This document shows, one piece after another, positions 1-64,000 of a DNA stretch of 64,000 nucleotides. The stretch covers positions 1,035-65,034 of the forward strand of contig JACPOW010000001.1 of assembly GCA_016191335.1 (NCBI GenBank), written 5' to 3'. This stretch comes from Elusimicrobiota bacterium (GTDB lineage: Bacteria > Elusimicrobiota > Elusimicrobia > UBA1565 > UBA9628). Within the stretch, counting starts at the first letter, position 1. The number at the start of each line of letters is the position of its first letter. The notes beneath the pieces are model-generated. The model searched no databases. It was not told where the DNA came from and saw only the letters and a list, made by a program, of their open reading frames with translations. The translations under genes were made by a program, and so were the position numbers.

Positions 1-800
1 TAATGCGCATGGATGAATTCAGTCAACGCCGATCCGGGGTCTGAGCGCTTCATGAAGGAGGTGCCGATCAGGAAGCCCTTGTAGCCTAACGGCGATAACG
101 AATCGAGGTCGCTCCGCGAGCGCAGGCCGCTCTCCGCGACGGCCACGGTTCCGGGAAGGCAGACCAACGGCGCTAAGCGACGAGCGACGTTTAAGTCCAC
201 CTTCAACGACTTTAAATCCCTCGAGTTAACGCCGATCAGAGCGCCGCCGGCGGCTCGCGCCGCCTCGGCTTCGGCTTCGTCATGGACCTCGATGAGAACC
301 GACAAACCCAACGACTTGGCGGCGTTGTGCATAGGACCGAGTCGAGGACCCAACAGAGCCGCGATCAGGAGCACCGCGTCGGCGCCGATCGATCGCGCGA
401 CCTCGAACTGGTACTCGTCGACCATGAAATCCTTCATCAACAACGGAGTGGTCGGGCAGCTGTCGCGGGCGCCGGCCAAGAAACTGTAGTCGCCGCCGAA
501 GAACTCCGGTTCGGTCAGGATAGAAACCGCCGCGGCGCCCGCGGAAACATAACTTGCCGCGATCCTCGCGGCTTCGACGGGGGAGGCGTTTGAACGGAGA
601 ATGCCCTCGGACGGAGAGACGAACTTCACCTCGGCGATGACCTGCGGGCCCGGCTTCGAGAGAGCGTTTTTCAACGACAACGGAGGGTGGTCGTACAGCG
701 GCTGGGTCCGGAGCCATTCGACCGGGCGGTCGAGCTTCTCGCGGGCGACGCGCTCCTTGGTCCGGTCGCCGATCTTCCCGAGGATGCCGAGGTCAGCCAT
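1..800 (-). CDS. trpC: indole-3-glycerol phosphate synthase; 3' end abuts the window edge
   Basis: Not in the ORF track because it runs to the window edge. My minus-frame translation reads MADLGILGKIGDRTKERVA...QVIAEVKFVSPSEGIL...LLMKDFMVDEYQ...VLIEVHDEAEAE...LIGVNSRDLKSLKVDL...GFLIGTSFMK. ATG at 798-800 overlaps the trpD stop by 8 nt. Confidence 0.85.
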   Translation of the reverse strand, partial: MADLGILGKIGDRTKERVAREKLDRPVEWLRTQPLYDHPPLSLKNALSKPGPQVIAEVKFVSPSEGILRSNASPVEAARIAASYVSAGAAAVSILTEPEFFGGDYSFLAGARDSCPTTPLLMKDFMVDEYQFEVARSIGADAVLLIAALLGPRLGPMHNAAKSLGLSVLIEVHDEAEAEAARAAGGALIGVNSRDLKSLKVDLNVARRLAPLVCLPGTVAVAESGLRSRSDLDSLSPLGYKGFLIGTSFMKRSDPGSALTEFIHAH

Positions 801-1812
801 CGACCGTGAGCCGGCGGAGGATGGCCAGCGAGGCGGCCGCCCTTCCTGAATCGATGGACTCCTCCGCCATCGCCAGGCCCTCCTTCCAATCACGGGCGAG
901 GCCCGCGACCATCAAGGCGGCGGCGGCGTTGAGCAGGCACACGTCGCGGGCGGGGCCGGACTCGCCGAAGAGGACGGCGCGGGTGATCCAGGCGTTCTTG
1001 TCGGCGTCGCCGCCGGCCAGGGCCTTGAGGGGGCGGCGCTTGAGGCCGACGGACTCGGGGGTGACCTCGGTGACGGAGACCTTGCCGCCGCGCAGGCGCG
1101 CGACGACGGTCGGCGCGGAGAGGGAGAGCTCGTCGAGGCCGTCCTTGGAGGAGACGACCATCGCGTCCTCGGCGCCGAGGGCCTTGAGGGCCTCGGCCAA
1201 GGGCTTCACGAGGGACGGCGAGTACACGCCCAGAAGCTGGCGCTTGGCGCCGGCCGGGTTCGACAGGGGGCCGAGGAGGTTGAAGACGGTGCGCGTGCCG
1301 AGCTGGCGGCGGATGGGGCCGACCTTGGCCACGGCGGGATGGTGCGCGGGCGCGAACAGGAAGCCGACGCCGGCGACGTCCACGCACTCGGCCGCGAGCC
1401 GGGGGGTGATGTCGGTGCGCACGCCCAGGGCCTCGAGGACGTCGGCCGAGCCGGAGCGGCTGGAGACCGCGCGGTTGCCGTGCTTGGCGACGGCGGCGCC
1501 GGCGCCGGCGGCGACGAAGGCGACGGTCGTCGAGATGTTGAAGGTGCCGGAGCCGTCCCCCCCGGTCCCGCAGGTGTCGAGCAGGGGGCGGCGCTTGGCC
1601 TTGACCTTCACCGCGCGCGCGCGCATCGCCTCGGCGAAGCCGATGAGCTCGGGGACCGTCTCGCCGCGCACGCGCAGGGCGGCGAGGAAGGCGCCGGCCT
1701 GGGCGTCGGTGACGCCGCCGCCGATCAGGGCGTTCATCGCGGCGCGCGCCTGGGCGCGGTCGAGGGCCCGTCCGGAGAGGACGATCTTGAGGAGCTCGGG
1801 GAAGAGGATCAC
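793..1812 (-). CDS. trpD: anthranilate phosphoribosyltransferase
   Basis: 339-aa ORF with CGTGGDGSGTFNIST and KHGNRAVSSRSGSADVLEALG motifs. GTG start overlaps the upstream kinase stop (GTGA). Confidence 0.9.
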   Translation of the reverse strand: MILFPELLKIVLSGRALDRAQARAAMNALIGGGVTDAQAGAFLAALRVRGETVPELIGFAEAMRARAVKVKAKRRPLLDTCGTGGDGSGTFNISTTVAFVAAGAGAAVAKHGNRAVSSRSGSADVLEALGVRTDITPRLAAECVDVAGVGFLFAPAHHPAVAKVGPIRRQLGTRTVFNLLGPLSNPAGAKRQLLGVYSPSLVKPLAEALKALGAEDAMVVSSKDGLDELSLSAPTVVARLRGGKVSVTEVTPESVGLKRRPLKALAGGDADKNAWITRAVLFGESGPARDVCLLNAAAALMVAGLARDWKEGLAMAEESIDSGRAAASLAILRRLTVDG

Positions 1813-2470
1813 GCTTTGGGCAGGAGGAGCTTGAAGGTCGATCCCTTCGGGCTCGTCTCGTAGGCCACCGACCCGCCGTTGCCCTCGAGGTACTTGCGCG
1901 CCAGCGCGAGGCCGAGCCCCATGCCCTTGGGCTTGGTGGTCATGAAGGCCTCGAACATCACGTCGGCGATCTTGGGGTCGACGCCCTTGCCGGCGTCGGT
2001 CACCGAGATCGTCAGGCCGTCCTTGCCGGCCGTGGTCGCGACCTTGACCGTCCCCTTCTCGTCCTGGGCGGCGAAGGCGTTTTCGAGCAGGCGCTTGACG
2101 GCGTCGCCGATCGCCTTGCCGTCGAACTTGCCGTTGACGCCCTTGGCGCCGAGCTTGAGGTCCACCTTGCCGCCTTCGGGCGGCGTGTAGTTCTCGACGG
2201 CGTCGCCGACGACCGAGTCGAGGGGCACGGTCTCGGCCGCGGGCTCGTAGGGGCGGGAGAAGGTGAGCATGTCGGCGATGAGCTTGTCGGCGCGCGCGAT
2301 CTCGCTCTCGATGATCTTCAGGTGCTTCTCGACCTTGGGGTCGAGCTTGGCCTGGCCCAGCTTCGCCCGGACGAAGTAGGCGGAGTTGTTGATCACGGCC
2401 ATCGGGTTGCGCAGGTCGTGGCCGATGACGGACGCGGCCCGGCGCAGCAGTTCCGCCTCTCCCTTGGTGA

Positions 2471-2474
<4 letters not shown>
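1809..2474 (-). CDS. small cytoplasmic histidine kinase core (HisKA + HATPase_c) with no sensor or TM domain
   Basis: 221 aa from internal ATG 2474 of the 400-aa track ORF. H-box IGHDLRNP; G-boxes DAGKGV and GMGLGLA. ATGA overlap with the fumC stop. The upstream part of the long ORF is an Arg/Pro-rich shadow. Confidence 0.8.
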
Positions 2475-3874
<1,400 letters not shown>

Positions 3875-3925
3875 GCCCCGATGATATAAAAAGACGGGGC
3901 GGTTCAACGCCGATAACGGTCAAGC

Positions 3926-4564
3926 CTACTCGTCGTCGCCCAGGAGGCGGACGTTGGCCTTCCAGTAGCGGGGCTCGATCTCGATGCCCCCGACCGGCCG
4001 GAGCGGGCCCCAGTCCTCGTACAGGTAGACCATCTTGTCCGGGGCGGACTTCTGCTTGAGCCAGCCGTCGAAGACGACGCCCGTGTACTTCCAGTCCGTG
4101 CCCGCGGGGAACACGATCACCGCGTTGTGCTGCGTCGGCGGCAGGCCGTAGCGGATCTTCTTGACGACGAGGCTCTTCTTGACCAGCAGCGGCTGCAGGG
4201 CGGAGAAGGTCTCGCTCTGGTGCGAGATGCAGCCGCGCTCGAGGTTGCCGCCGTTGAAGAGCTTGAAGGTGTCCTCGATGTTGGTCATCGTGCCGTTGCC
4301 GTAGGCGTCGGCGGTCGCGCTCGGGTAGCGGGCGTGGAGGCGGGCGACGGCGTCGCTGGCGGCCTGCACCAGGGGCCCGAAGTCGGCCATGTTCTGCACC
4401 GACCAGTTCATCCCCTTCTCGGAGGCGTCGATGACCTTATAGACCGGTATGCGCGCGCGCGTGAAGGCGTCGTGCCCGGCGCGGACCTTCGCGGAGTCGA
4501 CCGCGGCCACCTGGGCCAAGGCGGGCATCGCGGCGGCGAGCAGGACCGTGAAAAGAGGGGCCAT
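3926..4564 (-). CDS. secreted hypothetical protein
   Basis: 212-aa ORF with a signal-peptide-like N-terminus (MAPLFTVLLAAAMPALAQV) and high GC3. No family recognised. Confidence 0.6.
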   Translation of the reverse strand: MAPLFTVLLAAAMPALAQVAAVDSAKVRAGHDAFTRARIPVYKVIDASEKGMNWSVQNMADFGPLVQAASDAVARLHARYPSATADAYGNGTMTNIEDTFKLFNGGNLERGCISHQSETFSALQPLLVKKSLVVKKIRYGLPPTQHNAVIVFPAGTDWKYTGVVFDGWLKQKSAPDKMVYLYEDWGPLRPVGGIEIEPRYWKANVRLLGDDE

Positions 4565-4570
4565 ACCCGA

Positions 4571-4598
4571 AGTATAACCCCGGTTTTCCCCCCGTCAA
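4571..4598 (-). promoter_or_regulatory. sigma70-like promoter TTGACG-N16-TATACT, 6 nt before the ATG (leaderless layout)
   Basis: The minus strand reads cTTGACGgggggaaaaccggggtTATACTtcgggtATG. It has the same hexamers and spacing as the promoter at 26073-26100. Confidence 0.55.
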
Positions 4599-4629
4599 GG
4601 CCCTTCGGGGCGAGCACCCAGAAGAGCCA

Positions 4630-6264
4630 TCACCTAATGATCGGATTGATACGGCGCCAGACTTCATCGTGGTCCGGGGAAGTTCGACGTTGATCGTCGC
4701 GAGGCGGATTGTCATTCCCGCGACGAGGAGTGTCGTGTTGCGGAGTCCGGGGGTTCCACCGCCGATCATACTCCACGGCCTCTTTCTTCCGTTGTTTCGC
4801 GTAAAGCGTCATGAATTTATCGAAGCGCGCCGAATCCGTGATTTCCGAGGTATGATCGAACAGGTCGTCGATGCATCGGTCTCTGTTCCCCCGCGCTCCG
4901 AACATGTAATCGAGCCTGGCGGGGAAATCCGGCTGAGCGACGACTTTCCCGAGCAAGACGGCCGAGCCATTGCAACCAGGAGAGGGTTGCGTCCGCCGAT
5001 TCTCCAGTACTTCGTGGATCTGCCGGCATGTGCGGGAAACGAGCAGCGCGACCTCCACATCGTTTAAGTTCAAAGTCGTTTTTAACGCGGGCTTAAAGAA
5101 AAAGTAGTTGTTCTCGTCACGAAAGCCCATAAAAATCCCGCTATGCTCTTGATAGGCAAGCCGGTAACCACACTGTGACGCCATCAGGTCGAGCTGACGC
5201 CAAACGGCCTCTTCTGCTTCAACGGCGCGACGCTCCGTTTCCTGGCGTTCGCGGGCCAACCTCTCTTCCTCGATCCGTTTCTGCAGGGCTTCCTGCCGGG
5301 CGCGTTCGGCCGCCACTTTCTCCGCCAACCGCATGAACTCCTCTTCGATATTGACCTGGATCGTCTCGTAATGATCCTTCCATTTGGCTTGCTGGGCGGG
5401 GTCTAGCCCGTTGTCCGTCAGAGGTACGCCGGTGCGCACTGCTTCGGAGAAATCCTTATGATTCTTCCGGATGTCATCTTCGTCCTTCTTTTCGAGGCCA
5501 AAGGCCTTGATAAAGTCGAGGTCGCGCTTGTAAGCATCTCGCTCCTCTTTGTCGATGTTCTGCCAGCCGCGCCGTTTCCCTTTGCTGTCCGTCCAGTCGA
5601 GCCGGTCGAAATGGCGAGATTCGTGAAATAGGATGCGCGCGAGATAGCCTGGATTCTTCTTCTCAAGAGCGAGACCGAGCGTGTCCTTAAGAATCAGCAC
5701 TCTGCCATCGAGCAGAGTGATCGCCTGACGCTCGCCGGGCGTGCGAGGATCCAATTTTGTCGCCCCGCTGTAGTGCGGTTGCCCATCGCTCCCGACTATC
5801 TTCACCGACAGCATCACGCCAGGGCCGGATTCGGTGACACGCGGATTCCATCGGGTCATCAGTCCGGCGACATAGGCGTCCGCCGCGTCCGAAGGCACCT
5901 GGATTTCGAACGGGCCATCGTGTCGAATCCTGACATGGTAGAGGTCCGCCGTCATCGTCATGGCACTCTGATAGGTCTGTTCTTGGGTCGTGTAGGCGGC
6001 AAGATACGCCTGAACGGCTGCGAGCTTGACTTCATCGGAGGCCGCAGTAGCGCGGATGGCGATGTATGCCGCCTTCAACTGTTGCACGATAGGCTCGAGG
6101 TCCTGTGCCTCCTTAAGGGTCGTTAAAATCTTGGCTTTGGAATCCCTCGTTGAGGGCCCGGGATCAGGAGTACACGGCACGCCTGGGGCCGCTGCAGAGC
6201 ACAACGCGGCGAGGGCGGGCGATGGCACTGCTGCCAGACTCAGCGCAAGAAGGAGGCGCCTCAT
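4630..6264 (-). CDS. secreted protein with an HExxH motif (HESRH) and a central coiled-coil; putative metallopeptidase-like
   Basis: 544-aa ORF in an AT-richer stretch. Signal peptide MRRLLLALSLAAVPSPALA. HESRH is encoded at 5611-5625. Charged heptad-like region EEEFMRLAEKVAAERARQEALQKRIEEERLARERQETERR. ATGA coupling to the upstream gene. Confidence 0.6.
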   Translation of the reverse strand: MRRLLLALSLAAVPSPALAALCSAAAPGVPCTPDPGPSTRDSKAKILTTLKEAQDLEPIVQQLKAAYIAIRATAASDEVKLAAVQAYLAAYTTQEQTYQSAMTMTADLYHVRIRHDGPFEIQVPSDAADAYVAGLMTRWNPRVTESGPGVMLSVKIVGSDGQPHYSGATKLDPRTPGERQAITLLDGRVLILKDTLGLALEKKNPGYLARILFHESRHFDRLDWTDSKGKRRGWQNIDKEERDAYKRDLDFIKAFGLEKKDEDDIRKNHKDFSEAVRTGVPLTDNGLDPAQQAKWKDHYETIQVNIEEEFMRLAEKVAAERARQEALQKRIEEERLARERQETERRAVEAEEAVWRQLDLMASQCGYRLAYQEHSGIFMGFRDENNYFFFKPALKTTLNLNDVEVALLVSRTCRQIHEVLENRRTQPSPGCNGSAVLLGKVVAQPDFPARLDYMFGARGNRDRCIDDLFDHTSEITDSARFDKFMTLYAKQRKKEAVEYDRRWNPRTPQHDTPRRGNDNPPRDDQRRTSPDHDEVWRRINPIIR

Positions 6265-7118
6265 CTGACGATCTCGAGGAGGATGGTTTCGGTGGAGATG
6301 GGTCCGAGAGCGTCGGCGACGCGCTGAGCATGCTGCTTGCGTGTCGTTTCGGGCGACTGAAAGCTCGACGTGAGCTTGATGAAGCTTTCGGTGATAGGCC
6401 CAGGCCTATCGTCTAGTTCGACGTGGATACGGTAGCGACCCGGGGTCTTGAACTCATTGCGGACGACCATCGTCCGGAACGGTTCCGAGGGGGAATCTCC
6501 GTCTCCGAGGCTGCGAAGGGTTTCGCCGGGGCCGATCCTGACCCTGAAAGTCGTACTCGCAGTGCTCTCGGCTTGTTGTTGGGCGGTGAAAGGGGCATCC
6601 ATCCGCTTCATCGGAGAATGCCTGCCGCCGAGCGCGGGCTCAAGGCGATGGGTCTTTCCAGATGAATCCGTCAGCAGGAACTTGATCGTCCTCATCGAAT
6701 GGAGCAGGCCGCCCCATCGGAAGACGCTCGAGTCGTATTCGATGTAATTGATCGGCGCCCGGCCGACGTTCGTCATCTCGAGGCGATAACGAACGGCCTC
6801 TCCGACGCGGATCTTAGTCTTCTCGAGAACGAGCTTGAGCCGGACCTTACGCTCGAGGGGTTCGGGAATGAACCCGGCGGGCGCGGGCGACACCATCATG
6901 CGCGTATTCCTATCCTCGAGCCGCTTATCCGCGTCGACGAGTGCGTCCAACTTCTTGATCTCATCGGGAACGGGGCGTTTCTCGTCGGAATGCTTCGGCA
7001 TCGCCAGCGGAGCAGGGGGGGCGGAGGATTCGGGGGGCGGGGCCGAAGACCGCTTACACGCGGCGGAAACGATCAGCAGCGCGACGAAAGCGACATTCCT
7101 CATTTCAGGTAGCCCCAT
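6261..7118 (-). CDS. putative lipoprotein, function unknown
   Basis: 285-aa ORF. Lipobox-like LIVSAAC after MRNVAFVAL (alternative start 7103). Stop overlaps the start of the 544-aa gene. AT-richer composition. Confidence 0.6.
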   Translation of the reverse strand: MGLPEMRNVAFVALLIVSAACKRSSAPPPESSAPPAPLAMPKHSDEKRPVPDEIKKLDALVDADKRLEDRNTRMMVSPAPAGFIPEPLERKVRLKLVLEKTKIRVGEAVRYRLEMTNVGRAPINYIEYDSSVFRWGGLLHSMRTIKFLLTDSSGKTHRLEPALGGRHSPMKRMDAPFTAQQQAESTASTTFRVRIGPGETLRSLGDGDSPSEPFRTMVVRNEFKTPGRYRIHVELDDRPGPITESFIKLTSSFQSPETTRKQHAQRVADALGPISTETILLEIVR

Positions 7119-7120
7119 CC

Positions 7121-7148
7121 AAAAAATAGAAGCGGCGTTAGCCGCTTC
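7121..7148 (-). terminator. Rho-independent terminator downstream of msrAB
   Basis: The minus strand reads GAAGCGGC-TAAC-GCCGCTTC (perfect 8-bp stem) followed by TATTTTTTGG. Confidence 0.7.
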
Positions 7149-7323
7149 CCTGGACTCATCCGGTTGAGGCCGGATCGTGGATACCCCGAGGCCGATTCCC
7201 CGAGCTACAGAGTTACTGTAGTTATGATAGTCCGGCCTGAGCGTGCCATCGAGGGTCTTACGGCCCAGATGACACTGGGTCTGACAGTTTTTGGGCGTCA
7301 GCCCAACTTAGATCAACTTCGCC

Positions 7324-8406
7324 TCAGTCTCCGAGCACCGATTCCGGGCGCAGGAAGTGGCAGGTGTAGCCGTCCGGCCGCTTCTGCAGGTAGTCCTGGT
7401 GGTCCTCTTCGGCCTTCCAGTACTGGTCGGCCTTCTTGACCTCGGTGACGATGGGCGCGCCCCACTTCCCCTTCTTGTTCAGGCGCTCGATGAACGCCTC
7501 GGCCGTCTTCTTCTGGGCCTCGGTGTGGTAGAAGATCGCGGAGCGGTAGGACGAGCCGCGGTCGTTGCCCTGACGGTCCTTCGTCGTCGGGTCGTGCATG
7601 CGGAAGTACCAGCGCAGCAGGACCTCGAAGGAGAGCTTCTGCGGGTCGTACTCGACGCGCACGGCCTCGGCGTGGCCTTCGTGGTTGCGGTAGGTGGCGT
7701 TCTTGACCTGGCCGCCGGCGTAGCCGACGTCGGTGCGGATCACGCCCGGGATCTTGCGCAGGATGTGCTGCATGCCCCAGAAGCAGCCGCCGGCGAGCTC
7801 GACGACCTCGGTCTTCGCCGGGGCGGCCTTGGCCTGCTCCTTGCGGGCGGCCTCGACCTTGTTGAACAGGGGCAGGTAGCGGCCGTAGCCCTCGGCCTCG
7901 AGCTTGTCGACCGGGATGAAGCGCAGGGACGCCGAGTTGATGCAGAAGCGCAGGCCGCCCTTGTCCTTGGGGCCGTCGTCGAAGACGTGGCCGAGGTGGC
8001 TGTCTCCGTGCTTGGAGCGGACCTCGGTGCGGACCATGCCGAACTCGCGGTCCTTCTTCTCGACGACGTTGGCCGGCTCGATCGGCCGGGTGAAGCTGGG
8101 CCAGCCCGTCCCTGAGTCGAACTTGTCGGTGGAGGAGAACAGGGGCTCGCCGCTGGCGATGTCCACGTAGATGCCGGCCGCATGGTTGTTCCAGTAGGCG
8201 TTCTGGAAGGGCGGCTCGGTGGCCGCGTTGCACACCACGGAGAACTGCTCCGGGGTGAGCGTTTTCTTTAGCTCTTCCTGGGACGGCTTCTTGTAGGTCA
8301 TCGTATTCTCCTTCTTATGGGGGGCCGGCGCGGCGCGGACGAAGGCCGACGAGAGCAGCATGACGGCGACGAGTCCTGTCATCATTCGGTTCATCATATC
8401 ACTCAT
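7324..8406 (-). CDS. msrAB: exported MsrB-MsrA fusion methionine sulfoxide reductase
   Basis: 360 aa from ATG 8406 ([25 protein letters not shown] signal). MsrB part has GWPSFTRPI...[11 protein letters not shown]. MsrA part has GGCFWGMQH. The rest of the 583-aa track ORF is shadow. Confidence 0.9.
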
Positions 8407-8429
8407 GAGTGAAGGCCGGCCCGCCGGGA

Positions 8430-8457
8430 TTACAGCCCGGGGGCGAAATGCTAGGAT
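8430..8457 (+). promoter_or_regulatory. promoter TTACAG-N16-TAGGAT, 6 nt before the ccdA ATG (leaderless layout)
   Basis: Sequence ttacagcccgggggcgaaatgcTAGGATgaaaaaATG. It lies in the 57-bp divergent gap with msrAB. Confidence 0.45.
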
Positions 8458-8463
8458 GAAAAA

Positions 8464-9198
8464 ATGGGAAACGGAACGGTCGGTTTCGGGGCGGCGTTTC
8501 TGGGCGGTCTGGTGTCCTTCCTGTCCCCGTGCGTGCTGCCGCTGGTGCCGGGCTACATCTCCTTCATGTCCGGCCTGACGCTGGAGGAGCTCTCGGCCGG
8601 GGGCGACGACAAGACGCGCCTGAAGCACGCGGGCTGGGAGTCGCTGTGCTTCGTCGCCGGCTTCTCCCTGATCTTCACCTTGCTCGGCGCGACGGCGACC
8701 ACGGTCGGCCGCGTGCTGGCGGAGCAGGCCCCGATCGTCAGCAAGGTCGCCGGCGCGGTCGTCATCCTGTTCGGCCTGCACATGACCGGGATCATGCCCA
8801 TCAAGTGGCTCTATTACCAGAAGCGCGCGGACACCGCGGCGTTCAAGGCCGGGTACGTCGGCTCCTTCTTCATGGGCCTGGCCTTCGCCTTCGGCTGGAC
8901 CCCGTGCATCGGCCCGATCCTGTCGGGCATCCTCGCCATCGCCGCGACGCGCGAGACGGTCGCCCAGGGGATGCTCCTGCTCTTCGTGTACTCGCTGGGC
9001 CTCGGGATCCCGTTCGTGATCACCGGCTTCGCGGTCACGCGCTTCATGCGCTTCTTCACGCACTACAAGAAGCACATCCGCACCGGGGAGATGGTCGCCG
9101 GCGCCCTGCTCATCGCCATCGGCCTTCTGATCTTCCTCGATAAGCTCTCGATGCTCAACCGCTTCACGCCCAAATTCCTGGAGCGGTTCCTGCTGTGA
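8464..9198 (+). CDS. ccdA: CcdA/DsbD-family thiol-disulfide transporter
   Basis: 244-aa polytopic protein with the two Cys-containing helices LSPCVLPL and WTPCIGP. Confidence 0.85.
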
Positions 9199-9692
9199 CG
9201 CGGGACATCGCGCGCTGGGCGCTCCTATGCGCCGCCGCCCTGTTCTGGGCGTGCACGCCGTCCGCGCCCGCCGGCGCCCCCGAGGCCGCCGCCGCGCTGA
9301 GCGGCAGGACGCTCGACGGGAAGACCGTTTCCCTGGCCGACCACAAGGGCAAGGTCGTGCTCGTGGATTTCTGGGCCACCTGGTGCGACCCGTGCAAGGC
9401 GGAGATCCCGGAGCTCGTGAAGCTGCAGGAGGCCCTCGGCCCCAAGGGCTTCGTCATCCTCGGCGTCTCGATGGACGACGAGCCCGAGGCCGTGGCGCCC
9501 TTCGCCAGGCGCGCGGGGATCAACTACCCGGTCCTGATCAACGGCGGCGAGACCCCCCCGAAGGGCTGGGTCGTGCCGGGCCTGCCGACCGCCTACCTCA
9601 TCGGCCGCGACGGGACGGTCCTCTCGCGCCAATTCGGGTCTAAGTCGATCGACAAGCTCGGCGCCGAAGTCGAAGCCGCCCTCGCGAAGTAG
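9195..9692 (+). CDS. TlpA/ResA-like periplasmic thioredoxin-fold thiol:disulfide oxidoreductase (lipoprotein-like)
   Basis: 165 aa. WCDPC active site. N-terminal LFWAC lipobox-like signal. GTGA overlap with ccdA. Confidence 0.85.
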
Positions 9693-9704
9693 TAGGATAA
9701 TCGC

Positions 9705-10580
9705 ATGAGCGCCCTCACGGTCAGCGTCGTCGTCCCCGCGTACAACGAGGCCGAGGCCATCGGCCCGGTGATGGCCGACCTGCACGCCGAGCTCAAGAAA
9801 CGCGGCCTGGAGTTCGAGATCCTCGTCGTCGACGACGGCTCCTCCGACGGCACCGCGAAGGCCGTGAACCCGGCACACGCCCGCGTCATCTCGCATCCCA
9901 CCAACGGCGGCTACGGCCGCGCGCTGCTGACCGGCATCGAGGCCGCGAAGCACGAGTGGGTGCTCATGATCGACGCGGACGGCTCCTACCCTCCCTCCGA
10001 GATCCTGAAGCTGCTCGACTTCGCGCCCGACTTCGACCTCGTCATCGGCGCGCGCGAGGGCGCCCACTTCTGGGGCACGCCGACCAAGGCGTTCCTGCGC
10101 TGGGTGTACCTGCGGCTGGCGAGCTTCGTCGTCGGCGCGCGCGTGCCCGACGCGAACTCCGGCCTGCGCCTGGTGCGCAAGTCGCTCGTGGACCAGCGCG
10201 CGCTCGTGCGCTGCCTCGGCTACTCGTTCACGACGACGATGACCTTGTCCTTCCTGATGCAGGGGCGCTTCGTGAAGTACATGCCCATCGAGTTCCGCGC
10301 CCGTTCCGGCGGCCACTCCAAGGTGAAGCCCTTCCGCGATATCCTGCGCACGCTCCAGCTGATGACGCAGGTCATGATCATCTACAACCCGCTCAAGCTG
10401 TTCGTGACCATCGCTTTGCTCCTCGTGCTCAAGGCGCTCGTCCTGTTCGCCCTGGCCGTGAACCTCGGCGCTCCGCTGCTCGTCCTCTGCTCGGCGGTCG
10501 CCTCCTTCGGCGCGCTGTTCGCCTTCACGGCCGGCTGCGTGCTCGACTCGATGCGCATGCACGGGCAGTGGCGCCCGTAA
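9705..10580 (+). CDS. GT2 glycosyltransferase with C-terminal TM helices (polyprenol-phosphate sugar synthase type)
   Basis: VVVPAYNE, VVDDGSSDGT and IDADGS motifs, then two hydrophobic C-terminal helices. TAGGAT-N6-ATG lies directly upstream. Confidence 0.8.
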   Translation: MSALTVSVVVPAYNEAEAIGPVMADLHAELKKRGLEFEILVVDDGSSDGTAKAVNPAHARVISHPTNGGYGRALLTGIEAAKHEWVLMIDADGSYPPSEILKLLDFAPDFDLVIGAREGAHFWGTPTKAFLRWVYLRLASFVVGARVPDANSGLRLVRKSLVDQRALVRCLGYSFTTTMTLSFLMQGRFVKYMPIEFRARSGGHSKVKPFRDILRTLQLMTQVMIIYNPLKLFVTIALLLVLKALVLFALAVNLGAPLLVLCSAVASFGALFAFTAGCVLDSMRMHGQWRP

Positions 10581-10590
10581 CGGAGCGCGC

Positions 10591-12084
10591 ATGAACCTCG
10601 TCGTCGGCTCGGGGCCCTCCGGAGTCGCCGCCGCCTCGGCCCTCCTCGACGCGGGCAAGCCCGTGCTCATGGTCGACATCGGCCGCGAGCTCGATCCACG
10701 ATGGTGCCAGGCATCCCGTTATTTTCAGTATTCGGCGGACGATCCCGCCCGGAAAAGGGTCTTCGGCTCGGAATACCCCTATTTGACGGACCGCGAGGCG
10801 GGCCTGGTCCAGAAGGGCACGAAATGCCTCGCCTCCGGCGGGAAAGGAGGCCTCTCCGCGGTGTGGGGAGCGTCGGTCCTCCCCTTTCCGGACGCGGAGA
10901 TCGAGGATTGGCCTTTTCCCGCCCGAGACCTCCACGACCATTACAAAAAGGCCGCCGCGCTCCTGGGCATCGCCGGCGCTGCGGACGGCCTGGCCGGGCG
11001 GTTCCCGTTCTACGCGCCGCCCTCGCCCCCGTTGAACCCGTCCCTGCAGGCCCGCGCCGTCCTCTCCCGTTTCGACGCCGACGCGCTCCGCTCGAACGGC
11101 TTCACCTTCGGCCAGGCGCGTCATGCCGTCAGCGCCGCGGCCTGCCAGTACGACGGCACCTGCCTGTCCGGCTGCGAGCGCGGCGCGATCTGGAACGCCG
11201 CCGTCGCCGTCGAGGCGCTGAAGAAACGCCTCGGGTTCGAGTACCGCGGCGGCGTCAAGGTCTTGTCCCTCGAAGATCGCCCCGACGGCGTGCGCCTGCA
11301 CGTCGCGCCGGAGGGCGCGTCGAGGACGGTCATCGACGGGGAAAAAGCGTTCCTCGCGTGCGGCCCCCTCGCCACGGCCCGCCTCGTGTGCGGGTCGTTC
11401 GGCGCCCCCGCCGAGGGCCTGCCCCTGCTCTCCCAGCCCTACTTCGTCCTGCCCCTGATCCTGGACCGGGACGTCCCCGGCGCCCCGGAGGAGAAGCTCC
11501 ACACCTTGGCGCAGGTCTTCCTGGAGCTCGAGGACAAGGATGTCTCCAAACACCTCGTCCATCTCCAGATCTACGGCCACAACGAGGTCATCGCCGACCG
11601 CCTCGCGGACGCCGCGCGCTGGGCGGGGCCATTCGCCGGCGCCGTCGAGCGTCATTTCGCCCCGCGTCTTCTCGCCATACAGGGCTATCTGCACTCCGAC
11701 GAGGGCGTCCCGGTCCGGATCACCGCCGAAGGCCGGGGCGAGGATTGCCGGCTCACGGTGAAGGCCGGGGACGCCTCGGCGACCAAGGCCGCCGTCCGCC
11801 GTGTCGCCGCCAAGATCGCGCGCCAGTCCGGCGAGCTGGGCTTCAACCCTCTTTCCTTCATGCTCAAGGTCGGCAAGCCCGGCGAGGGCAACCACGCCGG
11901 CGGCACCTTCCCGATGAAGAAGACCCCGGCGGCCTGGCAGACGGACGCCCTGGGCCGCCTCCACGGCCGCGAGCGCGTCCACCTCGTCGACTCCTCCGTC
12001 CTCCCCTCCATCCCCGCGACGACCTTCACCTACGCCGTGATGGCCAACGCGAGCCGCATCGCCTCCGAAGCCGCGGGCGCCTGA
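10591..12084 (+). CDS. GMC-family-like FAD-dependent oxidoreductase
   Basis: N-terminal VVGSGPSGVAAA dinucleotide fold. The C-terminus GNHAGGTFPM...VHLVDSSVLPSIPATTFTYAVMANASRIA resembles the GMC C-terminal domain. Confidence 0.65.
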   Translation: MNLVVGSGPSGVAAASALLDAGKPVLMVDIGRELDPRWCQASRYFQYSADDPARKRVFGSEYPYLTDREAGLVQKGTKCLASGGKGGLSAVWGASVLPFPDAEIEDWPFPARDLHDHYKKAAALLGIAGAADGLAGRFPFYAPPSPPLNPSLQARAVLSRFDADALRSNGFTFGQARHAVSAAACQYDGTCLSGCERGAIWNAAVAVEALKKRLGFEYRGGVKVLSLEDRPDGVRLHVAPEGASRTVIDGEKAFLACGPLATARLVCGSFGAPAEGLPLLSQPYFVLPLILDRDVPGAPEEKLHTLAQVFLELEDKDVSKHLVHLQIYGHNEVIADRLADAARWAGPFAGAVERHFAPRLLAIQGYLHSDEGVPVRITAEGRGEDCRLTVKAGDASATKAAVRRVAAKIARQSGELGFNPLSFMLKVGKPGEGNHAGGTFPMKKTPAAWQTDALGRLHGRERVHLVDSSVLPSIPATTFTYAVMANASRIASEAAGA

Positions 12085-12092
12085 GCCCCGCC

Positions 12093-12115
12093 GCGACTCG
12101 CACCGGTGCGAGTTC
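12093..12115. repeat. intergenic palindrome family B, copy 1 (core ACTCGCACCGGTGCGAGT)
   Basis: The 23-mer gcgactcgcaccggtgcgagttc recurs exactly, inverted, at 54311-54333. The 18-bp core is a perfect palindrome. Confidence 0.8.
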
Positions 12116-12135
12116 CTCAGAAGAGACCGGGATTT

Positions 12136-12179
12136 ACTACTGATAATCACTGTTCCCGGGAACAGTGATTATCAATAGT
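12136..12179. repeat. intergenic palindrome family A, copy 1 (34-bp perfect palindrome TGATAATCACTGTTCCCGGGAACAGTGATTATCA)
   Basis: Perfect inverted repeat at 12141-12174, extended imperfectly to 12136-12179. A related copy sits at 62420-63 and shares the 21-mer tgataatcactgttcccggga. Confidence 0.85.
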
Positions 12180-12302
12180 AGCGGCCCGATTTTGGACGGG
12201 GCACAAAATACTGCAAATAGTGGAATGCCTGACACCAAAGCAAACATCGGTAGGCCTGGCACCATCCCTAAGGGAAGCGCGGAAATTGGTACAATCGCGA
12301 TC

Positions 12303-14725
<2,423 letters not shown>

Positions 14726-14729
<4 letters not shown>

Positions 14730-14779
14730 CGCCGATCGAGGCCCTCCAGGCCCTGAACGCGCTGAAGAAGCAACTGTAA
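14726..14779 (+). CDS. 17-codon mini-ORF encoding the MutS C-terminal helix-like peptide MTPIEALQALNALKKQL
   Basis: It is in the +1 frame relative to mutS. Its ATG overlaps the mutS TGA (ATGA) and its TAA overlaps the mutL ATG (TAATG). The peptide resembles the usual extreme C-terminus of MutS. Confidence 0.4.
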
Positions 14780-16593
14780 TGCCCACCATCCAGCGCCTCC
14801 CCGAAGAAGTCTTCTCCCGCATCGCCGCCGGAGAAGTCGTGGAGAGACCCGCGTCCCTTCTCAAGGAGCTGATCGAGAACTCGCTGGACGCCCAGGCGAC
14901 GAGCATCGACATCGAGGTGTTCGGGGCCGGGAAAACCTCGCTGCGCGTCTCCGACAACGGAGTCGGCATGGACGCCGAGGACGTCAAGCTCTGCCTCGAG
15001 CGCCACGCCACGAGCAAGATCGCCGCGTTCGAGGACCTCGACAAGCTGCACACGTTCGGCTTCCGCGGCGAGGCGCTGTACGCCATCGCGGCGGTCTCGA
15101 AGGTCACCGTCACCAGCGCCCAGAAAGACGCCAAGACCGGCTGGCGCGTGACGAGCGCGGGCGGCAAGGTCACCAACGGCCCGGCGCCCGCCGTCCACGG
15201 CACGACCGTGTTCGTCAAGGACCTGTTCTACAACACGCCCGCGCGCCTCGAATTCCTCAAGTCCGACGGCTCCGAGCGCTCGCGCCTGGCCGCGGTGGTC
15301 GAGGAGGCCGCGCTCGCCAACCCCGGCGTGCGCTTCACCTACAAGTCCGAAGGCCGTCAGGTCCTGCGCTTCGAGCCCGAGGACTCCGGCGACTTCTTCA
15401 CCGATTTCGACCTGCGCGCCGCGGCCGTGCTCGGCGACGACCTCGCCGGCGGACTGCTGCCCATCGACGTCGAGCGCCCCGGCGTGCGCGTGCGCATGCT
15501 CGTCTCCCCGTTCGACAAGATGCCGTCCTCGCGCAGCTTCCAGTACTTCTTCGTCAACAAGCGCCCGGTGTCCTCGAAGATCCTCAACACCGCCCTGTAC
15601 AAGGCCTACGGCGAGCACCGCCCCGCCGGCAAGCAGCCGGTGTGCGTGGCCCTGCTCGAGCTCAATCCCGACGCCTTCGACGCGAACGTCCACCCCGGCA
15701 AGCGCGAGGTGCGCTTCAAGAAGGACGGCGAGATGTTCGAGATCGTCAGCGGGCTCGTCGCCTCCGCCCTGGCCAAGGCCAAAGCCGCGGCGCCGATCAC
15801 CGTCGAGGTCGCGGCGACGTCGTCCGTCGTCGTGGACGCCCCGTCGCCGGTGGACCCGGCGGTGAAGCCGTCGACTGAGGCGCCGAATCCTGATGGTTAC
15901 TACCTCGGAGGAAGAGGCTTCATCCCCCAGGACTTCAAGCAGCTCAAGCTCAGCTCCGCCGTGGCGATGGGCGCTCCGGAAGGCGCTCCTGCCTGGTACA
16001 CGCCGCCCTTCCGCTACGTGGGGCAGATCGAGCGCAGCTACATGGTCTTCGAGGCCAACGGCGGCCTCTTCGTCCTCGACCAGCACGCCGCCGCCGAGCG
16101 CGTCCTGTTCGAGAAGCTGATGGCCGAGATCGAGGCCGGCGGCGCCAAGTCGCAGAAGCTGATGATCCCGGTCCCGGTCGACCTTCCCGCGTCCGCGGTG
16201 AGGGCCGTCCTGGAAAAAGCCGAGCGCCTGCACAAGATCGGCTTCGAGGTCGTCGCGCACGGCAAGAACGGGCTGCACGTGACGGCGGTGCCCGCCCTTT
16301 TCTATCAAGCCGACGACACCAAGAAGCTGATCCATCGCGTCATCGACAGCCTGTCCGACCCCGTCGCCGAGGCCGAGCGCCTGCGGCACGACGCCACCGC
16401 GACGATCGCGTGCAAGGCCGCCGTGAAGTCCCACGACCGGCTGGGCGAGGAGGAGGCCTACAAGCTCCTCGACGCCCTGCGCGACTGCAAGGACGGCTCG
16501 GCCTGCCCGCACGGACGCCGCGCGATGCTCGCGCTCAACCGCGACGAGCTCGCGCGCCGCTTCCAGCGTCCCGGAGCCGTGCCTCTCGCGTGA
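14779..16593 (+). CDS. mutL: DNA mismatch repair endonuclease MutL
   Basis: 604 aa. GHKL N-terminus (ELIENSLDA, DNGVGM). C-terminal endonuclease motif DQHAAAERVLFE. Confidence 0.9.
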   Translation: MPTIQRLPEEVFSRIAAGEVVERPASLLKELIENSLDAQATSIDIEVFGAGKTSLRVSDNGVGMDAEDVKLCLERHATSKIAAFEDLDKLHTFGFRGEALYAIAAVSKVTVTSAQKDAKTGWRVTSAGGKVTNGPAPAVHGTTVFVKDLFYNTPARLEFLKSDGSERSRLAAVVEEAALANPGVRFTYKSEGRQVLRFEPEDSGDFFTDFDLRAAAVLGDDLAGGLLPIDVERPGVRVRMLVSPFDKMPSSRSFQYFFVNKRPVSSKILNTALYKAYGEHRPAGKQPVCVALLELNPDAFDANVHPGKREVRFKKDGEMFEIVSGLVASALAKAKAAAPITVEVAATSSVVVDAPSPVDPAVKPSTEAPNPDGYYLGGRGFIPQDFKQLKLSSAVAMGAPEGAPAWYTPPFRYVGQIERSYMVFEANGGLFVLDQHAAAERVLFEKLMAEIEAGGAKSQKLMIPVPVDLPASAVRAVLEKAERLHKIGFEVVAHGKNGLHVTAVPALFYQADDTKKLIHRVIDSLSDPVAEAERLRHDATATIACKAAVKSHDRLGEEEAYKLLDALRDCKDGSACPHGRRAMLALNRDELARRFQRPGAVPLA

Positions 16594-16982
16594 GCGTCAA
16601 GCACCCTCACGCGCACACGCGAGGCCATCTCCGCCGCCTGCTCGAAGCGATCTTCGCCTTCGTCGTCTGCGTCGTCCTGTACGCGCTCGTGATGACCGGC
16701 TCGGTGTGGTTCCCGCTGTTCCTCGGCGGCGCCAAGGTCAAGCCGCTCGTCGCCTTCCTCCTGATGCCGATGGACGTGCTGATGCTCGGCTGGAACCAGC
16801 CGTGGCACATCCTGGGCTTCCATCTGCTGACCACCGCGACGGCCTTCGTCCTGTCCCGGGCCGACACGGACAAGCAGTACAAGCTGATGCTGATCGCCTT
16901 CGCGACCTGCGCCCTCGTCAGCGCCGTCAACGACGCGATCAAGGCGTACCGCGTCCTCCACCATCCCCATCCGGCGAAATGA
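16590..16982 (+). CDS. small integral membrane protein, function unknown
   Basis: GTG at 16590 overlaps the mutL stop (GTGA). About 130 aa with 3-4 hydrophobic helices. The start is uncertain. Confidence 0.45.
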   Translation: MSVKHPHAHTRGHLRRLLEAIFAFVVCVVLYALVMTGSVWFPLFLGGAKVKPLVAFLLMPMDVLMLGWNQPWHILGFHLLTTATAFVLSRADTDKQYKLMLIAFATCALVSAVNDAIKAYRVLHHPHPAK

Positions 16983-16986
16983 CGCC

Positions 16987-17634
16987 ATGATGCCCGACCT
17001 CGACCGCATCTACGACCGGGCCTTCTTCGAGGAGTGGGGCCCGGGCCACGAGAAGTACATCCGCTCGGCGGAGATCATCGCCGGCGTCCTCCACGAGCTC
17101 CTGCGGCCCAGGCGCCTCGTCGACCTCGGGGCCGGCTGCGGGGTCTACAGCCACCTGTTCGCCAAGCGCGGCGTGGAGGTCCTCGCCATCGACGGCGTCC
17201 TGCCGCCTCCCGAGCTCGCCTACCCGGTCCCGTTCCACGTCCGCGACCTCACCGCGCCGTTCGAGAACGTCTGGGGGAAGTTCGACCTCGCCCTGTGCCT
17301 CGAGGTCGCCGAACACATCCCCGAGCCCCTGTCGGACGCGTTCCTGGACAACCTCCTGGGCTTCTCCGACCGGCTCGTCCTGTCCGCGGCCCAGCCCAAC
17401 CAGGGGGGCCACCACCACGTCAACGAGCGGCCCAAGCGGTATTGGGTGGCCAAGCTCGCCGAGAAGGGCTTCGCCTATAACCACCGCGAGACCGGCCGGG
17501 TGCTGACGGCGCTGACCGCCGCGCGCCCGCCCTACATGTGGATGGCGGAGCAGATCAGTGTGTACGACCGGGGCCCGGCCTCGCCCGGGACGAAGGACCG
17601 CCTGCCGTTCTCCGTGCCGCCTCCGTCCCGATGA
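16987..17634 (+). CDS. class I SAM-dependent methyltransferase
   Basis: 215 aa. Motif I is LVDLGAGCGVYS. An acidic loop (LAID) and CLEVAEHI are typical of small-molecule methyltransferases. Confidence 0.75.
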   Translation: MMPDLDRIYDRAFFEEWGPGHEKYIRSAEIIAGVLHELLRPRRLVDLGAGCGVYSHLFAKRGVEVLAIDGVLPPPELAYPVPFHVRDLTAPFENVWGKFDLALCLEVAEHIPEPLSDAFLDNLLGFSDRLVLSAAQPNQGGHHHVNERPKRYWVAKLAEKGFAYNHRETGRVLTALTAARPPYMWMAEQISVYDRGPASPGTKDRLPFSVPPPSR

Positions 17635-18713
17635 TCGAGCGCGCCAAGGCCTTCTACCGCGACCACGAGCCGGCCTGCACCGCCGGCTTCTTCGTCGCGG
17701 GCTTCCTGTTCGACACGCTCGCCGTCGGGCGCATCGACAAGCTCCACAACATCATCCATCAGGCGGTCTACCTCTCGCTGTGCGCCCTGTTCACGAGCCT
17801 CGAGCTGCGCGAGCGCCACGGCCGGTTCGCCCCGCCCGAGCGCCTGAAGACCGCGTGGCGCTACCACGCCGGGGCCACGCACTTCATGCTCGGGACCTTG
17901 CTCAACATCTACACGCTCTTCTTCTTCAAGAGCGCGTCGATGGGCACCTCCTTCCTGTTCCTCGTCATCCTCGCCGCGCTGCTCGCGGTCAACGAGCTCA
18001 AGCCGTTCGAGAGCTCGGGGACTTTGCTGCGCACGACCTTGTTCAGCCTGTGCCTCGTCTCCTACTTCACCTACCTGGTCCCGACCTTGATGGGCCGCAT
18101 CGGCGCGCTGCCTTTCCTCGGCTCCCTCGTCGCGGCGTCGGCGTGCGTCGCCGCGCTGACCTGGCGCCTCGAGGTCCGCCTGCCGGAGCACAAGCCGGAG
18201 GTCCGCCGCCACGTCGTCTACCCGTTCGCCGCCGTCGCCGTCCTTTTCGCGGTCCTCTACTTCGCCAAGGTCATCCCGCCGGTGCCGCTGTCGCTGTCCG
18301 AGATCGGCGTCTACCACGAGGTGCGCCGCGAGGGCGGCCGCTTCGCCCTGACCTCGACGCGCCCGCGCTGGAAGTTCTGGCAGCGCGGCGACCAGACCTT
18401 CCTCGCCCGCCCCGGCGACGCGATCTACTGTTGGATCAGCGTCTTCTCCCCCACGAACTTCCGCGAGCGCCTCGAGGTCCACTGGCGCTTCCGCGAGCCC
18501 GGCGGCTGGGGCGAGCCCGAGGTCATCCCCCTGCCGATCACCGGCGGGCGGGACGAGGGCTGGCGCGGGTTCACGGCCAAGGCGAAGCACAAGCCCGGGC
18601 GCTGGCGCGTCGAGGTCGTGACCTCGGACGGCCGCGAGCTGGGGCGCATCCAACTGACCGTCACGCCGGACGAGTCAGTTTTGCCGCGCGAAACGCGTAT
18701 CATCTGGAGGTGA
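17631..18713 (+). CDS. polytopic membrane protein with a DUF2914-like C-terminal domain
   Basis: 360 aa from ATG 17631 (ATGA overlap with the methyltransferase). About 6 TM helices, then a beta-rich tail ...GRWRVEVVTSDGRELGRIQLTV. Confidence 0.6.
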   Translation: MIERAKAFYRDHEPACTAGFFVAGFLFDTLAVGRIDKLHNIIHQAVYLSLCALFTSLELRERHGRFAPPERLKTAWRYHAGATHFMLGTLLNIYTLFFFKSASMGTSFLFLVILAALLAVNELKPFESSGTLLRTTLFSLCLVSYFTYLVPTLMGRIGALPFLGSLVAASACVAALTWRLEVRLPEHKPEVRRHVVYPFAAVAVLFAVLYFAKVIPPVPLSLSEIGVYHEVRREGGRFALTSTRPRWKFWQRGDQTFLARPGDAIYCWISVFSPTNFRERLEVHWRFREPGGWGEPEVIPLPITGGRDEGWRGFTAKAKHKPGRWRVEVVTSDGRELGRIQLTVTPDESVLPRETRIIWR

Positions 18714-18721
18714 GGTAGACC

Positions 18722-19468
18722 ATGAAGAACCCGGGAACTCTGATCGTCCTCGTCCTGCTCGCCGCCGGCGCCGCCGTCGGCATCTACGGCGCCCGCTCCT
18801 TCCTCGGGACGCCGCCCCCCGCGCCGGGCCTCTCCTCGGCTCCGGTCGCGGCTCCGCCCGCCTTGCCCGCGAACCTCCCCCCGCTCGGCAAGAGCGACGA
18901 CTTCGTCCGCCTGCGCGCCTCGGACCTGTCGAAGGCGAGCGCGTTCGGCGAGTGGCTCAAGCAGGAGTCCCTGATCGCGCGCCTGGCCGCCGCGACGAGC
19001 ATGATCGCCAACGGCAAGTTCCCGCGCGAGACCTTCGCCGCGTTCGCCCCGCGCGGGAAGTTCCTCGTCCTCAGGAAGGGCGGCAAGGTCCTCGTCGACC
19101 CCGCCGGCTACGCGCGCTACGACGCCTTCGCGGCCATGGTCGCGGGCGTGGACGCGGTCGCGGCCGCCAGGCTGTTCGAGGAGCTGGAGCCTTTGTTCGA
19201 CGCCGCCCACCGCGAGCTCGGCGAGAAGACGGCGGGCGCGCGCGCGACCTTCCTCGCCGCGGCCGCCGAGCTGCTGGAGACGCCGCGGCTCGAGGACGGC
19301 GCCCTCCTCAAGGAAGGCAAGAAAGGCATCGGCTGGGTGTACGCCGACGAGGAGCTGGAGGCGCGCAGCCTCGCGCAGAAGCAGCTCATGCGCATGGGCC
19401 CGAAGAACCAGGACGCGGTGCAGGCGAAGATCCGCGCCGTGACCTTGGCTCTGGGCGCCCGCCGCTAA
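18722..19468 (+). CDS. single-pass membrane protein, DUF3014-like
   Basis: 248 aa. N-terminal TM, Pro/Ala linker, LPPLGKSDDFVRLRASDL...VDPAGYARYD pattern. GGAGGTGAGG Shine-Dalgarno upstream. Confidence 0.55.
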   Translation: MKNPGTLIVLVLLAAGAAVGIYGARSFLGTPPPAPGLSSAPVAAPPALPANLPPLGKSDDFVRLRASDLSKASAFGEWLKQESLIARLAAATSMIANGKFPRETFAAFAPRGKFLVLRKGGKVLVDPAGYARYDAFAAMVAGVDAVAAARLFEELEPLFDAAHRELGEKTAGARATFLAAAAELLETPRLEDGALLKEGKKGIGWVYADEELEARSLAQKQLMRMGPKNQDAVQAKIRAVTLALGARR

Positions 19469-20370
19469 AGCCGCGCGAGCAAAGAGAATACGAAGGAGTC
19501 GCCGAGCATCCCGCCCGGCCTCCAGGCGAAGGAGGCGTCGACCGCCCTCCAGCTCAGGCCGGCGCCGAGGCTGAGGACCGCGAGGGCGCCGAGGTCCCGG
19601 CGCGAGAGGTCCGCGCCGCCGCGCAGCGAGCCCGCGAGGTCCTTGGAAACGCCGTGCGTCCACTCCGCGCCCAGGCCCGCGTCGGAGGACGCGCCGTGGG
19701 GCCGGTAACGGTAATCCAAAGCCAAAGTCAATCCCTCGGGCAGACGATAGCTCGCGCCGGCCGCCGCGACGATGGGCAGTGGCGAGCGCTCGTCCGCGAA
19801 CCTCATCCGCGACCCGACGTTGCGCACCGCCAGGCCGACCTGCGCCACGCCGGGCCCCAGGCGCCCCGGCCGGTAAAGGCCGCCCAGGTCGAGCGCCGCG
19901 CTCCGCGCCTCGGCCTCGGCGATCGAGCTCGTGATGTATTTGACGCCGGCGCCCAGCCGCAGGCCCGACGAGACGCTCACGCCGTAGGCGAGGTCCGCGG
20001 CGGTGTCGGACGCGGAGAACCCGCCCGTGGGCTTGCCCGCGGCGTCCCGGCCGTCGAGCCGTCCCTGGCCCAGGTGCCGGACGGCCGCGCCGAAGGTCCC
20101 GGCCCGGGTCGGCTGGGCGAAGCCGATGAAGTCGAAGCGGGTGTCCTCGCCCATCGCGACGCGCGTGAAGCCGACCTGGCGGGAGGGAAGGTCCGCGAGG
20201 CCGGACGGATTCCAGGCGACGGCGTCGACGCCGTCGGCCACCGCGGTGTAGGCGCCCCCCATGGCCGCGGCGCGCGCGCCGACGCCGATCTTCAGGAAGG
20301 GCGCGCCTTCCTGCGCCGAGGCGACCGACGGGAGGAGCGCGGCGAGGAGCGCGAGAGCCGTTATCCTCAT
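19465..20370 (-). CDS. PorV/PorQ-family-like outer-membrane beta-barrel
   Basis: 301 aa from ATG 20370 (ATGA overlap with the cargo stop). Signal peptide, then FLKIGVGARAAAMGGAYTAVADGVDAVAWNPSGLA, matching the PorV-family N-terminal signature. Alternating beta-strand pattern to the C-terminus. Confidence 0.7.
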   Translation of the reverse strand: MRITALALLAALLPSVASAQEGAPFLKIGVGARAAAMGGAYTAVADGVDAVAWNPSGLADLPSRQVGFTRVAMGEDTRFDFIGFAQPTRAGTFGAAVRHLGQGRLDGRDAAGKPTGGFSASDTAADLAYGVSVSSGLRLGAGVKYITSSIAEAEARSAALDLGGLYRPGRLGPGVAQVGLAVRNVGSRMRFADERSPLPIVAAAGASYRLPEGLTLALDYRYRPHGASSDAGLGAEWTHGVSKDLAGSLRGGADLSRRDLGALAVLSLGAGLSWRAVDASFAWRPGGMLGDSFVFSLLARL

Positions 20371-23300
20371 TTGATCAGGGCCACCTTGCCCGTCCTTCCG
20401 ATGGCGGGCCGGCCCTGCTTGCGGGCGTTCACCGAGTAGAGATAGACCGCGGAGGCGGCCCCGCGCACGTCCCAGTGATAATCGTAGGTGTACTGCGCCC
20501 CTTTCCCGTTCCCGTCGTCGAGCAGGACCGGTCCGGCGAGGCTGCCTCCGTTCACGCGCCGGCCCGACAGGTCGAAGATGTCGACGTCCACCTCGTCGGC
20601 CACCCCGGCCTGGAGACGGATCGTCACGCGCTCTCCGCGCCGCGAGGGATTGGGGAAGGCGTACAGGTCGCGGAAGAGGAAGGCCTCCTCCGCGGCGGCG
20701 GGCGCCGCCCCGGACCCCGTCCCCGCGCCGACGGCGGCCAACGGCCCCGCCCCGCCGGCCGGAGCGACGATCTCGCGCACGCTCATCTTCTTGTAGAGAA
20801 GGCCGTTCGTGCCGACGCCGTCGCTGCGGAAGTAGACGGTGGCGTTGGGCAGCCCCGATTCGCTTCCGGGGCGGCCGGAGCCGTTGGTCAACCGCTCCTG
20901 TGGGTTCACTCCGGCCGCGCAGGGGGTCCCGTCGCCCCACGCGCTCCCGTTGTCCTCGAACCGGTTGACGAGGAACCAGGAGCCGCCGCCGGCTCCGTCC
21001 GTCATGTCCATGTAGTGCTCCACCATGACGTTGCCGTCCGGCAGGTCGTAGACGACGTACTTGTGGCCGATCCAGACGTTGAATGGCATCGAGGCGGAGA
21101 CGGGCCAAAAGGTCGTGGTGGTGTTGTTGACCGCGTAGGAGGTCGGATGGCGGGTCTCCTTATAGAAGTCCACGTGCCCGTCGTATCTGATCCGCGCGCC
21201 GACCCCTCTCGTGTCGCAGAGCTGCGCCGTTTCGCTGCCGGTGGTCCCGTGGTTGGTGCGGGCCGCGCCGTCGATCCCCGCGTAAGCCACGTTGGAGTCG
21301 GCGACCCTCATCGCATAGACCGTCATCTCCACGTCGTGCCACTGCTTCGCGTGCGAGTTCGCCACCGTCATGGAGCTGCTGCCCTTGACGAACTCCGGGT
21401 GATGGATGTACATCCGGGGCGCGCTGCCGGAGATCTTGAACACCCCGCTGGCCGCGTCGATGAGATAATTCGCGGTCCCGTGGGCGGCGTCGAACCAGGG
21501 ATCGATCGGGTCCCTGGCGAAGCCGAACGAGCGGTTGATCCCGTTATCCCAGGACGAGTACCACGTCTTGCTTCCCCCCGCGGTGGCGTACAGCTCCCGG
21601 ATGCCGTCCCACCACGGGACCGTCGAGGCGGCGACGGTCAGATTGCACATCGTCGCGGCGCCGGGCGAGGCGAGGAAGCCGAGGTTGTCGAGGACGGTCG
21701 CCGTGCTGTGGTTGGAGCGGAACGTGTAGTTCCGGGCGAGCAGGACCCGGGGAGCTCCCGGCGAGGTCACGTACACGTCGAAGATGTGCGCGGAGGCGTT
21801 GACCCGGAGGTCGAAGCGGTAGGAGGTCCCCGTGCTGTAGGCGACGGTCGACATGCGCGCGTAGGCGGTGCTGTAGCGCACGTCGATGAAGCCCTGGGAG
21901 TTGAAGCGCACGCCCGCGGCGAGGGCGGAGAGGCTCCCGGCGGCCCCGCCGGACAGGCCGACGGAGGACTCCATCCCGGCGGAGCTGGGCGTGACGTCGA
22001 AGGAGACCGTGAACGAGCTGACCTGCGGCGGGATGGCCTCGTTGCGCCAGGCGCCGGCGCTGGTCAGGCAGCCGGCGCCCGACGGCGACGTCGTGAAGGT
22101 CCCGTCGCCCGAGAACGCGAGGTTGCCCGCCGCGTCGGCGGATCCGACCCGGTAATGGTAGAGCGTCCCGGCGGAGAGGCCGCCGACGGACCGGGTGTGA
22201 ACCGTGCTGGTGGAGGCGTCCGGCGCCGTCGAGCTGCCGTAGGCGGCGCTCGTCCCGTAATCGACCCGGGAGGTCGACGGCTCGTCGGTGACCCAGGCGA
22301 GGGCGGCCGAGCTGATCCCCAGGTCCGCGACGACGACCGAGCTGATGACCGGGGCCGTATGGTCCACCGTGACGGCGACGGCCGCCGAGGTCGAGGCGTT
22401 CCCGTCCGCGTCCCAGGCCAAGGCGGTCAAGCTGTGCCCGCCTTCGCTCGACACGGCCGTGTCCCAGACCGCCGCGTAGGGCGCGGCGGCGTCCGGCGGG
22501 CCCAGATTCGCGCCGTCGAGCCGGAACTGGACCGTCGCCACCGCGACGTCGTCGAAGGCGGCGGCCGTCACGGCGACGGTCCCGGCCAGGACCGCTCCGT
22601 CCTGGGGCGACAGGACCGAGACCGTCGGCGTCGCGACGTTGACGGCGACGTTCGTGAAGCGGGCGGACGCGTCCTCGGTGTAGAGGCTGATGCGCCCCGA
22701 GGTGTAAGGCCGCTGCGCGTCGGTGAACGTCGTGATGAGGACGCCGTCGACGAAAGCCGACAGGACGTTCTGCCTCTGGGCGATCTTGACGTGGTACGCC
22801 CCGCCGATCGGGAAGACGGGAGACGAGCCCGTCGTCAGGAAGCGCTGGCCGCCGGGGTAGGCGGGATCCGCCTTGCCCAGCTCCCATCCGTCGGGCTTGG
22901 GGATGAAGTAGTAGAAGTGGGCGTTGTCCGCGTAGTCCCAGACCACCCAGGCCGCCTCCCACGGATTGGGCGGGGAGCCCGTCCTCAGCTGGGCGGTCGT
23001 GCGCAGATCGGCGGACAGGGTCATCGGGGAGGCGAACGACAGACCGGACACCAGGGCCGCGTGGGTCTCCGACGAAGAGGCGCTCGCGAAGGGGCTCTCC
23101 TCGAGCCAGGAGCGGCCGCCGTCGGTCCTCACGGAGGTGCAGCCGTAGCCGTTGAACACGGAGGTCCAGGGACCGAAGACCGCGCCGTCGACGAGGCAGA
23201 CATCCGGCGTGTAGGACGAGAAATCGTCGAAGAACGATACGGCCGGAGAGGAGGGCGCGGTCGTGAACGTCGCATCGGCGGAGACCGCGAGGTTGCCCAA

Positions 23301-24923
23301 GGCGTCGGCGGATCCGACGCGGTAGTGGTAGAGGGTCCCGGTGGAGAGCCCGCTCAGGAACGCGTCGTGGACGGCGACGGTGGACGGGTCGGGCGCCGTG
23401 AGACCGCCGTAGGCCGTGCTCGTGCCGTACTCGACCCGGGAGGTCGCGGGCTCGCCGGTGACCCAGGCGATGGCCGCGTAGTCGATGCCCACGGCCGTGA
23501 CGGCCGCCGAACCGATGAGCGGCGGCGTGTTGTCCACCGTGACGGAAACGGCCGCGGCGGTCGAGGCGTTGCCCGCCGTGTCCCACGCCACCGCGCCCAG
23601 GCTGTGGAGCCCGTCGCTCGACAGCGCGGTGTTCCAGTCGAGCCCGTAGGGCGCGACGGCGTCGGGGGGCCCCAGGTCCTCGCCGTCGAGCCGGAACTGA
23701 ACCGTCGCCACGGCGACGCCGTCGAACGCCGCCGCGGCCACCGCGACGGATCCCGCGATCGTCGCCCCTCCGGCGGGCGATGAGATCGCCACCGTCGGCG
23801 GCGTGAGGTCAGGAGCGACGAGGGTCGAGAAGGAGGAGTCGCCCGAGACGGCGAGGTTTCCCGCGGCGTCGGCCGAGCGGACCCGGTAATGATACGGCGT
23901 CCCGGCGGCGAGCCCGGTCAAGAGCCGGACGTGGCTGGTGACGGTCGACGCGTCGAGCGCCGTGAGGCTCCCGTAGGCGGTGCTCGTGCCGTACTCGACC
24001 TGAGAGCTCGAGGGCTCGTTCGTGAACCACGACACCGCGGCCGAGCTCGAGCCTATGCCCCCGACGGCGGCCGAGCTGATGACGGGTGAAGTGTTGTCCA
24101 CCGTGACGGAGACGGCCGCGGAGGTCGAGGCGTTGCCCGCCGCGTCCCACGCCACGGCGCTCAGGCTGTGCGCGCCGTCGCTCGACAGGACGGTGTTCCA
24201 GCTCGCCGCGTAGGGCGCCAGGAGGTCCGGCGGGCCGAGGGCGGCGCCGTCGAGCTTGAACTGGACCGTCGTCACGGCCACGTTGTCCGAGGCCGCCGCC
24301 TGGACCGTGCGCAGGCCCCGCACCACCGCGCCGCCCGTGGGGGACGAGATGGTCACCGTGGGCGGAACGCCATCGGGGCCGGACGCCGTGAATACGACGT
24401 CGACCCAGTAGTTGCTGGACCGCGTGCCGCGGTTCGGGAAGGCCGCGGCGCTCGAGTAGACGTATAAGCCGTTGACCCCGTCGAGCCCGTCCCGCAGGGC
24501 GTGCAGCGGCGGATTGTCGATCCCCGCGGCGGAGAAGGTGAGCCGAGTGACCGCGTAGACCGCCGCGGTATGATAGGAAGCGACGTAGGTCGTCCCGGCC
24601 TGGATCGCGATGGGAGACGCGAAGCTCGCCGACTGCCAGCCCGTCGCGGTCTCCCCCGTGAAGGTCACGGAGCCGAGGAGAGCGCCCGTGTTCGTCCAGA
24701 GATGACCCGTGTGCGCGCCGGTGTTCCCCGCGGTCTTATAGAAGCGCAGGCCCGTGATCTGGCCCGCCGAGTCCGCGCGGAAGCGCACGCCGAGCTCGAC
24801 GGAACGGGAGTTGGGGCTGGAATCGCCCGCGGCGGGCAGCTGGGTCGTGAAAATGGACGCCGCGCGAGCCGTACCGGTCAGGAACAGCGCGGACAGAAGG
24901 AGCGGCAGGAAACGGATGGACAC
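20367..24923 (-). CDS. 1518-aa secreted multidomain protein: DUF4082-like, three Ig-like/FN3-like modules, ConA/LamG-like domains, T9SS-type C-terminal sorting domain
   Basis: GTG start and signal peptide MSIRFLPLLLSALFLTGTARA. The C-terminal ~95 aa (YAFPNPSRRGERVTIRL...VDVDIFDLSGRRV...HWDVRG...AVYLYSVNA...GKVALIK) fit the T9SS type-A/FlgD-Ig-like CTD pattern. Confidence 0.85.
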   Translation of the reverse strand: MSIRFLPLLLSALFLTGTARAASIFTTQLPAAGDSSPNSRSVELGVRFRADSAGQITGLRFYKTAGNTGAHTGHLWTNTGALLGSVTFTGETATGWQSASFASPIAIQAGTTYVASYHTAAVYAVTRLTFSAAGIDNPPLHALRDGLDGVNGLYVYSSAAAFPNRGTRSSNYWVDVVFTASGPDGVPPTVTISSPTGGAVVRGLRTVQAAASDNVAVTTVQFKLDGAALGPPDLLAPYAASWNTVLSSDGAHSLSAVAWDAAGNASTSAAVSVTVDNTSPVISSAAVGGIGSSSAAVSWFTNEPSSSQVEYGTSTAYGSLTALDASTVTSHVRLLTGLAAGTPYHYRVRSADAAGNLAVSGDSSFSTLVAPDLTPPTVAISSPAGGATIAGSVAVAAAAFDGVAVATVQFRLDGEDLGPPDAVAPYGLDWNTALSSDGLHSLGAVAWDTAGNASTAAAVSVTVDNTPPLIGSAAVTAVGIDYAAIAWVTGEPATSRVEYGTSTAYGGLTAPDPSTVAVHDAFLSGLSTGTLYHYRVGSADALGNLAVSADATFTTAPSSPAVSFFDDFSSYTPDVCLVDGAVFGPWTSVFNGYGCTSVRTDGGRSWLEESPFASASSSETHAALVSGLSFASPMTLSADLRTTAQLRTGSPPNPWEAAWVVWDYADNAHFYYFIPKPDGWELGKADPAYPGGQRFLTTGSSPVFPIGGAYHVKIAQRQNVLSAFVDGVLITTFTDAQRPYTSGRISLYTEDASARFTNVAVNVATPTVSVLSPQDGAVLAGTVAVTAAAFDDVAVATVQFRLDGANLGPPDAAAPYAAVWDTAVSSEGGHSLTALAWDADGNASTSAAVAVTVDHTAPVISSVVVADLGISSAALAWVTDEPSTSRVDYGTSAAYGSSTAPDASTSTVHTRSVGGLSAGTLYHYRVGSADAAGNLAFSGDGTFTTSPSGAGCLTSAGAWRNEAIPPQVSSFTVSFDVTPSSAGMESSVGLSGGAAGSLSALAAGVRFNSQGFIDVRYSTAYARMSTVAYSTGTSYRFDLRVNASAHIFDVYVTSPGAPRVLLARNYTFRSNHSTATVLDNLGFLASPGAATMCNLTVAASTVPWWDGIRELYATAGGSKTWYSSWDNGINRSFGFARDPIDPWFDAAHGTANYLIDAASGVFKISGSAPRMYIHHPEFVKGSSSMTVANSHAKQWHDVEMTVYAMRVADSNVAYAGIDGAARTNHGTTGSETAQLCDTRGVGARIRYDGHVDFYKETRHPTSYAVNNTTTTFWPVSASMPFNVWIGHKYVVYDLPDGNVMVEHYMDMTDGAGGGSWFLVNRFEDNGSAWGDGTPCAAGVNPQERLTNGSGRPGSESGLPNATVYFRSDGVGTNGLLYKKMSVREIVAPAGGAGPLAAVGAGTGSGAAPAAAEEAFLFRDLYAFPNPSRRGERVTIRLQAGVADEVDVDIFDLSGRRVNGGSLAGPVLLDDGNGKGAQYTYDYHWDVRGAASAVYLYSVNARKQGRPAIGRTGKVALIK
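22068..24377 (-). repeat. three ~190-codon paralogous coding modules inside the cargo gene
   Basis: Copies at about 23814-24377, 23244-23813 and 22068-22628. Each encodes ...SSP.GGA...VQF.LDG..LGPPD..APY...W.T..SS.G.HSL.A.AWD..GNAST.AAV.VTVD.T.P, then ...V.YGTS.AYG..TA.D.ST...H......GL..GT.YHYRV.SADA.GNLA.S.D..F.T. Confidence 0.8.
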
Positions 24924-25011
24924 GCCGCGGAGTCTAGGATTTCACCCCGCGCCCGCCCATAGCAGGGCGGCAACAAAAATAAGTCGGCGAGCAATCCGGC
25001 CTACGCCGGTT

Positions 25012-25458
25012 CTACTTGGCGGCCCAGTCGACGGGGATCACGAACACGTTCTTGACGACGGTGGAGCCGCCGCCGTTGGGGACGGTCACCTTGTCGATGC
25101 CGACGCCCTTGTAGAACACCTTGTGGTGCCCCCAGATCCCGAGGTTCACGCCCTCGCCGCCGCGGCGCAGGACCAAGGTCGTCGCGCCGTTGTCGCCGCC
25201 CGCGTTCGTCACGGCGACGACGGAGAACGCCCCGTCCGCGCTGGCGTAGGTCCGGTTCTCCTGCCCCTCGCGGTCCACGGAGCAGCCCGCGTACTTCAGG
25301 TCGGCGGTGCGCGCCGCGTCGGGAACGGTGTAGTCGCTGAGCCACAGGCCGAAAGTGATCTTCTCCCAGGCCGAGGTCATCTCGTTGCGCTGGCAGGCGG
25401 CGGTTTGGGCCGAGGCGGGGACGGACAGGACGGCGGCGAGCAGGGCGGCGATGATCAT
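25012..25458 (-). CDS. secreted hypothetical protein
   Basis: 148 aa. Signal peptide MIIAALLAAVLSVPASA. TATAAT and a GGAGGT Shine-Dalgarno upstream on the minus strand. Confidence 0.65.
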   Translation of the reverse strand: MIIAALLAAVLSVPASAQTAACQRNEMTSAWEKITFGLWLSDYTVPDAARTADLKYAGCSVDREGQENRTYASADGAFSVVAVTNAGGDNGATTLVLRRGGEGVNLGIWGHHKVFYKGVGIDKVTVPNGGGSTVVKNVFVIPVDWAAK

Positions 25459-25551
25459 GAACGGGTACCTCCGGGCCGGAATAGCCCTGTGGTTATTATA
25501 ACCCGAATCGGCCTCGCCGCATGGGCCGAAAGGCCCTGACCACTTAGGTGA

Positions 25552-25977
25552 CTATTTGTCCTTGATGGAGGACTTCTTGTCGAGCCAGACGCCGAGGATG
25601 GCGTGGGTCCGCTTGGCGATGCCGAGCTCGTTCTCGTAGTCCTCGAGGAACTTCACGAAGGCCTTGTTCTCCTCGGGGGTGTGCGAGCCCTTGGTGTAGG
25701 CGCGGTAGTAGGACTGGCCGTTCTCGAAGTACTCGACGCGCACGGCCAGGTCGCGGGCGACCTCGCCGGCGGTGTCGAGCGTGCCCTTCGGCCGCGCGGG
25801 GACGGCCGGCGGGAGGAGAGGCGCGGGCTTCGTCTCGACGGCTATGACGGAAACGTTCGCCGCCGGTGCGGCGGACGTCGACGCGATGACCGCGGCGCCC
25901 GGCATGCCGGGCAGCGGCGGGAGCTCGGCGGCGCGGACGGACGGGACGGCCAGCAGGAGGAAAAGGGTCGTGATCAT
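25552..25977 (-). CDS. secreted hypothetical protein
   Basis: 141 aa. Signal peptide MITTLFLLLAVPSVRA, a Pro/Ala linker, then a small C-terminal domain. Confidence 0.6.
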   Translation of the reverse strand: MITTLFLLLAVPSVRAAELPPLPGMPGAAVIASTSAAPAANVSVIAVETKPAPLLPPAVPARPKGTLDTAGEVARDLAVRVEYFENGQSYYRAYTKGSHTPEENKAFVKFLEDYENELGIAKRTHAILGVWLDKKSSIKDK

Positions 25978-26072
25978 CCCCGAATCCTACCATTCGCGCG
26001 ACGACGGCGGCCATCACTTGACGGGGACGCGGAAACACTTTTCACGCGAAAATTTTTTACCGTGGGTGGGTC

Positions 26073-26100
26073 TTGACGCCGGGGGTTTCGGGGCTATACT
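26073..26100 (+). promoter_or_regulatory. near-consensus sigma70-type promoter TTGACG-N16-TATACT with no downstream CDS
   Basis: Sequence cTTGACGccgggggtttcggggcTATACTcatcgca. The next recognisable plus-strand gene is 2.8 kb away. Confidence 0.6.
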
Positions 26101-26106
26101 CATCGC

Positions 26107-26346
26107 ATACCCGCTCCGAAACCGGTGTGCAGTCGGTGCCGCGAAGTGGACGCCGAGTTGAGGCCGAGGCCGTAACCGGCGATGAAGTGAGTGGCAGTCG
26201 GAGCGCAGTCGCAAGCCGTAGTATCGGGCGCGTCGTCGCGGGAGTTCCCGTCGAGACGCGAGGGTGCGCCCGGCGTTACGGGTTCGGGGCGGGTTCTGTG
26301 AGGCGCCGAGGCGGTCCCCTAGTGGACGCCGGTCTCGGCGCCTCCT
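26107..26346 (+). ncRNA. candidate structured small RNA (~240 nt); 6S-like rod is one possibility, identity unknown
   Basis: Bounded by the promoter and a strong hairpin. 26109-26120 (ACCCGCUCCGAA) pairs 12/12 (one G-U) with 26283-26294, then an A.G mismatch and 3 more bp. This encloses ~187 nt. The overlapping 91-aa ORF starts inside the -35 box. Confidence 0.5.
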
Positions 26347-26354
26347 AATTTATA
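26300..26354 (+). terminator. long GC hairpin followed by a short T-rich tail; probably a bidirectional stop for the sRNA and the convergent S41 gene
   Basis: GAGGCGCCGAG (26300-26310) pairs perfectly with CTCGGCGCCTC (26334-26344). Followed by CTAATTTATA. Confidence 0.55.
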
Positions 26355-26366
26355 CCCCGCCGGCCG

Positions 26367-28745
26367 CTACGGCTTCGCGGGCGCCGCGGGCGCCGGAGCC
26401 GAAGGCTCCAGCATCCCGGCCAGGGCCTTCAGGATCTTCCAGCGGTACTCGGCGAACCCCGTGCGCAGGTCCTTGGCGGTGATCTCGTAAGGGATGTCGG
26501 GGGTCACGCCCAGGTTCTCGATGGGCTGGCCGTTGGGCCGCTCGGCGAGGCTGCCGGTCGCGGAGAGATGGTCGATGCCGAACTGGTCGACGGAGTAGGC
26601 GTTGACGATGCCGCCCGCGCCCGCGGTGCGCACGCCGAGGATGGTGGCGCGCTTGTTGTCCTGCATGATCGCGGGGAAGAAGTCTCCGCCGGAGAAGTCC
26701 AGCGCGTTGGTCAGCAGGAGGATGGGCTTGGTGTAGCGCTCCTCCGCCTTCGGCGCGGGGTCGATGTCGGCCACGCCCTTGACGTGGATCAGGTCCGTGA
26801 AGCGGCTGCCCGCGTTGAACGCCTTGAGGATGAACTGGGCGGACTGGACCATCAGGGCCATGAACTTGCCGTCGACGGGGTAGCCCCCGGCGTTCGGCGG
26901 CTCCTCCTCCTCGCCCGCCTTCGTCTTCTTCTTCTTCTCCTTGAGCTTGGAGGCTCCGCCCTGCTGCTGGCGCATGAGCTGGAGCAGGAAGTCCGCCGAC
27001 TCGTGCGCGTCGGACTCGCCGATGATGAGGCGGTGGCGCGGCGTGACCAGCGGCTTGTCGGTCAGGTGCGAGGCGAGGGCGTAGAGGTAGAACACGCTGC
27101 CGCCGGGGTTGCTCACCTGGTCGATGACCAGCGCCTCGGTCTCGGCCTGGAACTTGGCGATGATCTTGGCGAACTCCTGGACCTCGGCGTAGTCGCCGTC
27201 GTAGGCGGCGATGCGGATGTAGCCCTTCTTCTTGCCGTCCTTCGTCTCGAAGATGTAGGCGTCGAAGTGGCTGTCCTCGTCGCTGCGCCACAGGATCTTC
27301 CCGAGGCGGGGCACGAAGCTCTTGCGGGCGCCGATCATGAACGGGTTGTCGGCGGCCTCGGAGCGCATGCTCGAGAAGAGGTCGATGAGGGGGTGCACCG
27401 CGGCGACGATGGCCTTGCCCACGGAGCTGAAGAAGCCGGCGCGGACCGGGCCGGAACGCCCGGCGGCGGCGCCGCCGATCAGGCCTTCGGGCTCGAGCAT
27501 GCCGGCGTTGCGCAGCGGCACGTCCTGGGCGAGGAGCTCGGGGGTGTAGTCCCACGGCAGGACGACCTTGTAGAACTCGCCCTTGCTGCGGATGACGATC
27601 TCCGCGCCGCCCCGGGGGATGTCGTTGTCGCCGCGCGCGCGCCGGCGGTTGGTCAGGAACATCTCGGCCATGCGCTGGTCGGTCTGGGCCGTGTTGCCCG
27701 TCATGCGGCCGGCGATCTCCGCGACGGCCTCGGCGGTCGGCTTGCCCTCGAACGCGACGAGCTCGTCGCCCATCTTGAACGGGAAGACCTCGAGCGGGAG
27801 CTTCTCCCGGTCGATGTAGGTCAGGTAGTAGCGGCCCTCGGCGCCGGCGACGGAGAAGGGGAGCTTGGAGCTCTCGGTGGAGTGGAAGGAGATGCTGACG
27901 TGGTAGTCGCGCATCGACGCGACCAGCTTCGCCAGGAGGTCCTGGAACTCGCGGGTCGTGATGGCGGGGTTCGCCAGGATGGCGGCCTTGGCCGTGTCGT
28001 ACTCGCGCTTCAGGTCGAGCTGGAAGCGGTCCTTCTTCATGTCGAGGGGCGCGTACTGCTCGGCGAAGATCGAGGCGACCTGGTACAGCGAGGCGAGCAT
28101 CCGCTGCTGCGTCTGCGCGGCGTCGGAGGCCTTGGCCGGCGCGAAGGAGGGGCGCAGGCCGTTGGAGCGGAAGGTGCGTCCGCCGCGGGCGCTCAGGTCC
28201 GACGAGGCGAAGGCGTGGACGTCGGCGTCGGAGGCCTTGGAGCCGTCGAAGATGCGGCCGATGTTGACGACCTCGACCGCGGAGACGCGGGAGGCGGACT
28301 CGCCGGCGATGGCCGAGAGGGAGGCGAGCGGCGTCGCGGTCTCCGTCGCCTCGGCCTTGGCGGACGCGTTCGCCGGCGTGACGGCGGGCGTCGCGGCGGG
28401 CGTCACGGCGGCGGCGCGGGCGGCGGACGGGACGGACGCGGGCTTCGCGGCGGCCGGCGCGGAGAGGGAGGCGGCGAGGGCGGAGGGCGCGGCGGCCGGG
28501 GCCGACAGGACGGGGGCGGCGGAGAGGAGGCCCAGCGAGTTGACGGACAGCGAGGGGATCGCGGAGACGCCGGCGTTGACGCCCGTCACGGAGGCCGCGG
28601 CGGAGGCGCCGGCGGCGGAGACGCCGGGGGTGACCCGCGCGTTGTAGGTCTGGGACCAGGCCGCGCTGCCCGGAAGGCTGAGCCCGATCGCCAAGATCAG
28701 GGTCACGGCCAGGGATTTCTTCGCGGCGGGTCGTTCAACGATCAC
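26367..28745 (-). CDS. CPAF-like S41-family serine protease with a ~200-aa Ala/Ser/Pro-rich N-terminal region
   Basis: 792 aa. Blocks recalled from Chlamydia CPAF are matched: RDYHVSISFHSTESSKLPFSV, EFAKIIAKFQAETEALVIDQVSNPGGSVFYLYALASHLTDKPL, LDFSGGDFFPAIMQDNKRATILGVRTAGAGG and IENLGVTPDI. This places the His/Ser/Glu catalytic residues. Confidence 0.75.
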   Translation of the reverse strand: MIVERPAAKKSLAVTLILAIGLSLPGSAAWSQTYNARVTPGVSAAGASAAASVTGVNAGVSAIPSLSVNSLGLLSAAPVLSAPAAAPSALAASLSAPAAAKPASVPSAARAAAVTPAATPAVTPANASAKAEATETATPLASLSAIAGESASRVSAVEVVNIGRIFDGSKASDADVHAFASSDLSARGGRTFRSNGLRPSFAPAKASDAAQTQQRMLASLYQVASIFAEQYAPLDMKKDRFQLDLKREYDTAKAAILANPAITTREFQDLLAKLVASMRDYHVSISFHSTESSKLPFSVAGAEGRYYLTYIDREKLPLEVFPFKMGDELVAFEGKPTAEAVAEIAGRMTGNTAQTDQRMAEMFLTNRRRARGDNDIPRGGAEIVIRSKGEFYKVVLPWDYTPELLAQDVPLRNAGMLEPEGLIGGAAAGRSGPVRAGFFSSVGKAIVAAVHPLIDLFSSMRSEAADNPFMIGARKSFVPRLGKILWRSDEDSHFDAYIFETKDGKKKGYIRIAAYDGDYAEVQEFAKIIAKFQAETEALVIDQVSNPGGSVFYLYALASHLTDKPLVTPRHRLIIGESDAHESADFLLQLMRQQQGGASKLKEKKKKTKAGEEEEPPNAGGYPVDGKFMALMVQSAQFILKAFNAGSRFTDLIHVKGVADIDPAPKAEERYTKPILLLTNALDFSGGDFFPAIMQDNKRATILGVRTAGAGGIVNAYSVDQFGIDHLSATGSLAERPNGQPIENLGVTPDIPYEITAKDLRTGFAEYRWKILKALAGMLEPSAPAPAAPAKP

Positions 28746-28949
28746 TTGAGCCTCCTGCGGCCACTGCTGTTTCGATAACGGGATTATGCGCCAATAGCGC
28801 TTTCAAGGGGTGAGCAAGAGGGCCAATAGACCCACGGCAATGGGCCCACGCGAGTTTGGGCCCTCTGGTCTTACAAAAGCACCTATCGGCCCCCCGTCGG
28901 CGGACGGGAAAACCCTTTGGCTCCTCTGTTGCATGGATATGTAGGCGTT

Positions 28950-29522
28950 ATGTTAGAGATACGCTTTCACGGCCGCGGCGGCCAAGGGACGGTCCTCGCC
29001 GCCAAGATCATCGCCGACGCGGTCCTGCGCCAGGGCGAGAAGCAGTGCCTGGCGATCCCGGAGTTCGGCGTCGAGCGCCGCGGCGCGCCGGTCATGGCCT
29101 ACGCCCGCGTCAGCGACCAGCCCATCCTCGCGCGCACCAAGATCTACGCGCCGGACGCCCTGGTCGTCCTCGACCCCACCCTATATACGTCCGACATCCT
29201 GAAAGGGATCAAGCCCGGCGGCACGGTCCTGACCAACAGCGACCCCGCCGACATCCCGAAGCTCTCCGCCCGCGCGCCGGGCCTCAAGTTCATCGCCGTC
29301 CCCGCGCACAATATCGCGCTCGAGCTCAAGCTCGGCTCCGCCTCGAGCCCGATCGTCAACACCGCGATGTGCGGCGCCGCCTGCGCCGTGTTCGGCCTGT
29401 GCGGCCTCGACGCGCTGCTCGAGTGCGTCCGCGAGGCCGTGCCGGTCAAGGCCGACGCCAACGTCGAGGCCGCGCGCCGCGCCTTCGAAGCCGCCCGGGA
29501 GGTCCTGCATGCCTCTGCTTGA
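28950..29522 (+). CDS. 2-oxoacid:ferredoxin oxidoreductase, gamma subunit
   Basis: 190 aa from ATG 28950. MLEIRFHGRGGQGTVLAAKII is the typical gamma-subunit N-terminus. Confidence 0.85.
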   Translation: MLEIRFHGRGGQGTVLAAKIIADAVLRQGEKQCLAIPEFGVERRGAPVMAYARVSDQPILARTKIYAPDALVVLDPTLYTSDILKGIKPGGTVLTNSDPADIPKLSARAPGLKFIAVPAHNIALELKLGSASSPIVNTAMCGAACAVFGLCGLDALLECVREAVPVKADANVEAARRAFEAAREVLHASA

Positions 29523-29790
29523 CGAAGACCCCAGAGCCTACCCGCGCGTGATGATCGCGTCGCGCTCGATGGACGAGAACCACACGGGCAACTGGCGCAC
29601 CTTGCGCCCCGTCATCGACGCGAAGGCCTGCACCGGCTGCAACATCTGCTGGAAGCAGTGCCCCGAGGCCTGCGTGGACCTGACCGACAAGGTCCCGAGC
29701 ATCGACATGGATTACTGCAAGGGCTGCGGCATCTGCGTGGCCGAGTGCCCGGCCCACTGCGTGCATTTCGTCCCCGAGAGCGCGTCATGA
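29509..29790 (+). CDS. 2-oxoacid:ferredoxin oxidoreductase, delta subunit (2x[4Fe-4S] ferredoxin)
   Basis: 93 aa with CTGCNICWKQCP and CKGCGICVAECP cluster motifs. Confidence 0.85.
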   Translation: MPLLDEDPRAYPRVMIASRSMDENHTGNWRTLRPVIDAKACTGCNICWKQCPEACVDLTDKVPSIDMDYCKGCGICVAECPAHCVHFVPESAS

Positions 29791-30941
29791 AGAAAGTCCT
29801 CAGCGGAAACCACGCCGCGGCGCTGGCCGCGCAGCTCGCCCGGACCCAGGTCTCCGTCGGCTATCCGATCACGCCGGCCACCCAGGTCTTCGAGGCTCTA
29901 GCGGAAATGAAGTCCAAAGGTGAATTCCCCGGGGAGTTCATCGCCGCGGAGTCCGAGCACTCGGTCATGGCCGCGCTGCTCGGCGCCTCCACCGCCGGGG
30001 CGCGCACCTTCACCGCGACCTCCTCGCACGGCCTGGCCTACATGCACGAGGTCCTGCACTGGGTCGCCGGAGCGCGCCTGCCCATCGTGATGATCGACGT
30101 CAACCGGGCCCTCGCCGCGCCGTGGAACCTGTGGACCGACCAGACCGACTCCCTCTCCCAGCGCGACACCGGCTGGATGCAGACCTACTGCTCGACCAAC
30201 CAGGAAGTCCTCGACACAGTGCTGATGTCGTTCAAGATCGCCGAGCGCGTGATGCTGCCCTCGATGGTGGTGCTCGACGGCTTCACTTTGTCTCACAGCT
30301 ACGAGCCGGTCGACGTCCCGGCCCAGGCGGACGTCGACGCGTTCCTGCCCCCCTTCCGCCCGGAGCTGAAGCTCGACTGCGACCAGCCGATCACCTTCGG
30401 CTCGCTCACCCAGCCCAAGGACTACCTGCGCCTGCGCCGCCGCATGGCCGCGGACATGGCCGAGGCCGAGGACGCCATCGAGGAGGTCGGGCGCGAGTTC
30501 GGCGAGATGTTCGGCCGCTCCTACGGCCAGCTCGACCCCTATCTCTGCGAGGACGCCGAGACCATCCTCGTGACGAGCGGGGCCGTCGGCTCCACCGCGC
30601 GCGCCGCCGTCGACGCGCTGCGCGCCAAGGGCCTCAAGGCCGGCAACCTGCGCCTGCGCGCCTTCCGGCCGTTCCCGGCCAAGGCCCTGCGCGCCTTCGT
30701 GCGTCCGGGCATGAAGCTCGCGGTCGTCGACCGCAACTACTCCCCCGGCATGGGCGGCATCTTCGCCCAGGAGATCAAGGCCGCGCTGTACCCGCGCCCC
30801 GGCGTCTCCGTGCACGGCTACGTGACCGGCCTCGGAGGCGGCGACATCACCGTCGAGCTGCTCCAGGAGGTCTGGGAGCGGGTCGACGAGTCTCCCGTGG
30901 CCGAGGTCCCCGCCGCGACCTGGGTGGAGGACGCCCGATGA
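29787..30941 (+). CDS. 2-oxoacid:ferredoxin oxidoreductase, alpha subunit
   Basis: 384 aa from ATG 29787 (ATGA overlap). N-terminus MKKVLSGNHAAALAAQLARTQVSVGYPITPAT. Confidence 0.85.
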   Translation: MKKVLSGNHAAALAAQLARTQVSVGYPITPATQVFEALAEMKSKGEFPGEFIAAESEHSVMAALLGASTAGARTFTATSSHGLAYMHEVLHWVAGARLPIVMIDVNRALAAPWNLWTDQTDSLSQRDTGWMQTYCSTNQEVLDTVLMSFKIAERVMLPSMVVLDGFTLSHSYEPVDVPAQADVDAFLPPFRPELKLDCDQPITFGSLTQPKDYLRLRRRMAADMAEAEDAIEEVGREFGEMFGRSYGQLDPYLCEDAETILVTSGAVGSTARAAVDALRAKGLKAGNLRLRAFRPFPAKALRAFVRPGMKLAVVDRNYSPGMGGIFAQEIKAALYPRPGVSVHGYVTGLGGGDITVELLQEVWERVDESPVAEVPAATWVEDAR

Positions 30942-31822
30942 CCACGCTCAAGAAGACGAAGACCTCGATCCCCCAGACCGAGCTGATGAGCTCGGGCCAC
31001 CTGGCCTGCCAGGGCTGCGGCGCGACGATGGCGATGCGCTACGCGCTCAAGGGCCTGGGCGACCGGACCGTCATGGTCGTCCCCGCCTGCTGCTGGACCG
31101 TGATCTCCGGGGCCAATCCGCGCAGCTCGATCAACCTGCCGCTGCTGCACAGCCCCTTCGCCGCGGCCGCGGCCACGGCGACCGGCGTCAAGGCCGGCCT
31201 CGTCTCCCGCGGCGACAAGGAGACGACCGTCGTGGCCTGGGCCGGCGACGGCGGCACCTTCGACATCGGCATCCAGGCGCTGTCCGGCGCCGCCGACCGC
31301 AACGAGGACATCCTCTACGTCTGCTACGACAACGAGGCCTACATGAACACCGGGGTGCAGCGCAGCGGCGGCACGCCCTCCGGCGCGTGGACGATGTCCA
31401 CCCCCGGCGGGAGCTCGCGCCCGAAGAAGGACCTCGACGCGATCATGCTCGCCCACCACATCCCCTATTTCGCCACCGCCACGCCGGCCTACGCCGAGGA
31501 CATGGTGCGCAAGTTCGCCAAGGCGCGGACGGTCAAGGGCTTCCGCTTCATCCACATCCTCTCCCCGTGCCCCCCCGGCTGGAAGACCGACCCGATGGAC
31601 AGCACCAAGCTCTCCCGCCTGGCCGTGCAGACCGGCCTGTTCCGCCTCTACGAGGTGGAGGAGGGCGTGATGAAGCTCAACATGAACGTGGCCAACCGCA
31701 AGCCCGTCGCGGAATACCTGAAGGCGCAGGGCCGCTTCAAGAACATGCCCCCGGATGAGATGTCCGCGATCCAGGCCCGCGTCGACGCGTTCTGGGAGAG
31801 CGAGAAGGGGCGGCCGTCATGA
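30938..31822 (+). CDS. 2-oxoacid:ferredoxin oxidoreductase, beta subunit (ThDP-binding)
   Basis: 294 aa from ATG 30938 (ATGA overlap). Contains GHLACQGCG, AWAGDGGTFDIG and YDNEAYMNTG. Confidence 0.85.
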   Translation: MTTLKKTKTSIPQTELMSSGHLACQGCGATMAMRYALKGLGDRTVMVVPACCWTVISGANPRSSINLPLLHSPFAAAAATATGVKAGLVSRGDKETTVVAWAGDGGTFDIGIQALSGAADRNEDILYVCYDNEAYMNTGVQRSGGTPSGAWTMSTPGGSSRPKKDLDAIMLAHHIPYFATATPAYAEDMVRKFAKARTVKGFRFIHILSPCPPGWKTDPMDSTKLSRLAVQTGLFRLYEVEEGVMKLNMNVANRKPVAEYLKAQGRFKNMPPDEMSAIQARVDAFWESEKGRPS

Positions 31823-31998
31823 CGCCGCGCAAGAGCAAGTGCGTCGAGTGCCGCCACTGCGACATGCAGCTCGACCCCAAGAAGGGCTCGCGCCATCACT
31901 GCGCGCGCAAGAAGCGCGTCCTCCCCGCCAACGTGACCTCGCGCCCGGCGTGCGACCGCTTCGAGGCGCCCAAGCCGTCCGGCCACTGGGGACCCTAG
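31819..31998 (+). CDS. 59-aa 4-Cys miniprotein (C-x2-C-x16-C-x16-C), translationally coupled to the beta subunit
   Basis: Below the ORF-track cutoff. ATGA overlap with the beta stop. Product MTPRKSKCVECRHCDMQLDPKKGSRHHCARKKRVLPANVTSRPACDRFEAPKPSGHWGP. Almost every codon ends in G/C, as in real genes here. A paralogous module sits at 37204-37356. Confidence 0.6.
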   Translation: MTPRKSKCVECRHCDMQLDPKKGSRHHCARKKRVLPANVTSRPACDRFEAPKPSGHWGP

Positions 31999-32047
31999 CC
32001 GCCCCCCCGCCGACTTTCGTATCCTCATCCTCACGCTGGAGAAAACC

Positions 32048-34378
32048 ATGCCCACCGTCACCGCCGCCGAACAATTCACGCTGAGGCCCCGCCGCGCCGT
32101 CTACCTGAAGCCCGAGCCCGCCGCCTTCGAGGGCGTCGAGACGCTCGAGGCGATGGACGCCGCCTACCGCGCCCTGTGCGCGATCCTCTTCAACTTCGTG
32201 CCGAACTCCGGCCATCCGGGAGGCAGCATCTCCTCGGGGCGCATCGTCTCCTCCCTCCTCTACAAGAACCTGCGCTACGACTTCTCCCGCCCCGACACGA
32301 TCGACAACGACGTCCTCGTCTACGCCGCCGGCCACAAGGCGATGGGCCTGTACGGGATGTACGCCCTGCGCGACGAGTGGGTCCGCATCGCGCGCCCCGA
32401 CCTCCTGCCCTCCGAGCGCCGCCGCCTGCGCCTCGAGGACCTGCTCGGCTTCCGCCGCAACCCGACGCAGTCGACGCCCCTCTTCCGCCAGTTCAAGTGC
32501 ATGGCCCTCGACGGCCATCCGACCCCGATGACGCCCTTCGTGCCCGTCGCCACGGGCGCCTCCGGCGTCGGCGACTGCACCGGCGTCGGCCTGGCGCTCG
32601 CCGCGATGGACGCCTTCGGGCCCAAGGGCCCCCGCGTCCACCTCCTCGAGGGCGAAGGCGGCATGACCGCCGGGCGCGTGCACGAGGCGCTGGCCACCGC
32701 GGCCACCGCGGGCCTGTCGAACGCCATCATGCACCTGGACTGGAACCAGGCCTCGATCGACTCCGACCGCGTCACCGCCGAGGGCGACAAGCCCGGCGAC
32801 TACGTGCAGTGGGACCCGCGCGAGCTGCTGTACATGAACGACTGGAACCTCGTCGAGGCCGGCGACGGCAGCGACTTCCGCCGCGTGCTGGCCGCCCAGC
32901 AGGCCGCGCTCTCCCTCGACAACGGCCAGCCCACCGCGATCGTGTACCGCACGACCAAGGGCTGGAAGTACGGCATCGAGGGCAAGGGCTCCCACGGCGC
33001 GGGCCACGCTTTCTGCTCCGACGCCTTCTACAAGGCCGTCGAGCCTTTCGAGACCGCGTTCGGCGTGAAGCTCCCCCGCTTCGAAGGGGAGAAGACCCCG
33101 GACCGCGTCGAGGCGGCGTACTGGGAGACCTTGCTCACCATGCGCAAGGCGTTCGAGACGAAGCGCCCCGACGTGGCGCGCTTCGCGGCCGGGCGCGTGG
33201 CCGAAGCGGGCGCGGCGACCCCGAAGGGGCGCGCCGTCCGCGCCGGCGGGCCCGACCTGGCGGCGCTGTACGCCTCCGACCTCAAGGCCGAGGTCACGCC
33301 CGAGCCCCTCAAGCTCGAGACCGGCAAGGCCGCCACCATCCGAGGCGCCTTGGGCGACGCTTTGGGCTACCTCAACACCGTCACCAAGGGCGCCATCATC
33401 GCGTGCGCGGCCGACCTGGCCGAGTCCACGAGCGTCTCCCCGATCAACAAGGCCTTCGCCAAGGGCTGGTTCCACGCCAAGAACAACCCCGTCTCGCGCC
33501 TGATCTCCGTCGGCGGCATCTGCGAGGACGCGATGGGCGGCGTGATGGCCGGGGCCTCGAGCCTGGGCCTGCACATCGGCGTGTCGAGCTCCTACTCCGC
33601 CTTCATCGCCGCGCTCGAGCACGTCCCCGCGCGCCTGCACTCCATCGGCCAGCAGATGCGCCACGAGGCGACGGGCGAGCCCAACCGCGTCTGGATCATG
33701 GTCAACGCCCACGCCGGCCCGCTCACCGGCGAGGACGGCCCGACCCACGCCTGTCCTCAGGCCCTGCAGCTGCTGCAGGACAACTTCCCGAAGGGCTCGC
33801 TGATCACGCTCACGCCCTGGGACCCGTCGGAGGTCTGGCCGCTCGTGATGGAATCCCTGCGCGCCCGCCCCGCCGTGCTGGCCCCGTTCGTCACGCGCCC
33901 GGCCTGCCCGGTGCCGGACCGCGCGAAGATGGGATTGCCGCCCGCGTCCGCGGCGGCCAAGGGCATCTACGCGGTGCGCCGCGGCGGCAAGAAGACCGTC
34001 GTCCTGCAGGGCCACGGCGTGGCGCATCACTTCATGCGCGACGTCCTGCCCAAGCTCGACGCCGCGGGCGTCAAGCTCAACGTCTTCTACGTGGCCAGCG
34101 CCGAGCTCTACGACCGCCTCAGCCCCGCCGAAAAGGAGGAAGTCTTCCCGCCCGAGCTGGCCTTCAACTCCATGGGCATCACGGACTTCACCTTGGCCAC
34201 GATGTGGCGCTGGGTGCGCTCCGACGCGGGGCTGGCGGCGACGCTGTATCCGGCGAAGACCTTGGGCTACCTGGGCAGCGGCTCGGGCGACAAGGTCCTC
34301 GAGCAGGCGGGCCTGACCGGCCCCGGACAGCTGGCGGCGATCACGGCCTGGGTCGCCGGCGGCGATTCGAGAGACTGA
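32048..34378 (+). CDS. long transketolase-family ThDP enzyme (776 aa), atypical
   Basis: Contains HPGGSISSG, LLEGEGGMTAG...LDWNQASID and TGEDGPTH. GGAGAAAACC Shine-Dalgarno upstream. An extra segment of roughly 100 aa lies between the PP and Pyr domains. Confidence 0.75.
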   Translation: MPTVTAAEQFTLRPRRAVYLKPEPAAFEGVETLEAMDAAYRALCAILFNFVPNSGHPGGSISSGRIVSSLLYKNLRYDFSRPDTIDNDVLVYAAGHKAMGLYGMYALRDEWVRIARPDLLPSERRRLRLEDLLGFRRNPTQSTPLFRQFKCMALDGHPTPMTPFVPVATGASGVGDCTGVGLALAAMDAFGPKGPRVHLLEGEGGMTAGRVHEALATAATAGLSNAIMHLDWNQASIDSDRVTAEGDKPGDYVQWDPRELLYMNDWNLVEAGDGSDFRRVLAAQQAALSLDNGQPTAIVYRTTKGWKYGIEGKGSHGAGHAFCSDAFYKAVEPFETAFGVKLPRFEGEKTPDRVEAAYWETLLTMRKAFETKRPDVARFAAGRVAEAGAATPKGRAVRAGGPDLAALYASDLKAEVTPEPLKLETGKAATIRGALGDALGYLNTVTKGAIIACAADLAESTSVSPINKAFAKGWFHAKNNPVSRLISVGGICEDAMGGVMAGASSLGLHIGVSSSYSAFIAALEHVPARLHSIGQQMRHEATGEPNRVWIMVNAHAGPLTGEDGPTHACPQALQLLQDNFPKGSLITLTPWDPSEVWPLVMESLRARPAVLAPFVTRPACPVPDRAKMGLPPASAAAKGIYAVRRGGKKTVVLQGHGVAHHFMRDVLPKLDAAGVKLNVFYVASAELYDRLSPAEKEEVFPPELAFNSMGITDFTLATMWRWVRSDAGLAATLYPAKTLGYLGSGSGDKVLEQAGLTGPGQLAAITAWVAGGDSRD

Positions 34379-34384
34379 GCCCGG

Positions 34385-36964
34385 TCACCTCGCGCGCAGC
34401 AGGACGTCTTCAGGTCCCGACAGGGACGGCGTCTGGTCGCGGTTCTGGCGGCGCGCCTCGTCCTGGACCTTGGGCTTGAGGTAGGAGTGCAGGGAGGCCG
34501 TCGTGACCGGCCCGCCCGCCGACAGCCCCTTGAGCAGGTGGTAGGTGAACAGGCCGTGGCCCTGCTCCTTGAGCACGCTCGTGATCTGGTCGGGCTGGGT
34601 CGCCGCGAGCACCGAGAGGCGGCCCGTCGCGGGCTTCTGCAGCCTCGACACGAGCGGCCGCGCGCCCTCGGAGAGCACGGAGCGCCCTCCCGCTCCCGAG
34701 AAGCAGGCGTCGAGCAGGACGACGACCTGCTTCGCCTTGAGGCCGTCGAGCGTCTTATAGAGCCGGTCCACGGGATACGCCGTGTCCGCGAGGAACGAGG
34801 CGTCGCCGTCCCACGGCATCAGGAACGCCCGGCCCGTCGACGGGTCGGGCGCGCCGTGCCCCGAGAAATAGAAGAAGACCCGGCTGCGCTCGTTCGCGTT
34901 CTTGGGCAGCCAGCTCTCGAGGTACTTGGCGAGCGCGGAGCGCCCGGCCTTGGCGCCCGAGAGCAGGATGAGGTTGCGCTCGGGCACGCCGAGAGCCTTG
35001 AGGTGACGGCGCACCGCGGCCGCGTCGCGTTCGGCGAAGAGCGCCTTCGGAAGCTCGGAGTACTCCTCGACGCCGACGACGATCGCGAAGGCGTCGGGAT
35101 CCTCGGGCAAGGCGTAGCCGGGCTTGTCCGCGTCGGAGACGAGCGCCGGCGCCGCGGCCGGCGGCGCGACGGCGACGGCGGCCTTCTTCTCGCGCGCGGC
35201 GGCCGCCGCCACGGCCTGATCGACGAGGCGATGCACGTCGGGCGTTGGAGCGGCGGGCTTGCCGCGCGCGGACGCGGAGCGCAGGATGTTCAATGTCTCG
35301 GCGCCCTTCGCGTGGTCGTAGGGCGTCTTCTGGCTGTTGTCCTGCCACAAGGGATCGGCGCCCTTGGCGAGCAGCCAGCTCACCATCTTCGCGTTCCCCT
35401 GCTCGGCGGCGCGCGTCAGCGCGGTGAACCCGATCTGGTCGGGCCGGTCGATTCTGGCGCCTCCCGCCAGCAGCGCCTGCGCGGACTCGAGGGAGCAGTC
35501 GGGCCGCACGGCGCAGCCCGCGAGCGGCGCCTCATCGCGCGCGCCGTCTCCCTGGTTCGGGTCGGCCCCCGCGGCGAGCAGCCGCTTGACGACGTCCGGC
35601 CACTCGAGCGCCATCGTGAGCGGAGGCTCCTTGCGTCCGGAGCGCAAGGACAGGTCCGGCTTGTGCTTGAGCAGAGCGGCGAGCAGCGGCTCCGAAGGCT
35701 TCGGGCGCGGCCACGGCGGGCCCTCGAGCAGGCGCGTGAGCGCCGTGTAGCCTTTCGCGTCGGGGGCGTCGAGCTTCGCGCCGGCGGCGAGCAGCGCCTC
35801 GAGGGACTCGGGGCCGCAGTCCTTCTCCCCCTCGGAATGCCGGCTCGTCAGATAGGTGAGCGGAGTCAGCCCGCGCTCGGCGTCCGCCTGCTCGGGATCG
35901 GCGCCGTGCTTGAGGGCCCAGTCCAACAGTTCGGGGTCGCACGCGACGCGGTGAAGCGGGGGACGTCCCCCGGACATCAGGCCGCGATGCCCCGGATGCG
36001 ACAGGAGCAGCTTGACAGCCTCGCGATTGCCCGCGGCCAGGGCGGTCTCAAGAGGCACCTCCCCTTCCCTGACGCAGGAAACAGGGTCCCCGCCAGGGTA
36101 GGCCAGCAGCCAGCGCAGCGCGGGCGTCAGCGCCGGCGAAGCGGCGGCGCGAGCCAGCGAGACTCTGCGCAGGCACCATGGGGATTCGAAGGCGACGCCG
36201 CGCGACACGATCAGGTCGGCGAGAGCCGGATCGGGCCGCTCGACCTCGAACAGCGCGCGATCAACCGCACCGTCTACAATGTAATCAGGCCCGATCTTCA
36301 GAGTGGGGCTCGACTCGAGGACCAAGCGCAGAGTCTGAGTGTCGCCACGGACGCCCGCCCGCGGCCAATCCGAATCGAACGGATAACCGGAGGCGAGCAG
36401 GCCCCGCGCCGCCTCGGGGCAGACACTCGAGGGGGCCGGTTGAAGCTTGGCGCCGCGCTTGATGAGCAGCTCGAAATGCTTCATGCAGCATTCGCCGGCG
36501 GCACGGTATAGCGGACCGTCGTAGACGTCTTTCGGGTGGGCGTTGGGCGAAGCACCTCCGTCGAGCAGGACCTCGAGCAAAGCGGGGTTCTCGCGGCCTT
36601 GAGGGCAGCCGCTGTGATAGGTCAACTGGGAGGTCATGTTCCCCTTGTTGCTCACGTCGGCGCGAACGCCGGCCGCGAGAAGCCGTTTGACGGTCTCGGT
36701 GCCGCGCTGCATGGCGAACTTGAGCAGGGACAGCTGATCCTCGTCGGCGGAAGGGACCTTCACGCCGGCGGCGAGCAGCAGATGGACGGACCCGGTCGAC
36801 CCGGATCTCAACGCCTCCTGAAGATGCGCGGTCTTGGGCTTGCGCTCCTTGAGAAGCTCGGCGACCTTCGCCGGGTCTCCCAGCGCGTCCATGAGGGGGT
36901 CTTTCGCGGCGGCGATCGAAGGCAGGACGGCGGCGAGCAGCAGGGCGGGGAGCAAAGTCCTCAT
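34385..36964 (-). CDS. secreted ankyrin-repeat protein with a C-terminal caspase-family (C14) domain
   Basis: 859 aa from ATG 36964 (signal MRTLLPALLLAAVLPSIAAA). At least 8 ankyrin-like repeats (G[AG][AD][PL][ND] turns, e.g. LLAAGADPNQGD, LAKGADPLWQD). The C-terminus has the His-Cys dyad context FFYFSGHGAP and VVLLDACFSGAGG. Confidence 0.8.
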   Translation of the reverse strand: MRTLLPALLLAAVLPSIAAAKDPLMDALGDPAKVAELLKERKPKTAHLQEALRSGSTGSVHLLLAAGVKVPSADEDQLSLLKFAMQRGTETVKRLLAAGVRADVSNKGNMTSQLTYHSGCPQGRENPALLEVLLDGGASPNAHPKDVYDGPLYRAAGECCMKHFELLIKRGAKLQPAPSSVCPEAARGLLASGYPFDSDWPRAGVRGDTQTLRLVLESSPTLKIGPDYIVDGAVDRALFEVERPDPALADLIVSRGVAFESPWCLRRVSLARAAASPALTPALRWLLAYPGGDPVSCVREGEVPLETALAAGNREAVKLLLSHPGHRGLMSGGRPPLHRVACDPELLDWALKHGADPEQADAERGLTPLTYLTSRHSEGEKDCGPESLEALLAAGAKLDAPDAKGYTALTRLLEGPPWPRPKPSEPLLAALLKHKPDLSLRSGRKEPPLTMALEWPDVVKRLLAAGADPNQGDGARDEAPLAGCAVRPDCSLESAQALLAGGARIDRPDQIGFTALTRAAEQGNAKMVSWLLAKGADPLWQDNSQKTPYDHAKGAETLNILRSASARGKPAAPTPDVHRLVDQAVAAAAAREKKAAVAVAPPAAAPALVSDADKPGYALPEDPDAFAIVVGVEEYSELPKALFAERDAAAVRRHLKALGVPERNLILLSGAKAGRSALAKYLESWLPKNANERSRVFFYFSGHGAPDPSTGRAFLMPWDGDASFLADTAYPVDRLYKTLDGLKAKQVVVLLDACFSGAGGRSVLSEGARPLVSRLQKPATGRLSVLAATQPDQITSVLKEQGHGLFTYHLLKGLSAGGPVTTASLHSYLKPKVQDEARRQNRDQTPSLSGPEDVLLRAR

Positions 36965-37034
36965 CCGGCCGATTGTACCCGTTCGACGGATTTTGGACAA
37001 GCCCGGCTGGCAGGTTTGTTGCATTTCAGACGAC

Positions 37035-37187
37035 ATGAAAAAGTGCCCTGATTGTCGCAATCCCGTCACTTCGCTGATGTTCCTCGACGGCAAGCTCGTC
37101 CCCGAGCACTACTGCGAGCGCTGCTGTAAGAGCGTCGCCCCCGTGGTGAAGCCCGTCGCGGCGCCCCGGGAAGCGGTCCCCGCCTAA
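37035..37187 (+). CDS. 50-aa zinc-ribbon-like protein (CxxC-x19-CxxC)
   Basis: Product MKKCPDCRNPVTSLMFLDGKLVPEHYCERCCKSVAPVVKPVAAPREAVPA. It ends 16 nt before the CoA-transferase A gene. No clear Shine-Dalgarno. Confidence 0.45.
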   Translation: MKKCPDCRNPVTSLMFLDGKLVPEHYCERCCKSVAPVVKPVAAPREAVPA

Positions 37188-37203
37188 GACCCCCAGGGGC
37201 CTC

Positions 37204-38370
37204 ATGCCGAAGACCGGCGCCCCCGTCTGCTCGGACTGCGGCTGGCTGGAGACGCGGACCAGCGCCGACGGCCGCTCGTTGCGCTTCTGCGTCAAGCACG
37301 GCATGCCGCGCTCCGCGGTCGACCTCCTCTCCGCGCCCTGCAGCGACTTCAAGCCCCTGGAGACGACGGGAGTCCTCCCCGCCCAGCCCCCGCTCCCCCC
37401 GCCGGTCCGGCCGCTGCCGGAACCGCCGCTGTTCCAGCCGCCGGACCCCGACGGCTTCCGCCGCTTCCTGCGCGACGACAAGGATTTTTCGCTCCGCTCG
37501 AAACTGATGGACGAGCGCCAGGCGGTCAAGCGCTTCATCCGCACCGGCGACTACATCGGCTTCGAGCTGTACGGCACGGTCCGCTGCCCGATGTCGGTGG
37601 TGCGCGAGATCGCGCGCCGGAAGATCGGCGGCCTGCGCCTGATGGGCCAGGGCCTGATGGACGCCGACTTCCTGATCGCCTCCGGCCTCGTCGACGAGAT
37701 GGACATCACCTACGTGGGCTACGAGGCCTACGGCCTCTCCCCCATCCTGCGCCGCGCCGTCGAGGGCGGCGCGCTCAAGCTCGCGGAATGGTCCAACGCC
37801 GCCATCACCTGGCGCATGAAGGCGGCGGCGATGGGCCTGCCGTTCCTGCCCGCGCGGACCATGCTCGGCACCGACACGCTCGCCCGCAGCCCGGCCAAGA
37901 CGATGAAGGACCCCTTCACCGGCATGGACCTGACCTTGCTGCCGGCGCTCGTCCTCGACACGGCGGTCATCCACGTCCACCGCGCCGACAAGTTCGGCAA
38001 CTGCCAGATCGACGGCATCTCCGGCTTCGCCGTCGAGATGTCCCGGGCCTGCAAGCGCCTCATCGTCAGCGCCGAGGAGATCGTCGACACCGAGGTGTTC
38101 CGCAGGACGCCCGAGCGCACCGTCATCCCCTATTTCCTCGTCGACGCCGTCGTCCCCGCGCCCTTCGGCGCGCACCCCGGCGAGACCTGCGGCGTCTACC
38201 GCCGCGACGAGCCGCACATCAAGGCCTACCTCGAGGCGACGCGGTCCGAGGAAGCGACCAAGGAATATCTCGACGAGTTCATCCACGGCGTGAAGGACCA
38301 CGCCGCCTATCTCAAGCGCGTCGGCGCCGCCCGCCTGGGCAAGCTGAAGGTGAGGAAGAATGAGCGCTGA
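37204..38370 (+). CDS. family-I CoA-transferase subunit A (glutaconate-CoA-transferase-like) with a ~100-aa N-terminal 4-Cys + Pro-rich extension
   Basis: 388 aa. The canonical domain begins near KLMDERQAVKRFIRTGDYIGFE. The extension MPKTGAPVCSDCGWLETRTSADGRSLRFCVKHGMPRSAVDLLSAPCSDFKP has high GC3 and the same Cys spacing as ORF 31819-31998. Confidence 0.8.
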   Translation: MPKTGAPVCSDCGWLETRTSADGRSLRFCVKHGMPRSAVDLLSAPCSDFKPLETTGVLPAQPPLPPPVRPLPEPPLFQPPDPDGFRRFLRDDKDFSLRSKLMDERQAVKRFIRTGDYIGFELYGTVRCPMSVVREIARRKIGGLRLMGQGLMDADFLIASGLVDEMDITYVGYEAYGLSPILRRAVEGGALKLAEWSNAAITWRMKAAAMGLPFLPARTMLGTDTLARSPAKTMKDPFTGMDLTLLPALVLDTAVIHVHRADKFGNCQIDGISGFAVEMSRACKRLIVSAEEIVDTEVFRRTPERTVIPYFLVDAVVPAPFGAHPGETCGVYRRDEPHIKAYLEATRSEEATKEYLDEFIHGVKDHAAYLKRVGAARLGKLKVRKNER

Positions 38371-39127
38371 GAAGGCCAACGCCACCGAGCGCCTCGCCTG
38401 CACCGCGGCCCGCCTGATGAAGGGCCGCACGACCGTCTTCATCGGCACCGGCGTGCCGATGCTGGCCGCGTCGCTCGCCCGCGCCCTGTACGCGCCCTCG
38501 CTCATCCCCGTCTTCGAGTTCGGCGGCGTCGGCTCGACCCTCGAGAAGCTGCCGCTCGCCGTCGGCGAGCACAACTCCTTCCGCCGCGGCGTCGCGGCGA
38601 TGGGCATCTGCGACGTGATGGAGGCCGCGCAGCGCGGCGTGGTGCGAGACGGCTTCCTCGGCGGCGCGCAGATCGACCCGTACGGCAACCTGAACACGAC
38701 CGTGATCGGCCCCTACGACGACCCCGCGGTGCGCCTGCCCGGCTCGGGCGGGGCCAACGACGTCGGCTCCCTGTGCTGGCGCACGATCATCATCATGAAG
38801 CACGAGCGCAAGCGCTTCGTGCCGAAGGTGGATTTCCTGACCACGCCGGGCTACCTCGACGGCCCCGGCGCCCGCGAGCGCGCGGGCCTGCCGCCGGAGA
38901 CGGGCCCCTACCGCGTCGTGACCGACCTCGCCGTCTTCGACTTCGACCCGGGCTCCAAGCGCATGCGCCTGATCGCGCTGAACCCCGGCGTGACCACGGA
39001 GCGCGTCGCCGCCGAGACCGGCTTCCCTTTCCCCATCGCCGACCGGGTCACGCTCAACGCCGACCCGACCCCGCTCGAGCTTCGGACTTTGCGCCGCAAG
39101 ATCGACCCCGACAAGGTCTTCCTCTGA
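38360..39127 (+). CDS. family-I CoA-transferase subunit B
   Basis: 255 aa. GGAQIDPYGNLNTTVIG...RLPGSGGANDV pattern. Overlaps subunit A by 11 nt. Confidence 0.8.
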   Translation: MSAEKANATERLACTAARLMKGRTTVFIGTGVPMLAASLARALYAPSLIPVFEFGGVGSTLEKLPLAVGEHNSFRRGVAAMGICDVMEAAQRGVVRDGFLGGAQIDPYGNLNTTVIGPYDDPAVRLPGSGGANDVGSLCWRTIIIMKHERKRFVPKVDFLTTPGYLDGPGARERAGLPPETGPYRVVTDLAVFDFDPGSKRMRLIALNPGVTTERVAAETGFPFPIADRVTLNADPTPLELRTLRRKIDPDKVFL

Positions 39128-39201
39128 CCCGACTGCTGCTCGTCGACCTGATCCCCGATACCGCGGTCCACCACCCGCGGACGATCACCTTTCCGTTCCT
39201 G

Positions 39202-40608
39202 ATGGGCCTGAGCCGGCTCCTCGGCTGGCGGGCCTGCTGGAGCGCGCTCGGCGTGCGCTACGCCCCCGACCTGCGCTACGTCCTGACGAAGGAGGACCTG
39301 GCGCTCCTGCTCGCCGAGACGAAGCGCCGCCGTCCCGAGATCGTGGTCATCAACCAGCGCCTGCCGAAGGGCCAGATGAACGCGATCGCCGCCGCGTCCG
39401 GCGCGCGCGTCGTGTATTGGAACATGACCGAGAACGTCCACGACCTCGCCGAACACGTCCGGCGCCGGATGCCGGAAGCCCGCGGCCCCGTCCTCGACGA
39501 CCCGGGGCTGCTCGACCGGATACGCCCGGACTACCGGTGCACGATCCTCAACAAGGCCCCCTGGGCCGCCAACCCGGTCGTCGAGGTGATCGGCGGCCAT
39601 CGCTGCTCCTACCACGCTCCCGTCGCCTCCAATCCGTTCTACCGCGGCCTCGGCCTGCCGTCGGCGAGCATGGGCTGCTCCTTCTGCCAGGTGCCCGACA
39701 TGAAGAGCTCCCGCTGGCGGGTCAAGGATGCGGCGGCCTTCACCGTGAGGCAGATCGCGGCGCTCAGCCGCCAGCGGCCCGCGAAAGGCGGCGAGACGCG
39801 CCTCAACCTGTGCGGCTACGAGCTGTGGCGGCGCCTCGAGGAGCTCGCCCGCGCCTTGGTCCGCGAGGGCGTGCGCGGCGTCGAGCTCGATTTCATGCCC
39901 CGGCTCGACGAGGTGCTCGCCGCGCGGGTCGCCATCGAGCGCGTCCTGCCGCTGCTGGCGGGCAACGGGATCTCCCTGCGCATCAACGGCCTGGGTGTCG
40001 AGAACTTCTCGCCGGACGAGAACGCGCGCCTGCACAAGGGCATCACGGCCGAGCAGGTCCATGAGGCGTCCGCCTTCCTGACCGCCTGCTCCGAGCGCTG
40101 GCCCGGGACCTTCCGGCTGCCGTTCGGTGGGCTGGGCATGATCCTGTTCACGCCCTGGACGACGCTGAAGGACCTGCGCGTCAACCTCGACAACATCGAG
40201 CGCTGCCCTTTGATCGACCGCCCGTTCGCGCTCAGCCGGCGGCTGATGCTGTTCCCGGGCGCGCCGGTCACCTTGCTCGCCGAGCGGGACGGCCTTCTCG
40301 CGAAGACGCACGACGGCCTCTTCTACAACGCCGGCTGCAAGATCGACGCCGACAAGAACGACCTCCCCTGGCGCTTCGCCCGGCCGGAGGTCGCGGTGCT
40401 GTGGAGCCTCGCCCGCCGGATCTCGTCGGACCGCTACAACATCCCCGACGACGACCCCGTCAAGCGCGCCGCCGCGCCCTTCGTCGACCGGCCCGGGAGG
40501 GCGCCGTTCGACCCCCTCCCGCTGTTCCGGGAGGCCGTCGACGCCATCGAGCGCCGCCCGAAGACCGCCTCGCCGCTCGAGCTGCTCGCGCTCCTGCGCG
40601 CGCCCTAG
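39202..40608 (+). CDS. radical-SAM-like TIM-barrel protein with a non-canonical Cys motif (start uncertain; frame open from 39124)
   Basis: The frame is open from the codon overlapping the subunit B stop. The first ATG is at 39202, with only CTG codons before it. Motif HRCSYH-x..-GCSFC (C-x23-C-x2-C). Later blocks (GLGVENFS, GMILFTPWTTLKDL) resemble radical-SAM barrels. Confidence 0.5.
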   Translation: MGLSRLLGWRACWSALGVRYAPDLRYVLTKEDLALLLAETKRRRPEIVVINQRLPKGQMNAIAAASGARVVYWNMTENVHDLAEHVRRRMPEARGPVLDDPGLLDRIRPDYRCTILNKAPWAANPVVEVIGGHRCSYHAPVASNPFYRGLGLPSASMGCSFCQVPDMKSSRWRVKDAAAFTVRQIAALSRQRPAKGGETRLNLCGYELWRRLEELARALVREGVRGVELDFMPRLDEVLAARVAIERVLPLLAGNGISLRINGLGVENFSPDENARLHKGITAEQVHEASAFLTACSERWPGTFRLPFGGLGMILFTPWTTLKDLRVNLDNIERCPLIDRPFALSRRLMLFPGAPVTLLAERDGLLAKTHDGLFYNAGCKIDADKNDLPWRFARPEVAVLWSLARRISSDRYNIPDDDPVKRAAAPFVDRPGRAPFDPLPLFREAVDAIERRPKTASPLELLALLRAP

Positions 40609-41876
40609 CGGCGGCGGGCGACGGCGCGCAGGCTCGCCTCGAGGTCCTTGATGATGTCCACGGGGCTCTCGAGCCCGATGGACAGGCGTATGCCGCGGTT
40701 CTCCTTCATCGGGCCGTGGCCGGCGTAGGCCGAGTGCGTCATCCCCGAGGGGAGCTCGATCAAGGTCTTGGTGTGGCCGAGGCTGACGGCCAAGGTCACG
40801 CAGTAGGCGTTCTGCGCGACGTGGTCGACGAACTTGACCGCGTCGATCTTCCTCTCGTCGAGCTTGAAGTAGATCATGTTGCCCGGCGCGAAGCCCCCGT
40901 CGAAGTCGCGCATCTGGCGCAGCGCCAGGCCGTGCTGCGGGAAGGAGTCGAGCCCGGGGTAGCGGACGGTCGCGACCAGGGGATGGTTCTGGAGGTAGCG
41001 GGCGACGTGCAGGGCGCTGTACTGCTGGCGCTTGATGCGCAGCGGGATGGTGGGCACGCCGTAGACCAGGATGGCCCACGCGGCCTTCGGCGAGAGGATG
41101 CCGCCGAAGTCCTTGCGGTAGCTCGCCAGCAGAGGGAAGACCTCCTTGGAGCAGCACACCGCGCCCCCGACCTCGGTGCCGAAGCCGCCGATGTTCTTGG
41201 TCAGGGAATGGAGCGTGACGTCGATGCCGTGCTCGATCGGGCGCTGGCCGAAGGGCGTGGCGAAGGTGTTGTCGATGACCGTGAAGATCCTCCGCTTGCG
41301 GCCCTTGTTGGCCTTGGCCGCGGCGTCGGAGACGGCGCGCAGGTCCACGAGGTCCAAGGTCGGGTTGACCGGGGACTCGAAGTACAGCGCGCGCGTGCGG
41401 GAGTTGACCGCCTTCGCCACCGCCTTGGCGTCGGTGAAGTCGACGCGCCGCACCTTGATGCCGAGCTTCGGATACCAATTGGTGAACAGGGAATGCGTGC
41501 AGCCGTACAGCAAGGTGTGCGCGACGACCTCGTCGCCCGACTGGAGCAGGCAGCCCAGCGCCGCCGAGACGGCGGCCATGCCGGAGGCGAAGGTCAGGCA
41601 GGCGTCGGCGCCCTCCATCGAGGCGATCTGGCTCTCCAGGAGGCCGCGCGTCGGCTCCTCGAGTCGGTCGTAGATGTAGATCGGCGCCTCGCTCTCCTTG
41701 CGGAACGCGCCGAACTCGTTGAAGCCGCGGGCCGCGCGCTTGACCGACTCCAGGCGGAAGGTCGTCGACGCGGTGAGGGGCGGCACCACGTGATGGGCGT
41801 AGTCCCACCGCGGGGTCTTGGCCGCGCCGTGCACGATGCGGGTCGTCTTCTTGTAGCCGGCGGCGTTGTTGGCCAT
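40605..41876 (-). CDS. Cys/Met-metabolism PLP-dependent enzyme (methionine gamma-lyase / cystathionine gamma-synthase / OAH sulfhydrylase family)
   Basis: 423 aa. HSLTKNIGG PLP-lysine block; YDRLEEPTR, ESPVNPTL and DNTFATP blocks. Exact activity cannot be called from the sequence. Confidence 0.8.
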   Translation of the reverse strand: MANNAAGYKKTTRIVHGAAKTPRWDYAHHVVPPLTASTTFRLESVKRAARGFNEFGAFRKESEAPIYIYDRLEEPTRGLLESQIASMEGADACLTFASGMAAVSAALGCLLQSGDEVVAHTLLYGCTHSLFTNWYPKLGIKVRRVDFTDAKAVAKAVNSRTRALYFESPVNPTLDLVDLRAVSDAAAKANKGRKRRIFTVIDNTFATPFGQRPIEHGIDVTLHSLTKNIGGFGTEVGGAVCCSKEVFPLLASYRKDFGGILSPKAAWAILVYGVPTIPLRIKRQQYSALHVARYLQNHPLVATVRYPGLDSFPQHGLALRQMRDFDGGFAPGNMIYFKLDERKIDAVKFVDHVAQNAYCVTLAVSLGHTKTLIELPSGMTHSAYAGHGPMKENRGIRLSIGLESPVDIIKDLEASLRAVARRR

Positions 41877-41885
41877 GGTGGCTCC

Positions 41886-42251
41886 TTATTTCCCGGCGGG
41901 GGTCAGCGGCGGGTGGCCGGGAGGCAAGGTCATGGCCGAGGCGGCGGCGACGGGCGCGTGGCAGGACTGCGCGCGCTTCTTCAGGCCGTAGCTCGCGGCG
42001 CCGCACAGGAAGCCGCCCAGGCCGACGACGGCCAAGGTCCAGCCCACGGCCTGGCCCGCGCGTCTGACCCAGACCCCGTCCTTCTCGACCGAGCGCAGGA
42101 CCCAGACGCCGAGCGCGGCGATCGCCGCCATCAACGCCGTGCTCAAGGCTCCGCAGCCGTGGCCGGTCGCGCAGCCTCCCGCCGTCGTGCCGCAGGCGGC
42201 CGAAGCGCTCGCGGGGATGAGGACCAAAGCCGTCAAGATCAGTCGCGTCAT
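41886..42251 (-). CDS. small Cys-rich membrane or lipoprotein, unknown function
   Basis: 121 aa from ATG 42251. MTRLILTALVLIPASASAACGTTAGGCATGHGCG, then two TM helices. It lies 9 nt upstream of the PLP enzyme gene. Confidence 0.5.
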   Translation of the reverse strand: MTRLILTALVLIPASASAACGTTAGGCATGHGCGALSTALMAAIAALGVWVLRSVEKDGVWVRRAGQAVGWTLAVVGLGGFLCGAASYGLKKRAQSCHAPVAAASAMTLPPGHPPLTPAGK

Positions 42252-42324
42252 GTGAGACCTCCGTTTCGGTCTGACTAAGCAACGTTCCGGCCTCCGGGCC
42301 GTATCGTTGCTAATATATACGCGC

Positions 42325-43098
42325 ATGATGCCAAAAGAGCACGGGGCCTGGGCCATCCTGATCGCGCCGATCGTGGTCGGCCTGATCGCCGCCCCCGCCG
42401 TGTCCCCGGCCGCCGCCGCGCTGTTCGTCCTCGGCTCGCTCGCGGTGTTCCTGTCGCGCACCCCGATGCAGGCCCTTCTGGCCAGGCCCGGCGACCGCCG
42501 GGCCTGGGGCTGGCTGGCTTTCTACGCGGCCCTGGCCGCGGGCGCCTTCCTGCCCCTGATCGTCGTGCTGGACTGCTGGAAGCTCCTGTACTTCGCCGTG
42601 CCCTCCGCCGTCCTGCTGGCCCAGAACCTCCACATGAACCGGTCGGGCCAGCGCTTCAGCGCCTTCAACGAGGCCGCCGGCGTCTTCGGCCTGTGCCTGG
42701 GCGCGCCCGCCGCCTACTACGCGGCCTCCTTCACCCTCGACGCCCGGGCCTGGACGCTGTGGCTGCTGTGCTCGCTCTACTACCTCGGCCCCATCTTCTA
42801 CGTGAAGATGGCCGCCCTCCAGCATCGCGCCGCCGGCGACCCCGCGGCCGTGCCCGCGATCGCCGTGATGGGCCGCCGCTCGACGGTCTACCACGCCCTG
42901 ACCTTGGCCGCCGTCGCCGCCTGGGCCGCCGCCGGCGGGGTCCCCTTCGTCGTCGCCATCCCGTTCGCCGCCGCGCTGGCGAAGACCGTCCTGCGAGGCC
43001 GGCGCCCGCCCGCCCGCGTCGACTTCAAGGCGCTCGGCTACTCGGAGATCGCCTACTCCGTCGTGTTCGTCATCGTGATGGGCTTCGCCTTCGCGTGA
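42325..43098 (+). CDS. YwiC-like family polytopic membrane protein
   Basis: The MMPKEHGAWAILIAPIVVG N-terminus matches the YwiC-like signature. An AT-rich -10 (TAATATATA) directly precedes the ATG. Confidence 0.6.
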   Translation: MMPKEHGAWAILIAPIVVGLIAAPAVSPAAAALFVLGSLAVFLSRTPMQALLARPGDRRAWGWLAFYAALAAGAFLPLIVVLDCWKLLYFAVPSAVLLAQNLHMNRSGQRFSAFNEAAGVFGLCLGAPAAYYAASFTLDARAWTLWLLCSLYYLGPIFYVKMAALQHRAAGDPAAVPAIAVMGRRSTVYHALTLAAVAAWAAAGGVPFVVAIPFAAALAKTVLRGRRPPARVDFKALGYSEIAYSVVFVIVMGFAFA

Positions 43099-43188
43099 CG
43101 GGCGTTTCTCATCCACGCCCCGAATGACTCGCGCGCCGAAAGTGTAGTAGGATTGCGGGGCGCAAAACCCGGTCCGCACGGAGCTCCC

Positions 43189-43875
43189 ATGAACACTTTC
43201 TGGTCTGAGATCGAAGCCGTCATCGAGAAGAAGTCCCTCCTGAAGCACCCCTTCTACCAGGCCTGGACCGCCGGCACGCTCACGCGCGAGGACCTCGCGC
43301 ACTACGCCCAGCAATACTACAAGCAGGAAGCCCGCTTCCCGCGCTTCGTCAGCGCCGTGCACTCCAACACCCCCGACCTGGCGACGCGCCAGATGCTCCT
43401 CGAGAACCTGACCCACGAGGAAGCCGGCGCGGACAACCACCCCGAGCTGTGGCTGCGCTTCGCGGAGACCGTCGGCGCCGACCGCGCCTCCGTCCTCGGC
43501 GCCGAGGCCCACGCCGGCACGACGAAGTGCGTGGAGACCTTCGACCGCCTGTCCCGCGGCTCCTGGCAGGCCGGCCTGGCCGCGCTCTACGCCTACGAGG
43601 CGCAGCAGCCCGCCGTCGCCAAGACCAAGATCGAGGGCCTGAAGTCGAAGTACGGCCTCGACTCCAAGAACGCCCTCGGCTTCTTCTCGGTCCACGAGAC
43701 CATGGACGCCTGGCACTCGGCGTCGGAGAAGCAGGTCCTCGTCGCCGAGCTGGAGAAGAACCCCGCCCTCGGCGCCGAGATGAAGGCCGCGGTGTCCGAC
43801 GCCTGCGACGCGCTCAACGCCCTGCTCGACGGCGTGTGCGAGGCGCGCGGCATCATGGCGTGCGCGACGGCCTGA
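43189..43875 (+). CDS. CADD-like (PqqC/TenA/heme-oxygenase-fold) di-metal oxygenase
   Basis: 228 aa from ATG 43189 with a GGAG Shine-Dalgarno. HPFYQAWTAGTLTREDLAHYAQQYYKQEARFPRFVSAVHS and LAALYAYEAQQP parallel the Chlamydia CADD (CT610) sequence as I recall it. Confidence 0.7.
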   Translation: MNTFWSEIEAVIEKKSLLKHPFYQAWTAGTLTREDLAHYAQQYYKQEARFPRFVSAVHSNTPDLATRQMLLENLTHEEAGADNHPELWLRFAETVGADRASVLGAEAHAGTTKCVETFDRLSRGSWQAGLAALYAYEAQQPAVAKTKIEGLKSKYGLDSKNALGFFSVHETMDAWHSASEKQVLVAELEKNPALGAEMKAAVSDACDALNALLDGVCEARGIMACATA

Positions 43876-43950
43876 TCCCCGGACCTCGTCACTAAAGGTG
43901 ACCGCCGCGGTCACGCGGCGTAAACATCGAACTGGTTTAGTCTACGGGCG

Positions 43951-45111
43951 ATGACCAACGCCCCCGGGGATCCCGGCTCGACCGCCCCGCTCGACGAGCT
44001 CGAGCGGCTGAAGATGTCCGAGGCGCGCCTGCGCTCGGTCATCGAGGCCGCCCCCAACGCGATGGTCATGATGGACCGCGCGGGGAGGATCGTCCTGGTC
44101 AACGCCCAGGCCGAGAAGGTGTTCGGCTACGGCCGCGCGGAGCTTCTCGACCGGCGGATCGAGATCCTCGTCCCTCCTCGCTTCCGCACGGCCCATCCCG
44201 GGCACCGCGCGGGCTTCCACGCGGAACCGCGCGCCCGACCCATGGGCACGGGGCGCGACCTGTACGGCCTGCGCAAGGACGGCACGGAGGTCCCCATCGA
44301 GATCGGGCTCAGCCCGATCGGGACGTCGGAAGGCCTCGTCCTGGCCTCGATCATCGACATCACCGAGCGCAAGAAGCTCGAGGAGCAGGCCAGGGAGAGG
44401 GCCCGCCTCGAGGCCGCCCAGGAGGAACTCGAGGCGTTCTCCTATTCCGTCGCCCACGACCTGCGGGCCCCCTTGCGACACATCGACGGCTTCATCCAGA
44501 TGCTCGGCGCGAACACCGCGGGGAAGCTCGACGACCGCGGCCGGGACCTGATGGACAAGATCTCCCGCGCGGCCAAGAGGCTGGGCGCGCTGATCGACGA
44601 GCTCCTCGAGTTCTCCAAGACGGCGCGCATCGAGATGCGCCGGGAGCCCGTCGACCTCGGGGCGATCGTCGCCGACGTCATCGCCGAGTTCCAGCCGGAG
44701 CTCAAGGACCGCGCCGTGGAGTGGCGGGTCGCCGCGCTGCCGAAGGCGGTGGGCGACCCGGGGATGATCCGGCTCGTCTTCGCCAACCTGATCGGCAACG
44801 CGCTCAAGTTCAGCCGCGGCCGCGCTCCAGCGGTCATCGAGATCGACGCCCGCGACAGCAAGGCGGACGGCTGGGTGATCCGCGTCCGCGACAACGGGGT
44901 GGGCTTCGACATGCGCTTCTCCGCCAAGCTCTTCGGCGTGTTCCAGCGGCTGCACGGCATGGAGGAGTTCGAGGGATCGGGCATCGGCCTGGCGCACGTC
45001 CGCCGCATCGTCGCCAAGCACGGCGGTCAGACCTGCGCCGAAGGCGAGGTCGGCAAGGGGGCCGCGTTCTATTTCACGCTTCCGGCGCCCGACAAGACGG
45101 AGGAGACATGA
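43951..45111 (+). CDS. cytoplasmic PAS-domain sensor histidine kinase
   Basis: 386 aa. PAS (SVIEAAPNAMVMMDRAGRIVLVN), H-box SYSVAHDLRAPLR, HATPase boxes NLIGNALKF, DNGVGFD and GSGIGLA. Confidence 0.85.
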   Translation: MTNAPGDPGSTAPLDELERLKMSEARLRSVIEAAPNAMVMMDRAGRIVLVNAQAEKVFGYGRAELLDRRIEILVPPRFRTAHPGHRAGFHAEPRARPMGTGRDLYGLRKDGTEVPIEIGLSPIGTSEGLVLASIIDITERKKLEEQARERARLEAAQEELEAFSYSVAHDLRAPLRHIDGFIQMLGANTAGKLDDRGRDLMDKISRAAKRLGALIDELLEFSKTARIEMRREPVDLGAIVADVIAEFQPELKDRAVEWRVAALPKAVGDPGMIRLVFANLIGNALKFSRGRAPAVIEIDARDSKADGWVIRVRDNGVGFDMRFSAKLFGVFQRLHGMEEFEGSGIGLAHVRRIVAKHGGQTCAEGEVGKGAAFYFTLPAPDKTEET

Positions 45112-45551
45112 CCGGTCCCGGCAAGATATTGCTGGTCGAGGACGACCCCGGGGACGCCGAGATGACCCTCCATGTCCTGACGCGCGAGGCGGGGATCACC
45201 CAGGAGGTCGTCGTGGCGCGCGACGGCGCCGAGGCGCTCGACTACCTCAAGCGCGAGGGAGCCTTCGCCGGCCGCACGTCCGGGGACCCGGTCGTCGTCC
45301 TGCTCGACATCAAGCTGCCCAAGCTCGGCGGCATCGAGGTGCTGCGGGAGATGAAGGCCAGCGAGCGCCTGAAGGCGGTCCCCGTCGTGATGCTGACCTC
45401 CTCCCGGGAGCCCGCCGACGTGACCGAATGCCACCGGCTCGGCGTCAACGCCTACGTCGTCAAGCCGGTCGAGTTCGAGGATTTCCGCGCGGCGGTGAAG
45501 ACCGTCGGCGTTTTCTGGGCCCGGCTCAACGAACGTCCGCGGCGGCCCTAG
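45108..45551 (+). CDS. stand-alone receiver-domain response regulator
   Basis: 147 aa from ATG 45108 (ATGA overlap). ILLVEDDPGD, LLDIKLPK, MLTSS and YVVKP receiver landmarks. No output domain. Confidence 0.85.
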   Translation: MTGPGKILLVEDDPGDAEMTLHVLTREAGITQEVVVARDGAEALDYLKREGAFAGRTSGDPVVVLLDIKLPKLGGIEVLREMKASERLKAVPVVMLTSSREPADVTECHRLGVNAYVVKPVEFEDFRAAVKTVGVFWARLNERPRRP

Positions 45552-46270
45552 GGCAGGTTCCACAGGTGGTGCCACTGCGGACGCAGGAACACCTCCTTGA
45601 CCGCGCGGCGGGCGATCGCCTCGAAGCGCAGCGCGCGGGCGGCGGGGATCGTCTTCACCTTCCCGACCGGCGTCGCGGGCTGAAGGTACAGCGGCAGCGG
45701 GTGCGGGGCGCGGCGCACGAGCTCGACGACGGTCTTCCACTCGTCCTCGGTCGCGCGGTCGCTCAGGACGACCTTCACGAACGCGCGCGGCGGCAGGACG
45801 CGGATGAAGTCGCGGTGGGCCCCCCAGGTGTCGCGGCCCGTCGAGGACGGGAGCTTGATGTCCATGGCGACGAGGTCGCACAGCGGCGCCAGCGCGGACA
45901 TGGGCACGGGCAAGGTCCCGTTCGTCTCGAGGTGGTTCTCCAGGCCCTTCTTGCGGGCCCAGCGCATCAGCGGCATCAGGAACTGGGGATGGAGCAGGGG
46001 CTCGCCGCCGGTCCAGGAGATGGCGCGGTGGGCCCGCGCGTGGGCGAGGGCTTCGATCTCGTGTTTGACATATTCGGCGGACCGCACGAGTCCTGAAGGG
46101 ATCGGGATGGTGTCGGGCTCGTCGCAGTAATCGCAGGAGAGGTTGCAGCCGCCGAGACGGACGAAGATCTGCCGCTCGCCCAGGCGAGGGCCTTCGCCCT
46201 GGAGCGAGGAGAAGATCTCGACGAGACGGGCGCGGGACTCGTCGGACAGTTTGAGCGTCGCCGGGGTCAC
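45548..46270 (-). CDS. queE: 7-carboxy-7-deazaguanine synthase (radical SAM)
   Basis: 240 aa from GTG 46270 (GTGA overlap with queC). EIFSSLQGEGPRLGERQIFVRLGGCNLSCDYCD. Confidence 0.85.
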   Translation of the reverse strand: MTPATLKLSDESRARLVEIFSSLQGEGPRLGERQIFVRLGGCNLSCDYCDEPDTIPIPSGLVRSAEYVKHEIEALAHARAHRAISWTGGEPLLHPQFLMPLMRWARKKGLENHLETNGTLPVPMSALAPLCDLVAMDIKLPSSTGRDTWGAHRDFIRVLPPRAFVKVVLSDRATEDEWKTVVELVRRAPHPLPLYLQPATPVGKVKTIPAARALRFEAIARRAVKEVFLRPQWHHLWNLP

Positions 46271-46947
46271 AGGGCGGGATCCGGAAGGCGGGCTTCGCGG
46301 AAGCCCTTGGCGCGGAGCTTGCACGAGTCGCAACGGCCGCACTGACGGGCGCCGCCGGCGTAGCACGACCAGGTCAAGCGGAGAGGGGCGCCGACGCGGG
46401 CGGCCAGCTGAACGACGCCCTTCTTGTCGAGGCGCAGAAGAGGGGCGAGTATCCGCAACGGCTTGCCTTCGGAGCCGCGCTTCGTGCCTTCCCTGGCGAC
46501 CTTGCCGAAGGCGTCGATGAACGGGGGGCGGCAATCGGGGTAGCCGGAATAGTCCAACGCATTCGCGCCGATGACGATGGCGGAGGCGCCGACGGCGTCC
46601 GCGAGGGAGACCGCCAACGACAAAAAGATGGTGTTTCGTCCCGGCACATACGTCGACGGAACGCCGCCGGTGCCGATCTTTTTCAACGGCGTGTCCGGGA
46701 TTCGAAGGGACGAATTAGTCAAAGACGAGCCCTGGAGCCACGGCAGCGAGATGGAAACCTCATGGAGCCGTACCTCCGCGGCCCGCGCTACCGCGCGGGC
46801 CGCGGAAAGCTCTTTGACGTGCCTTTGGCCATAACGGATCGATAAAGCGATGACGGAAGAGTACTCGCTCTTGGCCCAGTACAACGCCGTCGTGGAGTCC
46901 AAGCCTCCCGACAGAAGAACAACGGCGACGCCTTTCTTCTTCACCAC
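46267..46947 (-). CDS. queC: 7-cyano-7-deazaguanine synthase
   Basis: 226 aa. VVLLSGGLDSTT PP-loop. C-terminal Zn Cys cluster CYAGGARQCGRCDSC. Confidence 0.9.
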   Translation of the reverse strand: MVKKKGVAVVLLSGGLDSTTALYWAKSEYSSVIALSIRYGQRHVKELSAARAVARAAEVRLHEVSISLPWLQGSSLTNSSLRIPDTPLKKIGTGGVPSTYVPGRNTIFLSLAVSLADAVGASAIVIGANALDYSGYPDCRPPFIDAFGKVAREGTKRGSEGKPLRILAPLLRLDKKGVVQLAARVGAPLRLTWSCYAGGARQCGRCDSCKLRAKGFREARLPDPAL

Positions 46948-47729
46948 TACGCTTTCTTCTCCGGGAACTTGCCTTCCAACGCCTCTTTACAGATCCTCAC
47001 CACATCGGCGCTGAAGTTTCCCTTTTCGATCATCCAGGCGAAATATCCCCGATCCGCTCTGACCACCTCGCGGATGGTCTTGCCCTTGTGCTTGTTGCCG
47101 AATCCAAAAGCGGCTTCGCCGTTTTTCCAAACAAATTTACCTTCAACGTCAACCCTACTTGGATCGATCTGATTGCACCAGGCTTCGATGCCGGCCACAT
47201 CCTTGGGCAGGTCCGTGTACCTCTCGATCTGCGCCCACAGGATCTCGGCGGTGGCGCGAACGTCGGCCTCGGCGCGATGCGCGCCCGAGAGATCCTTCCC
47301 GCAATAGAACTTATAGGCGGCGGTGAGGTCGCGGCGCTCCTTGCGCTGGAAGATCGTGAACGAATCGACGACTCTTTTTCCCGCCTCGGGCCACTCCGCG
47401 CCGAAGCGCTTGAACTCCGCCGTCAGCAGGGGGATGTCGTATTTCGCGGCGTTGAAGCCGGAGAGGTCGGCGTCCTTGAACATCTCGAGGATCTTGGGGG
47501 CGAGGTCGGAGAGGCGGGGCTGGTCTTTGACCATCTCGTCGGAGATGCGGTGGATCGCGGTGGCCTCGGGCGGTATCGGCACGCCGGGGTTGACGAGGGA
47601 GGAGAACACGGACTCCGACCCGTCGGGCTCGCGCCTCAGTATGCAGATGTCGACGATGCGGTCCTCGAGGGGGTTGACGCCGGTGGCCTCCAGGTCGAAG
47701 ATGCAGATGGCGCGGTCGAGCTTGATCAT
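46947..47729 (-). CDS. DEDDh 3'-5' exonuclease (DnaQ-like) with an extra C-terminal domain
   Basis: 260 aa from ATG 47729. IFDLEATG (Exo I), GFNAAKYDIPLL (Exo II), HRAEADVRA (Exo III). Confidence 0.8.
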   Translation of the reverse strand: MIKLDRAICIFDLEATGVNPLEDRIVDICILRREPDGSESVFSSLVNPGVPIPPEATAIHRISDEMVKDQPRLSDLAPKILEMFKDADLSGFNAAKYDIPLLTAEFKRFGAEWPEAGKRVVDSFTIFQRKERRDLTAAYKFYCGKDLSGAHRAEADVRATAEILWAQIERYTDLPKDVAGIEAWCNQIDPSRVDVEGKFVWKNGEAAFGFGNKHKGKTIREVVRADRGYFAWMIEKGNFSADVVRICKEALEGKFPEKKA

Positions 47730-48238
47730 TTGGGCGGCTCCTGGGAGACGGGGGCGGTGGACACGGCGGGGGCTTCGGTGACGGTGGTCGTCGAGACCGC
47801 GGCGGTCGGCGGGACGACGAGGAAGGCGCGCGGGGCCGCGGTGGAGGTCTGCGGCGGCTCGTACTTCGCGTCCTTCGGCCGGCACTCGTAGACGAGGTGC
47901 TGGAAGGGCGCGATCTTGAAATGGTCCATGCCCTTGTCGAGGCTGGTGGCGATGTCCGTGCCGGCGTAGGAGATGTCCGCGTCCTGGCGCAGATACTCGT
48001 CGACGATCTGGGGCGCGAGCAGCTTGCCGCAGTTGCGGCGCATGCGGCGCAGGGCGTCGCGGCGCCGGCCGGAGACGAACCAGCCCCAGCCCTCCACCGA
48101 GTAGCGGACGTTCCCCCCGCCCATGTCGACGAAGCCGACCTCCTTGATCGGCCCCTTGCGCGGCTTGCGGCGCTCGACCGTCTCGGCCACGCAGGACGAG
48201 AGGACCAGGAGGGCCAGCAGGGGCAGGGTCTTCCTCAT
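47726..48238 (-). CDS. lipoprotein, unknown function
   Basis: 170 aa. MRKTLPLLALLVLSSC lipobox. Thr/Pro/Ala-rich tail. Confidence 0.65.
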   Translation of the reverse strand: MRKTLPLLALLVLSSCVAETVERRKPRKGPIKEVGFVDMGGGNVRYSVEGWGWFVSGRRRDALRRMRRNCGKLLAPQIVDEYLRQDADISYAGTDIATSLDKGMDHFKIAPFQHLVYECRPKDAKYEPPQTSTAAPRAFLVVPPTAAVSTTTVTEAPAVSTAPVSQEPPK

Positions 48239-49590
48239 TTCAGCGCCCTCAGAGGGGCCGCGGAAGGCTCCGCCGCCGGCTCGCCCCCGGTGAGCCGCTC
48301 CGCGCAGCGCTTGCCGTCGAGGATGGTCTCCTCCATGAAGGAGTACTTCCAGCCGCCGTAGCGGCCGATGGACTCGACGCCGAGCGAGGCGAGGTGGCGG
48401 AAGATCGTGTTCACCGCGGGCGTGCGGGCGCGGTCGTAGACGACGTAGCCGACCGGCACCGGCATCCAGATCTTGGCTGATATCTCGTCGCTGCGGCGCA
48501 GCAGGCCCGCCTCGCGCAGGCCCTTGATCATGTCCGCCTCGAGCTTGTCGCGGTCCACGCGCGTCCCGCCCGGGCGCGTCGCCTCGAGATACAGCGCGGC
48601 GTGCCCCTCCGGGGCGAGGTGCGGGGAGAAGTTGCTCGAGTAGCCGACACGATAGAATGGAAATCGCTTTTCCGGGTAATAGATCCAGTGCTTGTCCGCC
48701 GGGGCGGGACGGTCGATCCCCACGTTGAGGTTCCAGACGGTGTTCCAGCGCAGGTCGCCTCTCGCGGCCTTCACGCCCGCGGGCAGCGGCTTAGCGAGGT
48801 CCAGGAACGCGTTCAAGGGAAGGGTGTTCACCAGGCGCTCGTAGCGCACCTCGCCGAGGCCGCGCACCGAGGCGACCTTCTCGCGCAGGTCCACGGCCAG
48901 GACGGGGCTGTCCACGCGCACGACGCCGGGCTCCAGGCGGTCGGCGAGCGCGTCGGGCAGGGACTGTATGCCGCCGCGCACGGGATAGCGGAAGGTCGCG
49001 TTGTAGCCGAACAGGGCGTTGCCGTCGGTGAGGGCGCCGTATAGGACCTCGGAGGCGGTCGGCTTCGGCACGAAGCGGCCCTGCCACTCGGTCGTCAGCT
49101 TCGAGAGCGGCGTGCGCCAGAGCTTCTCGTTGTACGGGCGCATGAAGCGGCGCGTGATCCCGTCGCCGAACGTCGCCCGGCACCAGGACAGGAAATCGGG
49201 GTTTCGATCCAAGGGCGTCGGCCGGTGCACGGTCTCGAGGAACCCCGCGACGCAGTCCGCGACGGTCTCGGGCGGCAGCCCCTTCGTGTTCGCCTGGAAA
49301 GGATAACGGGTGAACGCGCCCTGCGAGTAGATCCACGCCTTTCGCTCGTGCGCGGCGACGTTGTCCTTGAGCAGGTCGAGGATCAGGGATTTCCCGTAGG
49401 GGTCGTGCAGGTGCAGCAGATGGCCGGTGTAGTCGAAGGTGAACCTGCCCGTGGTCACCGAGCCGGCCGTGCCGCCGACGCGGTCCTTGGCCTCGACGAC
49501 GAGGCGGGAGCGCACGCCCCGCTCGCCGAGGTGATACGCGGCCGAGAGGCCCGCCAGGCCGCCGCCGAGGACGAGGACGTCGACCTTCAT
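48235..49590 (-). CDS. FAD-dependent UDP-galactopyranose-mutase-like / amine-oxidase-fold flavoprotein
   Basis: 451 aa from ATG 49590 (ATGA overlap). VLVLGGGLAGLSAA...EAKDRVGG dinucleotide fold. C-terminal GRYGGWKYSFMEE resembles the long-type UGM tail. Confidence 0.65.
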   Translation of the reverse strand: MKVDVLVLGGGLAGLSAAYHLGERGVRSRLVVEAKDRVGGTAGSVTTGRFTFDYTGHLLHLHDPYGKSLILDLLKDNVAAHERKAWIYSQGAFTRYPFQANTKGLPPETVADCVAGFLETVHRPTPLDRNPDFLSWCRATFGDGITRRFMRPYNEKLWRTPLSKLTTEWQGRFVPKPTASEVLYGALTDGNALFGYNATFRYPVRGGIQSLPDALADRLEPGVVRVDSPVLAVDLREKVASVRGLGEVRYERLVNTLPLNAFLDLAKPLPAGVKAARGDLRWNTVWNLNVGIDRPAPADKHWIYYPEKRFPFYRVGYSSNFSPHLAPEGHAALYLEATRPGGTRVDRDKLEADMIKGLREAGLLRRSDEISAKIWMPVPVGYVVYDRARTPAVNTIFRHLASLGVESIGRYGGWKYSFMEETILDGKRCAERLTGGEPAAEPSAAPLRALK

Positions 49591-50621
49591 CGCATCTCGA
49601 CGAGCGCCATGCGGCGCCCGACCCAGCCGACCAGGAGCGCGACCAGCGCGTAGACCGCGATCGCGCCGCGCAGCGGCAGCTGCGTCACGAGGAACGCGCA
49701 GAAGCTCAGGAACGCCGCGGCCGCGCCGGCCATCAGCACGACCTGCCCGCGCTCGAACCCCATCTTCTCGAGGCGCAGCGCGAAGTGGTCCTTGGAGCCG
49801 AGGAACGGGGACTTGCCCTGGTTGAGGCGCAGGAGGCTCACGAAGAAGGTGTCGAAGGCGGGCACGAAGAGTATCAGCAGCGGCGCGAAGACGCCCGCGT
49901 CGTTGACGTCGGAGTAGCGCGTGCCGAGCGAGATGCCCGCGAGCAGGAAGCCGATGAGCAGGCTGCCGCTGTCGCCCATGAAGATCTTGCGCTTCCTCGA
50001 CAGGTTCCACGGCAGGAACCCGATCGCGGCGCCCGCCAGGGCGGCGGAGGCGAAGTTGACGTAGAGCTCCTCGGTCGGCAGGGAGATCATCAGGAAGCCG
50101 AGCGCGGCGATCGCCGCCTGGCTCGCGGACAGGCCGTCCATGATGTCGACGATGTTGAAGGCGTTGGTCACGCCGACGATCCAGACGCCGGTCACCACCG
50201 CCGCGACGTAGGCCGGAGACAGGAAGCGCATGCGCAGGCCGAACAGGATGAGCAGGGCCGCGGCCAGGATCTGCACGAGGAACTTGGGCTTGTAGTCCAC
50301 GCCCTCGGGGCGCTTGAGGTCGTCGATGAGGCCGAGGGCGAAGATCAGCGAGCCGCCGAGGACCAACGCGCGCAGGTTGTACAAGGTGCCGGTCGGGAAG
50401 TTCGTGGTCAGGCGCAGCAGCAGCATCGTCGCCATGAAGCCCAGGTAGATGGCCACGCCGCCGAACACCGGGGTCGGCTCCTTGTGCGTCTTGACCGCGG
50501 AGCCCGGCGTGTCGAGCACGCCCAGGCGCACCGACAGCAGGCGCACGAGCGGGGTCATGAAGAAGGACACCCCCGCCGAGCAGATGAAGGAGGTCAGCAG
50601 CAGGCCCGTGTAGCTCTTCAC
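49587..50621 (-). CDS. polyprenol-phosphate sugar-1-phosphate transferase (WecA/MraY, GT4 family)
   Basis: 344 aa, about 10 TM helices. NAFNIVDIMDGL and FMGDSGS motifs. Confidence 0.85.
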   Translation of the reverse strand: MKSYTGLLLTSFICSAGVSFFMTPLVRLLSVRLGVLDTPGSAVKTHKEPTPVFGGVAIYLGFMATMLLLRLTTNFPTGTLYNLRALVLGGSLIFALGLIDDLKRPEGVDYKPKFLVQILAAALLILFGLRMRFLSPAYVAAVVTGVWIVGVTNAFNIVDIMDGLSASQAAIAALGFLMISLPTEELYVNFASAALAGAAIGFLPWNLSRKRKIFMGDSGSLLIGFLLAGISLGTRYSDVNDAGVFAPLLILFVPAFDTFFVSLLRLNQGKSPFLGSKDHFALRLEKMGFERGQVVLMAGAAAAFLSFCAFLVTQLPLRGAIAVYALVALLVGWVGRRMALVEMR

Positions 50622-52579
50622 AGGCGCCCCACGACGCAGCCGCGGCCCGTGAACTCCGTCTTCAGCGTGTCCTCGAGGCCCTTCCAGTTGACGGCCCCGG
50701 CGGGCGTCAGCGAGCCCAGGCCCGGTCCGAGGCGCGCGGCCTCGCGCGGGACGATCAGCACGCGGGTGAAGCCGTCGGCCCGCAGCGACGAGAGCAGCGC
50801 CGCGGGGTCGGCGGACTCGTTGGCGCGGCGGACGAAGAGGTTGGGCATGTGCACGGTGCTGGGGAGGTGGGCGGCCGGCAGATAATAGCCGCGCTGCTCC
50901 CCGACGACCAGTATTTTATCATTCTCGACGGCGTTGCCCCGGAGCCAGTCCGCGCAGGAGTAGTAGTCCAGGCGGCGCGTCAGGAACGCCTCGCGGCTCT
51001 CGAGCCCGAAGGCCGTCGACCCGGAGCCGAAGGTCGAGTGGACGAACACGAACAAAAACAGGTGCGCGAAGGTCATGACCCCGAGCGCGCCCGCGATGAC
51101 GACGCGCGACCAGCGGTCGAGCACCCCCCACAGGGCGACCAGGCCGCAGGCGCCCAGCAGCGCCATGACCGGCACCAGGACGGTCAAAAAGCGCAGGACG
51201 ACCCCGCTCGAGAACCACGCCGCGCCCCACAGGAAGCAGAACAGCAGCAGCCCGCGCAGGCTCCGGTTCTTCGACGCCGCCCAGGCGCCGAGCGGCAGGA
51301 GCCACAGCGAGATGTCCCAACCCAGGTCGCCCAGCACGTCCATGCCGCCGCCGAAGCGCAAGGGATTGCGCAGCAGGAGGATCGGCAGCGAGATGAGCGA
51401 GTGGAAGAACCCGCCGATGTGGCCGTACTCGGTCAGCACGCTGAAGTAGCCCGCGGCGAGCTCCGCGTTCCAGCCGGTGCCGGTGTTCTCGAACCACTTG
51501 TACAGGAACGGGAACACGGGGTTTCGCACGCACACCCAGTTCTTGATCAGCCATGGCGCGAACAGGGCGCTGACGATCGCCGTGAACAGGACCAGGTCGA
51601 CGGCCCGGTCCTTGCGACGGTCGAACGCGAAGCCCCAGAGCAGCCGCAGGCCGAAGGCCGCCGCGCCGATGCCCGCGTAGTACTTGGTGCCGAGCGCCAG
51701 GCCGGTGAAGATGGCCGACAGGATCAGCCAGCCCCGCGGTCCGCCCCCCTCCGGCGCCAGCCGCCGCCAGCGTTCGAAGGACAACGCGGCCGCGGTGACC
51801 CACAGCATGACGAGAGGCTCGACGTAGGTCGTCGACGACATCAGCAGCAGCGCCGAGTGCGTGGCGATGAAGATCGCGGCCAGCGCCACCGCGCTCATCG
51901 GCGCCTCGCGGCGGCCGAGGGAGAACACCCACCAGATCGAGAGCACCATCGACAGCCACATGTACATCTGCGCCAGCAGGTCGCTCCCGAGCAGCAGCGC
52001 CAGGGAGAACAGCATCTCCCCGTTCTGCGGGAAATGGGCGTAGACGATGCCGGGCGGGGCGAACAGCCGCCCCTCGCGCAGGTAGGCCTGGGGCAAAGCC
52101 AGGTGATAGACGAGGGAGTCGTACTGGTGCGGCGGCACGAGGCACATCCACAGCGCGGCCAGCAGCGGCAGGGCCACCGCCGCGGCCGCGAGCGGGCGCT
52201 CGCGCAGCAGGCTCTGGTCGGGCGCCAGCGAGGCGAGCGCCGGCTTGAGCTCCGCGTAGCCGATCAGCCACAGCGCGGCGAGCAGGGCCGAGGCGGCCCA
52301 GGGCTTGAACAGGCCCAGCGCGCCGAGGAGGAAGCCGCCGAGGGCGAGAAGGCCGAGCCCCAAGGTCATGCCGCACAAGGTCTTCTGCGACTCGCTCATG
52401 TCGCTGAGGCCCAGCTTCCCGGCGAGGACGCGGCCGGAGCCGGTGGCGAGGAGTATGGTCAGCGCGAGGAGCACGAAGGGCACGCAGCCGGGCCGCAGCG
52501 CCACCCAGAGGGAATCGGCCGCCGACAGCGCGCCGAGCCCCGCCGTCAGCAGCGCGAAGGCCGCCGCGGCTCGGCTCAT
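50618..52579 (-). CDS. large polytopic membrane protein, GT-C-fold glycosyltransferase-like, with a C-terminal soluble domain
   Basis: 653 aa, more than 12 hydrophobic helices, then a ~150-aa periplasmic-looking tail. Overlaps its neighbours by 4 nt on both sides. Confidence 0.5.
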   Translation of the reverse strand: MSRAAAAFALLTAGLGALSAADSLWVALRPGCVPFVLLALTILLATGSGRVLAGKLGLSDMSESQKTLCGMTLGLGLLALGGFLLGALGLFKPWAASALLAALWLIGYAELKPALASLAPDQSLLRERPLAAAAVALPLLAALWMCLVPPHQYDSLVYHLALPQAYLREGRLFAPPGIVYAHFPQNGEMLFSLALLLGSDLLAQMYMWLSMVLSIWWVFSLGRREAPMSAVALAAIFIATHSALLLMSSTTYVEPLVMLWVTAAALSFERWRRLAPEGGGPRGWLILSAIFTGLALGTKYYAGIGAAAFGLRLLWGFAFDRRKDRAVDLVLFTAIVSALFAPWLIKNWVCVRNPVFPFLYKWFENTGTGWNAELAAGYFSVLTEYGHIGGFFHSLISLPILLLRNPLRFGGGMDVLGDLGWDISLWLLPLGAWAASKNRSLRGLLLFCFLWGAAWFSSGVVLRFLTVLVPVMALLGACGLVALWGVLDRWSRVVIAGALGVMTFAHLFLFVFVHSTFGSGSTAFGLESREAFLTRRLDYYSCADWLRGNAVENDKILVVGEQRGYYLPAAHLPSTVHMPNLFVRRANESADPAALLSSLRADGFTRVLIVPREAARLGPGLGSLTPAGAVNWKGLEDTLKTEFTGRGCVVGRL

Positions 52580-53328
52580 TTAGCGGTCTTCGGCTCGAAC
52601 AGCGCGAACTTCATGACGCCCAGGCGCTGCAGCACGTACTGGCCCAGGCACCACATCGCCGACAGCCCGTACTCGCAGGAACGCACGAAGTTGATCGACG
52701 AGGCCTCCGCGAAGTAGCGCGCGGCGACGGGCACGTCGCCCAGGCGCTGCTTCAGGTAGGCGGCCTGGATCAGGAACTGCTGGTCGAACACGAAGTCGTC
52801 GGAGTTGTCCTCCCACGGGATCGTCTCGAGGCACTTGCGCGAGTAGGCGCGCAGGCCCGAGTGCCACTCGCCGAGGTTCTGGCCGGTGACGGAGTTCTCG
52901 AACATCGTCAGCAGGCGGTTGAAGACATACTTGTACACCGGCATCCCGCCGCTCAAGGCCTCCCAGCGGGTGCGGATGCGGTTGCCGCAGACCATGTCGC
53001 AGATGTCGTGGGTGATCAGGTCCGACATGATCGGCACGAGGCGGGCGTCGTACTGGTAATCGGGGTGGACCATGATCACGACGTCGGCGCCCTTGCGCAG
53101 CGCCTCGGTGTAGCAGGTCTTCTGGTTGCCGCCGTAGCCCTTGTTGGTCGCGTGCTGGATCACGGTCAGGCCGAGCTTCCTGGCGAGCGCGACGGTGCCG
53201 TCCTTGGAGCAGTCGTCGACGAGGATGACCTCGTCCACCGACCCGGGAGGGATGTCCTTGATGGTGCGCTCGAGCGTCTTCTCCGCGTTGTAGGCGGGCA
53301 TGACGACGATGACTTTGGGCTTGGCCAT
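52576..53328 (-). CDS. GT2 glycosyltransferase
   Basis: VVMPAYNAEKTL, LVDDCSKDGT and HPDYQYD. Start taken at MAKPKV (alternative 53337). Confidence 0.8.
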   Translation of the reverse strand: MAKPKVIVVMPAYNAEKTLERTIKDIPPGSVDEVILVDDCSKDGTVALARKLGLTVIQHATNKGYGGNQKTCYTEALRKGADVVIMVHPDYQYDARLVPIMSDLITHDICDMVCGNRIRTRWEALSGGMPVYKYVFNRLLTMFENSVTGQNLGEWHSGLRAYSRKCLETIPWEDNSDDFVFDQQFLIQAAYLKQRLGDVPVAARYFAEASSINFVRSCEYGLSAMWCLGQYVLQRLGVMKFALFEPKTAK

Positions 53329-53377
53329 GAGGCCCACATTATAGGAAATGGAGGGGCGGTCTCAGGCGGCCCGAGGG

Positions 53378-54277
53378 TCAGGCCAGGGCGTCTTTCAGGC
53401 CTTCGGCGAGCGGACGGGGCCTGAGGCCCAGCTCGGCGAAGACCGCGGCGTAGTCCGCGTCGTGGGCGCTCTGAACGGCGCCGGTCACGTTGCTGACCGA
53501 CAGCGGCGGCGAAGCGAGGAAAAGCCCCAGGACGCGCGCGATCCCCATCGCCGCCCAGTACGGGAGATGGACCTTGAGCGGCTTCTTGCCCAAGGAAGCT
53601 CCGATCATGTCGATGAGCCCGGCCAAGGTGACGCTCTGGGGACCGCCGACGGCGTAGGTCTTCCCGATCGTCCTCGGCTCGGCCAGGCAGCCGGCGACGA
53701 CGGCGCACACGTCGTCGGCGTGAACCGGCTGGAAGCGGACCGACCCGTCGCCGATCACCGGGACGAACGGCGCGGAGACGGTCACGCGCGCGAGCTTACC
53801 GAACACCCCCGGATCGTTCGGCCCGTAGACGAGGCTCGGCACCAAGGTCGTGACCTCGAGCCCGGAGGCGGCGAAGGCCTCGTCGGACCGCGCCTTGGTC
53901 TCGCCGTAGGCGCCGCGCCGCTCCAGGCGCGAGGCCTGGCTGCCGATGTTGATCACGCGGCGCACGCCCGCCGCCCGGCACGCCTCGATGAGGTTGTGCG
54001 CCCCGCCCACGTTGACCGCGACGATGTCCGGCTCGTCGCCTTTGCGCGCGGCCAGGTGCACGACGGCGTCCGCGCCGGCCGCCGCGGCCTTCAGCGAGGC
54101 GGCGTCGGTCATGTCGCCTTGGACGAGCTCGATGCCCGCCGGGAGCAGGCCTTTCGCGCGCGCCGCGTCGCGCACGAGGCAGCGCACGGCGTATCGGTCG
54201 ACGAGAAGGGACGCCAGGCGCCGGCCGATGAAACCGGTCGCGCCTGTGATCAGAACCGTTTTCTTCGTCTCGGTCAC
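53378..54277 (-). CDS. NAD-dependent epimerase/dehydratase-family SDR
   Basis: 299 aa with the VLITGATGFIGRRL Rossmann motif. Confidence 0.8.
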   Translation of the reverse strand: MTETKKTVLITGATGFIGRRLASLLVDRYAVRCLVRDAARAKGLLPAGIELVQGDMTDAASLKAAAAGADAVVHLAARKGDEPDIVAVNVGGAHNLIEACRAAGVRRVINIGSQASRLERRGAYGETKARSDEAFAASGLEVTTLVPSLVYGPNDPGVFGKLARVTVSAPFVPVIGDGSVRFQPVHADDVCAVVAGCLAEPRTIGKTYAVGGPQSVTLAGLIDMIGASLGKKPLKVHLPYWAAMGIARVLGLFLASPPLSVSNVTGAVQSAHDADYAAVFAELGLRPRPLAEGLKDALA

Positions 54278-54310
54278 GATCGCAATCCTATCATTATCCG
54301 CCGTAGCGCC

Positions 54311-54333
54311 GAACTCGCACCGGTGCGAGTCGC
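54311..54333. repeat. intergenic palindrome family B, copy 2 (inverted orientation)
   Basis: gaactcgcaccggtgcgagtcgc is the exact reverse complement of 12093-12115. It is followed by a second hairpin, GACTATCC-ttga-GGATAGTC (54345-54364), that overlaps the methyltransferase stop codon. Confidence 0.8.
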
Positions 54334-54362
54334 CCCGCCGCCGCGACTATCCTTGAGGATAG

Positions 54363-54932
54363 TCAGGACCCGGACGGGCGGCTGGCGAGCAGGAAGGCGT
54401 TCATGCCGAGCTCGAAGGAGTGGACGTCCTCGACGACGAGGCCCGCCTCGCGCGCCCAGGAGGCGAGGGCCTCCGGGGAGACGTCGAAATCCTTGTGCTC
54501 GCCGGGCTCCACGTCGCGCACCAGGCCGGTGTGCACGAGTCCATCGTGGACCATGATGCCGAGCTTGGTCGGGGTGGTCACGATGAGGCGGCCGCCGGGC
54601 GCCAGGCAGCGGCGGACCTCGCTCAGGACGGCCTTGGGGTCGGCGATGTGCTCGAGCACGGCCAGTATCGTGATCTGGTCGAGGAAGCCGTCGGCGAAAG
54701 GCAGGTTCTTGGTGATGTCGGCCTTGAGCAAGGTGATGGTCCCGTCCTGGCCGTCCTCGACGGTGATGTCGAGGCCCCAGCTCTCGTCGGCCAGGCCGCG
54801 GACCTTCGTCAGGAAGTGGTGGTCGAAGCGGCAGCCGAGGTCCGCCATGCGCCGGCAGCGGCGCAGGTGCGGGACCACCTCGCGGTAGCGCAGGGAGTGG
54901 ATCAGGTTCTCGATCAGGTTGTGAAGGGCCAT
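54363..54932 (-). CDS. class I SAM-dependent methyltransferase
   Basis: 189 aa. MADLGC motif I; LAPGGRLIVTTP post-I/II region. Confidence 0.7.
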   Translation of the reverse strand: MALHNLIENLIHSLRYREVVPHLRRCRRMADLGCRFDHHFLTKVRGLADESWGLDITVEDGQDGTITLLKADITKNLPFADGFLDQITILAVLEHIADPKAVLSEVRRCLAPGGRLIVTTPTKLGIMVHDGLVHTGLVRDVEPGEHKDFDVSPEALASWAREAGLVVEDVHSFELGMNAFLLASRPSGS

Positions 54933-54933
54933 C

Positions 54934-56592
54934 TCATCTCCTCAGGCGCCAGACCCGCAGCCAGGGGCCCATCGTGGTCCCGGGCTCGGACGGGAATTCG
55001 CGGACCAGGTCGGCGCCGGCTGCGAGCTCCGCGAAGAAGGTGGCGAGCTCGCGGGCGCGGCGGGGGTCGGCGCCGAAGCTCGAGGTGACGACCCAGCGCG
55101 CGCGCACCGCGCGCACCGGGTCGAGGCCCGGGCGCACGTCGAGGAAATCCCCGTCGGCCTGAGAGGCGGCGACGTGGCGCGGCGAGGAGAACAGGTCCCC
55201 CGCCGAGCGCTGGATGCGGTAGACGCGCCAGCCGCCGCCGGGATGACGGTCGGCCATCGCGCGCCAGAGCCTCGAGCGCGGGGAGCCCGCGGCCGCGGTG
55301 CGGGAGGCCAGGTCCTCGCACTGCTCCTTCGACGGGGTCGCGCGCGGCGAGGCGTGGGGCAGGTCGAGGAGGATGGTCTCGCCCGAGGGGATGTTCGCCG
55401 TCATCCAGGCTTCCGCCTGCGCGCGCGTGTCCGGCAAGGTCAGGTCGGCGACGTAGCGCCACGAGAGGAACAGCCCGGGGGCCAGGACGAGGGCCGCGGC
55501 CGCCGCCCGCCGCCAGGGCCTCGTCCCGCCGAGCAAAGTCAGGCCCTCGCTCGACAGGAGGGCCAGCGCCGGGAACACGCCGAGCAGGTAGCGCTGCCAG
55601 CCCCCGTCGGGGCTCCCGGACAGGACCAGGTAGTACGCCGCGACCGGGACGGCCAGGAGGATGGCGCGGCGCGTCCGGCGCCACGCCAGCACGGCGAGCC
55701 CGATCACCGCCGCCGCCCCCGCGGGGGAGCCGTCCCCGCCGTAGGTCCAGAGGTTGTAGGCCACGGTCTTCGCCATCGCCGCCGCGTCGTGCGGGCGCAG
55801 GCGGCCCAGGTCGGCGTAATCCGTCCAGTCGGCGGCGAAGCGGGAGAAGTCGAGCGCGATGAAGGGAGAGCCGACGACGAACGCGGCGGCGGCGAAGGCC
55901 GCGGCTTGGAGGAGCCAGGTCCAGTACGGCGGCCCGCCCTCGCGCAGCAGCCAGGCGAGCGGCAGGAGCAGCGCCAACGGCGCGGCGGTGTATTGGGTCG
56001 AGCAGGCGGCGCCGACGAGCGCGCCCGCGGCGAACAGCCAGCCGCGCGCCCCGCCCGCCTGGAAGCGCAGGGCGCAGGCCCAGGCGCCGGCGGCGAAGAG
56101 CAGCATCAAGGAGTCGGGCTTGGCCGCGTGGGCCAGCTCGACGAGCACCGGGGAGAAGGCCAATATCAACGCGCCGTACGGCCAGCGCGTCCGGTCCTCC
56201 GCGCGCTCCGTGCGCGAGACGACGACGAGCGCTCCCAGCGACGCCGCCGCCGCGACCACGCGCGCGATCAGGTAGAAGCCCGTCGGGGCGAAGCCGTACA
56301 GCGCGGCGAAGTCCAACGCGGACTTGCGCAGGCCGAAGACCGACCACGCCCCGAACCACAGACCGTACAGCCCGGCGAGCATGGTCGGCCACACCGTCGG
56401 GTACTTGAACGAGTGCGGCCGCAGGCTGCCGCTGCCGAAGGACACCGCCATGTTGACCAGGTGCGGCTCGTCGGCGTTGTAGGTGTGGGGCAGGCCGTAG
56501 CCGATCTTGACGAAGCGCAGGGCCGCGGCCAGGAGCGCGCAGGCGATCAGGACCCAGGCCCAGGGCGACAGCGACTCGGCGCGCTTACGCAC
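54934..56592 (-). CDS. GT-C-fold (ArnT/PMT-like, GT39/83-type) membrane glycosyltransferase
   Basis: 552 aa. The first periplasmic loop carries ADEPH (the DE motif typical of GT-C). Many TM helices, then a C-terminal soluble domain. Confidence 0.65.
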   Translation of the reverse strand: MRKRAESLSPWAWVLIACALLAAALRFVKIGYGLPHTYNADEPHLVNMAVSFGSGSLRPHSFKYPTVWPTMLAGLYGLWFGAWSVFGLRKSALDFAALYGFAPTGFYLIARVVAAAASLGALVVVSRTERAEDRTRWPYGALILAFSPVLVELAHAAKPDSLMLLFAAGAWACALRFQAGGARGWLFAAGALVGAACSTQYTAAPLALLLPLAWLLREGGPPYWTWLLQAAAFAAAAFVVGSPFIALDFSRFAADWTDYADLGRLRPHDAAAMAKTVAYNLWTYGGDGSPAGAAAVIGLAVLAWRRTRRAILLAVPVAAYYLVLSGSPDGGWQRYLLGVFPALALLSSEGLTLLGGTRPWRRAAAAALVLAPGLFLSWRYVADLTLPDTRAQAEAWMTANIPSGETILLDLPHASPRATPSKEQCEDLASRTAAAGSPRSRLWRAMADRHPGGGWRVYRIQRSAGDLFSSPRHVAASQADGDFLDVRPGLDPVRAVRARWVVTSSFGADPRRARELATFFAELAAGADLVREFPSEPGTTMGPWLRVWRLRR

Positions 56593-57775
56593 GGCGGCCC
56601 TCCTTCCCCCGGACCAGGGCGAGCGCGCCCGCCGACGCGAGCAGGACCAGGAACGGCTCGAGGGGCAGGCGGTAGCGCAGCGAGGTGAAGAAGACCGAAT
56701 GCACGACGGTCAGATAGGCGAACAGCGCCCACACCGCTCCCCACGGCGAGGCCGCGGCGAAGGTCCCGCGCGCGCCCCACAGCGCCAGCGCGAAGACGAC
56801 GGTGAAGTAGACGCCCAGCGCCCCGCGCTGCCACCACACGTGCGGGTCGTACGGGAACGGCCGCCAGAACAGGAAGGCCTTGCCGACCACGATCTTCACC
56901 GCCCCGAGCGGGTCGGCGCGCACGAGCGCGGCGGTCTTCCTGGCGAAATGGTCGCCGACGGCGATCGGGTCGGTGAGGCCCAGCGCCTGGACCTCCGCCC
57001 CCATCTCCGCCGGGTGGCGGCGCACGACCTCGCGGTCGAGGGTGAAGCCTTCATACAGGTTCCAGCCCATCAAGGTCGCGGCGGGCACGACCTTCCCGTA
57101 TTTGAAATAGTTGCGCGCGGTCCACGCGGCCGACGGCGCCAGCCAGCCCGCGCCGAGCAAGGCGCAGAACAGGAAGGCGCGTTTAAGACCCTGCGCGCGC
57201 CACAGGACCAGGAACAGGAGGGCGGGATAGCCGCCGAGGACGGAACGGCACAGGACGCACAGGCCGCCCCACAAACCCCACGCGGCCAGACGCCAGGACA
57301 AGGGACGGTCCCACTCCTTCAACAGACCGACGAAGAACAACAATGTCATCGCGATGAACAAAGTCTCGGTCTGGAGATGAGGCGTGAAGAAGATGAGCGC
57401 GGGATCGACGGCGCACCACAGCGCGGCGAGCCGCGCGGTCTTATCGTCCGCCAGCCGCGAGCCGAGCCTGCGGACCAGGACGACGGAGGCCGCACCGGCG
57501 AGGCATTGGAGAAGAAGGACCGGAAGGGGATCCGGCGAGCGGAATATGCCGAGCAGCGCGGCGACGACCATCGTGTATAAAGGCGGATGCGTGGCGTCGA
57601 AGGCGGGCATCGGCAGCCAGCCGAGCCAGGACTGGGCCAGGTTGAAATAGAGGTCGCGGCCGTACACCTCGCCCAGGCCCTTGGCCACGAAGAAGGCGGT
57701 GAAGCCCAGACGCAACCCGAGCGCCAAGGCGAAGACCGCCGCGTCGTAGCGGCGCGCGCTCAGCCGTTCGAGCAT
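56585..57775 (-). CDS. GT-C-fold (PMT_2/ArnT-like) membrane glycosyltransferase
   Basis: 396 aa from ATG 57775. GRDLYFNLAQSW...THPPLYT loop; 9-11 TM helices. Overlaps the upstream GT2 gene by 16 nt. Confidence 0.65.
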   Translation of the reverse strand: MLERLSARRYDAAVFALALGLRLGFTAFFVAKGLGEVYGRDLYFNLAQSWLGWLPMPAFDATHPPLYTMVVAALLGIFRSPDPLPVLLLQCLAGAASVVLVRRLGSRLADDKTARLAALWCAVDPALIFFTPHLQTETLFIAMTLLFFVGLLKEWDRPLSWRLAAWGLWGGLCVLCRSVLGGYPALLFLVLWRAQGLKRAFLFCALLGAGWLAPSAAWTARNYFKYGKVVPAATLMGWNLYEGFTLDREVVRRHPAEMGAEVQALGLTDPIAVGDHFARKTAALVRADPLGAVKIVVGKAFLFWRPFPYDPHVWWQRGALGVYFTVVFALALWGARGTFAAASPWGAVWALFAYLTVVHSVFFTSLRYRLPLEPFLVLLASAGALALVRGKEGRRA

Positions 57776-58449
57776 CGAAGTCTCAGAAGCGTCCACAGCG
57801 CCTCGATCCCGTCGTACCAGCGGATCTTCTTGCCCTCCTCGATGCGGCGGGGGCGGTAGCTGATGGGCACCTCGAGGATGGGGATGCCGCGCAGAAGGGT
57901 CTTCGCCGTCACTTCGGGGCAGAACTCGAAACCGGTGCATTGGAGATCGAAGGACCGCAGCAAGGCGGTCTTGAACACCTTGTAGCAGGTGGGCTCGTCG
58001 GTGATCGACGAGCCGTACAGGAGATTGGTGAACACCGACACCAGGCGCCCGCCGTAGTAGTAGCGCGCGTAGGAGCGCTCGTTGCCCGCCGCCAGATGGC
58101 GCGAGCCGTACACGACCTCGGCCCGGCCCTCCTCGATGGGTAAAAGCAGTTTTGCGTAATCGGCCGGGTCGTACTCGAGGTCCGCGTCCTGGATGAGGAC
58201 CACCTCGCCCGTCGCCTTGGCCAGCGCCGTCCGTATCGCCGTCCCCTTCCCCGCGTTCTTCTCGTGCTTGAGCACGACCGTGCCGGGCTTGGCCGCGGCC
58301 TTCGCCGCCTCGTAGGTGCCGTCGGTGGAGCCGTCATCCACGACGATGACCTCGAGGTCCCGCCCCGGGTTGCGTCCGTACACCGCCTCGAGGCAGGCGG
58401 CGATGGTCTTGGCTTCGTTGTAGGCGGGGATGAGGACGGAGACCTTCAC
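57760..58449 (-). CDS. GT2 glycosyltransferase (polyprenol-phosphate mannose/glucose synthase-like)
   Basis: 229 aa. VLIPAYNEAKTI, VVDDGSTDGT and IQDADLEYDP. Confidence 0.8.
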   Translation of the reverse strand: MKVSVLIPAYNEAKTIAACLEAVYGRNPGRDLEVIVVDDGSTDGTYEAAKAAAKPGTVVLKHEKNAGKGTAIRTALAKATGEVVLIQDADLEYDPADYAKLLLPIEEGRAEVVYGSRHLAAGNERSYARYYYGGRLVSVFTNLLYGSSITDEPTCYKVFKTALLRSFDLQCTGFEFCPEVTAKTLLRGIPILEVPISYRPRRIEEGKKIRWYDGIEALWTLLRLRCSNG

Positions 58450-58799
58450 TTAAACGCCGCCTTCCACTCGTCTTCCTTGAACCCGAGCAGGCCGCGGTCC
58501 TTGAGCAGCACGAAAGGCCTCTTGACCAGGCGGCCGTTCTTCGACAGAAGCGCCAGCGCATCGGCCTCTTTCATCGTCTTGAGCTTCTCGCCGATCCCCA
58601 TCTCCCGGTAGACGACGCCGGAGGTGTTGAACAGGCGCTTCAGGTCTCCGGCGAAGGCGAGCATGGCCTTGAGCTCGGCCAAAGAGGGGGCCTGGTCCAC
58701 GATCGGCACGCGCTGATAAGCCACCTTCCGGGCGTCGAGGAACTTCAGCGCCTGGCGGCACGTGGAGCACTTCTCGTACTCGTAGACGCGCACGGTCAT
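58446..58799 (-). CDS. ArsC/Spx/MgsR-family thioredoxin-fold protein
   Basis: 117 aa. The N-terminal YEYEKCSTCRQALKFL CxxC context is typical of the family. It is the first gene of the long minus-strand train. Confidence 0.75.
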   Translation of the reverse strand: MTVRVYEYEKCSTCRQALKFLDARKVAYQRVPIVDQAPSLAELKAMLAFAGDLKRLFNTSGVVYREMGIGEKLKTMKEADALALLSKNGRLVKRPFVLLKDRGLLGFKEDEWKAAFK

Positions 58800-58933
58800 G
58801 GCTTGGATTATAGCGGTCCGGACCCAATTAAGGAAGGGGGGTCCAACGGGCCTCCCCGGGAGGGACCAAAGAAGCCCCCTCCTTGGGACCTCCGGCCCCC
58901 GTCGTCCCGACGGGGAAGGGCTACACTAACCCC

Positions 58934-61435
58934 ATGATGACTTCACCGCGCCGCGCCCTGTCCATCCTCCTGGCCGCCGCCCTTCTCCTGGGCGCGGTGC
59001 CTCCGGAAGCCCAGGCGCAGGTCGTCCGGGTCGCGTCCGGCCAGACCGGCGCCATGCCGGTCTCCCCCGTGACCGGACCGGTGACCGGGACGACGATGGC
59101 CCCCGCCCTCGGGATCGGCGCCGCGAGCCTTACTGGGACCTTGGCCGTCCCCTCCATCTCTCTCTCCCCCGTCGTCGCCCCGGCCGCCGTTTCCGCCGCC
59201 GTCCCGGTGGCCGCCGCCGCCCCGGCTCTGACCGCCACCCTCCGCGCCGCCGCCGCGGACGCCCCTAAGCTCCCCGACGCGCCCAAGGCCGCCGCCCCGG
59301 TCGAGAAGAAGACCTGGACCCAGCGCCTCGCCTCGATGCTCGGCCGCAAGCCCGCGCCCGCCGCTCCGTCCGCCGAGACCGCGAAGACCGACGCCGACAG
59401 GATGTTCGACGGCGCGTCCGAGACCGAGGCGTCGACCGAGGGCAAGCCCGTCACCGCGGGCGAGGTCAAGATCACGCACTCGTTCAAGGCCGGCCTGTCC
59501 GCCAAGCTCACCGCCCACAAGGCCCTCTCCGCCGCCAAGCGCGCCGCGACCGTGGACGAGTTCGGCGGCCCGCTCACCGAGCCGATGACCTTCCGCCAGC
59601 GCGTCGGCTACGGCCTCAAGCAAGGCCTCAACCTCGTCGGCCTCGGCGCCATCCTGGAGATGACGCTCCGCCCCTTCCTCGCCATCTTCCCGTGGCCGCA
59701 GTACATGTCCGACACCGCCCTGAGCGGCTTCGGCCGCGTCGCCCTGCTCGCCAAGTACGGTCCCAACGAGATCATCGAAGGCCTCGCCACCTCCCCCGCG
59801 ACCTTCCTCGGCCTCAGCATCCCCTGGGCCGTCACCATGGAGGAGATCTCCTACCGCCTCCTCGGCTTCGGCGCCATCTTCCTCGTCTTGGCCGCGGTCA
59901 AGCCCTTCACCCGCTGGATCTCGTCCATGATCGAGGGCCTTCCCGACGCGGCCGGCGTCGTCGGCGGCGCCAAGCGCGTGCTGAAGCTCGGCGACTGGCT
60001 GTCCCACCTCGCCTTCCCCATCGCCGCGGCCCTCTCCTCCCTGAGCTTCGCCGCCGCCCACTTCGCGACCTGGGGCTTCTCCCCCTTCGTCCTCGCCCTG
60101 AACGTCATCCTCGGCCTGTACCTGGCCCACACCGCCTACCGCAGCCGCGGCCTGACCGCGCCCATCATCGCCCATCTCGTCTTCAACCTCGTCACCGTCG
60201 GCGGCCTTCTCGTCGCGCTGACCTGGTCGCCCTTCGCCGGCGCCGCCTTCGCCGTCATCGCCGGCCTGATCGGCGCGTCCTCTTTGCTCCACGGCTGGCT
60301 GACGCGCCGCAAGGAGCGCGCCTTCCGCATGAAGAACGGCGCCAAGGCCCTCGTCGCCGTCATGATGCTCGGCGGCCTCCTCTCCGTCTGGAACGACCCG
60401 ACGCAGACCCGCCCCAACGAGGCCGTCTCGCGCGCCGCCATCGAACAGGTGCAGAGCAAGACCGAGGCCGCCCCCGCCCCCGTCGTCGCCGAGGCCCCGG
60501 CGGCCGTCGCCGCCGCCGTCGAGTCCCGCGAGGCGATGGTCGCCCGCGTCAAAGGCTCCGTCGTCAACGTGATCGTGCGCATGCCTCAGGGCATGGCCAC
60601 CGGCTCCGGCTTCATCCTCACGCCCGACGGCGTCTTCATCACCAACGCCCACGTCGTCGGCTCGCGCCAGCCCGGACAGCTCGTCGAGGCGCGCGTCCCC
60701 GGAGTGCAGGGCGTCATGAAGGCCAAGGTCCTCGCCGTCAACCACGACAAGGACCTCGCCATCGTCCAGCTCCAGCCGCGCGCCGACGGCAAGCCCTGGC
60801 CCGTCGTCAAGCTCGCCTCCGAAGCCCCGCGCGAGGGCGCCGACGTCACCGCCACCGGCTACCCGCGCGGCCTCCCGTTCACCGTCAGCGCCGGCGTCGT
60901 CAGCGGCATGGACGGCCGCGGGAACATGTACGTCAAGCACCTGCAGACCGACGCCGCGATCAACCCCGGAAACTCCGGCGGCCCGTTGTTCAACGCCAAG
61001 GGCGAGGTGGTCGGCGTCAACACGCAGATCTACACGCAGAGCGGCGGCTCCGAGGGCCTGGGCTTCTCCATCATGGCTCCCGAGGTGGCGCACGTGATGG
61101 CGCAGTACGCCGCCACCGGCAACATCGGCACGGCCTCTCTCGGCATCATCGCCAACCTCTCCGACCCGATGGCCCCCGAAGCGGGCCTCGAGATCGAGTA
61201 CATCCGCCACGGCTCGGCCGCCGAGAAGGCCGGCCTCAAGCGCGGGGACCTGATCATCGGCGTGGGCGAGGCGACCATCTCCGAGGGCGGCCAGGAGGCC
61301 GCGGGCCACATCGCGGCCGTCCTCTCCAAGATGATCCCGGGCCAGAAGACGACCATCACCGTCCTTCGCGGCGACGAGCCCGTGCAGCTCGAGCTCACCG
61401 CCGACGCGAAAGTCACCAAGGCTCCGAGCCACTAA
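58934..61435 (+). CDS. fusion protein: Ala/Pro-rich region + CPBP (CAAX/Abi) intramembrane protease + HtrA-type S1C serine protease + PDZ
   Basis: 833 aa from ATG 58934. CPBP motifs EEISYRLLGF, FAAAHF and AHLVFNL. HtrA triad contexts TNAHVV, DLAIVQL and GNSGGP. PDZ block GSAAEKAGLKRGDLIIGV. Confidence 0.8.
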   Translation: MMTSPRRALSILLAAALLLGAVPPEAQAQVVRVASGQTGAMPVSPVTGPVTGTTMAPALGIGAASLTGTLAVPSISLSPVVAPAAVSAAVPVAAAAPALTATLRAAAADAPKLPDAPKAAAPVEKKTWTQRLASMLGRKPAPAAPSAETAKTDADRMFDGASETEASTEGKPVTAGEVKITHSFKAGLSAKLTAHKALSAAKRAATVDEFGGPLTEPMTFRQRVGYGLKQGLNLVGLGAILEMTLRPFLAIFPWPQYMSDTALSGFGRVALLAKYGPNEIIEGLATSPATFLGLSIPWAVTMEEISYRLLGFGAIFLVLAAVKPFTRWISSMIEGLPDAAGVVGGAKRVLKLGDWLSHLAFPIAAALSSLSFAAAHFATWGFSPFVLALNVILGLYLAHTAYRSRGLTAPIIAHLVFNLVTVGGLLVALTWSPFAGAAFAVIAGLIGASSLLHGWLTRRKERAFRMKNGAKALVAVMMLGGLLSVWNDPTQTRPNEAVSRAAIEQVQSKTEAAPAPVVAEAPAAVAAAVESREAMVARVKGSVVNVIVRMPQGMATGSGFILTPDGVFITNAHVVGSRQPGQLVEARVPGVQGVMKAKVLAVNHDKDLAIVQLQPRADGKPWPVVKLASEAPREGADVTATGYPRGLPFTVSAGVVSGMDGRGNMYVKHLQTDAAINPGNSGGPLFNAKGEVVGVNTQIYTQSGGSEGLGFSIMAPEVAHVMAQYAATGNIGTASLGIIANLSDPMAPEAGLEIEYIRHGSAAEKAGLKRGDLIIGVGEATISEGGQEAAGHIAAVLSKMIPGQKTTITVLRGDEPVQLELTADAKVTKAPSH

Positions 61436-61453
61436 GTTTCGTATCGTTTCGGC

Positions 61454-61999
61454 ATGACCCGAAACCTCTGGCTCGCGGCGCTGCTCCTGTCCCCACTCCC
61501 GGTCCGCGCGGCGGAGGATCAGTACGCCGCGCTCAAGCCTCTCCTGGGCACCTGGCTCGTGGACCGCGACTGCCGGGTCTATAGAGACAAGGTCCTCGTC
61601 GTCTTCTCCCGCCAGCCCAAGAACGTCCTCGTCGAATTCCGCAGCCCGGGCAAGACCGAGGCGCTGTGGGGCAAGGCCGACATCACCTCGACCGGCGAGG
61701 AAGACCGCTACCGCGCGGTCACCGTCCTGCCGGGCAACCCGGTCCTCAAGGCGCTCGGCATCTCCTCGGTGAGCGGGAGCGTGAACGTCTCGACCGAGGA
61801 CGAGGACGACGAGGACTCGCTGCCTCACAACTACATCACGAGCACCTCGAAGGTCTCCGTGCTCTCGAGCCTGCTCACCATACGGCTGCGCGAGAAGTAC
61901 AAGAAGGGGACCTTCATCTTCAACGTCGAGTCGCCGATGGGCAAGCAGACCTGCCGGGGCTCGGGCGTGAAGCGGCCGGCCGCGAAGAAGCAGCCCTAG
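61454..61999 (+). CDS. secreted hypothetical protein
   Basis: 181 aa. Signal MTRNLWLAALLLSPLPVRA. Acidic patch EDEDDED. Lys-rich tail. Confidence 0.55.
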   Translation: MTRNLWLAALLLSPLPVRAAEDQYAALKPLLGTWLVDRDCRVYRDKVLVVFSRQPKNVLVEFRSPGKTEALWGKADITSTGEEDRYRAVTVLPGNPVLKALGISSVSGSVNVSTEDEDDEDSLPHNYITSTSKVSVLSSLLTIRLREKYKKGTFIFNVESPMGKQTCRGSGVKRPAAKKQP

Positions 62000-62373
62000 C
62001 GGGACGGCTCGCGCGCGGCGGGCTCCCGCCACAGCTTCCAGGAGCGCCAGAGGTTGATGACGGCGAGAGCCCCGAAGCCCGCCGTCATCGCCGCCGCCTC
62101 GCGGCTCTTTCCGACGGAACCCGCGTTCTGGGCCACGCCCGCCAGGCCGAGTCCGGCGTTGCCGCCCGTCGCGATCGCCTGGACCGTGAAGCTCTCCCCC
62201 TGCGCGTTGCGCGGGTCGCCGGGACGCCAGGGCCCGAACGGCGCGGGCGCGGGGGTCGAGCGGGCGAAGCGGGGGCGTGTATTGGCGTAGAGGTCCAGGT
62301 CGAGCTTGCCGGCGCGCGCGGGGCCGGCGAGGAGGAAGGCCGCGAGGGCGAGGCATGTTTTTACTCTGGTCAT
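61996..62373 (-). CDS. small secreted hypothetical protein
   Basis: 125 aa. Signal MTRVKTCLALAAFLLAGPARA. One C-terminal hydrophobic helix. Confidence 0.5.
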   Translation of the reverse strand: MTRVKTCLALAAFLLAGPARAGKLDLDLYANTRPRFARSTPAPAPFGPWRPGDPRNAQGESFTVQAIATGGNAGLGLAGVAQNAGSVGKSREAAAMTAGFGALAVINLWRSWKLWREPAAREPSR

Positions 62374-62419
62374 GGGATCTGAGTCGTCGTTTTCCGTCGC
62401 GTCTGACTCGTCGCCGAAA

Positions 62420-62463
62420 AACTATTGATAATCACTGTTCCCGGGACTAGTGATTATCGTTAG
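62420..62463. repeat. intergenic palindrome family A, copy 2 (degenerate)
   Basis: actattgataatcactgttcccgggactagtgattatcgttagt matches copy 1 at 39 of 44 positions. The two arms differ at 4 positions. Confidence 0.8.
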
Positions 62464-62508
62464 TGAATACACCCTACGGCAATCGTCCGGAGACATCCGA
62501 TGGGCGGT

Positions 62509-63969
62509 CTATAACCCTTTCTTCCGAACCCATTCCCGCCATCCAGCTACCCATTCCGCGCCAAGAGCGTCGTTGGGCAAAGCGATTCGACTGCTGGGCG
62601 CCCCAGTGATTTTCTGAAGGGCCCTCGCGGCGTGCAGGCGCGTATCCGGAGAATTCGCGGGGTCTGAAAAAACGCCGATGAGGTCTGGCGCAAAGGAATT
62701 AGAATTAAGCGATTGGCCTTCATACAAGGCGCGGTAGGCAACCGATTCAGTCGCCGCAGCTCGAAGCGCCAGATTTTTACCGCTCAAATATCGCCTGAGA
62801 GCGGCCTCCACCGGTTTTCCAGGCAAATTCGCCAATCCTCTCATCGCGCCGGTTTCAGGTCTGTCGGGATTCTTCTCCAGCACGCTCATCAAGATTCTCG
62901 CGCAGCGCTCAGGATCCCTCTTGCGGATCGTGTACGCCAATTCACTCACCTTCCATGGATATAGTTTTGCCGCGGCGGCTTCCACGCGGACCGGATCAGG
63001 CTGCAAGCCAAGGTTGCTGATCAAGCGAGACGCATGCCGGTCTCCGTAGCGCCGCGAGTCCGAAGCTTCCATCTCTACCTGGCGCATCAGAAGCTCGCTG
63101 GCGCGCGAGCTGTCCTTTCGCGCCGCGGCCCCATAAGCTTCCAACTGAAGGGATGGGGATTCCGATCCCATATCCACAAAAACCTCCTCCAACGCCTGCT
63201 TTTCGCCCATTTCGATCAGCGAGGCGTAGGCGGCGTCCCGGAGCATCCCTGCCTTCGCGGTCCGCTCTCGCGCGAGCCGATATAAATGTGGGATGAGTCG
63301 CGGGGCTTTGCAGAGGCGCGGGACATAACTGTTGTGGAAGATGAAGTCTTCGTCGAAGGATGCGATGTGATCCAGCGCCGTTTCACATGCACCGGCGTCC
63401 GCCGACGTCATCGCCTGAGCGGAGATCGCCTCGATCGTCTCGCGCGGCGGCAGTTTGGCCCGCTTCATGTTTCTGGATTGAAGCGCGCTCAAGACAAGGC
63501 GCCACTTCGCCGAATCGTCCCACATTTGAGTTCCCACATCACCTGCCTCGCCCCGGGTGAGATGCAACGCATATTCGCCGATGGCGGAGGCGCGTTTGGG
63601 GCGCCCTTCTTGAACGGCTTTCAGCAACGCTTTTCGGACGGCGGCGGTGGAGGGATAGGAGCTGAGGCCGTAACTGGCCTCGATCTGGACGTTCCCGTGC
63701 TCATCGTCCAGCCCGTCGATCATCAACGTTAGCGCCTCCGGGCTCATCAGAAATCGCAACAGATGCTGGGCTTGCTCGCGCTGTCTGAATTCCGTGCTCT
63801 TCATCATGGATCGAGCTTGAGAAATCGTGCCGGCGATGAACTGCTCGTTTGCGGGAATCAGTTCGAAGTCGAGCGGCGGGCTTTGGATCGGAGTGTAGGG
63901 GCCCTGCATCGCGTCCAGGTGGATCATGCCCGGCGACGCTGAGACGGAGTGGCGTCCTGGACGATTCAA
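62509..63969 (-). CDS. alpha-helical repeat (HEAT/ARM-like) hypothetical protein in an AT-richer region
   Basis: 486-aa ORF with lower G+C than its surroundings. Repetitive helical segments (…ALLKAVQEGR…, …AALRRYLSGKNLALRAAATESV…, …ARALQKITG…). The N-terminus and start near the window edge are uncertain. Confidence 0.5.
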   Translation of the reverse strand: MNRPGRHSVSASPGMIHLDAMQGPYTPIQSPPLDFELIPANEQFIAGTISQARSMMKSTEFRQREQAQHLLRFLMSPEALTLMIDGLDDEHGNVQIEASYGLSSYPSTAAVRKALLKAVQEGRPKRASAIGEYALHLTRGEAGDVGTQMWDDSAKWRLVLSALQSRNMKRAKLPPRETIEAISAQAMTSADAGACETALDHIASFDEDFIFHNSYVPRLCKAPRLIPHLYRLARERTAKAGMLRDAAYASLIEMGEKQALEEVFVDMGSESPSLQLEAYGAAARKDSSRASELLMRQVEMEASDSRRYGDRHASRLISNLGLQPDPVRVEAAAAKLYPWKVSELAYTIRKRDPERCARILMSVLEKNPDRPETGAMRGLANLPGKPVEAALRRYLSGKNLALRAAATESVAYRALYEGQSLNSNSFAPDLIGVFSDPANSPDTRLHAARALQKITGAPSSRIALPNDALGAEWVAGWREWVRKKGL

Positions 63970-64000
63970 GAGCGCCCACTCGTTCAGGTCCGCCGTTTGC

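Follow-up and report, generated by a model that had tools for sequence, protein, structure and literature searches.

A previously undescribed structured small RNA, abundant and processed, encoded in an intergenic gap of groundwater Elusimicrobiota

Introduction

In the genome of an uncultured Elusimicrobiota bacterium, a near-consensus promoter points across an intergenic gap towards an intrinsic terminator, and the question raised by this locus is what is made from it. The unit occupies positions 26073-26354 of the stretch of DNA analysed here (64,000 nt in all, hereafter the window). To our knowledge nothing is known of the RNA biology of Elusimicrobiota of this order, none of which is in culture, and we found nothing in the literature on the RNA described below. 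A prior reading of the window, made from its letters (the sequence-only reading), had proposed a structured RNA that was either 6S-like or a novel sRNA. We find that the gap harbours the gene for a structured small RNA, not described before, that groundwater Elusimicrobiota express, and we are highly confident that its product is a real, processed non-coding RNA.

Results

A transcribed promoter-to-terminator unit

The unit and its divergent neighbour comprise the following features.

25552-25977, minus strand: gene for a 141-aa signal-peptide protein, divergent from the RNA; a conserved neighbour with no Pfam match
26048-26100, plus strand: promoter, with an A/T-rich upstream tract (26048-26061), an extended -35 element TGGGTCTTGACG (26067-26078) and the -10 box TATACT (26095-26100), from sequence and scan
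26107-26352, plus strand: primary transcript (~246 nt) that runs from the start site as far as the terminator T-run, as given by metatranscriptome contig ends
26300-26352, plus strand: conserved 3' hairpin and terminator, consisting of a 13-bp stem, one bulged G, a further 2 bp, 2 nt bulged on the 3' side, 3 bp more and a hexaloop, followed by CUAAUUUAU

The promoter couples TTGACG (26073-26078) to TATACT (26095-26100) across 16 nt, exactly where the sequence-only reading had placed it; it matches 10 of the 12 consensus positions, is surrounded by an extended TGGGTCTTGAC motif with the A/T tract upstream, and is retained in all homologues of the unit. A scan of 24000-29000 returns two promoter-like sites against 0.4 expected, and this is the better of the two. 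At the other end, the 11-bp perfect GC-rich hairpin that had been claimed is present (arms GAGGCGCCGAG/CUCGGCGCCUC), can be extended to 18 bp (26300-26344) and is followed directly by CUAAUUUAU. Both flanking genes, encoding the 141-aa protein and a PDZ/S41 protease, lie on the minus strand, which excludes that the unit is a leader or a trailer. The 301-nt region occurs once in its own genome.

GGGYCTTGAC-N-TAYAMT also stands upstream of ordinary genes in this genome, indicating a general strong promoter type, and we therefore rejected the idea of an RNA-specific promoter motif. Fifteen sites in the genome (G000) carry the extended -35 in the form GGGYCTTGAC-N15-19-TAYAMT, for example at 37410 of contig C79 and 13512 of contig C128 (both minus strand), and this appears to be the strong promoter consensus of the organism. 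Two of the 15 precede long structured-looking leaders, which could be riboswitches.

The sequence-only reading had called for transcript coverage and 5'-end mapping, which we drew from Logan assembled contigs aligned to the window rather than from raw reads. Many small metatranscriptomes from groundwater, river, freshwater, soil, biofilm and estuary contain 40-60% of the sampled words of the RNA. One contig (X32) begins exactly at 26107, 7 nt past the -10 box, and another (X36) extends to 26351 in the terminator, so that the predicted start and stop are real. Contig depth reaches 577 in a 41-Mb run (X25) and 107 in another (X29), versus 0 for every gene in 20 kb; the RNA is the only covered feature of the organism across 20 kb of the window and is far more abundant than any mRNA of that surrounding region.

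Conservation and coding potential

Of the 37 genomes of the genus, 36 contain the RNA region, with identities of 66-99%; these homologues are from Elusimicrobia or Elusimicrobiota MAGs, mostly of groundwater origin. Measured between the -10 box and the terminator end, the unit spans 151 to 335 nt across homologues. Even among close relatives that are 86-95% identical over the unit, body lengths differ by 1, 2, 4 or 16 nt.

These length differences, which are not multiples of three, together with the absence of whole hairpins in some species, exclude both the 91-aa ORF (26073-26348) and any other frame, and the same indel pattern rules out coding on either strand. A small-protein gene might be suggested by the open frame, which covers the whole unit, and by the three-nucleotide periodicity of G in parts of the wider RNA family described below. 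The first codon of the ORF would fall within the -35 element, ahead of the mapped start of transcription at 26107, and the ORF has no Pfam match; hairpin modules are gained and lost as wholes, and substitutions compensate for pairing. We consider this reading effectively refuted. The 91-aa frame, whose conservation as a protein the sequence-only reading had named as one finding that would overturn an RNA gene, is not conserved, and the description of the gap as devoid of a credible coding sequence stands.

No family in Rfam 15 matches the RNA, either at the gathering score on the window or at E ≤ 10 on 25900-26500; matches at E ≤ 10 are chance ones that fall outside the RNA or at its edge (ybhL, RNaseP-T and others). 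The sole Rfam match in the window lies elsewhere, at 7145-7215 on the minus strand, and is a 2dG-II purine riboswitch aptamer (RF03165; 74.8 bits versus a gathering score of 60). We also considered and dropped a diversity-generating-retroelement (DGR) template, a retron and a type III antitoxin: the genome holds no second copy or variable-region-like target, no reverse-transcriptase- or toxin-like ORF is evident beside the unit, where the Pfam scan covered the four flanking ORFs, and there are no long tandem units.

Secondary structure and covariation

RNAalifold, combined with a hand-set structure, yields four helices: P1, P2, P3 and the terminator. The elements upstream of the terminator are as follows.

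26109-26124, plus strand: 5' strand of P1, ACCCGCUCCGAAACCG; within-genus covariation, and compensatory changes relative to the sister genus
26151-26181, plus strand: P2 hairpin, CGCCG-A-GUU-GA-GGC-CGAG-GCC-GU-AAC-CGGCG; covariation
26190-26213, plus strand: core motif GGCAGUCGGAGCGCAGUCGCAAGC; apparently unpaired, common to the sister genus
26226-26271, plus strand: P3 hairpin, GGGC-GCGUC-UCG-CGGG-AGUU-CCCG-CGA-GACGC...GCCC; 85-93% paired in the alignment
26279-26294, plus strand: 3' strand of P1, CGGGUUCGGGGCGGGU; covariation, and a conserved 3' processing site after G26289

P1 closes the domain just as the sequence-only reading had described, with 12 of 12 positions paired between 26109-26120 and 26283-26294 (one G-U pair included), then an A-G mismatch and 3 bp (26122-26124 with 26279-26281), and it covaries within the genus. 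Compared with the sister genus it carries three fully compensatory changes (CCCGUCCUGAGUCCGG/CCGGACUCAGGACGGG); between the genera CCCGCUCCGAAACCGG becomes CCCGUCCUGAGUCCGG, with five positions changed and pairing kept by matching 3' strands. The interior of P1 is multi-branched and the RNA is G-rich (40% G). Local hairpins had also been proposed within this domain, and the one cited, CGGGAGUUCCCG, proves to be the tip of a conserved hairpin.

In P2, GGC/GCC is replaced by AGC/GCU in four sequences and GUU/AAC by GUC/GAC in one; the hairpin is missing in two loci (L021 and L025), and the short-form RNAs of a sister family have a body similar to it. P3 is missing in four loci (L018, L019, L029 and L030), which identifies it as a dispensable module. 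A stretch similar to the core motif, GCAGUCGGGACGUUGCAGUCGCAA, occurs in two sister-genus copies (L043 and L048), and the 6-mers most enriched across the wider family (below) likewise point to this motif.

Folding and comparative analysis, both of which had been suggested as checks, support this structure. The precursor folds at -137.6 kcal/mol (z = -4.5), a stability equalled by none of 200 shuffles; the antisense strand folds clearly worse (-112.5 versus -137.6 kcal/mol), and the G-U pairs fit the plus strand only. Across 26 homologues the hand-set structure has 93.7% of cells paired, versus about 41% when the partners are slid, and 14 pairs are double-changed, that is, compensatory, versus 5.5 ± 1.6 in shuffles (0/500). 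The terminator hairpin is 98.5% paired, with five pairs showing double changes.

Processing of the transcript

The form that dominates the metatranscriptome contigs is a shorter, processed core.

26122-26289 (about), plus strand: accumulating processed core RNA of 168 nt, from recurrent contig ends and adapters

A 5' end at 26122 recurs in five runs from four studies (X25, X27, X29/X30, X31 and X35), and in X25 an Illumina adapter directly abuts this position. The major 5' end of the accumulated RNA lies at the A-G mismatch of P1, between 26121 and 26122; further 5' ends are seen at 26107, 26118/26119, 26128 and 26131. Contig 3' ends fall at 26288-26312, and a precise 3' end at 26289 comes from a head-to-tail joint in X29. 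Since another species (L020:1750, in X64, an unrelated river study) shows an adapter abutting the corresponding position, UCGGGG|CGGG, this 3' end is both conserved and precise. The accumulated RNA lacks the 15-nt leader that holds the 5' strand of P1, and the 3' hairpin is almost absent from it, an effect that may be exaggerated by the under-representation of strong GC hairpins in RNA-seq. Sister-genus contigs seem to retain the 5' strand of P1, which has no mismatch there, and processing may differ between the genera.

The joint itself is found in a cyclic 169-nt contig of depth 107, which connects 26289 to 26122 with 1 nt of ambiguity (X29 and X30 represent one sample). It confirms both ends. 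The joint is missing from the DNA contigs, one of them from the same study, all of which are colinear, and both joined positions are independently backed as precise RNA ends; these observations speak for a reading in which P1 would bring the two cut sites together and the body would be excised as a covalently closed circle of 168/169 nt in the cell. Against such a circle, the joint is confined to one sample and absent from 15 other RNA or unlabelled runs, and a run from the same study (X25) is linear, with adapter at 26122 and sequence continuing to 26296. No run contains a ligated-flank product, RtcB was not found in the genome, and there is no Rfam match to a group I or group II intron or to a self-cleaving ribozyme at E ≤ 10. 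Library preparation that includes a ligase step, or in which templates switch, would link these true ends in the same way, and a ligation or template-switch artefact is more likely than a true cellular circle, which we regard as very doubtful.

Two related ideas were discarded. An endless ORF on the circle is suggested by 168 = 56 x 3, but in the strain with the joint the cycle measures 169 nt; and archaeal-type splicing at a bulge-helix-bulge would require the opposite polarity of stagger, as judged from coordinates.

Relationship to 6S RNA

The 168-nt core is of 6S-type size, abundant and end-processed, and the sequence-only reading had considered a 6S-like RNA compatible with the closing stem. 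The covariance-model scan that it proposed returns no 6S (RF00013 and related models) in the window at the gathering score, in 25900-26500 at E ≤ 10, or in the whole genome. The interior is multi-branched, with modules individually missing, and the accumulated form has lost the 5' strand of the closing stem; neither genus shows the conserved bubble of a 6S-type rod, and P2 or P3 is missing in some species. RF00013 finds a canonical 6S in 64 of 201 Elusimicrobiota genomes, all outside the class of the window's genome, and none in that genome, its genus, family or order, or in any listed genome of the class, which either lacks 6S or has a divergent one. The canonical Elusimicrobiota 6S RNAs are AT-rich 155-nt rods, unlike this G-rich, branched and modular RNA, which does not qualify as a 6S family member.

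A functional analogue of 6S, or of mycobacterial Ms1, is a separate matter: such an abundant, stable RNA would bind RNA polymerase and tune transcription in place of 6S. The absence of a canonical 6S match from the listed genomes of the class, the length of about 170 nt, the very high abundance and the 6S-like end processing all speak for this idea, as does the long closing rod of the sister-genus forms (P0 and a 16-17-bp P1). It is nonetheless unlikely, given that no 6S-type model matches even at E ≤ 10, that the branched interior has dispensable hairpins and no conserved central bubble, and that one strand of the closing stem is gone from the accumulated form. Moreover, the sister genus g18 has 2-5 copies, the 3'-module model matches just three of nine listed genera of the family, and the canonical Elusimicrobiota 6S RNAs bear no likeness to the RNA.

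A wider family of RNAs and a divergent neighbour gene

The RNA belongs to a modular family within the same order, the long and short forms of which share a 3' hairpin. A covariance model of this 3' module gives 2-5 matches per genome in g18 and one in a further genus (g23). Across genera the hairpin has an outer 8-bp stem, a middle stem, a 3' bulge, a 4-bp top stem and a hexaloop, with the bulge reading GCCG in the window's genus and GCU in g18; in g18, g23 and family f3, long and short RNAs alike end in a hairpin built this way. Among 185,579 species, the exact pattern of the window's genus is present in 26 genomes, with one copy in each; 24 of these records bear the name Elusimicrobia, Elusimicrobiota or Endomicrobium in their titles.

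Long forms in g18 and g23 consist of P0 and a 16-17-bp P1 rod closing a weakly structured interior of ~110 nt, which carries GAAGUGG, GUGGUUGUAGCGG and GCCGUUGCAGUCGC. Short forms, at ~90 nt, have one hairpin followed by the same 3' hairpin, and adjoin long forms, sometimes in tandem. The length from the start site to the 3' hairpin varies between 95 and 279 nt. In 17 diverse members the most enriched 6-mers are GCAGUC, GUCGCA and CAGUCG, with z of 6-7 that is partly inflated by shared ancestry, and AAGUGG is also among the most enriched words. Period-3 G is significant in several members, in which 11-12 of 12 triplets read NNG and hexamer repeats occur; for the window's own copy p is about 0.14.

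Neighbourhoods of the g18 paralogues have no common partner gene. In two g18 genomes (G233 and G325), two long-form paralogues (L040 and L051) are divergent from a gene with a RecA-like N-terminus, as judged by reading, and another paralogue (L049) adjoins a tRNA gene, which indicates spread to unrelated contexts.

Most genomes of the genus, and g18 as well, keep the divergent 141-aa gene in synteny, and beside its homologues across the order (L066-L095, f3 included) stands a hairpin-terminated small RNA, usually divergent. In f3 an ECF sigma factor gene follows the 141-aa homologue (L091:1165-1734), and the short forms keep a 5' GCCGAGUAGGUG that resembles an arm of P2. The same f3 locus (genome G048) also holds a separate promoter-to-terminator RNA of ~230 nt with a different terminator (L091:175-420, plus strand); it is mostly made of GUNGNC hexamer repeats, with 12 of 12 period-3 G, and is convergent with a short hairpin-terminated RNA. 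An antisense frame of NNC codons at L091 (an N/D/H/G/Y-rich ORF) was rejected, as it has no convincing start or ribosome-binding site.

Discussion

The sequence-only reading's other proposal, a novel sRNA, has been borne out by an RNA that is conserved, structured and very highly transcribed, with its start and terminator where they were predicted. We judge the chances evenly balanced that, taken as a whole, it is best explained as a processed structured sRNA that undergoes P1-directed cutting and serves as a protein-binding decoy or scaffold. A consensus housekeeping-type promoter gives rise to a precursor of about 246 nt (26107-26352) ending at the intrinsic-terminator hairpin, and the covarying P1 pairs the two flanks of the body; in this model, P1 would serve as a processing stem. 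A single endonucleolytic cut may then fall at the A-G mismatch of P1, after which the 3' side would be trimmed to 7-8 nt past the remaining 3-4-bp stem, the overhang that a stalled 3' exonuclease would leave. The mature RNA would act by binding protein rather than by mRNA pairing or translation, displaying the reiterated motifs GCAGUCGC, GAAGUGG and GCCGU (and, in relatives, period-3 G tracts) on a modular frame that gains and loses hairpins and is multiplied to the 2-5 paralogues of the sister genus. Candidate partners are RNA polymerase or two RRM-type proteins; the genome encodes two RRM_1 proteins (C69:17930-18139 and C39:3757-3966).

The protein-binding mode of action is itself a tentative hypothesis, somewhat short of an even chance. 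We prefer it because the body looks like short motifs arrayed in expandable number on a frame that stabilises them, because the terminator that chaperone-dependent pairing sRNAs need is discarded, and because Hfq and CsrA, like RtcB, were not found in the genome (G000), in which the two RRM_1 proteins are present.

These same features bear on a trans-acting base-pairing sRNA, possibly linked to the envelope, that would use the P2 loop or the core motif as its seed and be co-inherited with the secreted-protein gene, which in f3 heads an operon that includes an ECF sigma factor. The divergent synteny with the 141-aa gene, conserved across the order, is in keeping with this possibility, as are the ECF sigma gene that follows its homologue in f3 and the resemblance of the conserved 5' GCCGAGUAGGUG of the f3 short forms to a P2 arm. 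The genome has no Hfq, however, and the terminator hairpin, usually kept by chaperone-dependent sRNAs, is trimmed off; the promoter is of the general housekeeping rather than the ECF type, and the abundance is far above that of typical regulatory sRNAs. We find a base-pairing sRNA quite improbable.

Comparison with known systems places the RNA near several classes. Like 6S (SsrS, RF00013) and Ms1, it has a gene of its own under a strong housekeeping promoter and yields a very abundant, stable RNA of ~170 nt, which arises by maturation of both ends of a longer precursor with pairing ends, and it is found in a lineage with no detectable canonical 6S; unlike them, it has no model match, is branched and modular rather than a rod with a central bubble, has a closing stem that is cut in the accumulated form, has paralogues in the sister genus and is narrowly distributed. 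The variable length (95-279 nt), the apparently reiterated short motifs in units that expand and contract, the multiple paralogues in some genomes, the high expression and the intrinsic terminator recall CsrB/CsrC, RsmX/Y/Z and CrcZ. The motifs here, however, are GCAGUCGC, GAAGUGG and (NNG)n rather than GGA or CA-rich ones, CsrA and Hfq are absent from the genome, and the terminator is removed. A GGA sponge of the CsrB/Rsm kind does not fit an RNA with four GGA, counted by reading, in a genome with no CsrA, nor does an Hfq-dependent sRNA fit one with no Hfq and an accumulated form from which the hairpin and U-tail are gone.

As in the flanking helices of rRNA (RNase III) and in 6S and tmRNA maturation, a covarying flank helix is not kept intact and both ends are precise; unlike the 2-nt overhang of RNase III processing stems, the ends here are offset by ~8 bp and leave an 8-nt 3' overhang. 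ARAGORN detects no tmRNA gene in the assembly, which is 94% complete. A 3' hairpin that is almost the same in several RNAs with differing bodies is also known from Qrr1-5, the csRNAs and LhrC1-5, but here the shared hairpin bears an asymmetric bulge that is conserved, and trimming removes the hairpin from the long form.

Were the circle true, it would represent a new route to stable circular RNA in bacteria and a new kind of bacterial circular RNA; that the RNA is cut out at two fixed sites of a covarying stem and closed in this way, with no RtcB and no recognisable intron or ribozyme, in a family that would also replace the missing 6S-type RNA of the class, strikes us as highly improbable. 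The RNA is the dominant transcript of its locus in groundwater, river, estuary and biofilm metatranscriptomes. With this dominance, its precise processing, its modular and expandable body and its order-wide family, it is a strong candidate to found a new class of abundant RNA, whether regulatory or housekeeping, and offers a way into post-transcriptional control in a phylum that lacks the customary RNA chaperones.

What the first reader, a model, noticed from the sequence alone, without database searches (positions are those of the whole stretch)
26367..28745. CPAF-like protease in a very G+C-rich genome, with a long low-complexity N-terminal extension
Seen:
- Several long blocks match the Chlamydia protease-like activity factor as I remember it. 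These include the stretch ...TEALVIDQVSNPGGSVFYLYAL.S.LTD.PL... and the Ser (DFSGGDFF), His (DYHVSISF) and Glu (IENLGV) catalytic contexts.
- The first ~200 residues are Ala/Ser/Pro/Thr-rich repeats that, as far as I recall, are absent from CPAF.

Established: CPAF is regarded as a hallmark secreted virulence protease of Chlamydiae.

Inference: a homolog here, near a CADD-like gene and an ankyrin protein, hints at a eukaryote-interacting lifestyle or an ancient wider distribution of the family.
Basis: partly seen in the sequence, partly recalled or inferred. Interest (0 to 1): 0.6.

Follow-up and report, generated by a model that had tools for sequence, protein, structure and literature searches.

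The report
CPAF-family secreted protease in groundwater Elusimicrobiota
The gene is a real, intact relative of the Chlamydia protease CPAF, carried by a groundwater Elusimicrobiota bacterium; this shows that CPAF belongs to a large protease family also found in Elusimicrobiota and Bdellovibrionota, so the gene alone does not point to a host-associated lifestyle.

Summary
The ORF at 26367..28745 (-) is real: 792 aa, GC3 0.98, AGGAGG ribosome-binding site. It is specifically CPAF-like.
- It scores 563 bits on the NCBIfam CPAF equivalog model (cut-off 250).
- Its PDB match to CT858 is E 5e-67, against 2e-6 for the next S41 protein.
- An AlphaFold model matches CPAF crystal structures (TM 0.82, E 7e-42).
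- His282, Ser685 and Glu743 align with the CPAF triad His105/Ser499/Glu558 and are invariant in 66 homologues.

Residues 1-31 look like a Sec signal peptide. Residues 32-207 are a disordered Ala/Ser/Val/Pro-rich extension, found only in one Elusimicrobiota subclade (100% bootstrap).

The contig is Elusimicrobiota and its best-matching sequencing run is a groundwater metagenome. Homologues occur in many Elusimicrobiota and Bdellovibrionota MAGs as well as Chlamydiota, with 655 50%-identity clusters at E<=1e-30. NCBI already names the Elusimicrobiota proteins "CPAF".

The "wider distribution" reading is supported. The "eukaryote-interacting" reading is not:
- The CADD-like gene is a 4-aminobenzoate synthase homologue about 14 kb away.
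- The ankyrin-caspase gene is missing at that position in two close relatives.

The most likely function is an exported, autoprocessing zymogen protease; its substrates are unknown.

In passing: an abundant, highly conserved, unclassified ~170-245-nt RNA lies just 3' of the gene.

The parts
26367..28745 (-). Complete CDS of the CPAF-family S41 serine protease (792 aa, stop codon included)
   Evidence: ORF listing; GC3 0.98; NF033424 at 563 bits; Pfam PDZ_4 plus Peptidase_S41
28751..28756 (-). Ribosome-binding site AGGAGG, 5 nt upstream of the GTG start
   Evidence: Read directly from the sequence
28653..28745 (-). Residues 1-31: predicted Sec signal peptide. It has a KK n-region, a hydrophobic helix at 11-21, and an A-W-S|Q site that is conserved as AxA/AxS|QT in relatives.
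   Evidence: Sequence inspection and the N-terminal alignment; helix 11-21 in the model. No dedicated signal-peptide predictor was available.
28125..28652 (-). Residues 32-207: Ala/Ser/Val/Pro-rich, predicted disordered extension, absent from chlamydial CPAF
   Evidence: pLDDT below 50; composition; only 69-75% DNA identity to relatives against 83-87% for the core; the extension is specific to one Elusimicrobiota clade
27522..28124 (-). Residues 208-408: N-terminal helical region plus PDZ-like domain; carries catalytic His282 (codon 27900-27902)
   Evidence: Pfam PDZ_4 at residues 291-404; His282 invariant in 66 sequences; aligns with CT858 His105 (PMC8787135)
27345..27521 (-). Residues 409-467: flexible internal segment at the position of CPAF's excised inhibitory segment
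   Evidence: pLDDT below 50 for residues 409-455; aligns with CT858 chain positions about 213-253; present but variable in length (33-94 aa) in every clade
26400..27344 (-). Residues 468-782: S41 catalytic domain with the NPGG motif, nucleophile Ser685 (codon 26691-26693) and Glu743 (codon 26517-26519). It includes a clade-specific Lys/Glu-rich insert at about residues 598-616.
   Evidence: Pfam Peptidase_S41 at residues 508-752; Ser and Glu invariant; codons checked; insert length by clade

Best explanation
The gene encodes an exported serine endoprotease of the CPAF branch of peptidase family S41, in a groundwater Elusimicrobiota bacterium. Shown here: an intact ORF with a ribosome-binding site; a full-length match to CPAF in sequence and in predicted fold; a PDZ-like plus S41 architecture; and an invariant His282/Ser685/Glu743 triad. 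Inferred: (1) residues 1-31 direct Sec export and are cut at AWS|Q; (2) residues 32-207 form a disordered spacer or pro-region added in one Elusimicrobiota lineage; (3) as in CPAF, the protein is made as a zymogen, and its internal segment (about residues 409-467) blocks the active site until dimerisation-driven autocleavage removes it; (4) the mature enzyme then cleaves proteins or peptides outside the cytoplasm, in the periplasm, on the surface or in the medium. The substrates are unknown. In a free-living groundwater bacterium they are more likely environmental, envelope or competitor proteins than eukaryotic host factors. The family is shared by Elusimicrobiota, Bdellovibrionota and Chlamydiota, so chlamydial CPAF is one specialised member of it.
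For: Family membership: NF033424 at 563 bits against a cut-off of 250; CT858 E 5e-67 against 2e-6 for the next S41 protein; the Foldseek top five are all CPAF, E 7e-42, TM 0.82, with the next hit at 8e-16. The triad is invariant in 66 homologues from three phyla and in 42 close homologues. The CPAF triad is His105/Ser499/Glu558 (PMC8787135). Export: the signal-peptide features and a conserved AxA|QT site. CPAF itself is Sec/T2S-dependent and a zymogen (PMC6717882). The internal segment is present in all clades and has low confidence in the model. Native gene: GC3 0.98 and conserved synteny porBADG | CPAF | small2 | small1 in L001, L002, L003, L005 and L188. Taxon and habitat: mutS, mutL and the POR genes are 84-95% identical to those on Elusimicrobiota MAG contigs; a groundwater metagenome holds 97% of the sampled words. 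Weak sign of transcription: low-depth metatranscriptome contigs lie along the gene.
Against: There is no biochemical evidence for activity, autoprocessing, dimerisation or secretion. The signal peptide was judged by eye only. The residue aligned with CPAF's C-terminal processing site is followed by an invariant Pro (N467-P468), so the cleavage positions may differ. The secretion route beyond the inner membrane is unknown, and no T2SS genes lie in the window. The metatranscriptome contigs have a depth of only about 2-8 and could be DNA carry-over. Model confidence is moderate (mean pLDDT 61.7, pulled down by the disordered parts).
Confidence: 0.85

Rival explanations
1. It is a eukaryote-targeting effector, like CPAF in Chlamydia, and marks this Elusimicrobiota bacterium as a symbiont or parasite of protists.
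For: The homology to a known host-directed protease is genuine. An ankyrin-repeat protein is in the window. The other two phyla that carry the family live on other cells: Chlamydiota inside eukaryotes and Bdellovibrionota as predators.
Against: The ankyrin-caspase gene is not at that position in close relatives. The CADD-like gene is a PABA-synthase homologue. The organism is found mainly in groundwater and other environmental metagenomes. The window shows ordinary biosynthesis and repair genes, and no secretion-system or effector cluster. The family is very broad, with 655 clusters.
Confidence: 0.1
2. It is a housekeeping periplasmic quality-control or C-terminal processing protease (functionally like Ctp/Prc) that only resembles CPAF in sequence.
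For: It belongs to the S41 family, has a PDZ-like domain and appears to be exported. It is conserved and syntenic within the lineage. Some MAGs have two paralogues.
Against: It scores far below the Ctp/Prc models: TIGR00225 gives 50.6 bits against a cut-off of 218.6, and the CtpA/B/C models give 32-40 bits against cut-offs of 625-665. It keeps the CPAF-type His/Ser/Glu triad, not the Ser/Lys dyad that I recall for Ctp/Prc. Its fold is much closer to CPAF (TM 0.82) than to CtpA, CtpB or Prc (TM 0.27-0.49).
Confidence: 0.15
3. It is a recent horizontal transfer from Chlamydiae, or a binning or assembly contaminant.
For: The family is best known from Chlamydiae.
Against: Identity to CT858 is only about 29-30%. 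GC3 is 0.98, the same as neighbouring genes. The gene order is the same on contigs of up to 155 kb from several Elusimicrobiota MAGs. The window protein falls in an Elusimicrobiota-only clade with 100% bootstrap support.
Confidence: 0.02

Closest known systems
Chlamydia trachomatis CPAF (CT858; PDB 3DOR, 3DJA, 3DPM, 3DPN)
   Same: Full-length collinear homology from about residue 208 to 782. It has the same PDZ-like plus S41 architecture and the same His/Ser/Glu triad positions. An internal segment sits at the position of the inhibitory peptide. It has an N-terminal signal peptide. The predicted fold matches at TM 0.82.
   Different: Identity is only about 29-30%. There is a 175-aa disordered extension after the signal peptide, a Lys/Glu-rich insert at about residues 598-616, and a longer internal segment (median 64 aa in this clade against 55 in Chlamydiota). 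The organism is a high-GC groundwater Elusimicrobiota bacterium, and no host context is known.
CPAF-family proteins of other Elusimicrobiota MAGs (many already named 'protease-like activity factor CPAF' by NCBI)
   Same: The nearest relatives are 64-92% identical over the full length, extension included, and share the same synteny.
   Different: A second Elusimicrobiota clade (87% bootstrap) has only about 63-88 residues before the core. Some MAGs carry members of both clades or two paralogues.
CPAF-family proteins of Bdellovibrionota MAGs (Bacteriovoracaceae, Halobacteriovoraceae, Bdellovibrio)
   Same: They pass the same equivalog model at 529-674 bits and have the same triad.
   Different: They have about 22-49 residues before the core and no long disordered extension. 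They are 32-42% identical to the window protein.
C-terminal processing proteases CtpA/CtpB/Prc/D1P (S41A)
   Same: They share the S41 catalytic domain and have a PDZ domain.
   Different: Similarity is weak and limited to about 90 residues around the nucleophile (E 1e-4 to 1e-6). The scores are far below the family cut-offs, and the fold match is poorer (TM 0.27-0.49).
BACUNI_00178 putative protease (PDB 4GHN)
   Same: It is the best non-CPAF structural neighbour (E 8e-16, TMt 0.75).
   Different: Identity is 11%, the protein is much shorter (388 aa), and it was not detected by sequence search.

Membership tests
CPAF family (NCBIfam NF033424; S41 peptidase) | Whole-protein score above the curated cut-off of the CPAF model, covering the whole profile | tested here: met
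   563.2 bits against a cut-off of 250; profile positions 17-563 of 564
CPAF family (NCBIfam NF033424; S41 peptidase) | Domain architecture: CPAF-type PDZ-like domain (PF17816) followed by Peptidase_S41 (PF03572) | tested here: met
   PDZ_4 at residues 291-404 (E 1.9e-22) and S41 at residues 508-752 (E 3.9e-23)
CPAF family (NCBIfam NF033424; S41 peptidase) | Catalytic triad equivalent to His105/Ser499/Glu558 of CT858 | tested here: met
   His282, Ser685 and Glu743 align with those residues (numbering checked against PMC8787135). They are invariant in 66 sequences.
CPAF family (NCBIfam NF033424; S41 peptidase) | Three-dimensional fold of CPAF | tested here: met
   The AlphaFold2 model matches 3DOR/3DJA at E 7e-42 to 4e-40, TMt 0.82-0.83. 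The next hit, not a CPAF structure, scores 8e-16. This compares a predicted structure, not a solved one.
CPAF family (NCBIfam NF033424; S41 peptidase) | N-terminal Sec signal peptide | tested here: inconclusive
   A typical n/h/c-region and a conserved AxA|QT-type site were seen by inspection, and a helix at residues 11-21 appears in the model. No signal-peptide predictor was available.
CPAF family (NCBIfam NF033424; S41 peptidase) | Zymogen with an internal inhibitory segment removed by dimerisation-driven autocleavage | not testable with these tools
   A segment of the right position and length exists (residues 409-467), but cleavage and dimerisation need biochemistry.
CPAF family (NCBIfam NF033424; S41 peptidase) | Type II secretion-dependent release, and action on host proteins (the 'equivalog' function) | not testable with these tools
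   No T2SS genes are in the window and no host is known. The same model is passed by Bdellovibrionota and other non-chlamydial proteins, so identical function cannot be assumed.
Ctp/Prc C-terminal processing peptidases (TIGR00225, NF045588-91, NF008388) | Score above the family cut-off | tested here: not met
   TIGR00225 gives 50.6 bits against 218.6; CtpA/B/C/Z give 31-40 bits against 525-665; Prc gives 21.9 bits against 825

The most novel reading that the evidence does not exclude
CPAF did not arise in Chlamydiae. It would be one offshoot of an old family of secreted, self-activating proteases that bacteria use against other cells. In that case the Elusimicrobiota enzymes, with their long disordered tether, would be surface-displayed or secreted weapons or feeding enzymes aimed at neighbouring microbes or protists. 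That would imply an unrecognised predatory or epibiotic habit in these groundwater Elusimicrobiota.
Probability: 0.12. Interest if true: 0.7.

Novelty: new member of a known kind. Interest (0 to 1): 0.42.

Why it matters
CPAF is usually treated as a chlamydial hallmark, and its features are often read as adaptations to animal hosts. One paper argues that its PDZ-like domain mimics human PDZ proteins (PMC4734761). Finding the same full-length architecture, triad and internal segment in groundwater Elusimicrobiota and in Bdellovibrionota suggests these features predate, or are independent of, animal-host interaction. It also offers non-pathogen relatives for studying the activation mechanism. 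NCBI's pipeline already labels such proteins "CPAF", but the literature I could search does not mention this distribution. The point is therefore under-appreciated rather than new. The 'equivalog' name probably over-states what is known about function outside Chlamydiae.

Tried and rejected
- An exact look-up of the window protein in the assembly index found nothing. P0002, the 92%-identical relative, was used instead.
- Neighbour-joining bootstraps do not resolve how the Elusimicrobiota long clade, the short clade, Chlamydiota and Bdellovibrionota relate. Elusimicrobiota monophyly gets 28%, Chlamydiota 2% and Bdellovibrionota 19-28%. I therefore make no claim about the direction or age of any transfer. 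No outgroup and no maximum-likelihood program were available.
- Literature searches for CPAF together with Bdellovibrio, Bdellovibrionota or 'CPAF-like' mostly returned the unrelated Tad-pilus ATPase CpaF.
- A sample of 10 family representatives gave names for only three: two Elusimicrobiota and one Chlamydiales.
- I looked for a functional link between CPAF and the two small secreted genes downstream. They are syntenic only within the close clade, where all genes are syntenic, and are absent next to more distant CPAF genes. No link is claimed.
- For the neighbouring RNA, Rfam gave no plus-strand hit at gathering threshold or at E<=10, and ARAGORN found no tmRNA.
- An 18-mer genome scan for that RNA returned mostly chance hits; better-chosen patterns worked.
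- Covariation for that RNA is uninformative because the sequences are too similar: 0 of 75 and then 2 of 73 predicted pairs show compensatory changes.
- One translation request failed because of a frame error and was replaced.
Full report
**1. The observation**

The minus-strand ORF 26367..28745 encodes 792 aa starting at a GTG codon.
- Its third-position GC is 0.98, against 0.49 at second positions. That is the coding signature of this 69%-GC window. The long ORFs overlapping it in other frames lack this signature and are the by-products expected in high-GC DNA.
- An AGGAGG site lies 5 nt upstream of the start.

**2. Is it CPAF-like, specifically?** Yes.
- Pfam finds the CPAF-type PDZ-like domain (PF17816, residues 291-404) and Peptidase_S41 (residues 508-752).
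- The NCBIfam equivalog model for CPAF (NF033424) scores 563 bits, against a curated cut-off of 250, over essentially its whole length. All Ctp/Prc models score far below their cut-offs.
- Against PDB sequences, CT858 (CPAF) scores E 5e-67 over residues 225-778. The next S41 protein, an IRBP, scores 2e-6.
- An AlphaFold2 model was built from 42 homologues. Its five best Foldseek hits are all CPAF crystal structures (E 7e-42 to 5e-37, TM 0.81-0.83, 29-30% identity). The next hit, not a CPAF structure, is at 8e-16.

**3. Catalytic machinery**

CPAF uses a water-mediated His105/Ser499/Glu558 triad (PMC8787135).
- I worked out the offset between PDB chain numbering and CT858 residue numbering from the alignment.
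- With that offset, the triad residues align with His282, Ser685 and Glu743 of the window protein (codons checked).
- All three are invariant in 66 homologues from Elusimicrobiota, Bdellovibrionota, Chlamydiota and others. So are the D-Q-x-x-N-P-G-G and T-x-G motifs.
- A pseudo-enzyme is therefore unlikely.

**4. Anatomy**
- Residues 1-31 have the features of a Sec signal peptide: Lys-Lys, a 14-residue hydrophobic helix, and A-W-S|Q. The site is conserved as AxA|QT or AxS|QT across the clade. I had no dedicated predictor, so this rests on inspection.
- Residues 32-207 are Ala/Ser/Val/Pro-rich and predicted disordered. They evolve faster than the core: 69-75% DNA identity against 83-87%. They contain only degenerate repeats.
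- The folded core runs from 208 to 782.
- Residues 409-455 have low confidence in the model. The wider stretch, about residues 409-467, lies where CPAF has the internal inhibitory segment that is excised on activation (PMC6717882; PMC4734761).
- A segment of 33-94 aa, poorly conserved but flanked by conserved W-D/E-Y-x-P-E and N-P-x-x-I/L-G motifs, is present in every clade. A zymogen loop is therefore probably ancestral. That is an inference, and cleavage cannot be tested here.

**5. Whose gene is it?**
- The closest proteins (64-92% identity, full length) come from Elusimicrobiota MAGs and metagenomes. NCBI already names several of them "protease-like activity factor CPAF".
- The gene order porB-porA/D-porG | CPAF | two small secreted genes | DUF3014 ... 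mutL mutS is shared with Elusimicrobiota contigs of up to 155 kb. Housekeeping proteins there are 84-95% identical.
- A groundwater metagenome holds 97% of the locus's sampled words. Most other runs that hold it are groundwater, and the rest are other environmental metagenomes.
- The gene is therefore native to a groundwater Elusimicrobiota bacterium. It is not a contaminant or a recent import.

**6. Distribution of the family**
- A scan of one genome per species returned 68 loci: many Elusimicrobiota, Bdellovibrionota (Bacteriovoracaceae, Halobacteriovoraceae, Bdellovibrio), Chlamydiota, and a few MAGs labelled Zetaproteobacteria, Myxococcales or unclassified.
- Nine representatives from these groups all pass the CPAF model at 485-674 bits.
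- An exhaustive HMMER search of 1.84 billion cluster representatives found 655 clusters at E<=1e-30.
- In a neighbour-joining tree the window protein falls in an Elusimicrobiota-only clade with 100% bootstrap support. A second Elusimicrobiota clade has 87% support. The deeper branching is unresolved.
- The number of residues before the core tracks these clades: about 20-30 in most Chlamydiota and Bdellovibrionota members, about 63-88 in the short Elusimicrobiota clade, and about 126-286 in the long clade.
- Some MAGs carry two copies, and one Waddliaceae contig has two copies about 30 nt apart.

**7.
- The CADD-like gene at 43099..43875 is real. Its best PDB matches are 4-aminobenzoate synthases (E 1e-50) and CT610 itself (E 2.5e-38). 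It is a metabolic enzyme about 14 kb away, so it is not evidence for eukaryote interaction.
- The ankyrin protein at 34385..37108 is an ankyrin plus Peptidase_C14 (caspase-fold) fusion.
- In L003 only about 190 nt separate the two flanking genes, so no gene is there. In the 92%-identical relative L188 a PASTA-domain gene occupies that position. The ankyrin-caspase gene is therefore a variable insertion.
- The rest of the window is ordinary: trp genes, fumC, mutS/mutL, PFOR, CoA-transferase, queC/queE and glycosyltransferases.

**8. Mechanism I commit to**

It is a Sec-exported zymogen protease of the CPAF type. It is activated by removal of its internal segment and acts outside the cytoplasm on substrates that are still unknown.
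- The disordered extension is most simply a spacer or pro-region specific to this lineage.
- Confidence is high for family membership, catalytic competence and export. It is moderate for the zymogen mechanism and low for any biological role.
- Low-depth metatranscriptome contigs lie along the gene. That is weak evidence that it is transcribed.

**9. Novelty**

This is a new member of a known family. The database annotation already exists, but I found no paper mentioning CPAF in Elusimicrobiota or Bdellovibrionota in the searchable literature. [quoted passage not shown]

**10. A neighbour worth a separate look**

The 389-nt spacer between the CPAF stop codon and the next gene is the most conserved DNA in the region.
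- Its core, 26100-26350, is 100% identical to L001 and 89-95% identical to L002, L003, L005 and L087. Housekeeping genes are 83-91% identical, and another spacer is 75-78% identical.
- On the plus strand it has a TTGACG-16-TATACT promoter at 26073-26100. The hexamers are invariant while the spacer between them varies. It also has a GC-rich hairpin followed by a T-tract at about 26305-26356.
- Seventeen distinct copies were recovered. Every one whose source is named or whose neighbouring genes were examined comes from an Elusimicrobiota relative; the metagenome contigs carry no taxon label.
- Metatranscriptome contigs cover only this element. Depth reaches 577 in a 42-Mb groundwater run. One contig starts at 26107, the predicted transcription start, and several start exactly at 26122.
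- In two runs from one sample the contig is 199 nt, which equals 168 + 31. It joins 26289 back to 26122. This could be a circular RNA, a reverse-transcription concatemer of a very abundant 168-nt RNA, or a tandem duplication.
- It matches no Rfam family and is not a tmRNA.
- The predicted fold is stable (z = -4.4), but covariation is uninformative.
- I regard it as an expressed, unclassified small RNA that runs convergent to the CPAF gene. I found no evidence that it regulates CPAF.

Noticed in passing
window 26073-26356 (+), between the CPAF stop codon and the gene at 25552..25977: A highly conserved, unclassified small RNA gene. It has an invariant TTGACG-16-TATACT promoter and a terminator hairpin with a T-tract. 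Its core is 89-100% identical across relatives whose genes are 83-91% identical. Seventeen distinct copies were recovered; every copy with a named source is from an Elusimicrobiota MAG. Metatranscriptome contigs cover only this element, at depths up to 577. There is no Rfam or tmRNA match, and covariation is uninformative.
   Followed up: partly
window 26122-26289 (+): In two metatranscriptome runs from one groundwater sample the contig is circularly permuted. It is 199 nt (168 + k of 31) and joins 26289 to 26122, at depth about 105, with no flanking sequence. Other runs show a sharp 5' end at 26122, one of them directly next to a sequencing adapter. This could be a circular RNA, an RT template-switch concatemer or a tandem duplication; it is unresolved.
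   Followed up: partly
window 7145-7215 (-): A 2'-dG-II purine riboswitch aptamer (Rfam RF03165, 74.8 bits against a gathering score of 60). It lies upstream of an ORF of unknown function with a lipoprotein-like N-terminus (within 6261..7307), in a stretch of lower GC3 (0.66-0.72) than the rest of the window.
   Followed up: no
window 34385-37108 (-): A 907-aa ankyrin-repeat plus Peptidase_C14 (caspase-fold) fusion. L003 has no gene at this position, and L188, the 92%-identical relative, has a PASTA-domain gene there. It is therefore a variable insertion.
   Followed up: partly
window 43099-43875 (+): The CADD-like gene. Its best PDB matches are 4-aminobenzoate synthases (9pj4, E 1e-50; 8va9) and CT610 (1rcw, E 2.5e-38). 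It lies immediately downstream of a YwiC-like membrane protein gene.
   Followed up: partly
window 25012-25458 (-) and 25552-25977 (-): Two small genes (148 and 141 aa) with signal-peptide-like N-termini and no Pfam match. They are conserved downstream of CPAF and the RNA in close relatives. They are not found next to more distant CPAF genes.
   Followed up: partly
window 20367-24923 (-): A 1518-aa surface-type protein with DUF4082, three Big_7 domains, fn3/purple-acid-phosphatase-N domains and a C-terminal sorting-like domain. A 2271-aa version is present in L188. No match to it was found in L001, L002, L003 or L005, where DUF3014 follows the small genes closely.
   Followed up: no
L052 9938-11713 and 11741-13489; MAGs CAZIBN, JAQTNG and JABEUV: The CPAF family has paralogues. 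One Waddliaceae contig has two copies about 30 nt apart, and three Elusimicrobiota MAGs have two copies on different contigs.
   Followed up: no
window 58832-61435 (+): An unusual fusion of a CAAX (Rce1-like) membrane protease domain with a trypsin-like (HtrA-type) protease domain and a PDZ domain, in one 867-aa ORF.
   Followed up: no
L006 end (8570-8734) and L095 start (1-183): In MAG STA_59 the assembly breaks inside the conserved RNA element: one contig ends in it and another begins in it. This may reflect strain mixtures collapsing on the invariant sequence.
   Followed up: no

What the first reader, a model, noticed from the sequence alone, without database searches (positions are those of the whole stretch)
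28950..41876. Split anaerobic 2-oxoacid supercluster with several components that fit no textbook pathway
Seen:
- Four translationally coupled 2-oxoacid:ferredoxin oxidoreductase genes (gamma-delta-alpha-beta, ATGA overlaps) run straight into a 59-codon Cys-rich ORF and a 776-aa transketolase-family gene.
- 2.7 kb further on the same strand lie a 50-aa Zn-ribbon ORF, a family-I CoA-transferase A/B pair and a radical-SAM-like ORF.
- This second group ends tail-to-tail (shared CTAG) with a Cys/Met-family PLP enzyme that is itself preceded by a small Cys-rich membrane protein.

Inference:
- A gamma-lyase (2-oxobutyrate), the oxidoreductase (acyl-CoA) and the CoA-transferase (free acid) would make a complete methionine-type fermentation route.
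- The transketolase-like enzyme, the radical-SAM-like protein and three small Cys proteins have no role in that scheme.
- The locus may therefore encode an undescribed pathway or enzyme complex.
Basis: partly seen in the sequence, partly recalled or inferred. Interest (0 to 1): 0.75.

Follow-up and report, generated by a model that had tools for sequence, protein, structure and literature searches.

The report
Elusimicrobial oxoacid oxidoreductase–transketolase–CoA-transferase gene block
A real gene block, conserved within one clade of an uncultured Elusimicrobiota bacterium, joins a 2-oxoacid:ferredoxin oxidoreductase, an unusual long transketolase, a CoA-transferase and a methionine-lyase-like enzyme; most parts are ordinary enzyme families, and the new element is a small four-cysteine module that follows the oxidoreductase genes and is also fused to the CoA-transferase.

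Summary
The window comes from a ~70% GC Elusimicrobiota MAG.

**Ancestral layout.** Relatives show one co-directional string, porG-D-A-B, c59, transketolase-like (TKL), z50, CoAT-A, CoAT-B, converging on a methionine-gamma-lyase-like gene.

**Changes in this window.**
- A minus-strand ankyrin-caspase gene is inserted after TKL.
- A divergent radical-SAM gene lies after CoAT-B. It is absent from some near relatives, and more distant homologues sit in unrelated contexts.

**Conservation.**
- The full block exists only in close relatives.
- Pairwise links recur in other lineages in different arrangements: por→CoAT-AB, TKL↔CoAT-AB, and CoAT-AB with the lyase.
- A non-orthologous oxidoreductase sits directly upstream of TKL in KSB1-like genomes.

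**Component readings.**
- TKL has the transketolase fold and all catalytic residues I could map. It belongs to a large multi-phylum family that is usually solitary, so it is probably a genuine transketolase and not a pathway oddity.
- The CoA-transferase is glutaconate-CoA-transferase-like and keeps the catalytic glutamate.

**New element.** c59 and the N-terminus of CoAT-A are homologous members of an undescribed Cys4 mini-protein family. That family is repeatedly translationally coupled to porB.

The parts
28950..29522 (+). porG/vorG: gamma subunit of a four-subunit 2-oxoacid:ferredoxin oxidoreductase
   Evidence: Pfam POR 1.2e-38; TIGR02175 PorC_KorC 165.6 bits, above its cutoff of 81
29509..29790 (+). 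porD: delta subunit with two 4Fe-4S motifs (CTGCNICWKQCP, CKGCGICVAECP)
   Evidence: TIGR02179 PorD_KorD 86.3 bits, above its cutoff of 60; sequence
29787..30941 (+). porA: alpha subunit (POR_N + PFOR_II)
   Evidence: Pfam 5.3e-70 and 6.5e-26. Best NCBIfam models are PorA_Arch (437 bits) and VOR alpha (412 bits), both below their equivalog cutoffs
30938..31822 (+). porB: beta (TPP-binding) subunit
   Evidence: NF008818 '3-methyl-2-oxobutanoate dehydrogenase subunit beta' 407.6 bits against a cutoff of 405; PorB 355.6 bits
31819..31998 (+). c59: free-standing Cys4(+1) mini-protein with a C-terminal HWGP tail, translationally coupled to porB (ATGA)
   Evidence: No Pfam match. Homologous to the CoAT-A N-terminal domain by reciprocal HMM hits, a gapless alignment and a shared family of 79 clusters. 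Conserved in L004/5/6/46/87/91/94.
32048..34378 (+). TKL: 776-aa 'long' transketolase-family enzyme
   Evidence: Pfam Transketolase_N, Transket_pyr and TK_C_1. Best NCBIfam transketolase model (NF004559) 140.9 bits against a cutoff of 488; all four transketolase models hit are below cutoff. AF2 pLDDT 88.5; Foldseek top hits are all full-length transketolases, E 1e-33, TMt ~0.8. The catalytic and phosphate-binding residues I could map are invariant. At least 551 species genomes in many phyla carry a relative.
34385..36964 (-). Ankyrin-repeat + caspase (C14) secreted protein: a lineage-specific insertion, not part of the system
   Evidence: Pfam Ank_2 2.5e-25 and Peptidase_C14 1.2e-12. GC3 0.88 against 0.97 in neighbours. 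Absent in L005 and L093, where TKL and z50/CoAT-A are adjacent; other inserts occupy this site in L046, L087, L091 and L094.
37035..37187 (+). z50: 50-aa zinc-ribbon-like ORF (CPDC...CERCC)
   Evidence: 56-82% identical copies in nine relatives. It overlaps the TKL stop in L005 and sits directly upstream of CoAT-A in the window, L004, L091 and L095. No Pfam match.
37204..38370 (+). CoAT-A: glutaconate-CoA-transferase-type subunit A with an N-terminal Cys4 domain (about 37204-37360) and a Pro-rich linker
   Evidence: Pfam CoA_trans 7e-27. PDB GctA 1poi_A 2.8e-39. The N-terminal domain is kept in the Elusimicrobia clade down to ~55% identity and absent from the 323-aa homologues elsewhere.
38360..39127 (+). 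CoAT-B: subunit B with the catalytic glutamate (E53)
   Evidence: PDB GctB 1poi_B 5.5e-53. E53 aligns with the active-site ESG of GctB; AibB lacks it.
39202..40608 (+). Divergent radical-SAM-like protein (CX23CX2C): a variable accessory gene
   Evidence: 100% identical to NCBI HYX59_00180; only 81 homologues found. Invariant C135, C159 and C162. Weak Pfam Radical_SAM in 8 of 43 members. AF2 pLDDT 89.5; Foldseek top hits OxsB 6.7e-7, then an MtaB model, MgmA and MiaB.
40605..41876 (-). Methionine-gamma-lyase-like PLP enzyme, convergent with the CoAT string
   Evidence: Pfam Cys_Met_Meta_PP 1.6e-99. MGL NCBIfam models 312 and 309.5 bits, below cutoffs. Aligned to C. freundii MGL 6egr (4.5e-71), YxYxR, YGCT, DNTF, SxTK, VSLG and RLS are all conserved. 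Adjacent to CoAT-AB also in L064 and L092.
41886..42251 (-). 121-aa Cys-rich membrane or secreted protein (CGTTAGGCATGHGC): probably part of the neighbouring YwiC/metal module, not the pathway
   Evidence: No Pfam match. Present only in close relatives and absent in L046. In L087 the flanking genes are YwiC, an ECF sigma factor and a Cu-type P-ATPase.

Best explanation
This is a clade-conserved operon-like block of anaerobic carbon and amino-acid metabolism in an uncultured Elusimicrobiota bacterium. Two lineage-specific insertions have split it in this genome.

**Layout (shown by comparison with relatives)**
- The ancestral layout is porG-porD-porA-porB-c59-TKL-z50-(Cys4)CoAT-A-CoAT-B on one strand, converging on an MGL-like gene.
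- The ankyrin-caspase gene and the radical-SAM-like gene are later or variable additions.

**Function (inferred from family membership and conserved catalytic residues)**
1. The MGL-like lyase can make 2-oxobutyrate (or pyruvate) from methionine, homocysteine or cysteine.
2. The POR/VOR-type oxidoreductase converts 2-oxoacids plus CoA into acyl-CoA, CO2 and reduced ferredoxin.
3. The glutaconate-CoA-transferase-type enzyme passes the CoA to another carboxylate and releases the acid.
4. TKL is most likely a genuine sugar-phosphate transketolase. It belongs to a large, uncharacterised 'long' subfamily and is co-located and possibly co-expressed with these genes, without being a step in that route.

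**The Cys4 module (inferred, more weakly)**
- The ~50-aa Cys4 module occurs free as c59 directly after porB. It also occurs fused by a flexible linker to CoAT-A.
- It is probably a metal-binding adaptor associated with the oxidoreductase, and may tether the CoA-transferase to it.
For: **Gene identities:**

**Ancestral layout and insertions**
- L005 and L093 have TKL-z50-CoAT-A contiguous.
- L005 and L046 lack the radical-SAM gene.
- The whole block with the radical-SAM gene is found only in the nearest relatives L087, L091 and L094.

**Functional coupling of oxidoreductase and CoA-transferase**
- L086 has porGDAB→Cys4-CoAT-A→CoAT-B, all overlapping, with an acyl-CoA dehydrogenase alongside.

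**TKL↔CoAT-AB adjacency, in different orders**
- L085 and L105 (TKL→CoAT-AB), L026 (CoAT-AB→TKL), and L064 with the PLP gene between them.

**Oxidoreductase↔TKL in a second phylum**
- A non-orthologous KorABC-type oxidoreductase lies directly upstream of TKL in L027, L034 and L047.

**TKL as a transketolase**
- Fold match.
- H56, H96, H157, N233, R432, E493, H555, D563, H567 and R617 align to transketolase catalytic and phosphate-binding residues and are invariant in 48 homologues.
- 130 immediate neighbours in 77 loci fall into 119 Pfam families.

**Cys4 module**
- Reciprocal HMM hits.
- Gapless C-x2-C-x16-C-x16-C-x2-F alignment.
- 79 clusters, mostly 48-94 aa, including bridging sequences.
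- porB→Cys4 overlap also in L171 and L175.
Against: - No experiment or expression data exist for any part.
- The complete block is restricted to close relatives. In other Elusimicrobia with 78-90% identical TKL there is no por or CoAT nearby (L007-L013, L016). Zn-CoAT-AB stands alone in L096 and L097.
- Oxidoreductase substrate (pyruvate, 2-oxoisovalerate or 2-oxobutyrate) and CoA-transferase substrates cannot be read from sequence.
- Outside Elusimicrobia the CoAT family associates most often with acyl-CoA dehydrogenases (13 of 85 loci), not with oxidoreductases.
- The MGL-like gene is convergent, so it is not co-transcribed.
- The Cys4 family also occurs away from por: L172, L173, and downstream of TKL in L013 and L016. 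The adaptor role is therefore conjecture.
- Repeated TKL adjacency to oxidoreductases, CoAT and Cys-rich modules is not explained if TKL is only a housekeeping transketolase.
Confidence: 0.55

Rival explanations
1. Synteny without function. The block is a run of unrelated housekeeping genes (main pyruvate oxidoreductase, transketolase, a CoA-transferase, a sulfur-amino-acid lyase). They sit together only through shared descent in one clade.
For: - The full arrangement occurs only in relatives with >=90% identical TKL.
- TKL is solitary in most phyla.
- The CoAT-AB family is mostly solitary or sits next to acyl-CoA dehydrogenases elsewhere.
- Insertions are tolerated between the genes.
Against: - Pairwise adjacency reappears in different orders and orientations in lineages only 56-69% identical (L026, L064, L085, L086).
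- Tight overlaps occur: por→CoAT in L086 and TKL→CoAT 3 nt apart in L085.
- A non-orthologous oxidoreductase sits next to TKL in KSB1-like genomes.
- One Cys4 module is shared between the por string and CoAT-A.
Confidence: 0.2
2. All components, including TKL, the radical-SAM-like protein and the three small Cys proteins, form one undescribed pathway or multi-enzyme complex.
For: - c59 and z50 are conserved and flank TKL.
- The radical-SAM gene occupies the same slot in L087, L091 and L094, and a 50% paralogue lies between TKL and CoAT-A in L004.
Against: - The radical-SAM gene is absent in L005 and L046. Its homologues P0257 and P0267 lie in unrelated neighbourhoods.
- The membrane Cys protein is absent in L046 and L064 and adjoins YwiC and metal-transport genes.
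- The ankyrin-caspase gene interrupts the string.
Confidence: 0.1
3. TKL is not a classical transketolase. It is a TPP enzyme working with small metal-binding partners and ferredoxin-linked enzymes. For example, it could oxidise or transfer a C2 ketol unit whose product enters CoA chemistry handled by the adjacent transferase.
For: - TKL is flanked by c59 and z50 in the window clade, and by a c59-like ORF in L013 and L016.
- 13 of 82 TKLs carry a fused 8-Cys C-terminal domain.
- Oxidoreductases lie next to TKL in two phyla, with NfnAB-like genes downstream in KSB1-like loci and upstream in L078.
- GDG is replaced by an invariant GEG, and an invariant Cys492 sits next to the catalytic Glu.
- All NCBIfam transketolase models hit score far below cutoff, and NCBI names the protein 'hypothetical'.
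Against: - The transketolase catalytic histidines, Asp and both phosphate-binding arginines I could map are invariant.
- The whole-length fold match is to transketolases.
- Most TKLs have no Cys-rich partner and no redox neighbour.
- The Cys modules look like Zn ribbons, not Fe-S motifs.
Confidence: 0.08
4. The CoAT-A/B pair is not a transferase. It would be a decarboxylase or hydrolase of the glutaconate-CoA-transferase fold, like AibAB or IpdAB.
For: The glutaconate-CoA-transferase family includes such members, and they appear among the PDB hits: 5mzw (2.9e-26) and 6co6 (1e-27).
Against: - It is far closer to authentic GctA/B (2.8e-39 and 5.5e-53).
- It keeps the catalytic Glu in the E-x-G motif, which AibB lacks at that position in the alignment.
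Confidence: 0.05

Closest known systems
Four-subunit pyruvate/2-ketoisovalerate:ferredoxin oxidoreductases (PorCDAB/VorCDAB type; example organisms recalled from memory: Pyrococcus, Thermotoga, methanogens)
   Same: - Gamma-delta-alpha-beta gene order with overlapping genes.
- All four subunit families hit, including two 4Fe-4S motifs in delta.
   Different: - Only the beta subunit reaches a curated cutoff, and that model is the VOR-beta subfamily. Substrate is unassigned.
- It is followed by a translationally coupled Cys4 mini-protein that has no Pfam family. From my own knowledge, this is not PorE/PorF and not the epsilon subunit of five-subunit enzymes.
Glutaconate CoA-transferase GctAB of Acidaminococcus fermentans (PDB 1poi)
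   Same: - Two-subunit family I CoA-transferase.
- Best PDB match for both subunits.
- The catalytic Glu of the beta subunit is conserved.
   Different: - No 2-hydroxyglutaryl-CoA dehydratase or decarboxylase genes are nearby.
- Subunit A carries an extra N-terminal Cys4 domain on a Pro-rich linker.
- Its partners here are an oxidoreductase, TKL and an MGL-like lyase.
Transketolase (EC 2.2.1.1), e.g. Thermus thermophilus 2e6k, Bacillus anthracis 3m49
   Same: - Three-domain fold over the full length.
- TPP and substrate residues conserved.
   Different: - About 110 extra residues and only ~20% identity.
- GDG→GEG in the metal-binding motif.
- Fails all curated transketolase cutoffs that were hit.
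- A subset has a fused double-Zn-ribbon-like C-terminus.
- The family is named 'hypothetical' by NCBI.
L-methionine gamma-lyase (Citrobacter freundii 6egr, Pseudomonas putida 1gc0)
   Same: Cys/Met PLP fold, with Tyr58/Arg60, Tyr113/Cys115, Asp185, Lys210, Ser339 and Arg374 equivalents all present.
   Different: Scores 312 and 309.5 bits against equivalog cutoffs of 666 and 549.7. About 25 extra residues. Activity untested.
Cobalamin-dependent / MTTase-type radical SAM enzymes (OxsB 5ul2, MgmA 9ccb, MiaB 7mjw)
   Same: - The predicted structure has a Rossmann-like N-domain plus a radical-SAM-like barrel; Foldseek probability 1.0.
- A GVENFS motif recalls the G-x-E-S-x-S region of that class (by eye).
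   Different: - The three invariant cysteines are spaced CX23CX2C, not CX3CX2C.
- Pfam Radical_SAM is below threshold.
- TM-score is only about 0.45.
- The family has about 80 members, nearly all Elusimicrobia.

Membership tests
2-oxoacid:ferredoxin oxidoreductase, four-subunit POR/VOR type | Four subunit families (gamma POR domain, delta 2x[4Fe-4S], alpha POR_N+PFOR_II, beta TPP-binding) encoded together | tested here: met
   both CxxCxxCxxxCP motifs are visible in porD
2-oxoacid:ferredoxin oxidoreductase, four-subunit POR/VOR type | Assignment to a substrate class by a curated equivalog model | tested here: inconclusive
   Beta reaches the VOR-beta subfamily cutoff by 2.6 bits (407.6 against 405). 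Alpha and gamma equivalogs are all below cutoff.
Transketolase | Three-domain transketolase fold (PP, Pyr, C) | tested here: met
   AF2 pLDDT 88.5, pTM 0.91. The 50 best PDB matches are all transketolases, TMt 0.75-0.81.
Transketolase | Catalytic His residues, cofactor-activating Glu, Asp/His of GEDGPTH, and two phosphate-binding Arg | tested here: met
   Alignment to T. thermophilus and split-chain transketolases. The same residues are invariant in 48 homologues. The equivalent of E. coli His261 was assigned by eye only.
Transketolase | GDG...N metal/TPP motif | tested here: inconclusive
   Invariant G-E203-G...N233: the Asp is replaced by Glu
Transketolase | Passes curated transketolase family thresholds | tested here: not met
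   NF004559 140.9 against 488; TIGR00232 98.8 against 682
Transketolase | Ketol-transfer activity; being the genome's transketolase | not testable with these tools
   No whole-genome access. No second transketolase-like ORF in the window or in any fetched locus, but these cover only about +/-10 kb.
Family I CoA-transferase, glutaconate-CoA-transferase type | A and B subunits with the CoA_trans fold | tested here: met
   Pfam 7e-27 and 8e-27; GctA 2.8e-39 and GctB 5.5e-53
Family I CoA-transferase, glutaconate-CoA-transferase type | Catalytic glutamate in the beta subunit (E-x-G) | tested here: met
   E53 in VFEFGG aligns with the ESG of GctB
Family I CoA-transferase, glutaconate-CoA-transferase type | Substrate (glutaconate / 2-hydroxyglutarate) | not testable with these tools
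   No dehydratase or decarboxylase partner genes are present. The commonest neighbours in the wider family are acyl-CoA dehydrogenases.
L-methionine gamma-lyase | PLP lysine, Tyr/Arg of the neighbouring subunit, catalytic Tyr and the MGL-typical Cys (YGCT) | tested here: met
   Alignment to 6egr
L-methionine gamma-lyase | Passes curated MGL equivalog thresholds | tested here: not met
   312 against 666 (NF005695) and 309.5 against 549.7 (TIGR01328)
Radical SAM superfamily | CX3CX2C cluster motif | tested here: not met
   The only invariant cysteines are C135, C159 and C162, giving CX23CX2C
Radical SAM superfamily | Profile match at the Pfam gathering threshold | tested here: not met
   18 bits against 29.5; 8 of 43 members give weak hits
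Radical SAM superfamily | Partial TIM-barrel fold with an N-terminal Rossmann-like domain, as in class B / MTTase enzymes | tested here: inconclusive
   Foldseek: OxsB 6.7e-7, an MtaB model, MgmA and MiaB, with probability 1.0 for the first four but TM only 0.34-0.47

The most novel reading that the evidence does not exclude
The long transketolase-like enzyme, its Cys-rich partners (c59, z50, or the fused 8-Cys domain in KSB1-like genomes), an adjacent 2-oxoacid:ferredoxin oxidoreductase and the glutaconate-CoA-transferase-type enzyme would form an undescribed ferredoxin- and CoA-linked route. In this route a TPP-bound C2 unit from a ketose phosphate or 2-oxoacid is oxidised or handed on to CoA chemistry. 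The Cys4 module would be the physical adaptor between the three enzymes.
Probability: 0.07. Interest if true: 0.85.

Novelty: new variant of a known kind. Interest (0 to 1): 0.45.

Why it matters
**If the coupling is real**
- The block gives a compact, testable model for how free-living Elusimicrobiota dispose of 2-oxoacids from sugars or sulfur amino acids.
- In that model ferredoxin is reduced and CoA is recycled by a transferase instead of by the Pta-Ack route.

**Three uncharacterised families flagged for study**
1. A ~50-aa Cys4 mini-protein or domain. It has 79 clusters and no Pfam entry, is repeatedly coupled to porB, and is fused to a CoA-transferase.
2. A 'long' transketolase family found in more than 550 species genomes across about a dozen phyla. 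NCBI labels it hypothetical, and some members carry a Zn-ribbon fusion.
3. An orphan radical-SAM-like family with a CX23CX2C motif.

Metabolic reconstructions already count the long form as 'transketolase' without evidence, so confirming or refuting that would affect many MAG-based models.

Tried and rejected
1. **Homology between the KSB1 8-Cys C-terminal domain of TKL and z50 or c59.** An HMM of 11 of the 13 domains gave only noise-level hits. I treat them as analogous.
2. **A shared riboswitch or RNA element** (for example TPP) upstream of por or CoAT-A. Rfam finds nothing in the region.
3. **Promoter and terminator scan of 28-43 kb.** Counts were no better than shuffles.
4. **A second transketolase, DXS or oxidoreductase** in the window or fetched loci. 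None was found. This is uninformative for the whole genome.
5. **Pfam naming of c59, the Cys4 domain, z50 and the membrane protein.** Nothing reached threshold.
6. **Literature searches** for transketolase-like + oxidoreductase + CoA-transferase, transketolase + zinc ribbon, and Elusimicrobia metabolism. Nothing describes this block.
7. **My initial belief that the 50-aa Zn-ribbon ORF was only the N-terminus of CoAT-A.** This was wrong. A separate z50 ORF exists, and I moved the ankyrin-caspase start to 36964.
8. **A conserved universal neighbour of TKL.** Rejected: 119 Pfam families among 130 neighbours.

Full report
**1. Observation**

The window is ~70% GC, so I chose coding frames by third-position GC.

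| Gene | Coordinates | Strand |
|---|---|---|
| porG | 28950-29522 | + |
| porD | 29509-29790 | + |
| porA | 29787-30941 | + |
| porB | 30938-31822 | + |
| c59 (59 codons) | 31819-31998 | + |
| TKL (776 aa) | 32048-34378 | + |
| z50 (50 aa, CPDC...CERCC) | 37035-37187 | + |
| CoAT-A | 37204-38370 | + |
| CoAT-B | 38360-39127 | + |
| radical-SAM-like | 39202-40608 | + |
| Cys/Met PLP | 40605-41876 | - |
| Cys-rich membrane ORF (121 aa) | 41886-42251 | - |

- ATGA overlaps join porD/porA, porA/porB and porB/c59. The porG/porD overlap is 14 nt.
- The stop of the radical-SAM-like ORF shares CTAG with the stop of the PLP gene.

- The 2.7-kb interval between the two groups holds a minus-strand gene for an ankyrin-repeat + caspase-domain protein, 34385-36964.
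- CoAT-A has its own N-terminal Cys4 domain followed by a proline-rich linker.

**2. Identity of the parts**

*Oxidoreductase.* Pfam and NCBIfam identify a four-subunit POR/VOR-type 2-oxoacid:ferredoxin oxidoreductase.
- Only the beta subunit reaches a curated cutoff: the VOR-beta subfamily model, 407.6 against 405 bits.
- The substrate is therefore open.

*CoA-transferase.*
- The pair is closest to glutaconate CoA-transferase: GctA 2.8e-39 and GctB 5.5e-53.
- Glu53 of the B subunit aligns with the catalytic Glu of GctB. The decarboxylase AibB lacks a Glu at that position.

*PLP enzyme.*
- It is closest to methionine gamma-lyases.
- It keeps Tyr58/Arg60, Tyr113/Cys115, Asp185, Lys210, Ser339 and Arg374 of the C. 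freundii enzyme. It scores below the NCBIfam equivalog cutoffs.

*TKL.*
- It hits the three transketolase Pfam domains weakly, and all four NCBIfam transketolase models it hits score below cutoff.
- Its AlphaFold model (pLDDT 88.5) matches only full-length transketolases (E 1e-33, TMt ~0.8).
- The transketolase catalytic histidines, the cofactor Glu, the GEDGPTH Asp/His and both phosphate-binding arginines are aligned. They are invariant in 48 homologues.
- The only motif change is GDG→GEG.

*Radical-SAM-like protein.*
- It is 100% identical to NCBI 'hypothetical protein HYX59_00180 [Elusimicrobia bacterium]', and only 81 homologues were found.
- Its three invariant cysteines are spaced CX23CX2C.
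- Pfam Radical_SAM is sub-threshold.
- A confident model (pLDDT 89.5) resembles B12-dependent and MTTase-type radical SAM enzymes: OxsB 6.7e-7, then an MtaB model, MgmA and MiaB.
- I read it as a divergent radical SAM enzyme.

**3. Organism and conservation**

TKL homologues place the window in Elusimicrobiota.

I fetched 80 genome loci around TKL relatives and 80 metagenome loci around CoAT-A relatives. I then searched them with all window proteins.

*The full block.*
- CPAF-like protease(-), porGDAB, c59, TKL, ..., CoAT-AB, PLP(-) is present only in close relatives: L004, L005, L006, L046, L087, L091, L093, L094 and L095.

*Evidence for the ancestral layout.*
- In L005 the z50 start overlaps the TKL stop, and CoAT-A follows directly. 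There is no ankyrin-caspase gene and no radical-SAM gene. CoAT-B lies about 30-60 bp from the PLP gene.
- L093 is likewise contiguous.
- The TKL/z50-CoAT-A junction holds different inserts in L046, L087, L091 and L094.
- The split is therefore secondary.

*The radical-SAM gene is variable.*
- More distant homologues (52-56% identity) lie in unrelated neighbourhoods.

*Absence in other Elusimicrobia.*
- Those with 78-90% identical TKL lack por and CoAT nearby (L007-L013, L016).

**4. Evidence for functional links beyond shared descent**

- L086 (CoAT-A 64%, por 55-68% identity) encodes porG-D-A-B→Cys4-CoAT-A→CoAT-B. All junctions overlap, there is no TKL, and an acyl-CoA dehydrogenase lies alongside.
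- L085 and L105 have TKL→CoAT-A 3 nt apart.
- L026 has CoAT-AB→TKL. L064 has CoAT-AB, PLP(-), TKL. L092 also keeps the PLP gene near CoAT-AB.
- In KSB1-like genomes (L027, L034, L047) a non-orthologous KorABC-type oxidoreductase (NF006412, 583 bits) lies directly upstream of TKL on the same strand. It is followed by a CBS protein and NfnAB-like genes.
- L069 has a KorABC-type oxidoreductase within about 2 kb downstream of TKL on the opposite strand. L078 has porA/porB-like genes about 6.5 kb from TKL and an NfnAB-like pair upstream of it.

Against a general link:
- TKL is usually solitary. 130 immediate neighbours in 77 loci fall into 119 Pfam families, and none occurs more than 4 times.
- The wider CoAT-AB family (>=590 hits) is mostly alone or sits next to acyl-CoA dehydrogenases (13 of 85 loci) or to thiolase/DUF35 genes.

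**5. The small cysteine-rich proteins**

*c59 and the CoAT-A N-terminus are homologous.*
- An HMM of 40 CoAT-A N-termini ranks the six c59 orthologues as its best non-self hits among 20,968 six-frame ORFs (E 1e-3 to 4e-2).
- The reciprocal c59 HMM picks the L086 CoAT-A N-terminus (E 2.5e-3).
- The alignment is gapless, with invariant C-x2-C-x16-C-x16-C-x2-F.

*The family is mostly free-standing.*
- A joint profile finds 79 clusters in 1.84 billion proteins. Nearly all are 48-94 aa.
- Some sequences combine the CoAT-type core with the c59-type (H/Y)WGP tail.
- No Pfam family matches.

*Contexts of family members.*

| Locus | Context |
|---|---|
| L171, L175 | overlapping the end of porB |
| L013, L016 | directly downstream of TKL |
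| L172, L173/L174 | elsewhere in the genome |

*z50.*
- It is conserved in nine relatives, next to TKL or CoAT-A.

*Fused domain in other TKLs.*
- 13 of 82 TKLs (KSB1-like) carry a fused 8-Cys, double-zinc-ribbon-like C-terminal domain.
- I could not show this domain to be homologous to z50 or c59.

*The membrane protein.*
- It is present only in close relatives.
- It adjoins YwiC, and in L087 an ECF sigma factor and a Cu-type ATPase.
- I do not count it as part of the system.

**6. Mechanism**

*Best-supported reading (confidence 0.55).*
- A 2-oxoacid → acyl-CoA → acid module, formed by the oxidoreductase and the CoA-transferase.
- The MGL-like lyase is a plausible source of 2-oxobutyrate.
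- The Cys4 module is a putative metal-binding adaptor between oxidoreductase and transferase.
- TKL is a bona fide long-form transketolase that is co-located with, but not a step in, this route.

*What is shown:* gene identities, conserved catalytic residues, ancestral layout, insertions, recurrent adjacencies, and Cys4 homology.

*What is inferred:* substrates, flux direction, operon status, metal binding, and any physical complex.

*Rivals:*
- mere synteny (0.2);
- a redox- or CoA-linked non-classical role for TKL (0.08);
- a non-transferase CoAT (0.05).

**7. Novelty and verdict**

- Nothing in the searchable literature describes this block.
- The enzymes belong to known families, and the arrangement is a lineage-specific variant.
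- The new items are the Cys4 family and its fusion, the uncharacterised long transketolase family with Zn-ribbon partners, and the CX23CX2C radical-SAM-like family.
Most of the components said to fit no pathway prove to be either variable insertions (the radical-SAM gene; the membrane protein is likewise variable and probably unrelated) or a probable ordinary transketolase.

Noticed in passing
window 7145-7215 (-), with downstream genes 6261-7118 (-) and 4630-6264 (-): A 2'-dG-II purine riboswitch aptamer (Rfam RF03165, 74.8 bits, E 2e-17) sits upstream of two genes for apparently secreted or lipoproteins. These lie in a low-GC island (0.60-0.63 against 0.70 for the window). That is an unusual cargo for this riboswitch class.
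   Followed up: partly
window 26367-28745 (-) and 43153-43875 (+): Two proteins best known from Chlamydiae flank the block. One is a CPAF-like S41 protease (NF033424, 563 bits against a cutoff of 250), conserved upstream of por in relatives. The other is a CADD-family protein (TIGR04305, 253.6 bits against a cutoff of 200).
   Followed up: partly
window 34385-36964 (-); L087 3759-4361; L091 and L094 between TKL and CoAT-A: The junction between TKL and z50/CoAT-A is an insertion hot spot. This window has an ~860-aa ankyrin + caspase protein with a signal peptide, L087 has a 200-aa ankyrin protein, and L091 and L094 hold 4-5 kb of other genes. L005 and L093 have nothing there.
   Followed up: partly
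L018, L019, L021-L023, L025, L027, L030, L032, L034, L043, L044, L047 (3' end of the TKL gene): KSB1-like and related TKL homologues (876-913 aa) end in a conserved ~62-aa domain with four CxxC pairs (double-zinc-ribbon-like, sub-threshold Pfam DZR). In L027, L034 and L047 this fused form follows a KorABC-type oxidoreductase. In L027 and L034 it is also followed by a CBS protein and NfnAB-like genes; L047 shares only the CBS protein.
   Followed up: partly
L089 5670-6938 and 7082-8488; L004 15824-17212: The orphan radical-SAM-like family occurs as tandem paralogues in L089 and as several copies per genome (HY926 and DCZ01 locus tags). About 650-aa homologues at 30-39% identity occur in Deltaproteobacteria/Polyangiaceae-type records.
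   Followed up: no
window 41886-43098; L087 9775-13906: The Cys-rich 121-aa membrane protein and a YwiC-like protein sit back to back. In L087 they are followed by an ECF sigma factor and a YHS/HMBD P-type ATPase. This suggests a copper or heavy-metal module that has lost the ATPase in this window.
   Followed up: no
window 45548-46534 (-): A canonical radical SAM protein (Pfam Radical_SAM 8e-16 plus Fer4_12) lies nearby. It may correspond to a shorter Fer4_12 + Radical_SAM gene (239 aa) that sits next to queC in L087, so it may be QueE. I did not test this, and it is unrelated to the divergent radical-SAM-like gene of the finding.
   Followed up: no
L002/L020/L029/L033/L059/L063, upstream of TKL: In Bdellovibrionota, SAR324 and Ignavibacteria genomes TKL is preceded by a class I/II aminotransferase. 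In L002, L020 and L033 it is also flanked by Zn-dependent alcohol dehydrogenases. This is a different recurring context from the one in Elusimicrobia.
   Followed up: no

Follow-up and report, generated by a model that had tools for sequence, protein, structure and literature searches.

The 64,000-nucleotide stretch of Elusimicrobiota DNA analysed here (the window) carries a genuine, conserved protein-coding gene for a cysteine-rich miniprotein directly downstream of the genes of a 2-oxoacid:ferredoxin oxidoreductase (OFOR), an Fe-S/ThDP enzyme. Judged by their sequences, the miniprotein and its relatives form a cysteine-rich family of the Elusimicrobiota that had not been described before. 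This family also appears to have been captured as an enzyme domain, as the first ~55 residues of a CoA-transferase A subunit encoded further downstream are, by profile comparison, clearly homologous to the free miniprotein. We combine these results into one reading, of a real gene and a new family with free and fused members that would share a metal site of four cysteines and a putative accessory or docking role, and we regard this full reading as having an even chance of being right.

The gene lies on the forward strand at 31819-31998 and encodes 59 amino acids (MTPRKSKCVECRHCDMQLDPKKGSRHHCARKKRVLPANVTSRPACDRFEAPKPSGHWGP; VLPANVTSRPACDR is an example peptide of this product), with cysteines at positions 8, 11, 14, 28 and 45 and the C-terminal sequence HWGP. 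A preliminary description of this DNA had called it a four-cysteine protein. The four cysteines that it listed, as well as F48 and P51, are where it placed them, yet there is a fifth, C14, which gives C-x2-C-x2-C and is invariant among the close orthologs. Its account of the reading frame stands: the TGA stop of the OFOR beta gene, which ends at 31822, and the ATG of the miniprotein overlap as ATGA, and third codon positions are nearly uniformly G or C (GC3 0.97 versus GC1 0.59 and GC2 0.54). The genome has a GC content of 70% and the window is rich in spurious long ORFs.

Conservation in related genomes, which the same description had proposed as a check, was found at ten orthologous loci, where the miniprotein is encoded directly 3′ of OFOR beta at 66-96% amino-acid identity, with synteny and start kept. 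Three distant lineages also have a miniprotein gene after OFOR beta. Across the ten loci dS reaches 1.8 and dN/dS (omega) has a median of ~0.14, and the variable columns of the ortholog codons number 29, 20 and 46 at positions 1, 2 and 3. Public relatives carry only the label ‘hypothetical protein’.

The extent of the family was explored with a HMMER search of 1.84 billion representatives, which matched 34 proteins at E<=1e-3. Two of them, P0017 and P0039, are long repeat proteins that were set aside as motif artefacts (P0017 repeats ‘ACDEFELP’), and the rest measure 48-64 residues. Added searching brought the free-standing relatives to ~50, of 48-76 residues, and all taxon-labelled members are from the Elusimicrobiota. 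The window miniprotein scores 100.6 bits against the family HMM (E 1.4e-29 among 5759 ORFs). The family core reads C-x2-C-[RG]-[WHYF]-[C/F/L]...[YF]-x-C-x-K-T-G...R-P-A-C-x-x-[FY], in which four cysteine columns are invariant. C14 is kept in 30 of the 37 wider free members and is otherwise exchanged for F, L or W, a pattern that suggests a buried residue, not a fifth ligand; some subfamilies have six or seven cysteines, which hints at something more elaborate than a plain structural Cys4 site. The C-terminal tail, [HY]-W-G-[PA], ends 44 of 50 free members, whereas none of the ten fused modules has it. It cannot be an obligatory anchor, since a 48-residue OFOR-linked lineage (L027/L028) lacks it.

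The preliminary description did not recognise the module as a member of any named family, and our searches agree. Pfam and NCBIfam gave nothing above noise for the miniprotein, the CoA-transferase extension or 37 family members; the best Pfam zinc-finger matches had E-values of 0.05-0.5 and occurred in one or two of the 37. PDB sequence searches with three profiles (A1, A2 and A4) returned chance matches only, and the literature, when searched for a small cysteine-rich OFOR-linked protein in Elusimicrobia, held nothing relevant.

The fused form is found in the CoA-transferase A gene (37204-38370, forward strand), immediately followed on the same strand by the B subunit (38360-39127, Pfam CoA_trans). 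Residues 1-55 of the A subunit (37204-37368, omega 0.32) are a divergent family member, whose cysteines at 9, 12, 29 and 46, F49 and P51 are as first described. A Pro-rich and weakly conserved linker of ~20 residues (56-75; 37369-37428, omega 0.50) joins it to a body of glutaconate CoA-transferase type (37429-38370), assigned by Pfam CoA_trans (PF01144, residues 106-318, E 7e-27) and by the PDB search. In the latter, residues 1-304 of GctA (1POI_A) align to residues 99-383 (E 2.8e-39), so residues 1-98 are an extension. At the outgroup locus L010 a transketolase-like gene is followed by a module-less CoA-transferase A, which begins at the equivalent of residue ~75. A word-index search gave two relatives of the extension and a metagenome scan five more, all on this same CoA-transferase; neither method found a fusion partner other than this enzyme. 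The fused knuckle reads CSDCGW, and the third cysteine of C-x2-C-x2-C is gone in all fused members.

Are the free and fused segments truly homologous? The cysteines and phenylalanines listed above give an identical spacing, C-x2-C-x16-C-x16-C-x2-F, in the two window proteins. This part of the preliminary description holds for the pair but not for the fused form at large, as the fused ortholog P0007 has C-x2-C-x17-C-x16-C and the fused spacing is not strictly fixed. The Gly-(Ser/Arg) turn that had been placed before the third cysteine of both proteins is one residue out of register once the cysteines are aligned. The suggested alignment of the two segments gave a divided answer. BLASTP produced no alignment, hhalign with shallow alignments (6 versus 3 sequences) gave a probability of just 5.3%, and permuting the non-Cys columns of the window pair gave z = 2.4 and P = 0.013, so for this pair alone similarity beyond chance is marginal.

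At the family level, similarity is far beyond chance. The deeper HMMER family reversed the shallow verdict, which had wrongly gone against homology: in hhalign, deep profiles of free and fused members (A4 versus A5) align at 96.9% probability (E 1.5e-10), with an observed score of 48.9 against 11.0±3.0 (maximum 26.5) for column shuffles that keep the cysteines fixed. An HMM built from free members only picked up each of the nine fused modules (E 3e-8 to 3e-4), and noise began at E 0.67 among 5759 ORFs. The window extension itself scores 25.4 bits against the family HMM (E 4e-6, 5759 ORFs), the reciprocal search from fused modules reached the free miniproteins at E 3.5e-7, and a free intermediate, P0040, shares 34% identity with the window extension over 68 residues (tblastn, E 2e-6). 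The claim that one module occurs both free and fused is thereby upheld.

A further claim, that the module links OFOR and CoA-transferase physically or functionally, is not supported in the form in which it was put. On the forward strand, the miniprotein is preceded by OFOR gamma (28917-29522, Pfam POR, with an uncertain start codon and orthologs called at 190 aa), delta (29509-29790, 2x[4Fe-4S] ferredoxin-like, Pfam Fer4 families), alpha (29787-30941, Pfam POR_N and PFOR_II, NCBIfam PorA/VorA-like) and beta (30938-31822, ThDP-binding and of POR/VOR type, Pfam TPP_enzyme_C, 407.6 bits against NCBIfam PRK11864 with a cutoff of 405). It is followed at 32048-34378 by a 776-aa transketolase-like ThDP protein (Pfam Transketolase_N and Transket_pyr). 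NCBIfam scores for this protein are far under the cutoffs and its best PDB matches are transketolases at E 1e-15; it is only distantly related to true transketolases. No terminator-like site was found between the OFOR, miniprotein and transketolase-like genes.

OFOR is the commonest neighbour of the family in a sample of ~13 distinct contexts. The miniprotein follows OFOR beta in the window, L001-L010, L016, L017 and L027/28, with gaps of -4 to +15 nt, and the arrangement is still seen where beta identity is only 54%. The position in the operon is thus conserved and the genes are translationally coupled, as expected of a stoichiometric fifth OFOR subunit, but the association is not exclusive. 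The genes upstream of family members encode OFOR beta, the 776-aa transketolase-like protein, a membrane PAP2 phosphatase or a PAS histidine (sensor) kinase, at gaps of -4 to +49 nt, and family members are usually the last in their gene string. Because the family is multi-copy and these upstream genes are unrelated, it provides no specific link between OFOR and CoA-transferase; moreover, the subfamily nearest to the fused copy is not the OFOR-linked one of the window. The transketolase-like gene is a conserved neighbour of free and fused modules alike, and for the fused copy it, not OFOR, is the neighbour that is conserved. In L024-L026, transketolase-like orthologs (84-86% identity) have a free miniprotein directly after them, and the fused module is always downstream of this gene, with no gene in between in L004 and L013. 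The ATGA overlap with OFOR beta is shared by the window and L017, and in L026 there is one with the transketolase-like gene.

The family is most likely a small, putative metal-binding accessory module. Metal or Fe-S binding by the four invariant cysteines is a plausible prediction: they would form a single tetrahedral site (Zn, or Fe/Fe-S) that holds together the knuckle, a beta-hairpin and the C-terminal loop. An AF2 model, whose pLDDT rose from 60.7 with 6 sequences to 75.8 with 30, places the CxxC in a turn, has a hairpin that runs up to C28 and a loop that contains C45, and forms a small three-stranded sheet. The mini-domain could then be a docking module or clip-on accessory subunit of whichever protein the preceding gene encodes; this partner would be OFOR, translationally coupled, in the window and the transketolase-like ThDP enzyme at other loci. 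In the fused form a covalent Pro-rich tether would take the place of the HWGP tail, and the module may hold the CoA-transferase to the transketolase-like enzyme, whose gene lies ahead of the fused one in every case. Such a fusion probably arose from a free miniprotein gene between the transketolase-like and CoA-transferase A genes. That said, the mixed partners (OFOR, transketolase-like, PAP2, PAS histidine kinase and radical SAM) would be equally compatible with a partner-independent function and with docking that is specific to each paralog.

Small four-cysteine modules of this kind have familiar counterparts. Zinc-ribbon and rubredoxin-like Cys4 mini-domains occur free or fused to metabolic enzymes, in structural or docking roles, and the N-terminal rubredoxin-like zinc ribbon of DUF35 partners CoA-dependent thiolase-type enzymes. 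Our family shares with zinc ribbons a small size, four cysteines, a C-x2-C-G-[WY] knuckle with a beta-hairpin after it, and the occurrence of free and fused forms. However, its second ligand pair consists of isolated cysteines 16 residues apart in place of a second CxxC, and with a single CxxC knuckle in the invariant set we rejected both rubredoxin and zinc ribbon as assignments. No zinc-ribbon model in Pfam rose above noise in 37 members and Foldseek matched none. In fact, a Foldseek search of the AF2 model against the PDB matched no solved fold, the best hits being WW domains at E 0.56, a trivial three-strand likeness.

A rather unlikely alternative is a mini-ferredoxin: the miniprotein, as a minimal redox protein with an Fe-S or Fe(Cys)4 centre, would carry electrons to or from OFOR, and possibly the transketolase-like enzyme, extending the cluster chain of delta and beta. 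It draws on OFOR being the commonest neighbour, on NfnAB-like genes that follow the miniprotein in L002, on the C-x2-C-x2-C of most free members with six or seven cysteines in some, and on a resemblance to HiPIP. HiPIP ligands follow C-x2-C-x16-C-x13-C, and aromatic residues come after cysteines two and four. The family likewise has a CxxC, two isolated cysteines and aromatics in these places; it differs in the last spacing (x16), in lacking the ~20-40-residue segment that precedes the cysteines of HiPIP, and in its predicted three-stranded sheet. Profile searches speak against this alternative, as Pfam HiPIP (PF01355), rubredoxin and ferredoxin models match none of 37 members at E<=1, hhalign probabilities are 1.3% for HiPIP and ~1% for rubredoxin (against hand-entered reference sequences), and Foldseek yields neither HiPIP nor any other Fe-S protein. 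For all its C-x2-C-x2-C, the family has no C-x3-C-P and no Fer4 match, and a 2x[4Fe-4S] ferredoxin of the OFOR delta type was rejected. C14, moreover, is replaced in fused and some free members. An electron carrier is also hard to reconcile with a fusion to CoA-transferase, which is not a redox enzyme, and with genes that lie behind PAP2 or a kinase. A bolder version, and a distinctly doubtful one, would make the family a new class of ~50-residue Cys-ligated Fe or Fe-S redox modules with HiPIP-like spacing. These would plug into OFOR and into the transketolase-like enzyme, which would then be an oxidoreductase, and the fused form would tether CoA-transferase in a 2-oxoacid-to-acyl-CoA-to-acid metabolon.

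Could the miniprotein be a regulator instead? A small zinc-finger protein that binds nucleic acid, e.g. an autoregulator of the operon that it ends, would suit the very basic subfamily of the window (pI ~10, net charge +9) and the Crp, response-regulator or histidine-kinase genes that adjoin some members. We consider it improbable, as the charge is not conserved (pI ranges from 4.6 to 10.6 in the family and fused modules are near neutral), no Pfam DNA-binding model matches, and regulators are not typically fused to an enzyme by a flexible linker or translationally coupled at the ends of operons. A Cys-rich, RiPP-like precursor peptide or substrate of a radical SAM/SPASM maturase is very improbable: one small, Cys-rich member (L018/L019) has a divergent radical SAM/SPASM gene 17 nt away, but the other ~12 contexts have no maturase alongside, conservation extends over the full length with no split into leader and core, and the module also serves as the N-terminal domain of an enzyme. 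Least credible of all is an unrelated pair of segments with convergent or chance cysteine spacing or, at the extreme, a non-coding artefact of a GC-rich genome, because the BLASTP and shallow-profile results and the P0007 spacing that could be cited for the former are contradicted by the deep-profile scores and shuffle controls, and the many spurious long ORFs cited for the latter by the omega, synteny and conserved start of this ORF.

The accessory module that we favour has a partial parallel in the single-chain PFOR of Desulfovibrio africanus, where domain VII (residues 1171-1232, with Cys1195-Cys1212) follows the ThDP-binding domain VI (PMC8945911). Domain VII is a Cys-containing addition of ~60 residues with an accessory, non-catalytic role, as the miniprotein would be, and the 58-59-aa gene directly after OFOR beta matches domain VII in size and in its position right after the beta-equivalent domain. 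However, domain VII is part of a single polypeptide and has two cysteines in a disulfide with no Cys4 site, whereas our family also accompanies proteins other than OFOR. The two share no sequence similarity: no PFOR was among the PDB matches of the profile at E<=10. The five-subunit OFOR of Aquificae (Hydrogenobacter and Aquifex) likewise has an operon-encoded polypeptide beyond alpha, beta, gamma and delta. This extra subunit is 21-27 kDa in size and resembles CODH/ACS epsilon (PMC10052474), and we rejected it as a counterpart of the Cys-rich miniprotein of 6.5 kDa.

In summary, a central-metabolism operon in an uncultivated phylum gains a real gene, of a kind that gene callers easily overlook, and these results define a lineage-specific protein family that is absent from the domain databases. 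They also provide a clean case of a miniprotein that has become a domain of an enzyme, with the module seen free, fused or missing among related genomes. Should it be no more than a structural Zn clip, the gain in annotation would be modest. If instead it docks to ThDP enzymes or holds a metal cluster, the Elusimicrobiota cluster of OFOR, transketolase-like and CoA-transferase genes would be reconstructed differently, and the module would provide a very small metal-binding scaffold.

The 59-aa ORF at 31819-31998 (+), which encodes MTPRKSKCVECRHCDMQLDPKKGSRHHCARKKRVLPANVTSRPACDRFEAPKPSGHWGP, lies in DNA of about 70% GC and is a genuine gene. Its start codon and the TGA stop of the gene before it share an ATGA. 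That gene encodes the beta subunit (30938-31822) of a four-subunit 2-oxoacid:ferredoxin oxidoreductase (OFOR; gamma 28917-29522, delta 29509-29790, alpha 29787-30941). A word-index protein search returned six relatives, of 58 aa each and 71-89% identity, and a genome scan returned eight loci, all in Elusimicrobiota MAGs. The ORF, with a conserved ATG, directly follows OFOR beta in 10/10 fetched orthologous loci, in keeping with the preliminary description, which had read it as an unannotated gene. Its dN/dS is 0.04-0.29 against the window copy (median 0.14 over 54 pairs, Nei-Gojobori; dS up to 1.8), 29, 20 and 46 of 58 columns vary at codon positions 1, 2 and 3, and GC3 is 0.97. A chance reading frame in GC-rich DNA would show neither such conservation nor such a codon pattern.

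Downstream lie a gene for a 776-aa transketolase-like ThDP protein (32048-34378, +), an ankyrin/caspase gene, and CoA-transferase A (37204-38370) and B (38360-39127). No terminator-like site was found between the OFOR, miniprotein and transketolase-like genes. The transketolase-like protein is distantly related to characterised transketolases (PDB matches at E ~1e-15), and its NCBIfam scores are far under the cutoffs. The ankyrin-repeat and caspase-domain (Peptidase_C14) gene, encoding 902 aa on the opposite strand (34385-37093), seems to have been inserted into a conserved string of genes, because its two neighbours are adjacent in two loci (L004, L013). Elsewhere in the window, a 469-aa ORF 3' of CoA-transferase B (39199-40608, +) has a CxxC-containing motif with a superficial likeness to a radical SAM enzyme, but no Pfam match at E<=1e-3, and a secreted-looking 1518-aa protein (20367-24923, -) carries three near-identical repeats of ~200 aa (…VTVDNT[SAP]PVISS…GTxYHYRV…).

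The N-terminal extension of CoA-transferase A is also real. GctA (PDB 1POI) aligns to residues 99-383, therefore some 98 residues are extra: the Cys module (1-55), a poorly conserved Pro-rich linker (56-75) and a conserved LFQPPDPDGF segment. The extension is present again in ten orthologs, one of which (P0007) has 17 residues, not 16, between the second and third Cys; module and linker have omega values of 0.32 and 0.50, respectively. At 68% identity, L010 is the most divergent ortholog; it begins MLLQPPDPEG and has neither module nor linker, so the module is a separable addition. At another locus (L012 3967-4017, +) the first 16 module codons persist as a relic (MAKTQPPQCSDCGWLE) that runs into unrelated sequence ~2 kb upstream of an intact CoA-transferase A gene at 5977, with a 496-aa ORF in between, which points to duplication of the gene's 5' end by an insertion.

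The preliminary description had proposed that the miniprotein and the extension are paralogs. It gave the cysteine positions of both correctly, although a fifth Cys (C14) was overlooked in what it called a four-Cys miniprotein, and the Gly-Ser and Gly-Arg pairs that it placed before the third Cys fall one residue out of register once the cysteines are aligned. The window pair by itself shows almost nothing: BLASTP gives no alignment, hhalign of six sequences against three gives 5.3% probability, and when the columns other than Cys are permuted, z is 2.4 (P = 0.013), mostly due to F48/F49. Deeper profiles tell otherwise. A six-sequence profile of close orthologs, run exhaustively with HMMER against 1.84 billion representatives, matched 34 proteins; leaving aside two repeat artefacts, these stand free and are 48-64 aa long. 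The extension (CSDCGWLET...FCVKHGMPRSAVDLLSAPCSDFKP) resembles their wider consensus (CVECRWCxL...GSxYxCxKTGxxLPxxVxxRPACxDFxP...HWGP) far more than it does the window miniprotein. Aligned with hhalign, 37 free members and ten extensions match at 96.9% probability (E 1.5e-10, score 48.9). Shuffling the extension columns 150 times with the four Cys columns fixed gives 11.0±3.0 (maximum 26.5), and full shuffles 9.7±2.3; Cys spacing alone thus does not account for the signal. The free-only HMM matches all nine extension ORFs at E 3e-8 to 3e-4 among 5759 six-frame ORFs, the next match being at E 0.67. In the other direction, the extension HMM matches two free members (P0040, P0023) at E 3.5e-7, and does not reach the window miniprotein. 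By tblastn, the window extension is 34% identical to P0040 over 68 aa (E 2e-6), a free protein that ends in a Pro-rich tail instead of HWGP. These comparisons support paralogy within one family; the two window copies are not recent duplicates of each other.

The preliminary description did not recognise a named family in the module, and the searches agree: no Pfam model matches any of 37 members, no NCBIfam model matches the window miniprotein, and PDB profile searches with close-ortholog, extension and wider-family alignments give chance matches only. Four of the Cys are invariant. Most free members also have C14; 7/37 of them, and all fused ones, carry F, L or W instead, substitutes which suggest a buried position. 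A C-terminal [HY]WG[PA] ends 44/50 free members and no fused ones. An AF2 model (30 sequences; pLDDT 75.8, pTM 0.49) places a predicted CxxC turn at 8-11, then a hairpin (14-19/23-28) ending at C28, a short strand and helix, and C45 in a loop; Foldseek against PDB finds nothing better than E 0.56. One subfamily has seven Cys. A 94-aa protein on an 885-nt ENA contig (P0055) joins an HU-type DNA-binding protein (PF00216) to the C-terminal half of a seven-Cys miniprotein (…GEVIHRCACKKFKPQSAAPHWGP) at a common 'KTGEKLK' stretch, and may be either a chimeric assembly or a recombination at microhomology.

We sampled 13 distinct genomic contexts of the family. Free members follow OFOR beta (window, L001-L010, L016, L017, L027/28; with beta identity as low as 54%), or a 776-777-aa transketolase-like protein 84-86% identical to that of the window (L024/25, L026, the latter with an ATGA overlap), or PAP2 (L029, L030/31), or a PAS histidine kinase (L022/23), or have as neighbour an unknown protein (L020) or a divergently oriented radical SAM/SPASM gene (L018/19). 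The miniprotein nearly always closes a co-directional string of genes, -4 to +49 nt from the gene before it, and often has a convergent gene on its 3' side. In some relatives (L024-L026) the transketolase-like gene and a seven-Cys miniprotein form a conserved two-gene unit. The PAP2 setting is a third recurring neighbourhood, of FAA_hydrolase, HgmA_N (homogentisate-dioxygenase-like), Flavin_Reduct, an unknown gene, PAP2 and then the miniprotein (L029 911-5450; L030/L031 1-6168); at L022 (1771-7171) the same catabolic genes lie close by on the other strand. At L002 (4094-6329), NfnAB/GltD-like genes (DHODB_Fe-S_bind and Pyr_redox_2/Fer4_20) replace the transketolase-like gene after the miniprotein, and could possibly be a ferredoxin:NAD(P) link for this OFOR.

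The OFOR, miniprotein, transketolase-like and CoA-transferase A/B neighbourhood is conserved in the window's clade; other copies sit behind transketolase-like, PAP2 and kinase genes. A specific link between OFOR and CoA-transferase, as first proposed, is not supported, because the family is multi-copy behind diverse genes, and because the fused copy falls in a different subfamily and has the transketolase-like gene as its constant neighbour. The fused module is always downstream of that gene, adjoining it or separated by insertions. Following it we observe a free miniprotein, a module-bearing CoA-transferase A, or a CoA-transferase A without the module (L010), three states that would fit the capture of a free gene through loss of its stop codon.

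What these data show is a conserved, selected, Cys-rich mini-domain, both free and fused. We give roughly even odds to a reading in which a single metal site, made by the four Cys, would fold the domain, and the domain would clip onto the upstream-encoded protein in an accessory or docking role, with HWGP as the anchor of free forms and the Pro-rich tether taking its place in fused ones. The precedent nearest in function is domain VII of D. africanus PFOR, a 62-residue Cys-containing extension that directly follows domain VI, the beta equivalent (PMC8945911). It differs in having no sequence similarity to the family by PDB profile search. A redox (Fe-S) module is unlikely given the fusion to CoA-transferase and the positions behind PAP2 or kinase genes, and membership tests for HiPIP, rubredoxin (both in part against provisional comparison sequences) and Fer4 failed. 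A regulator is more doubtful still, as charge is not conserved (pI 4.6-10.6), and a RiPP precursor, suggested by a single neighbouring rSAM gene, is very improbable. Among records with a taxon label, 11/11 members are from Elusimicrobiota. We regard the module as a new, lineage-specific family; on the accessory-module reading its kind is familiar, a small accessory domain ligated by Cys.
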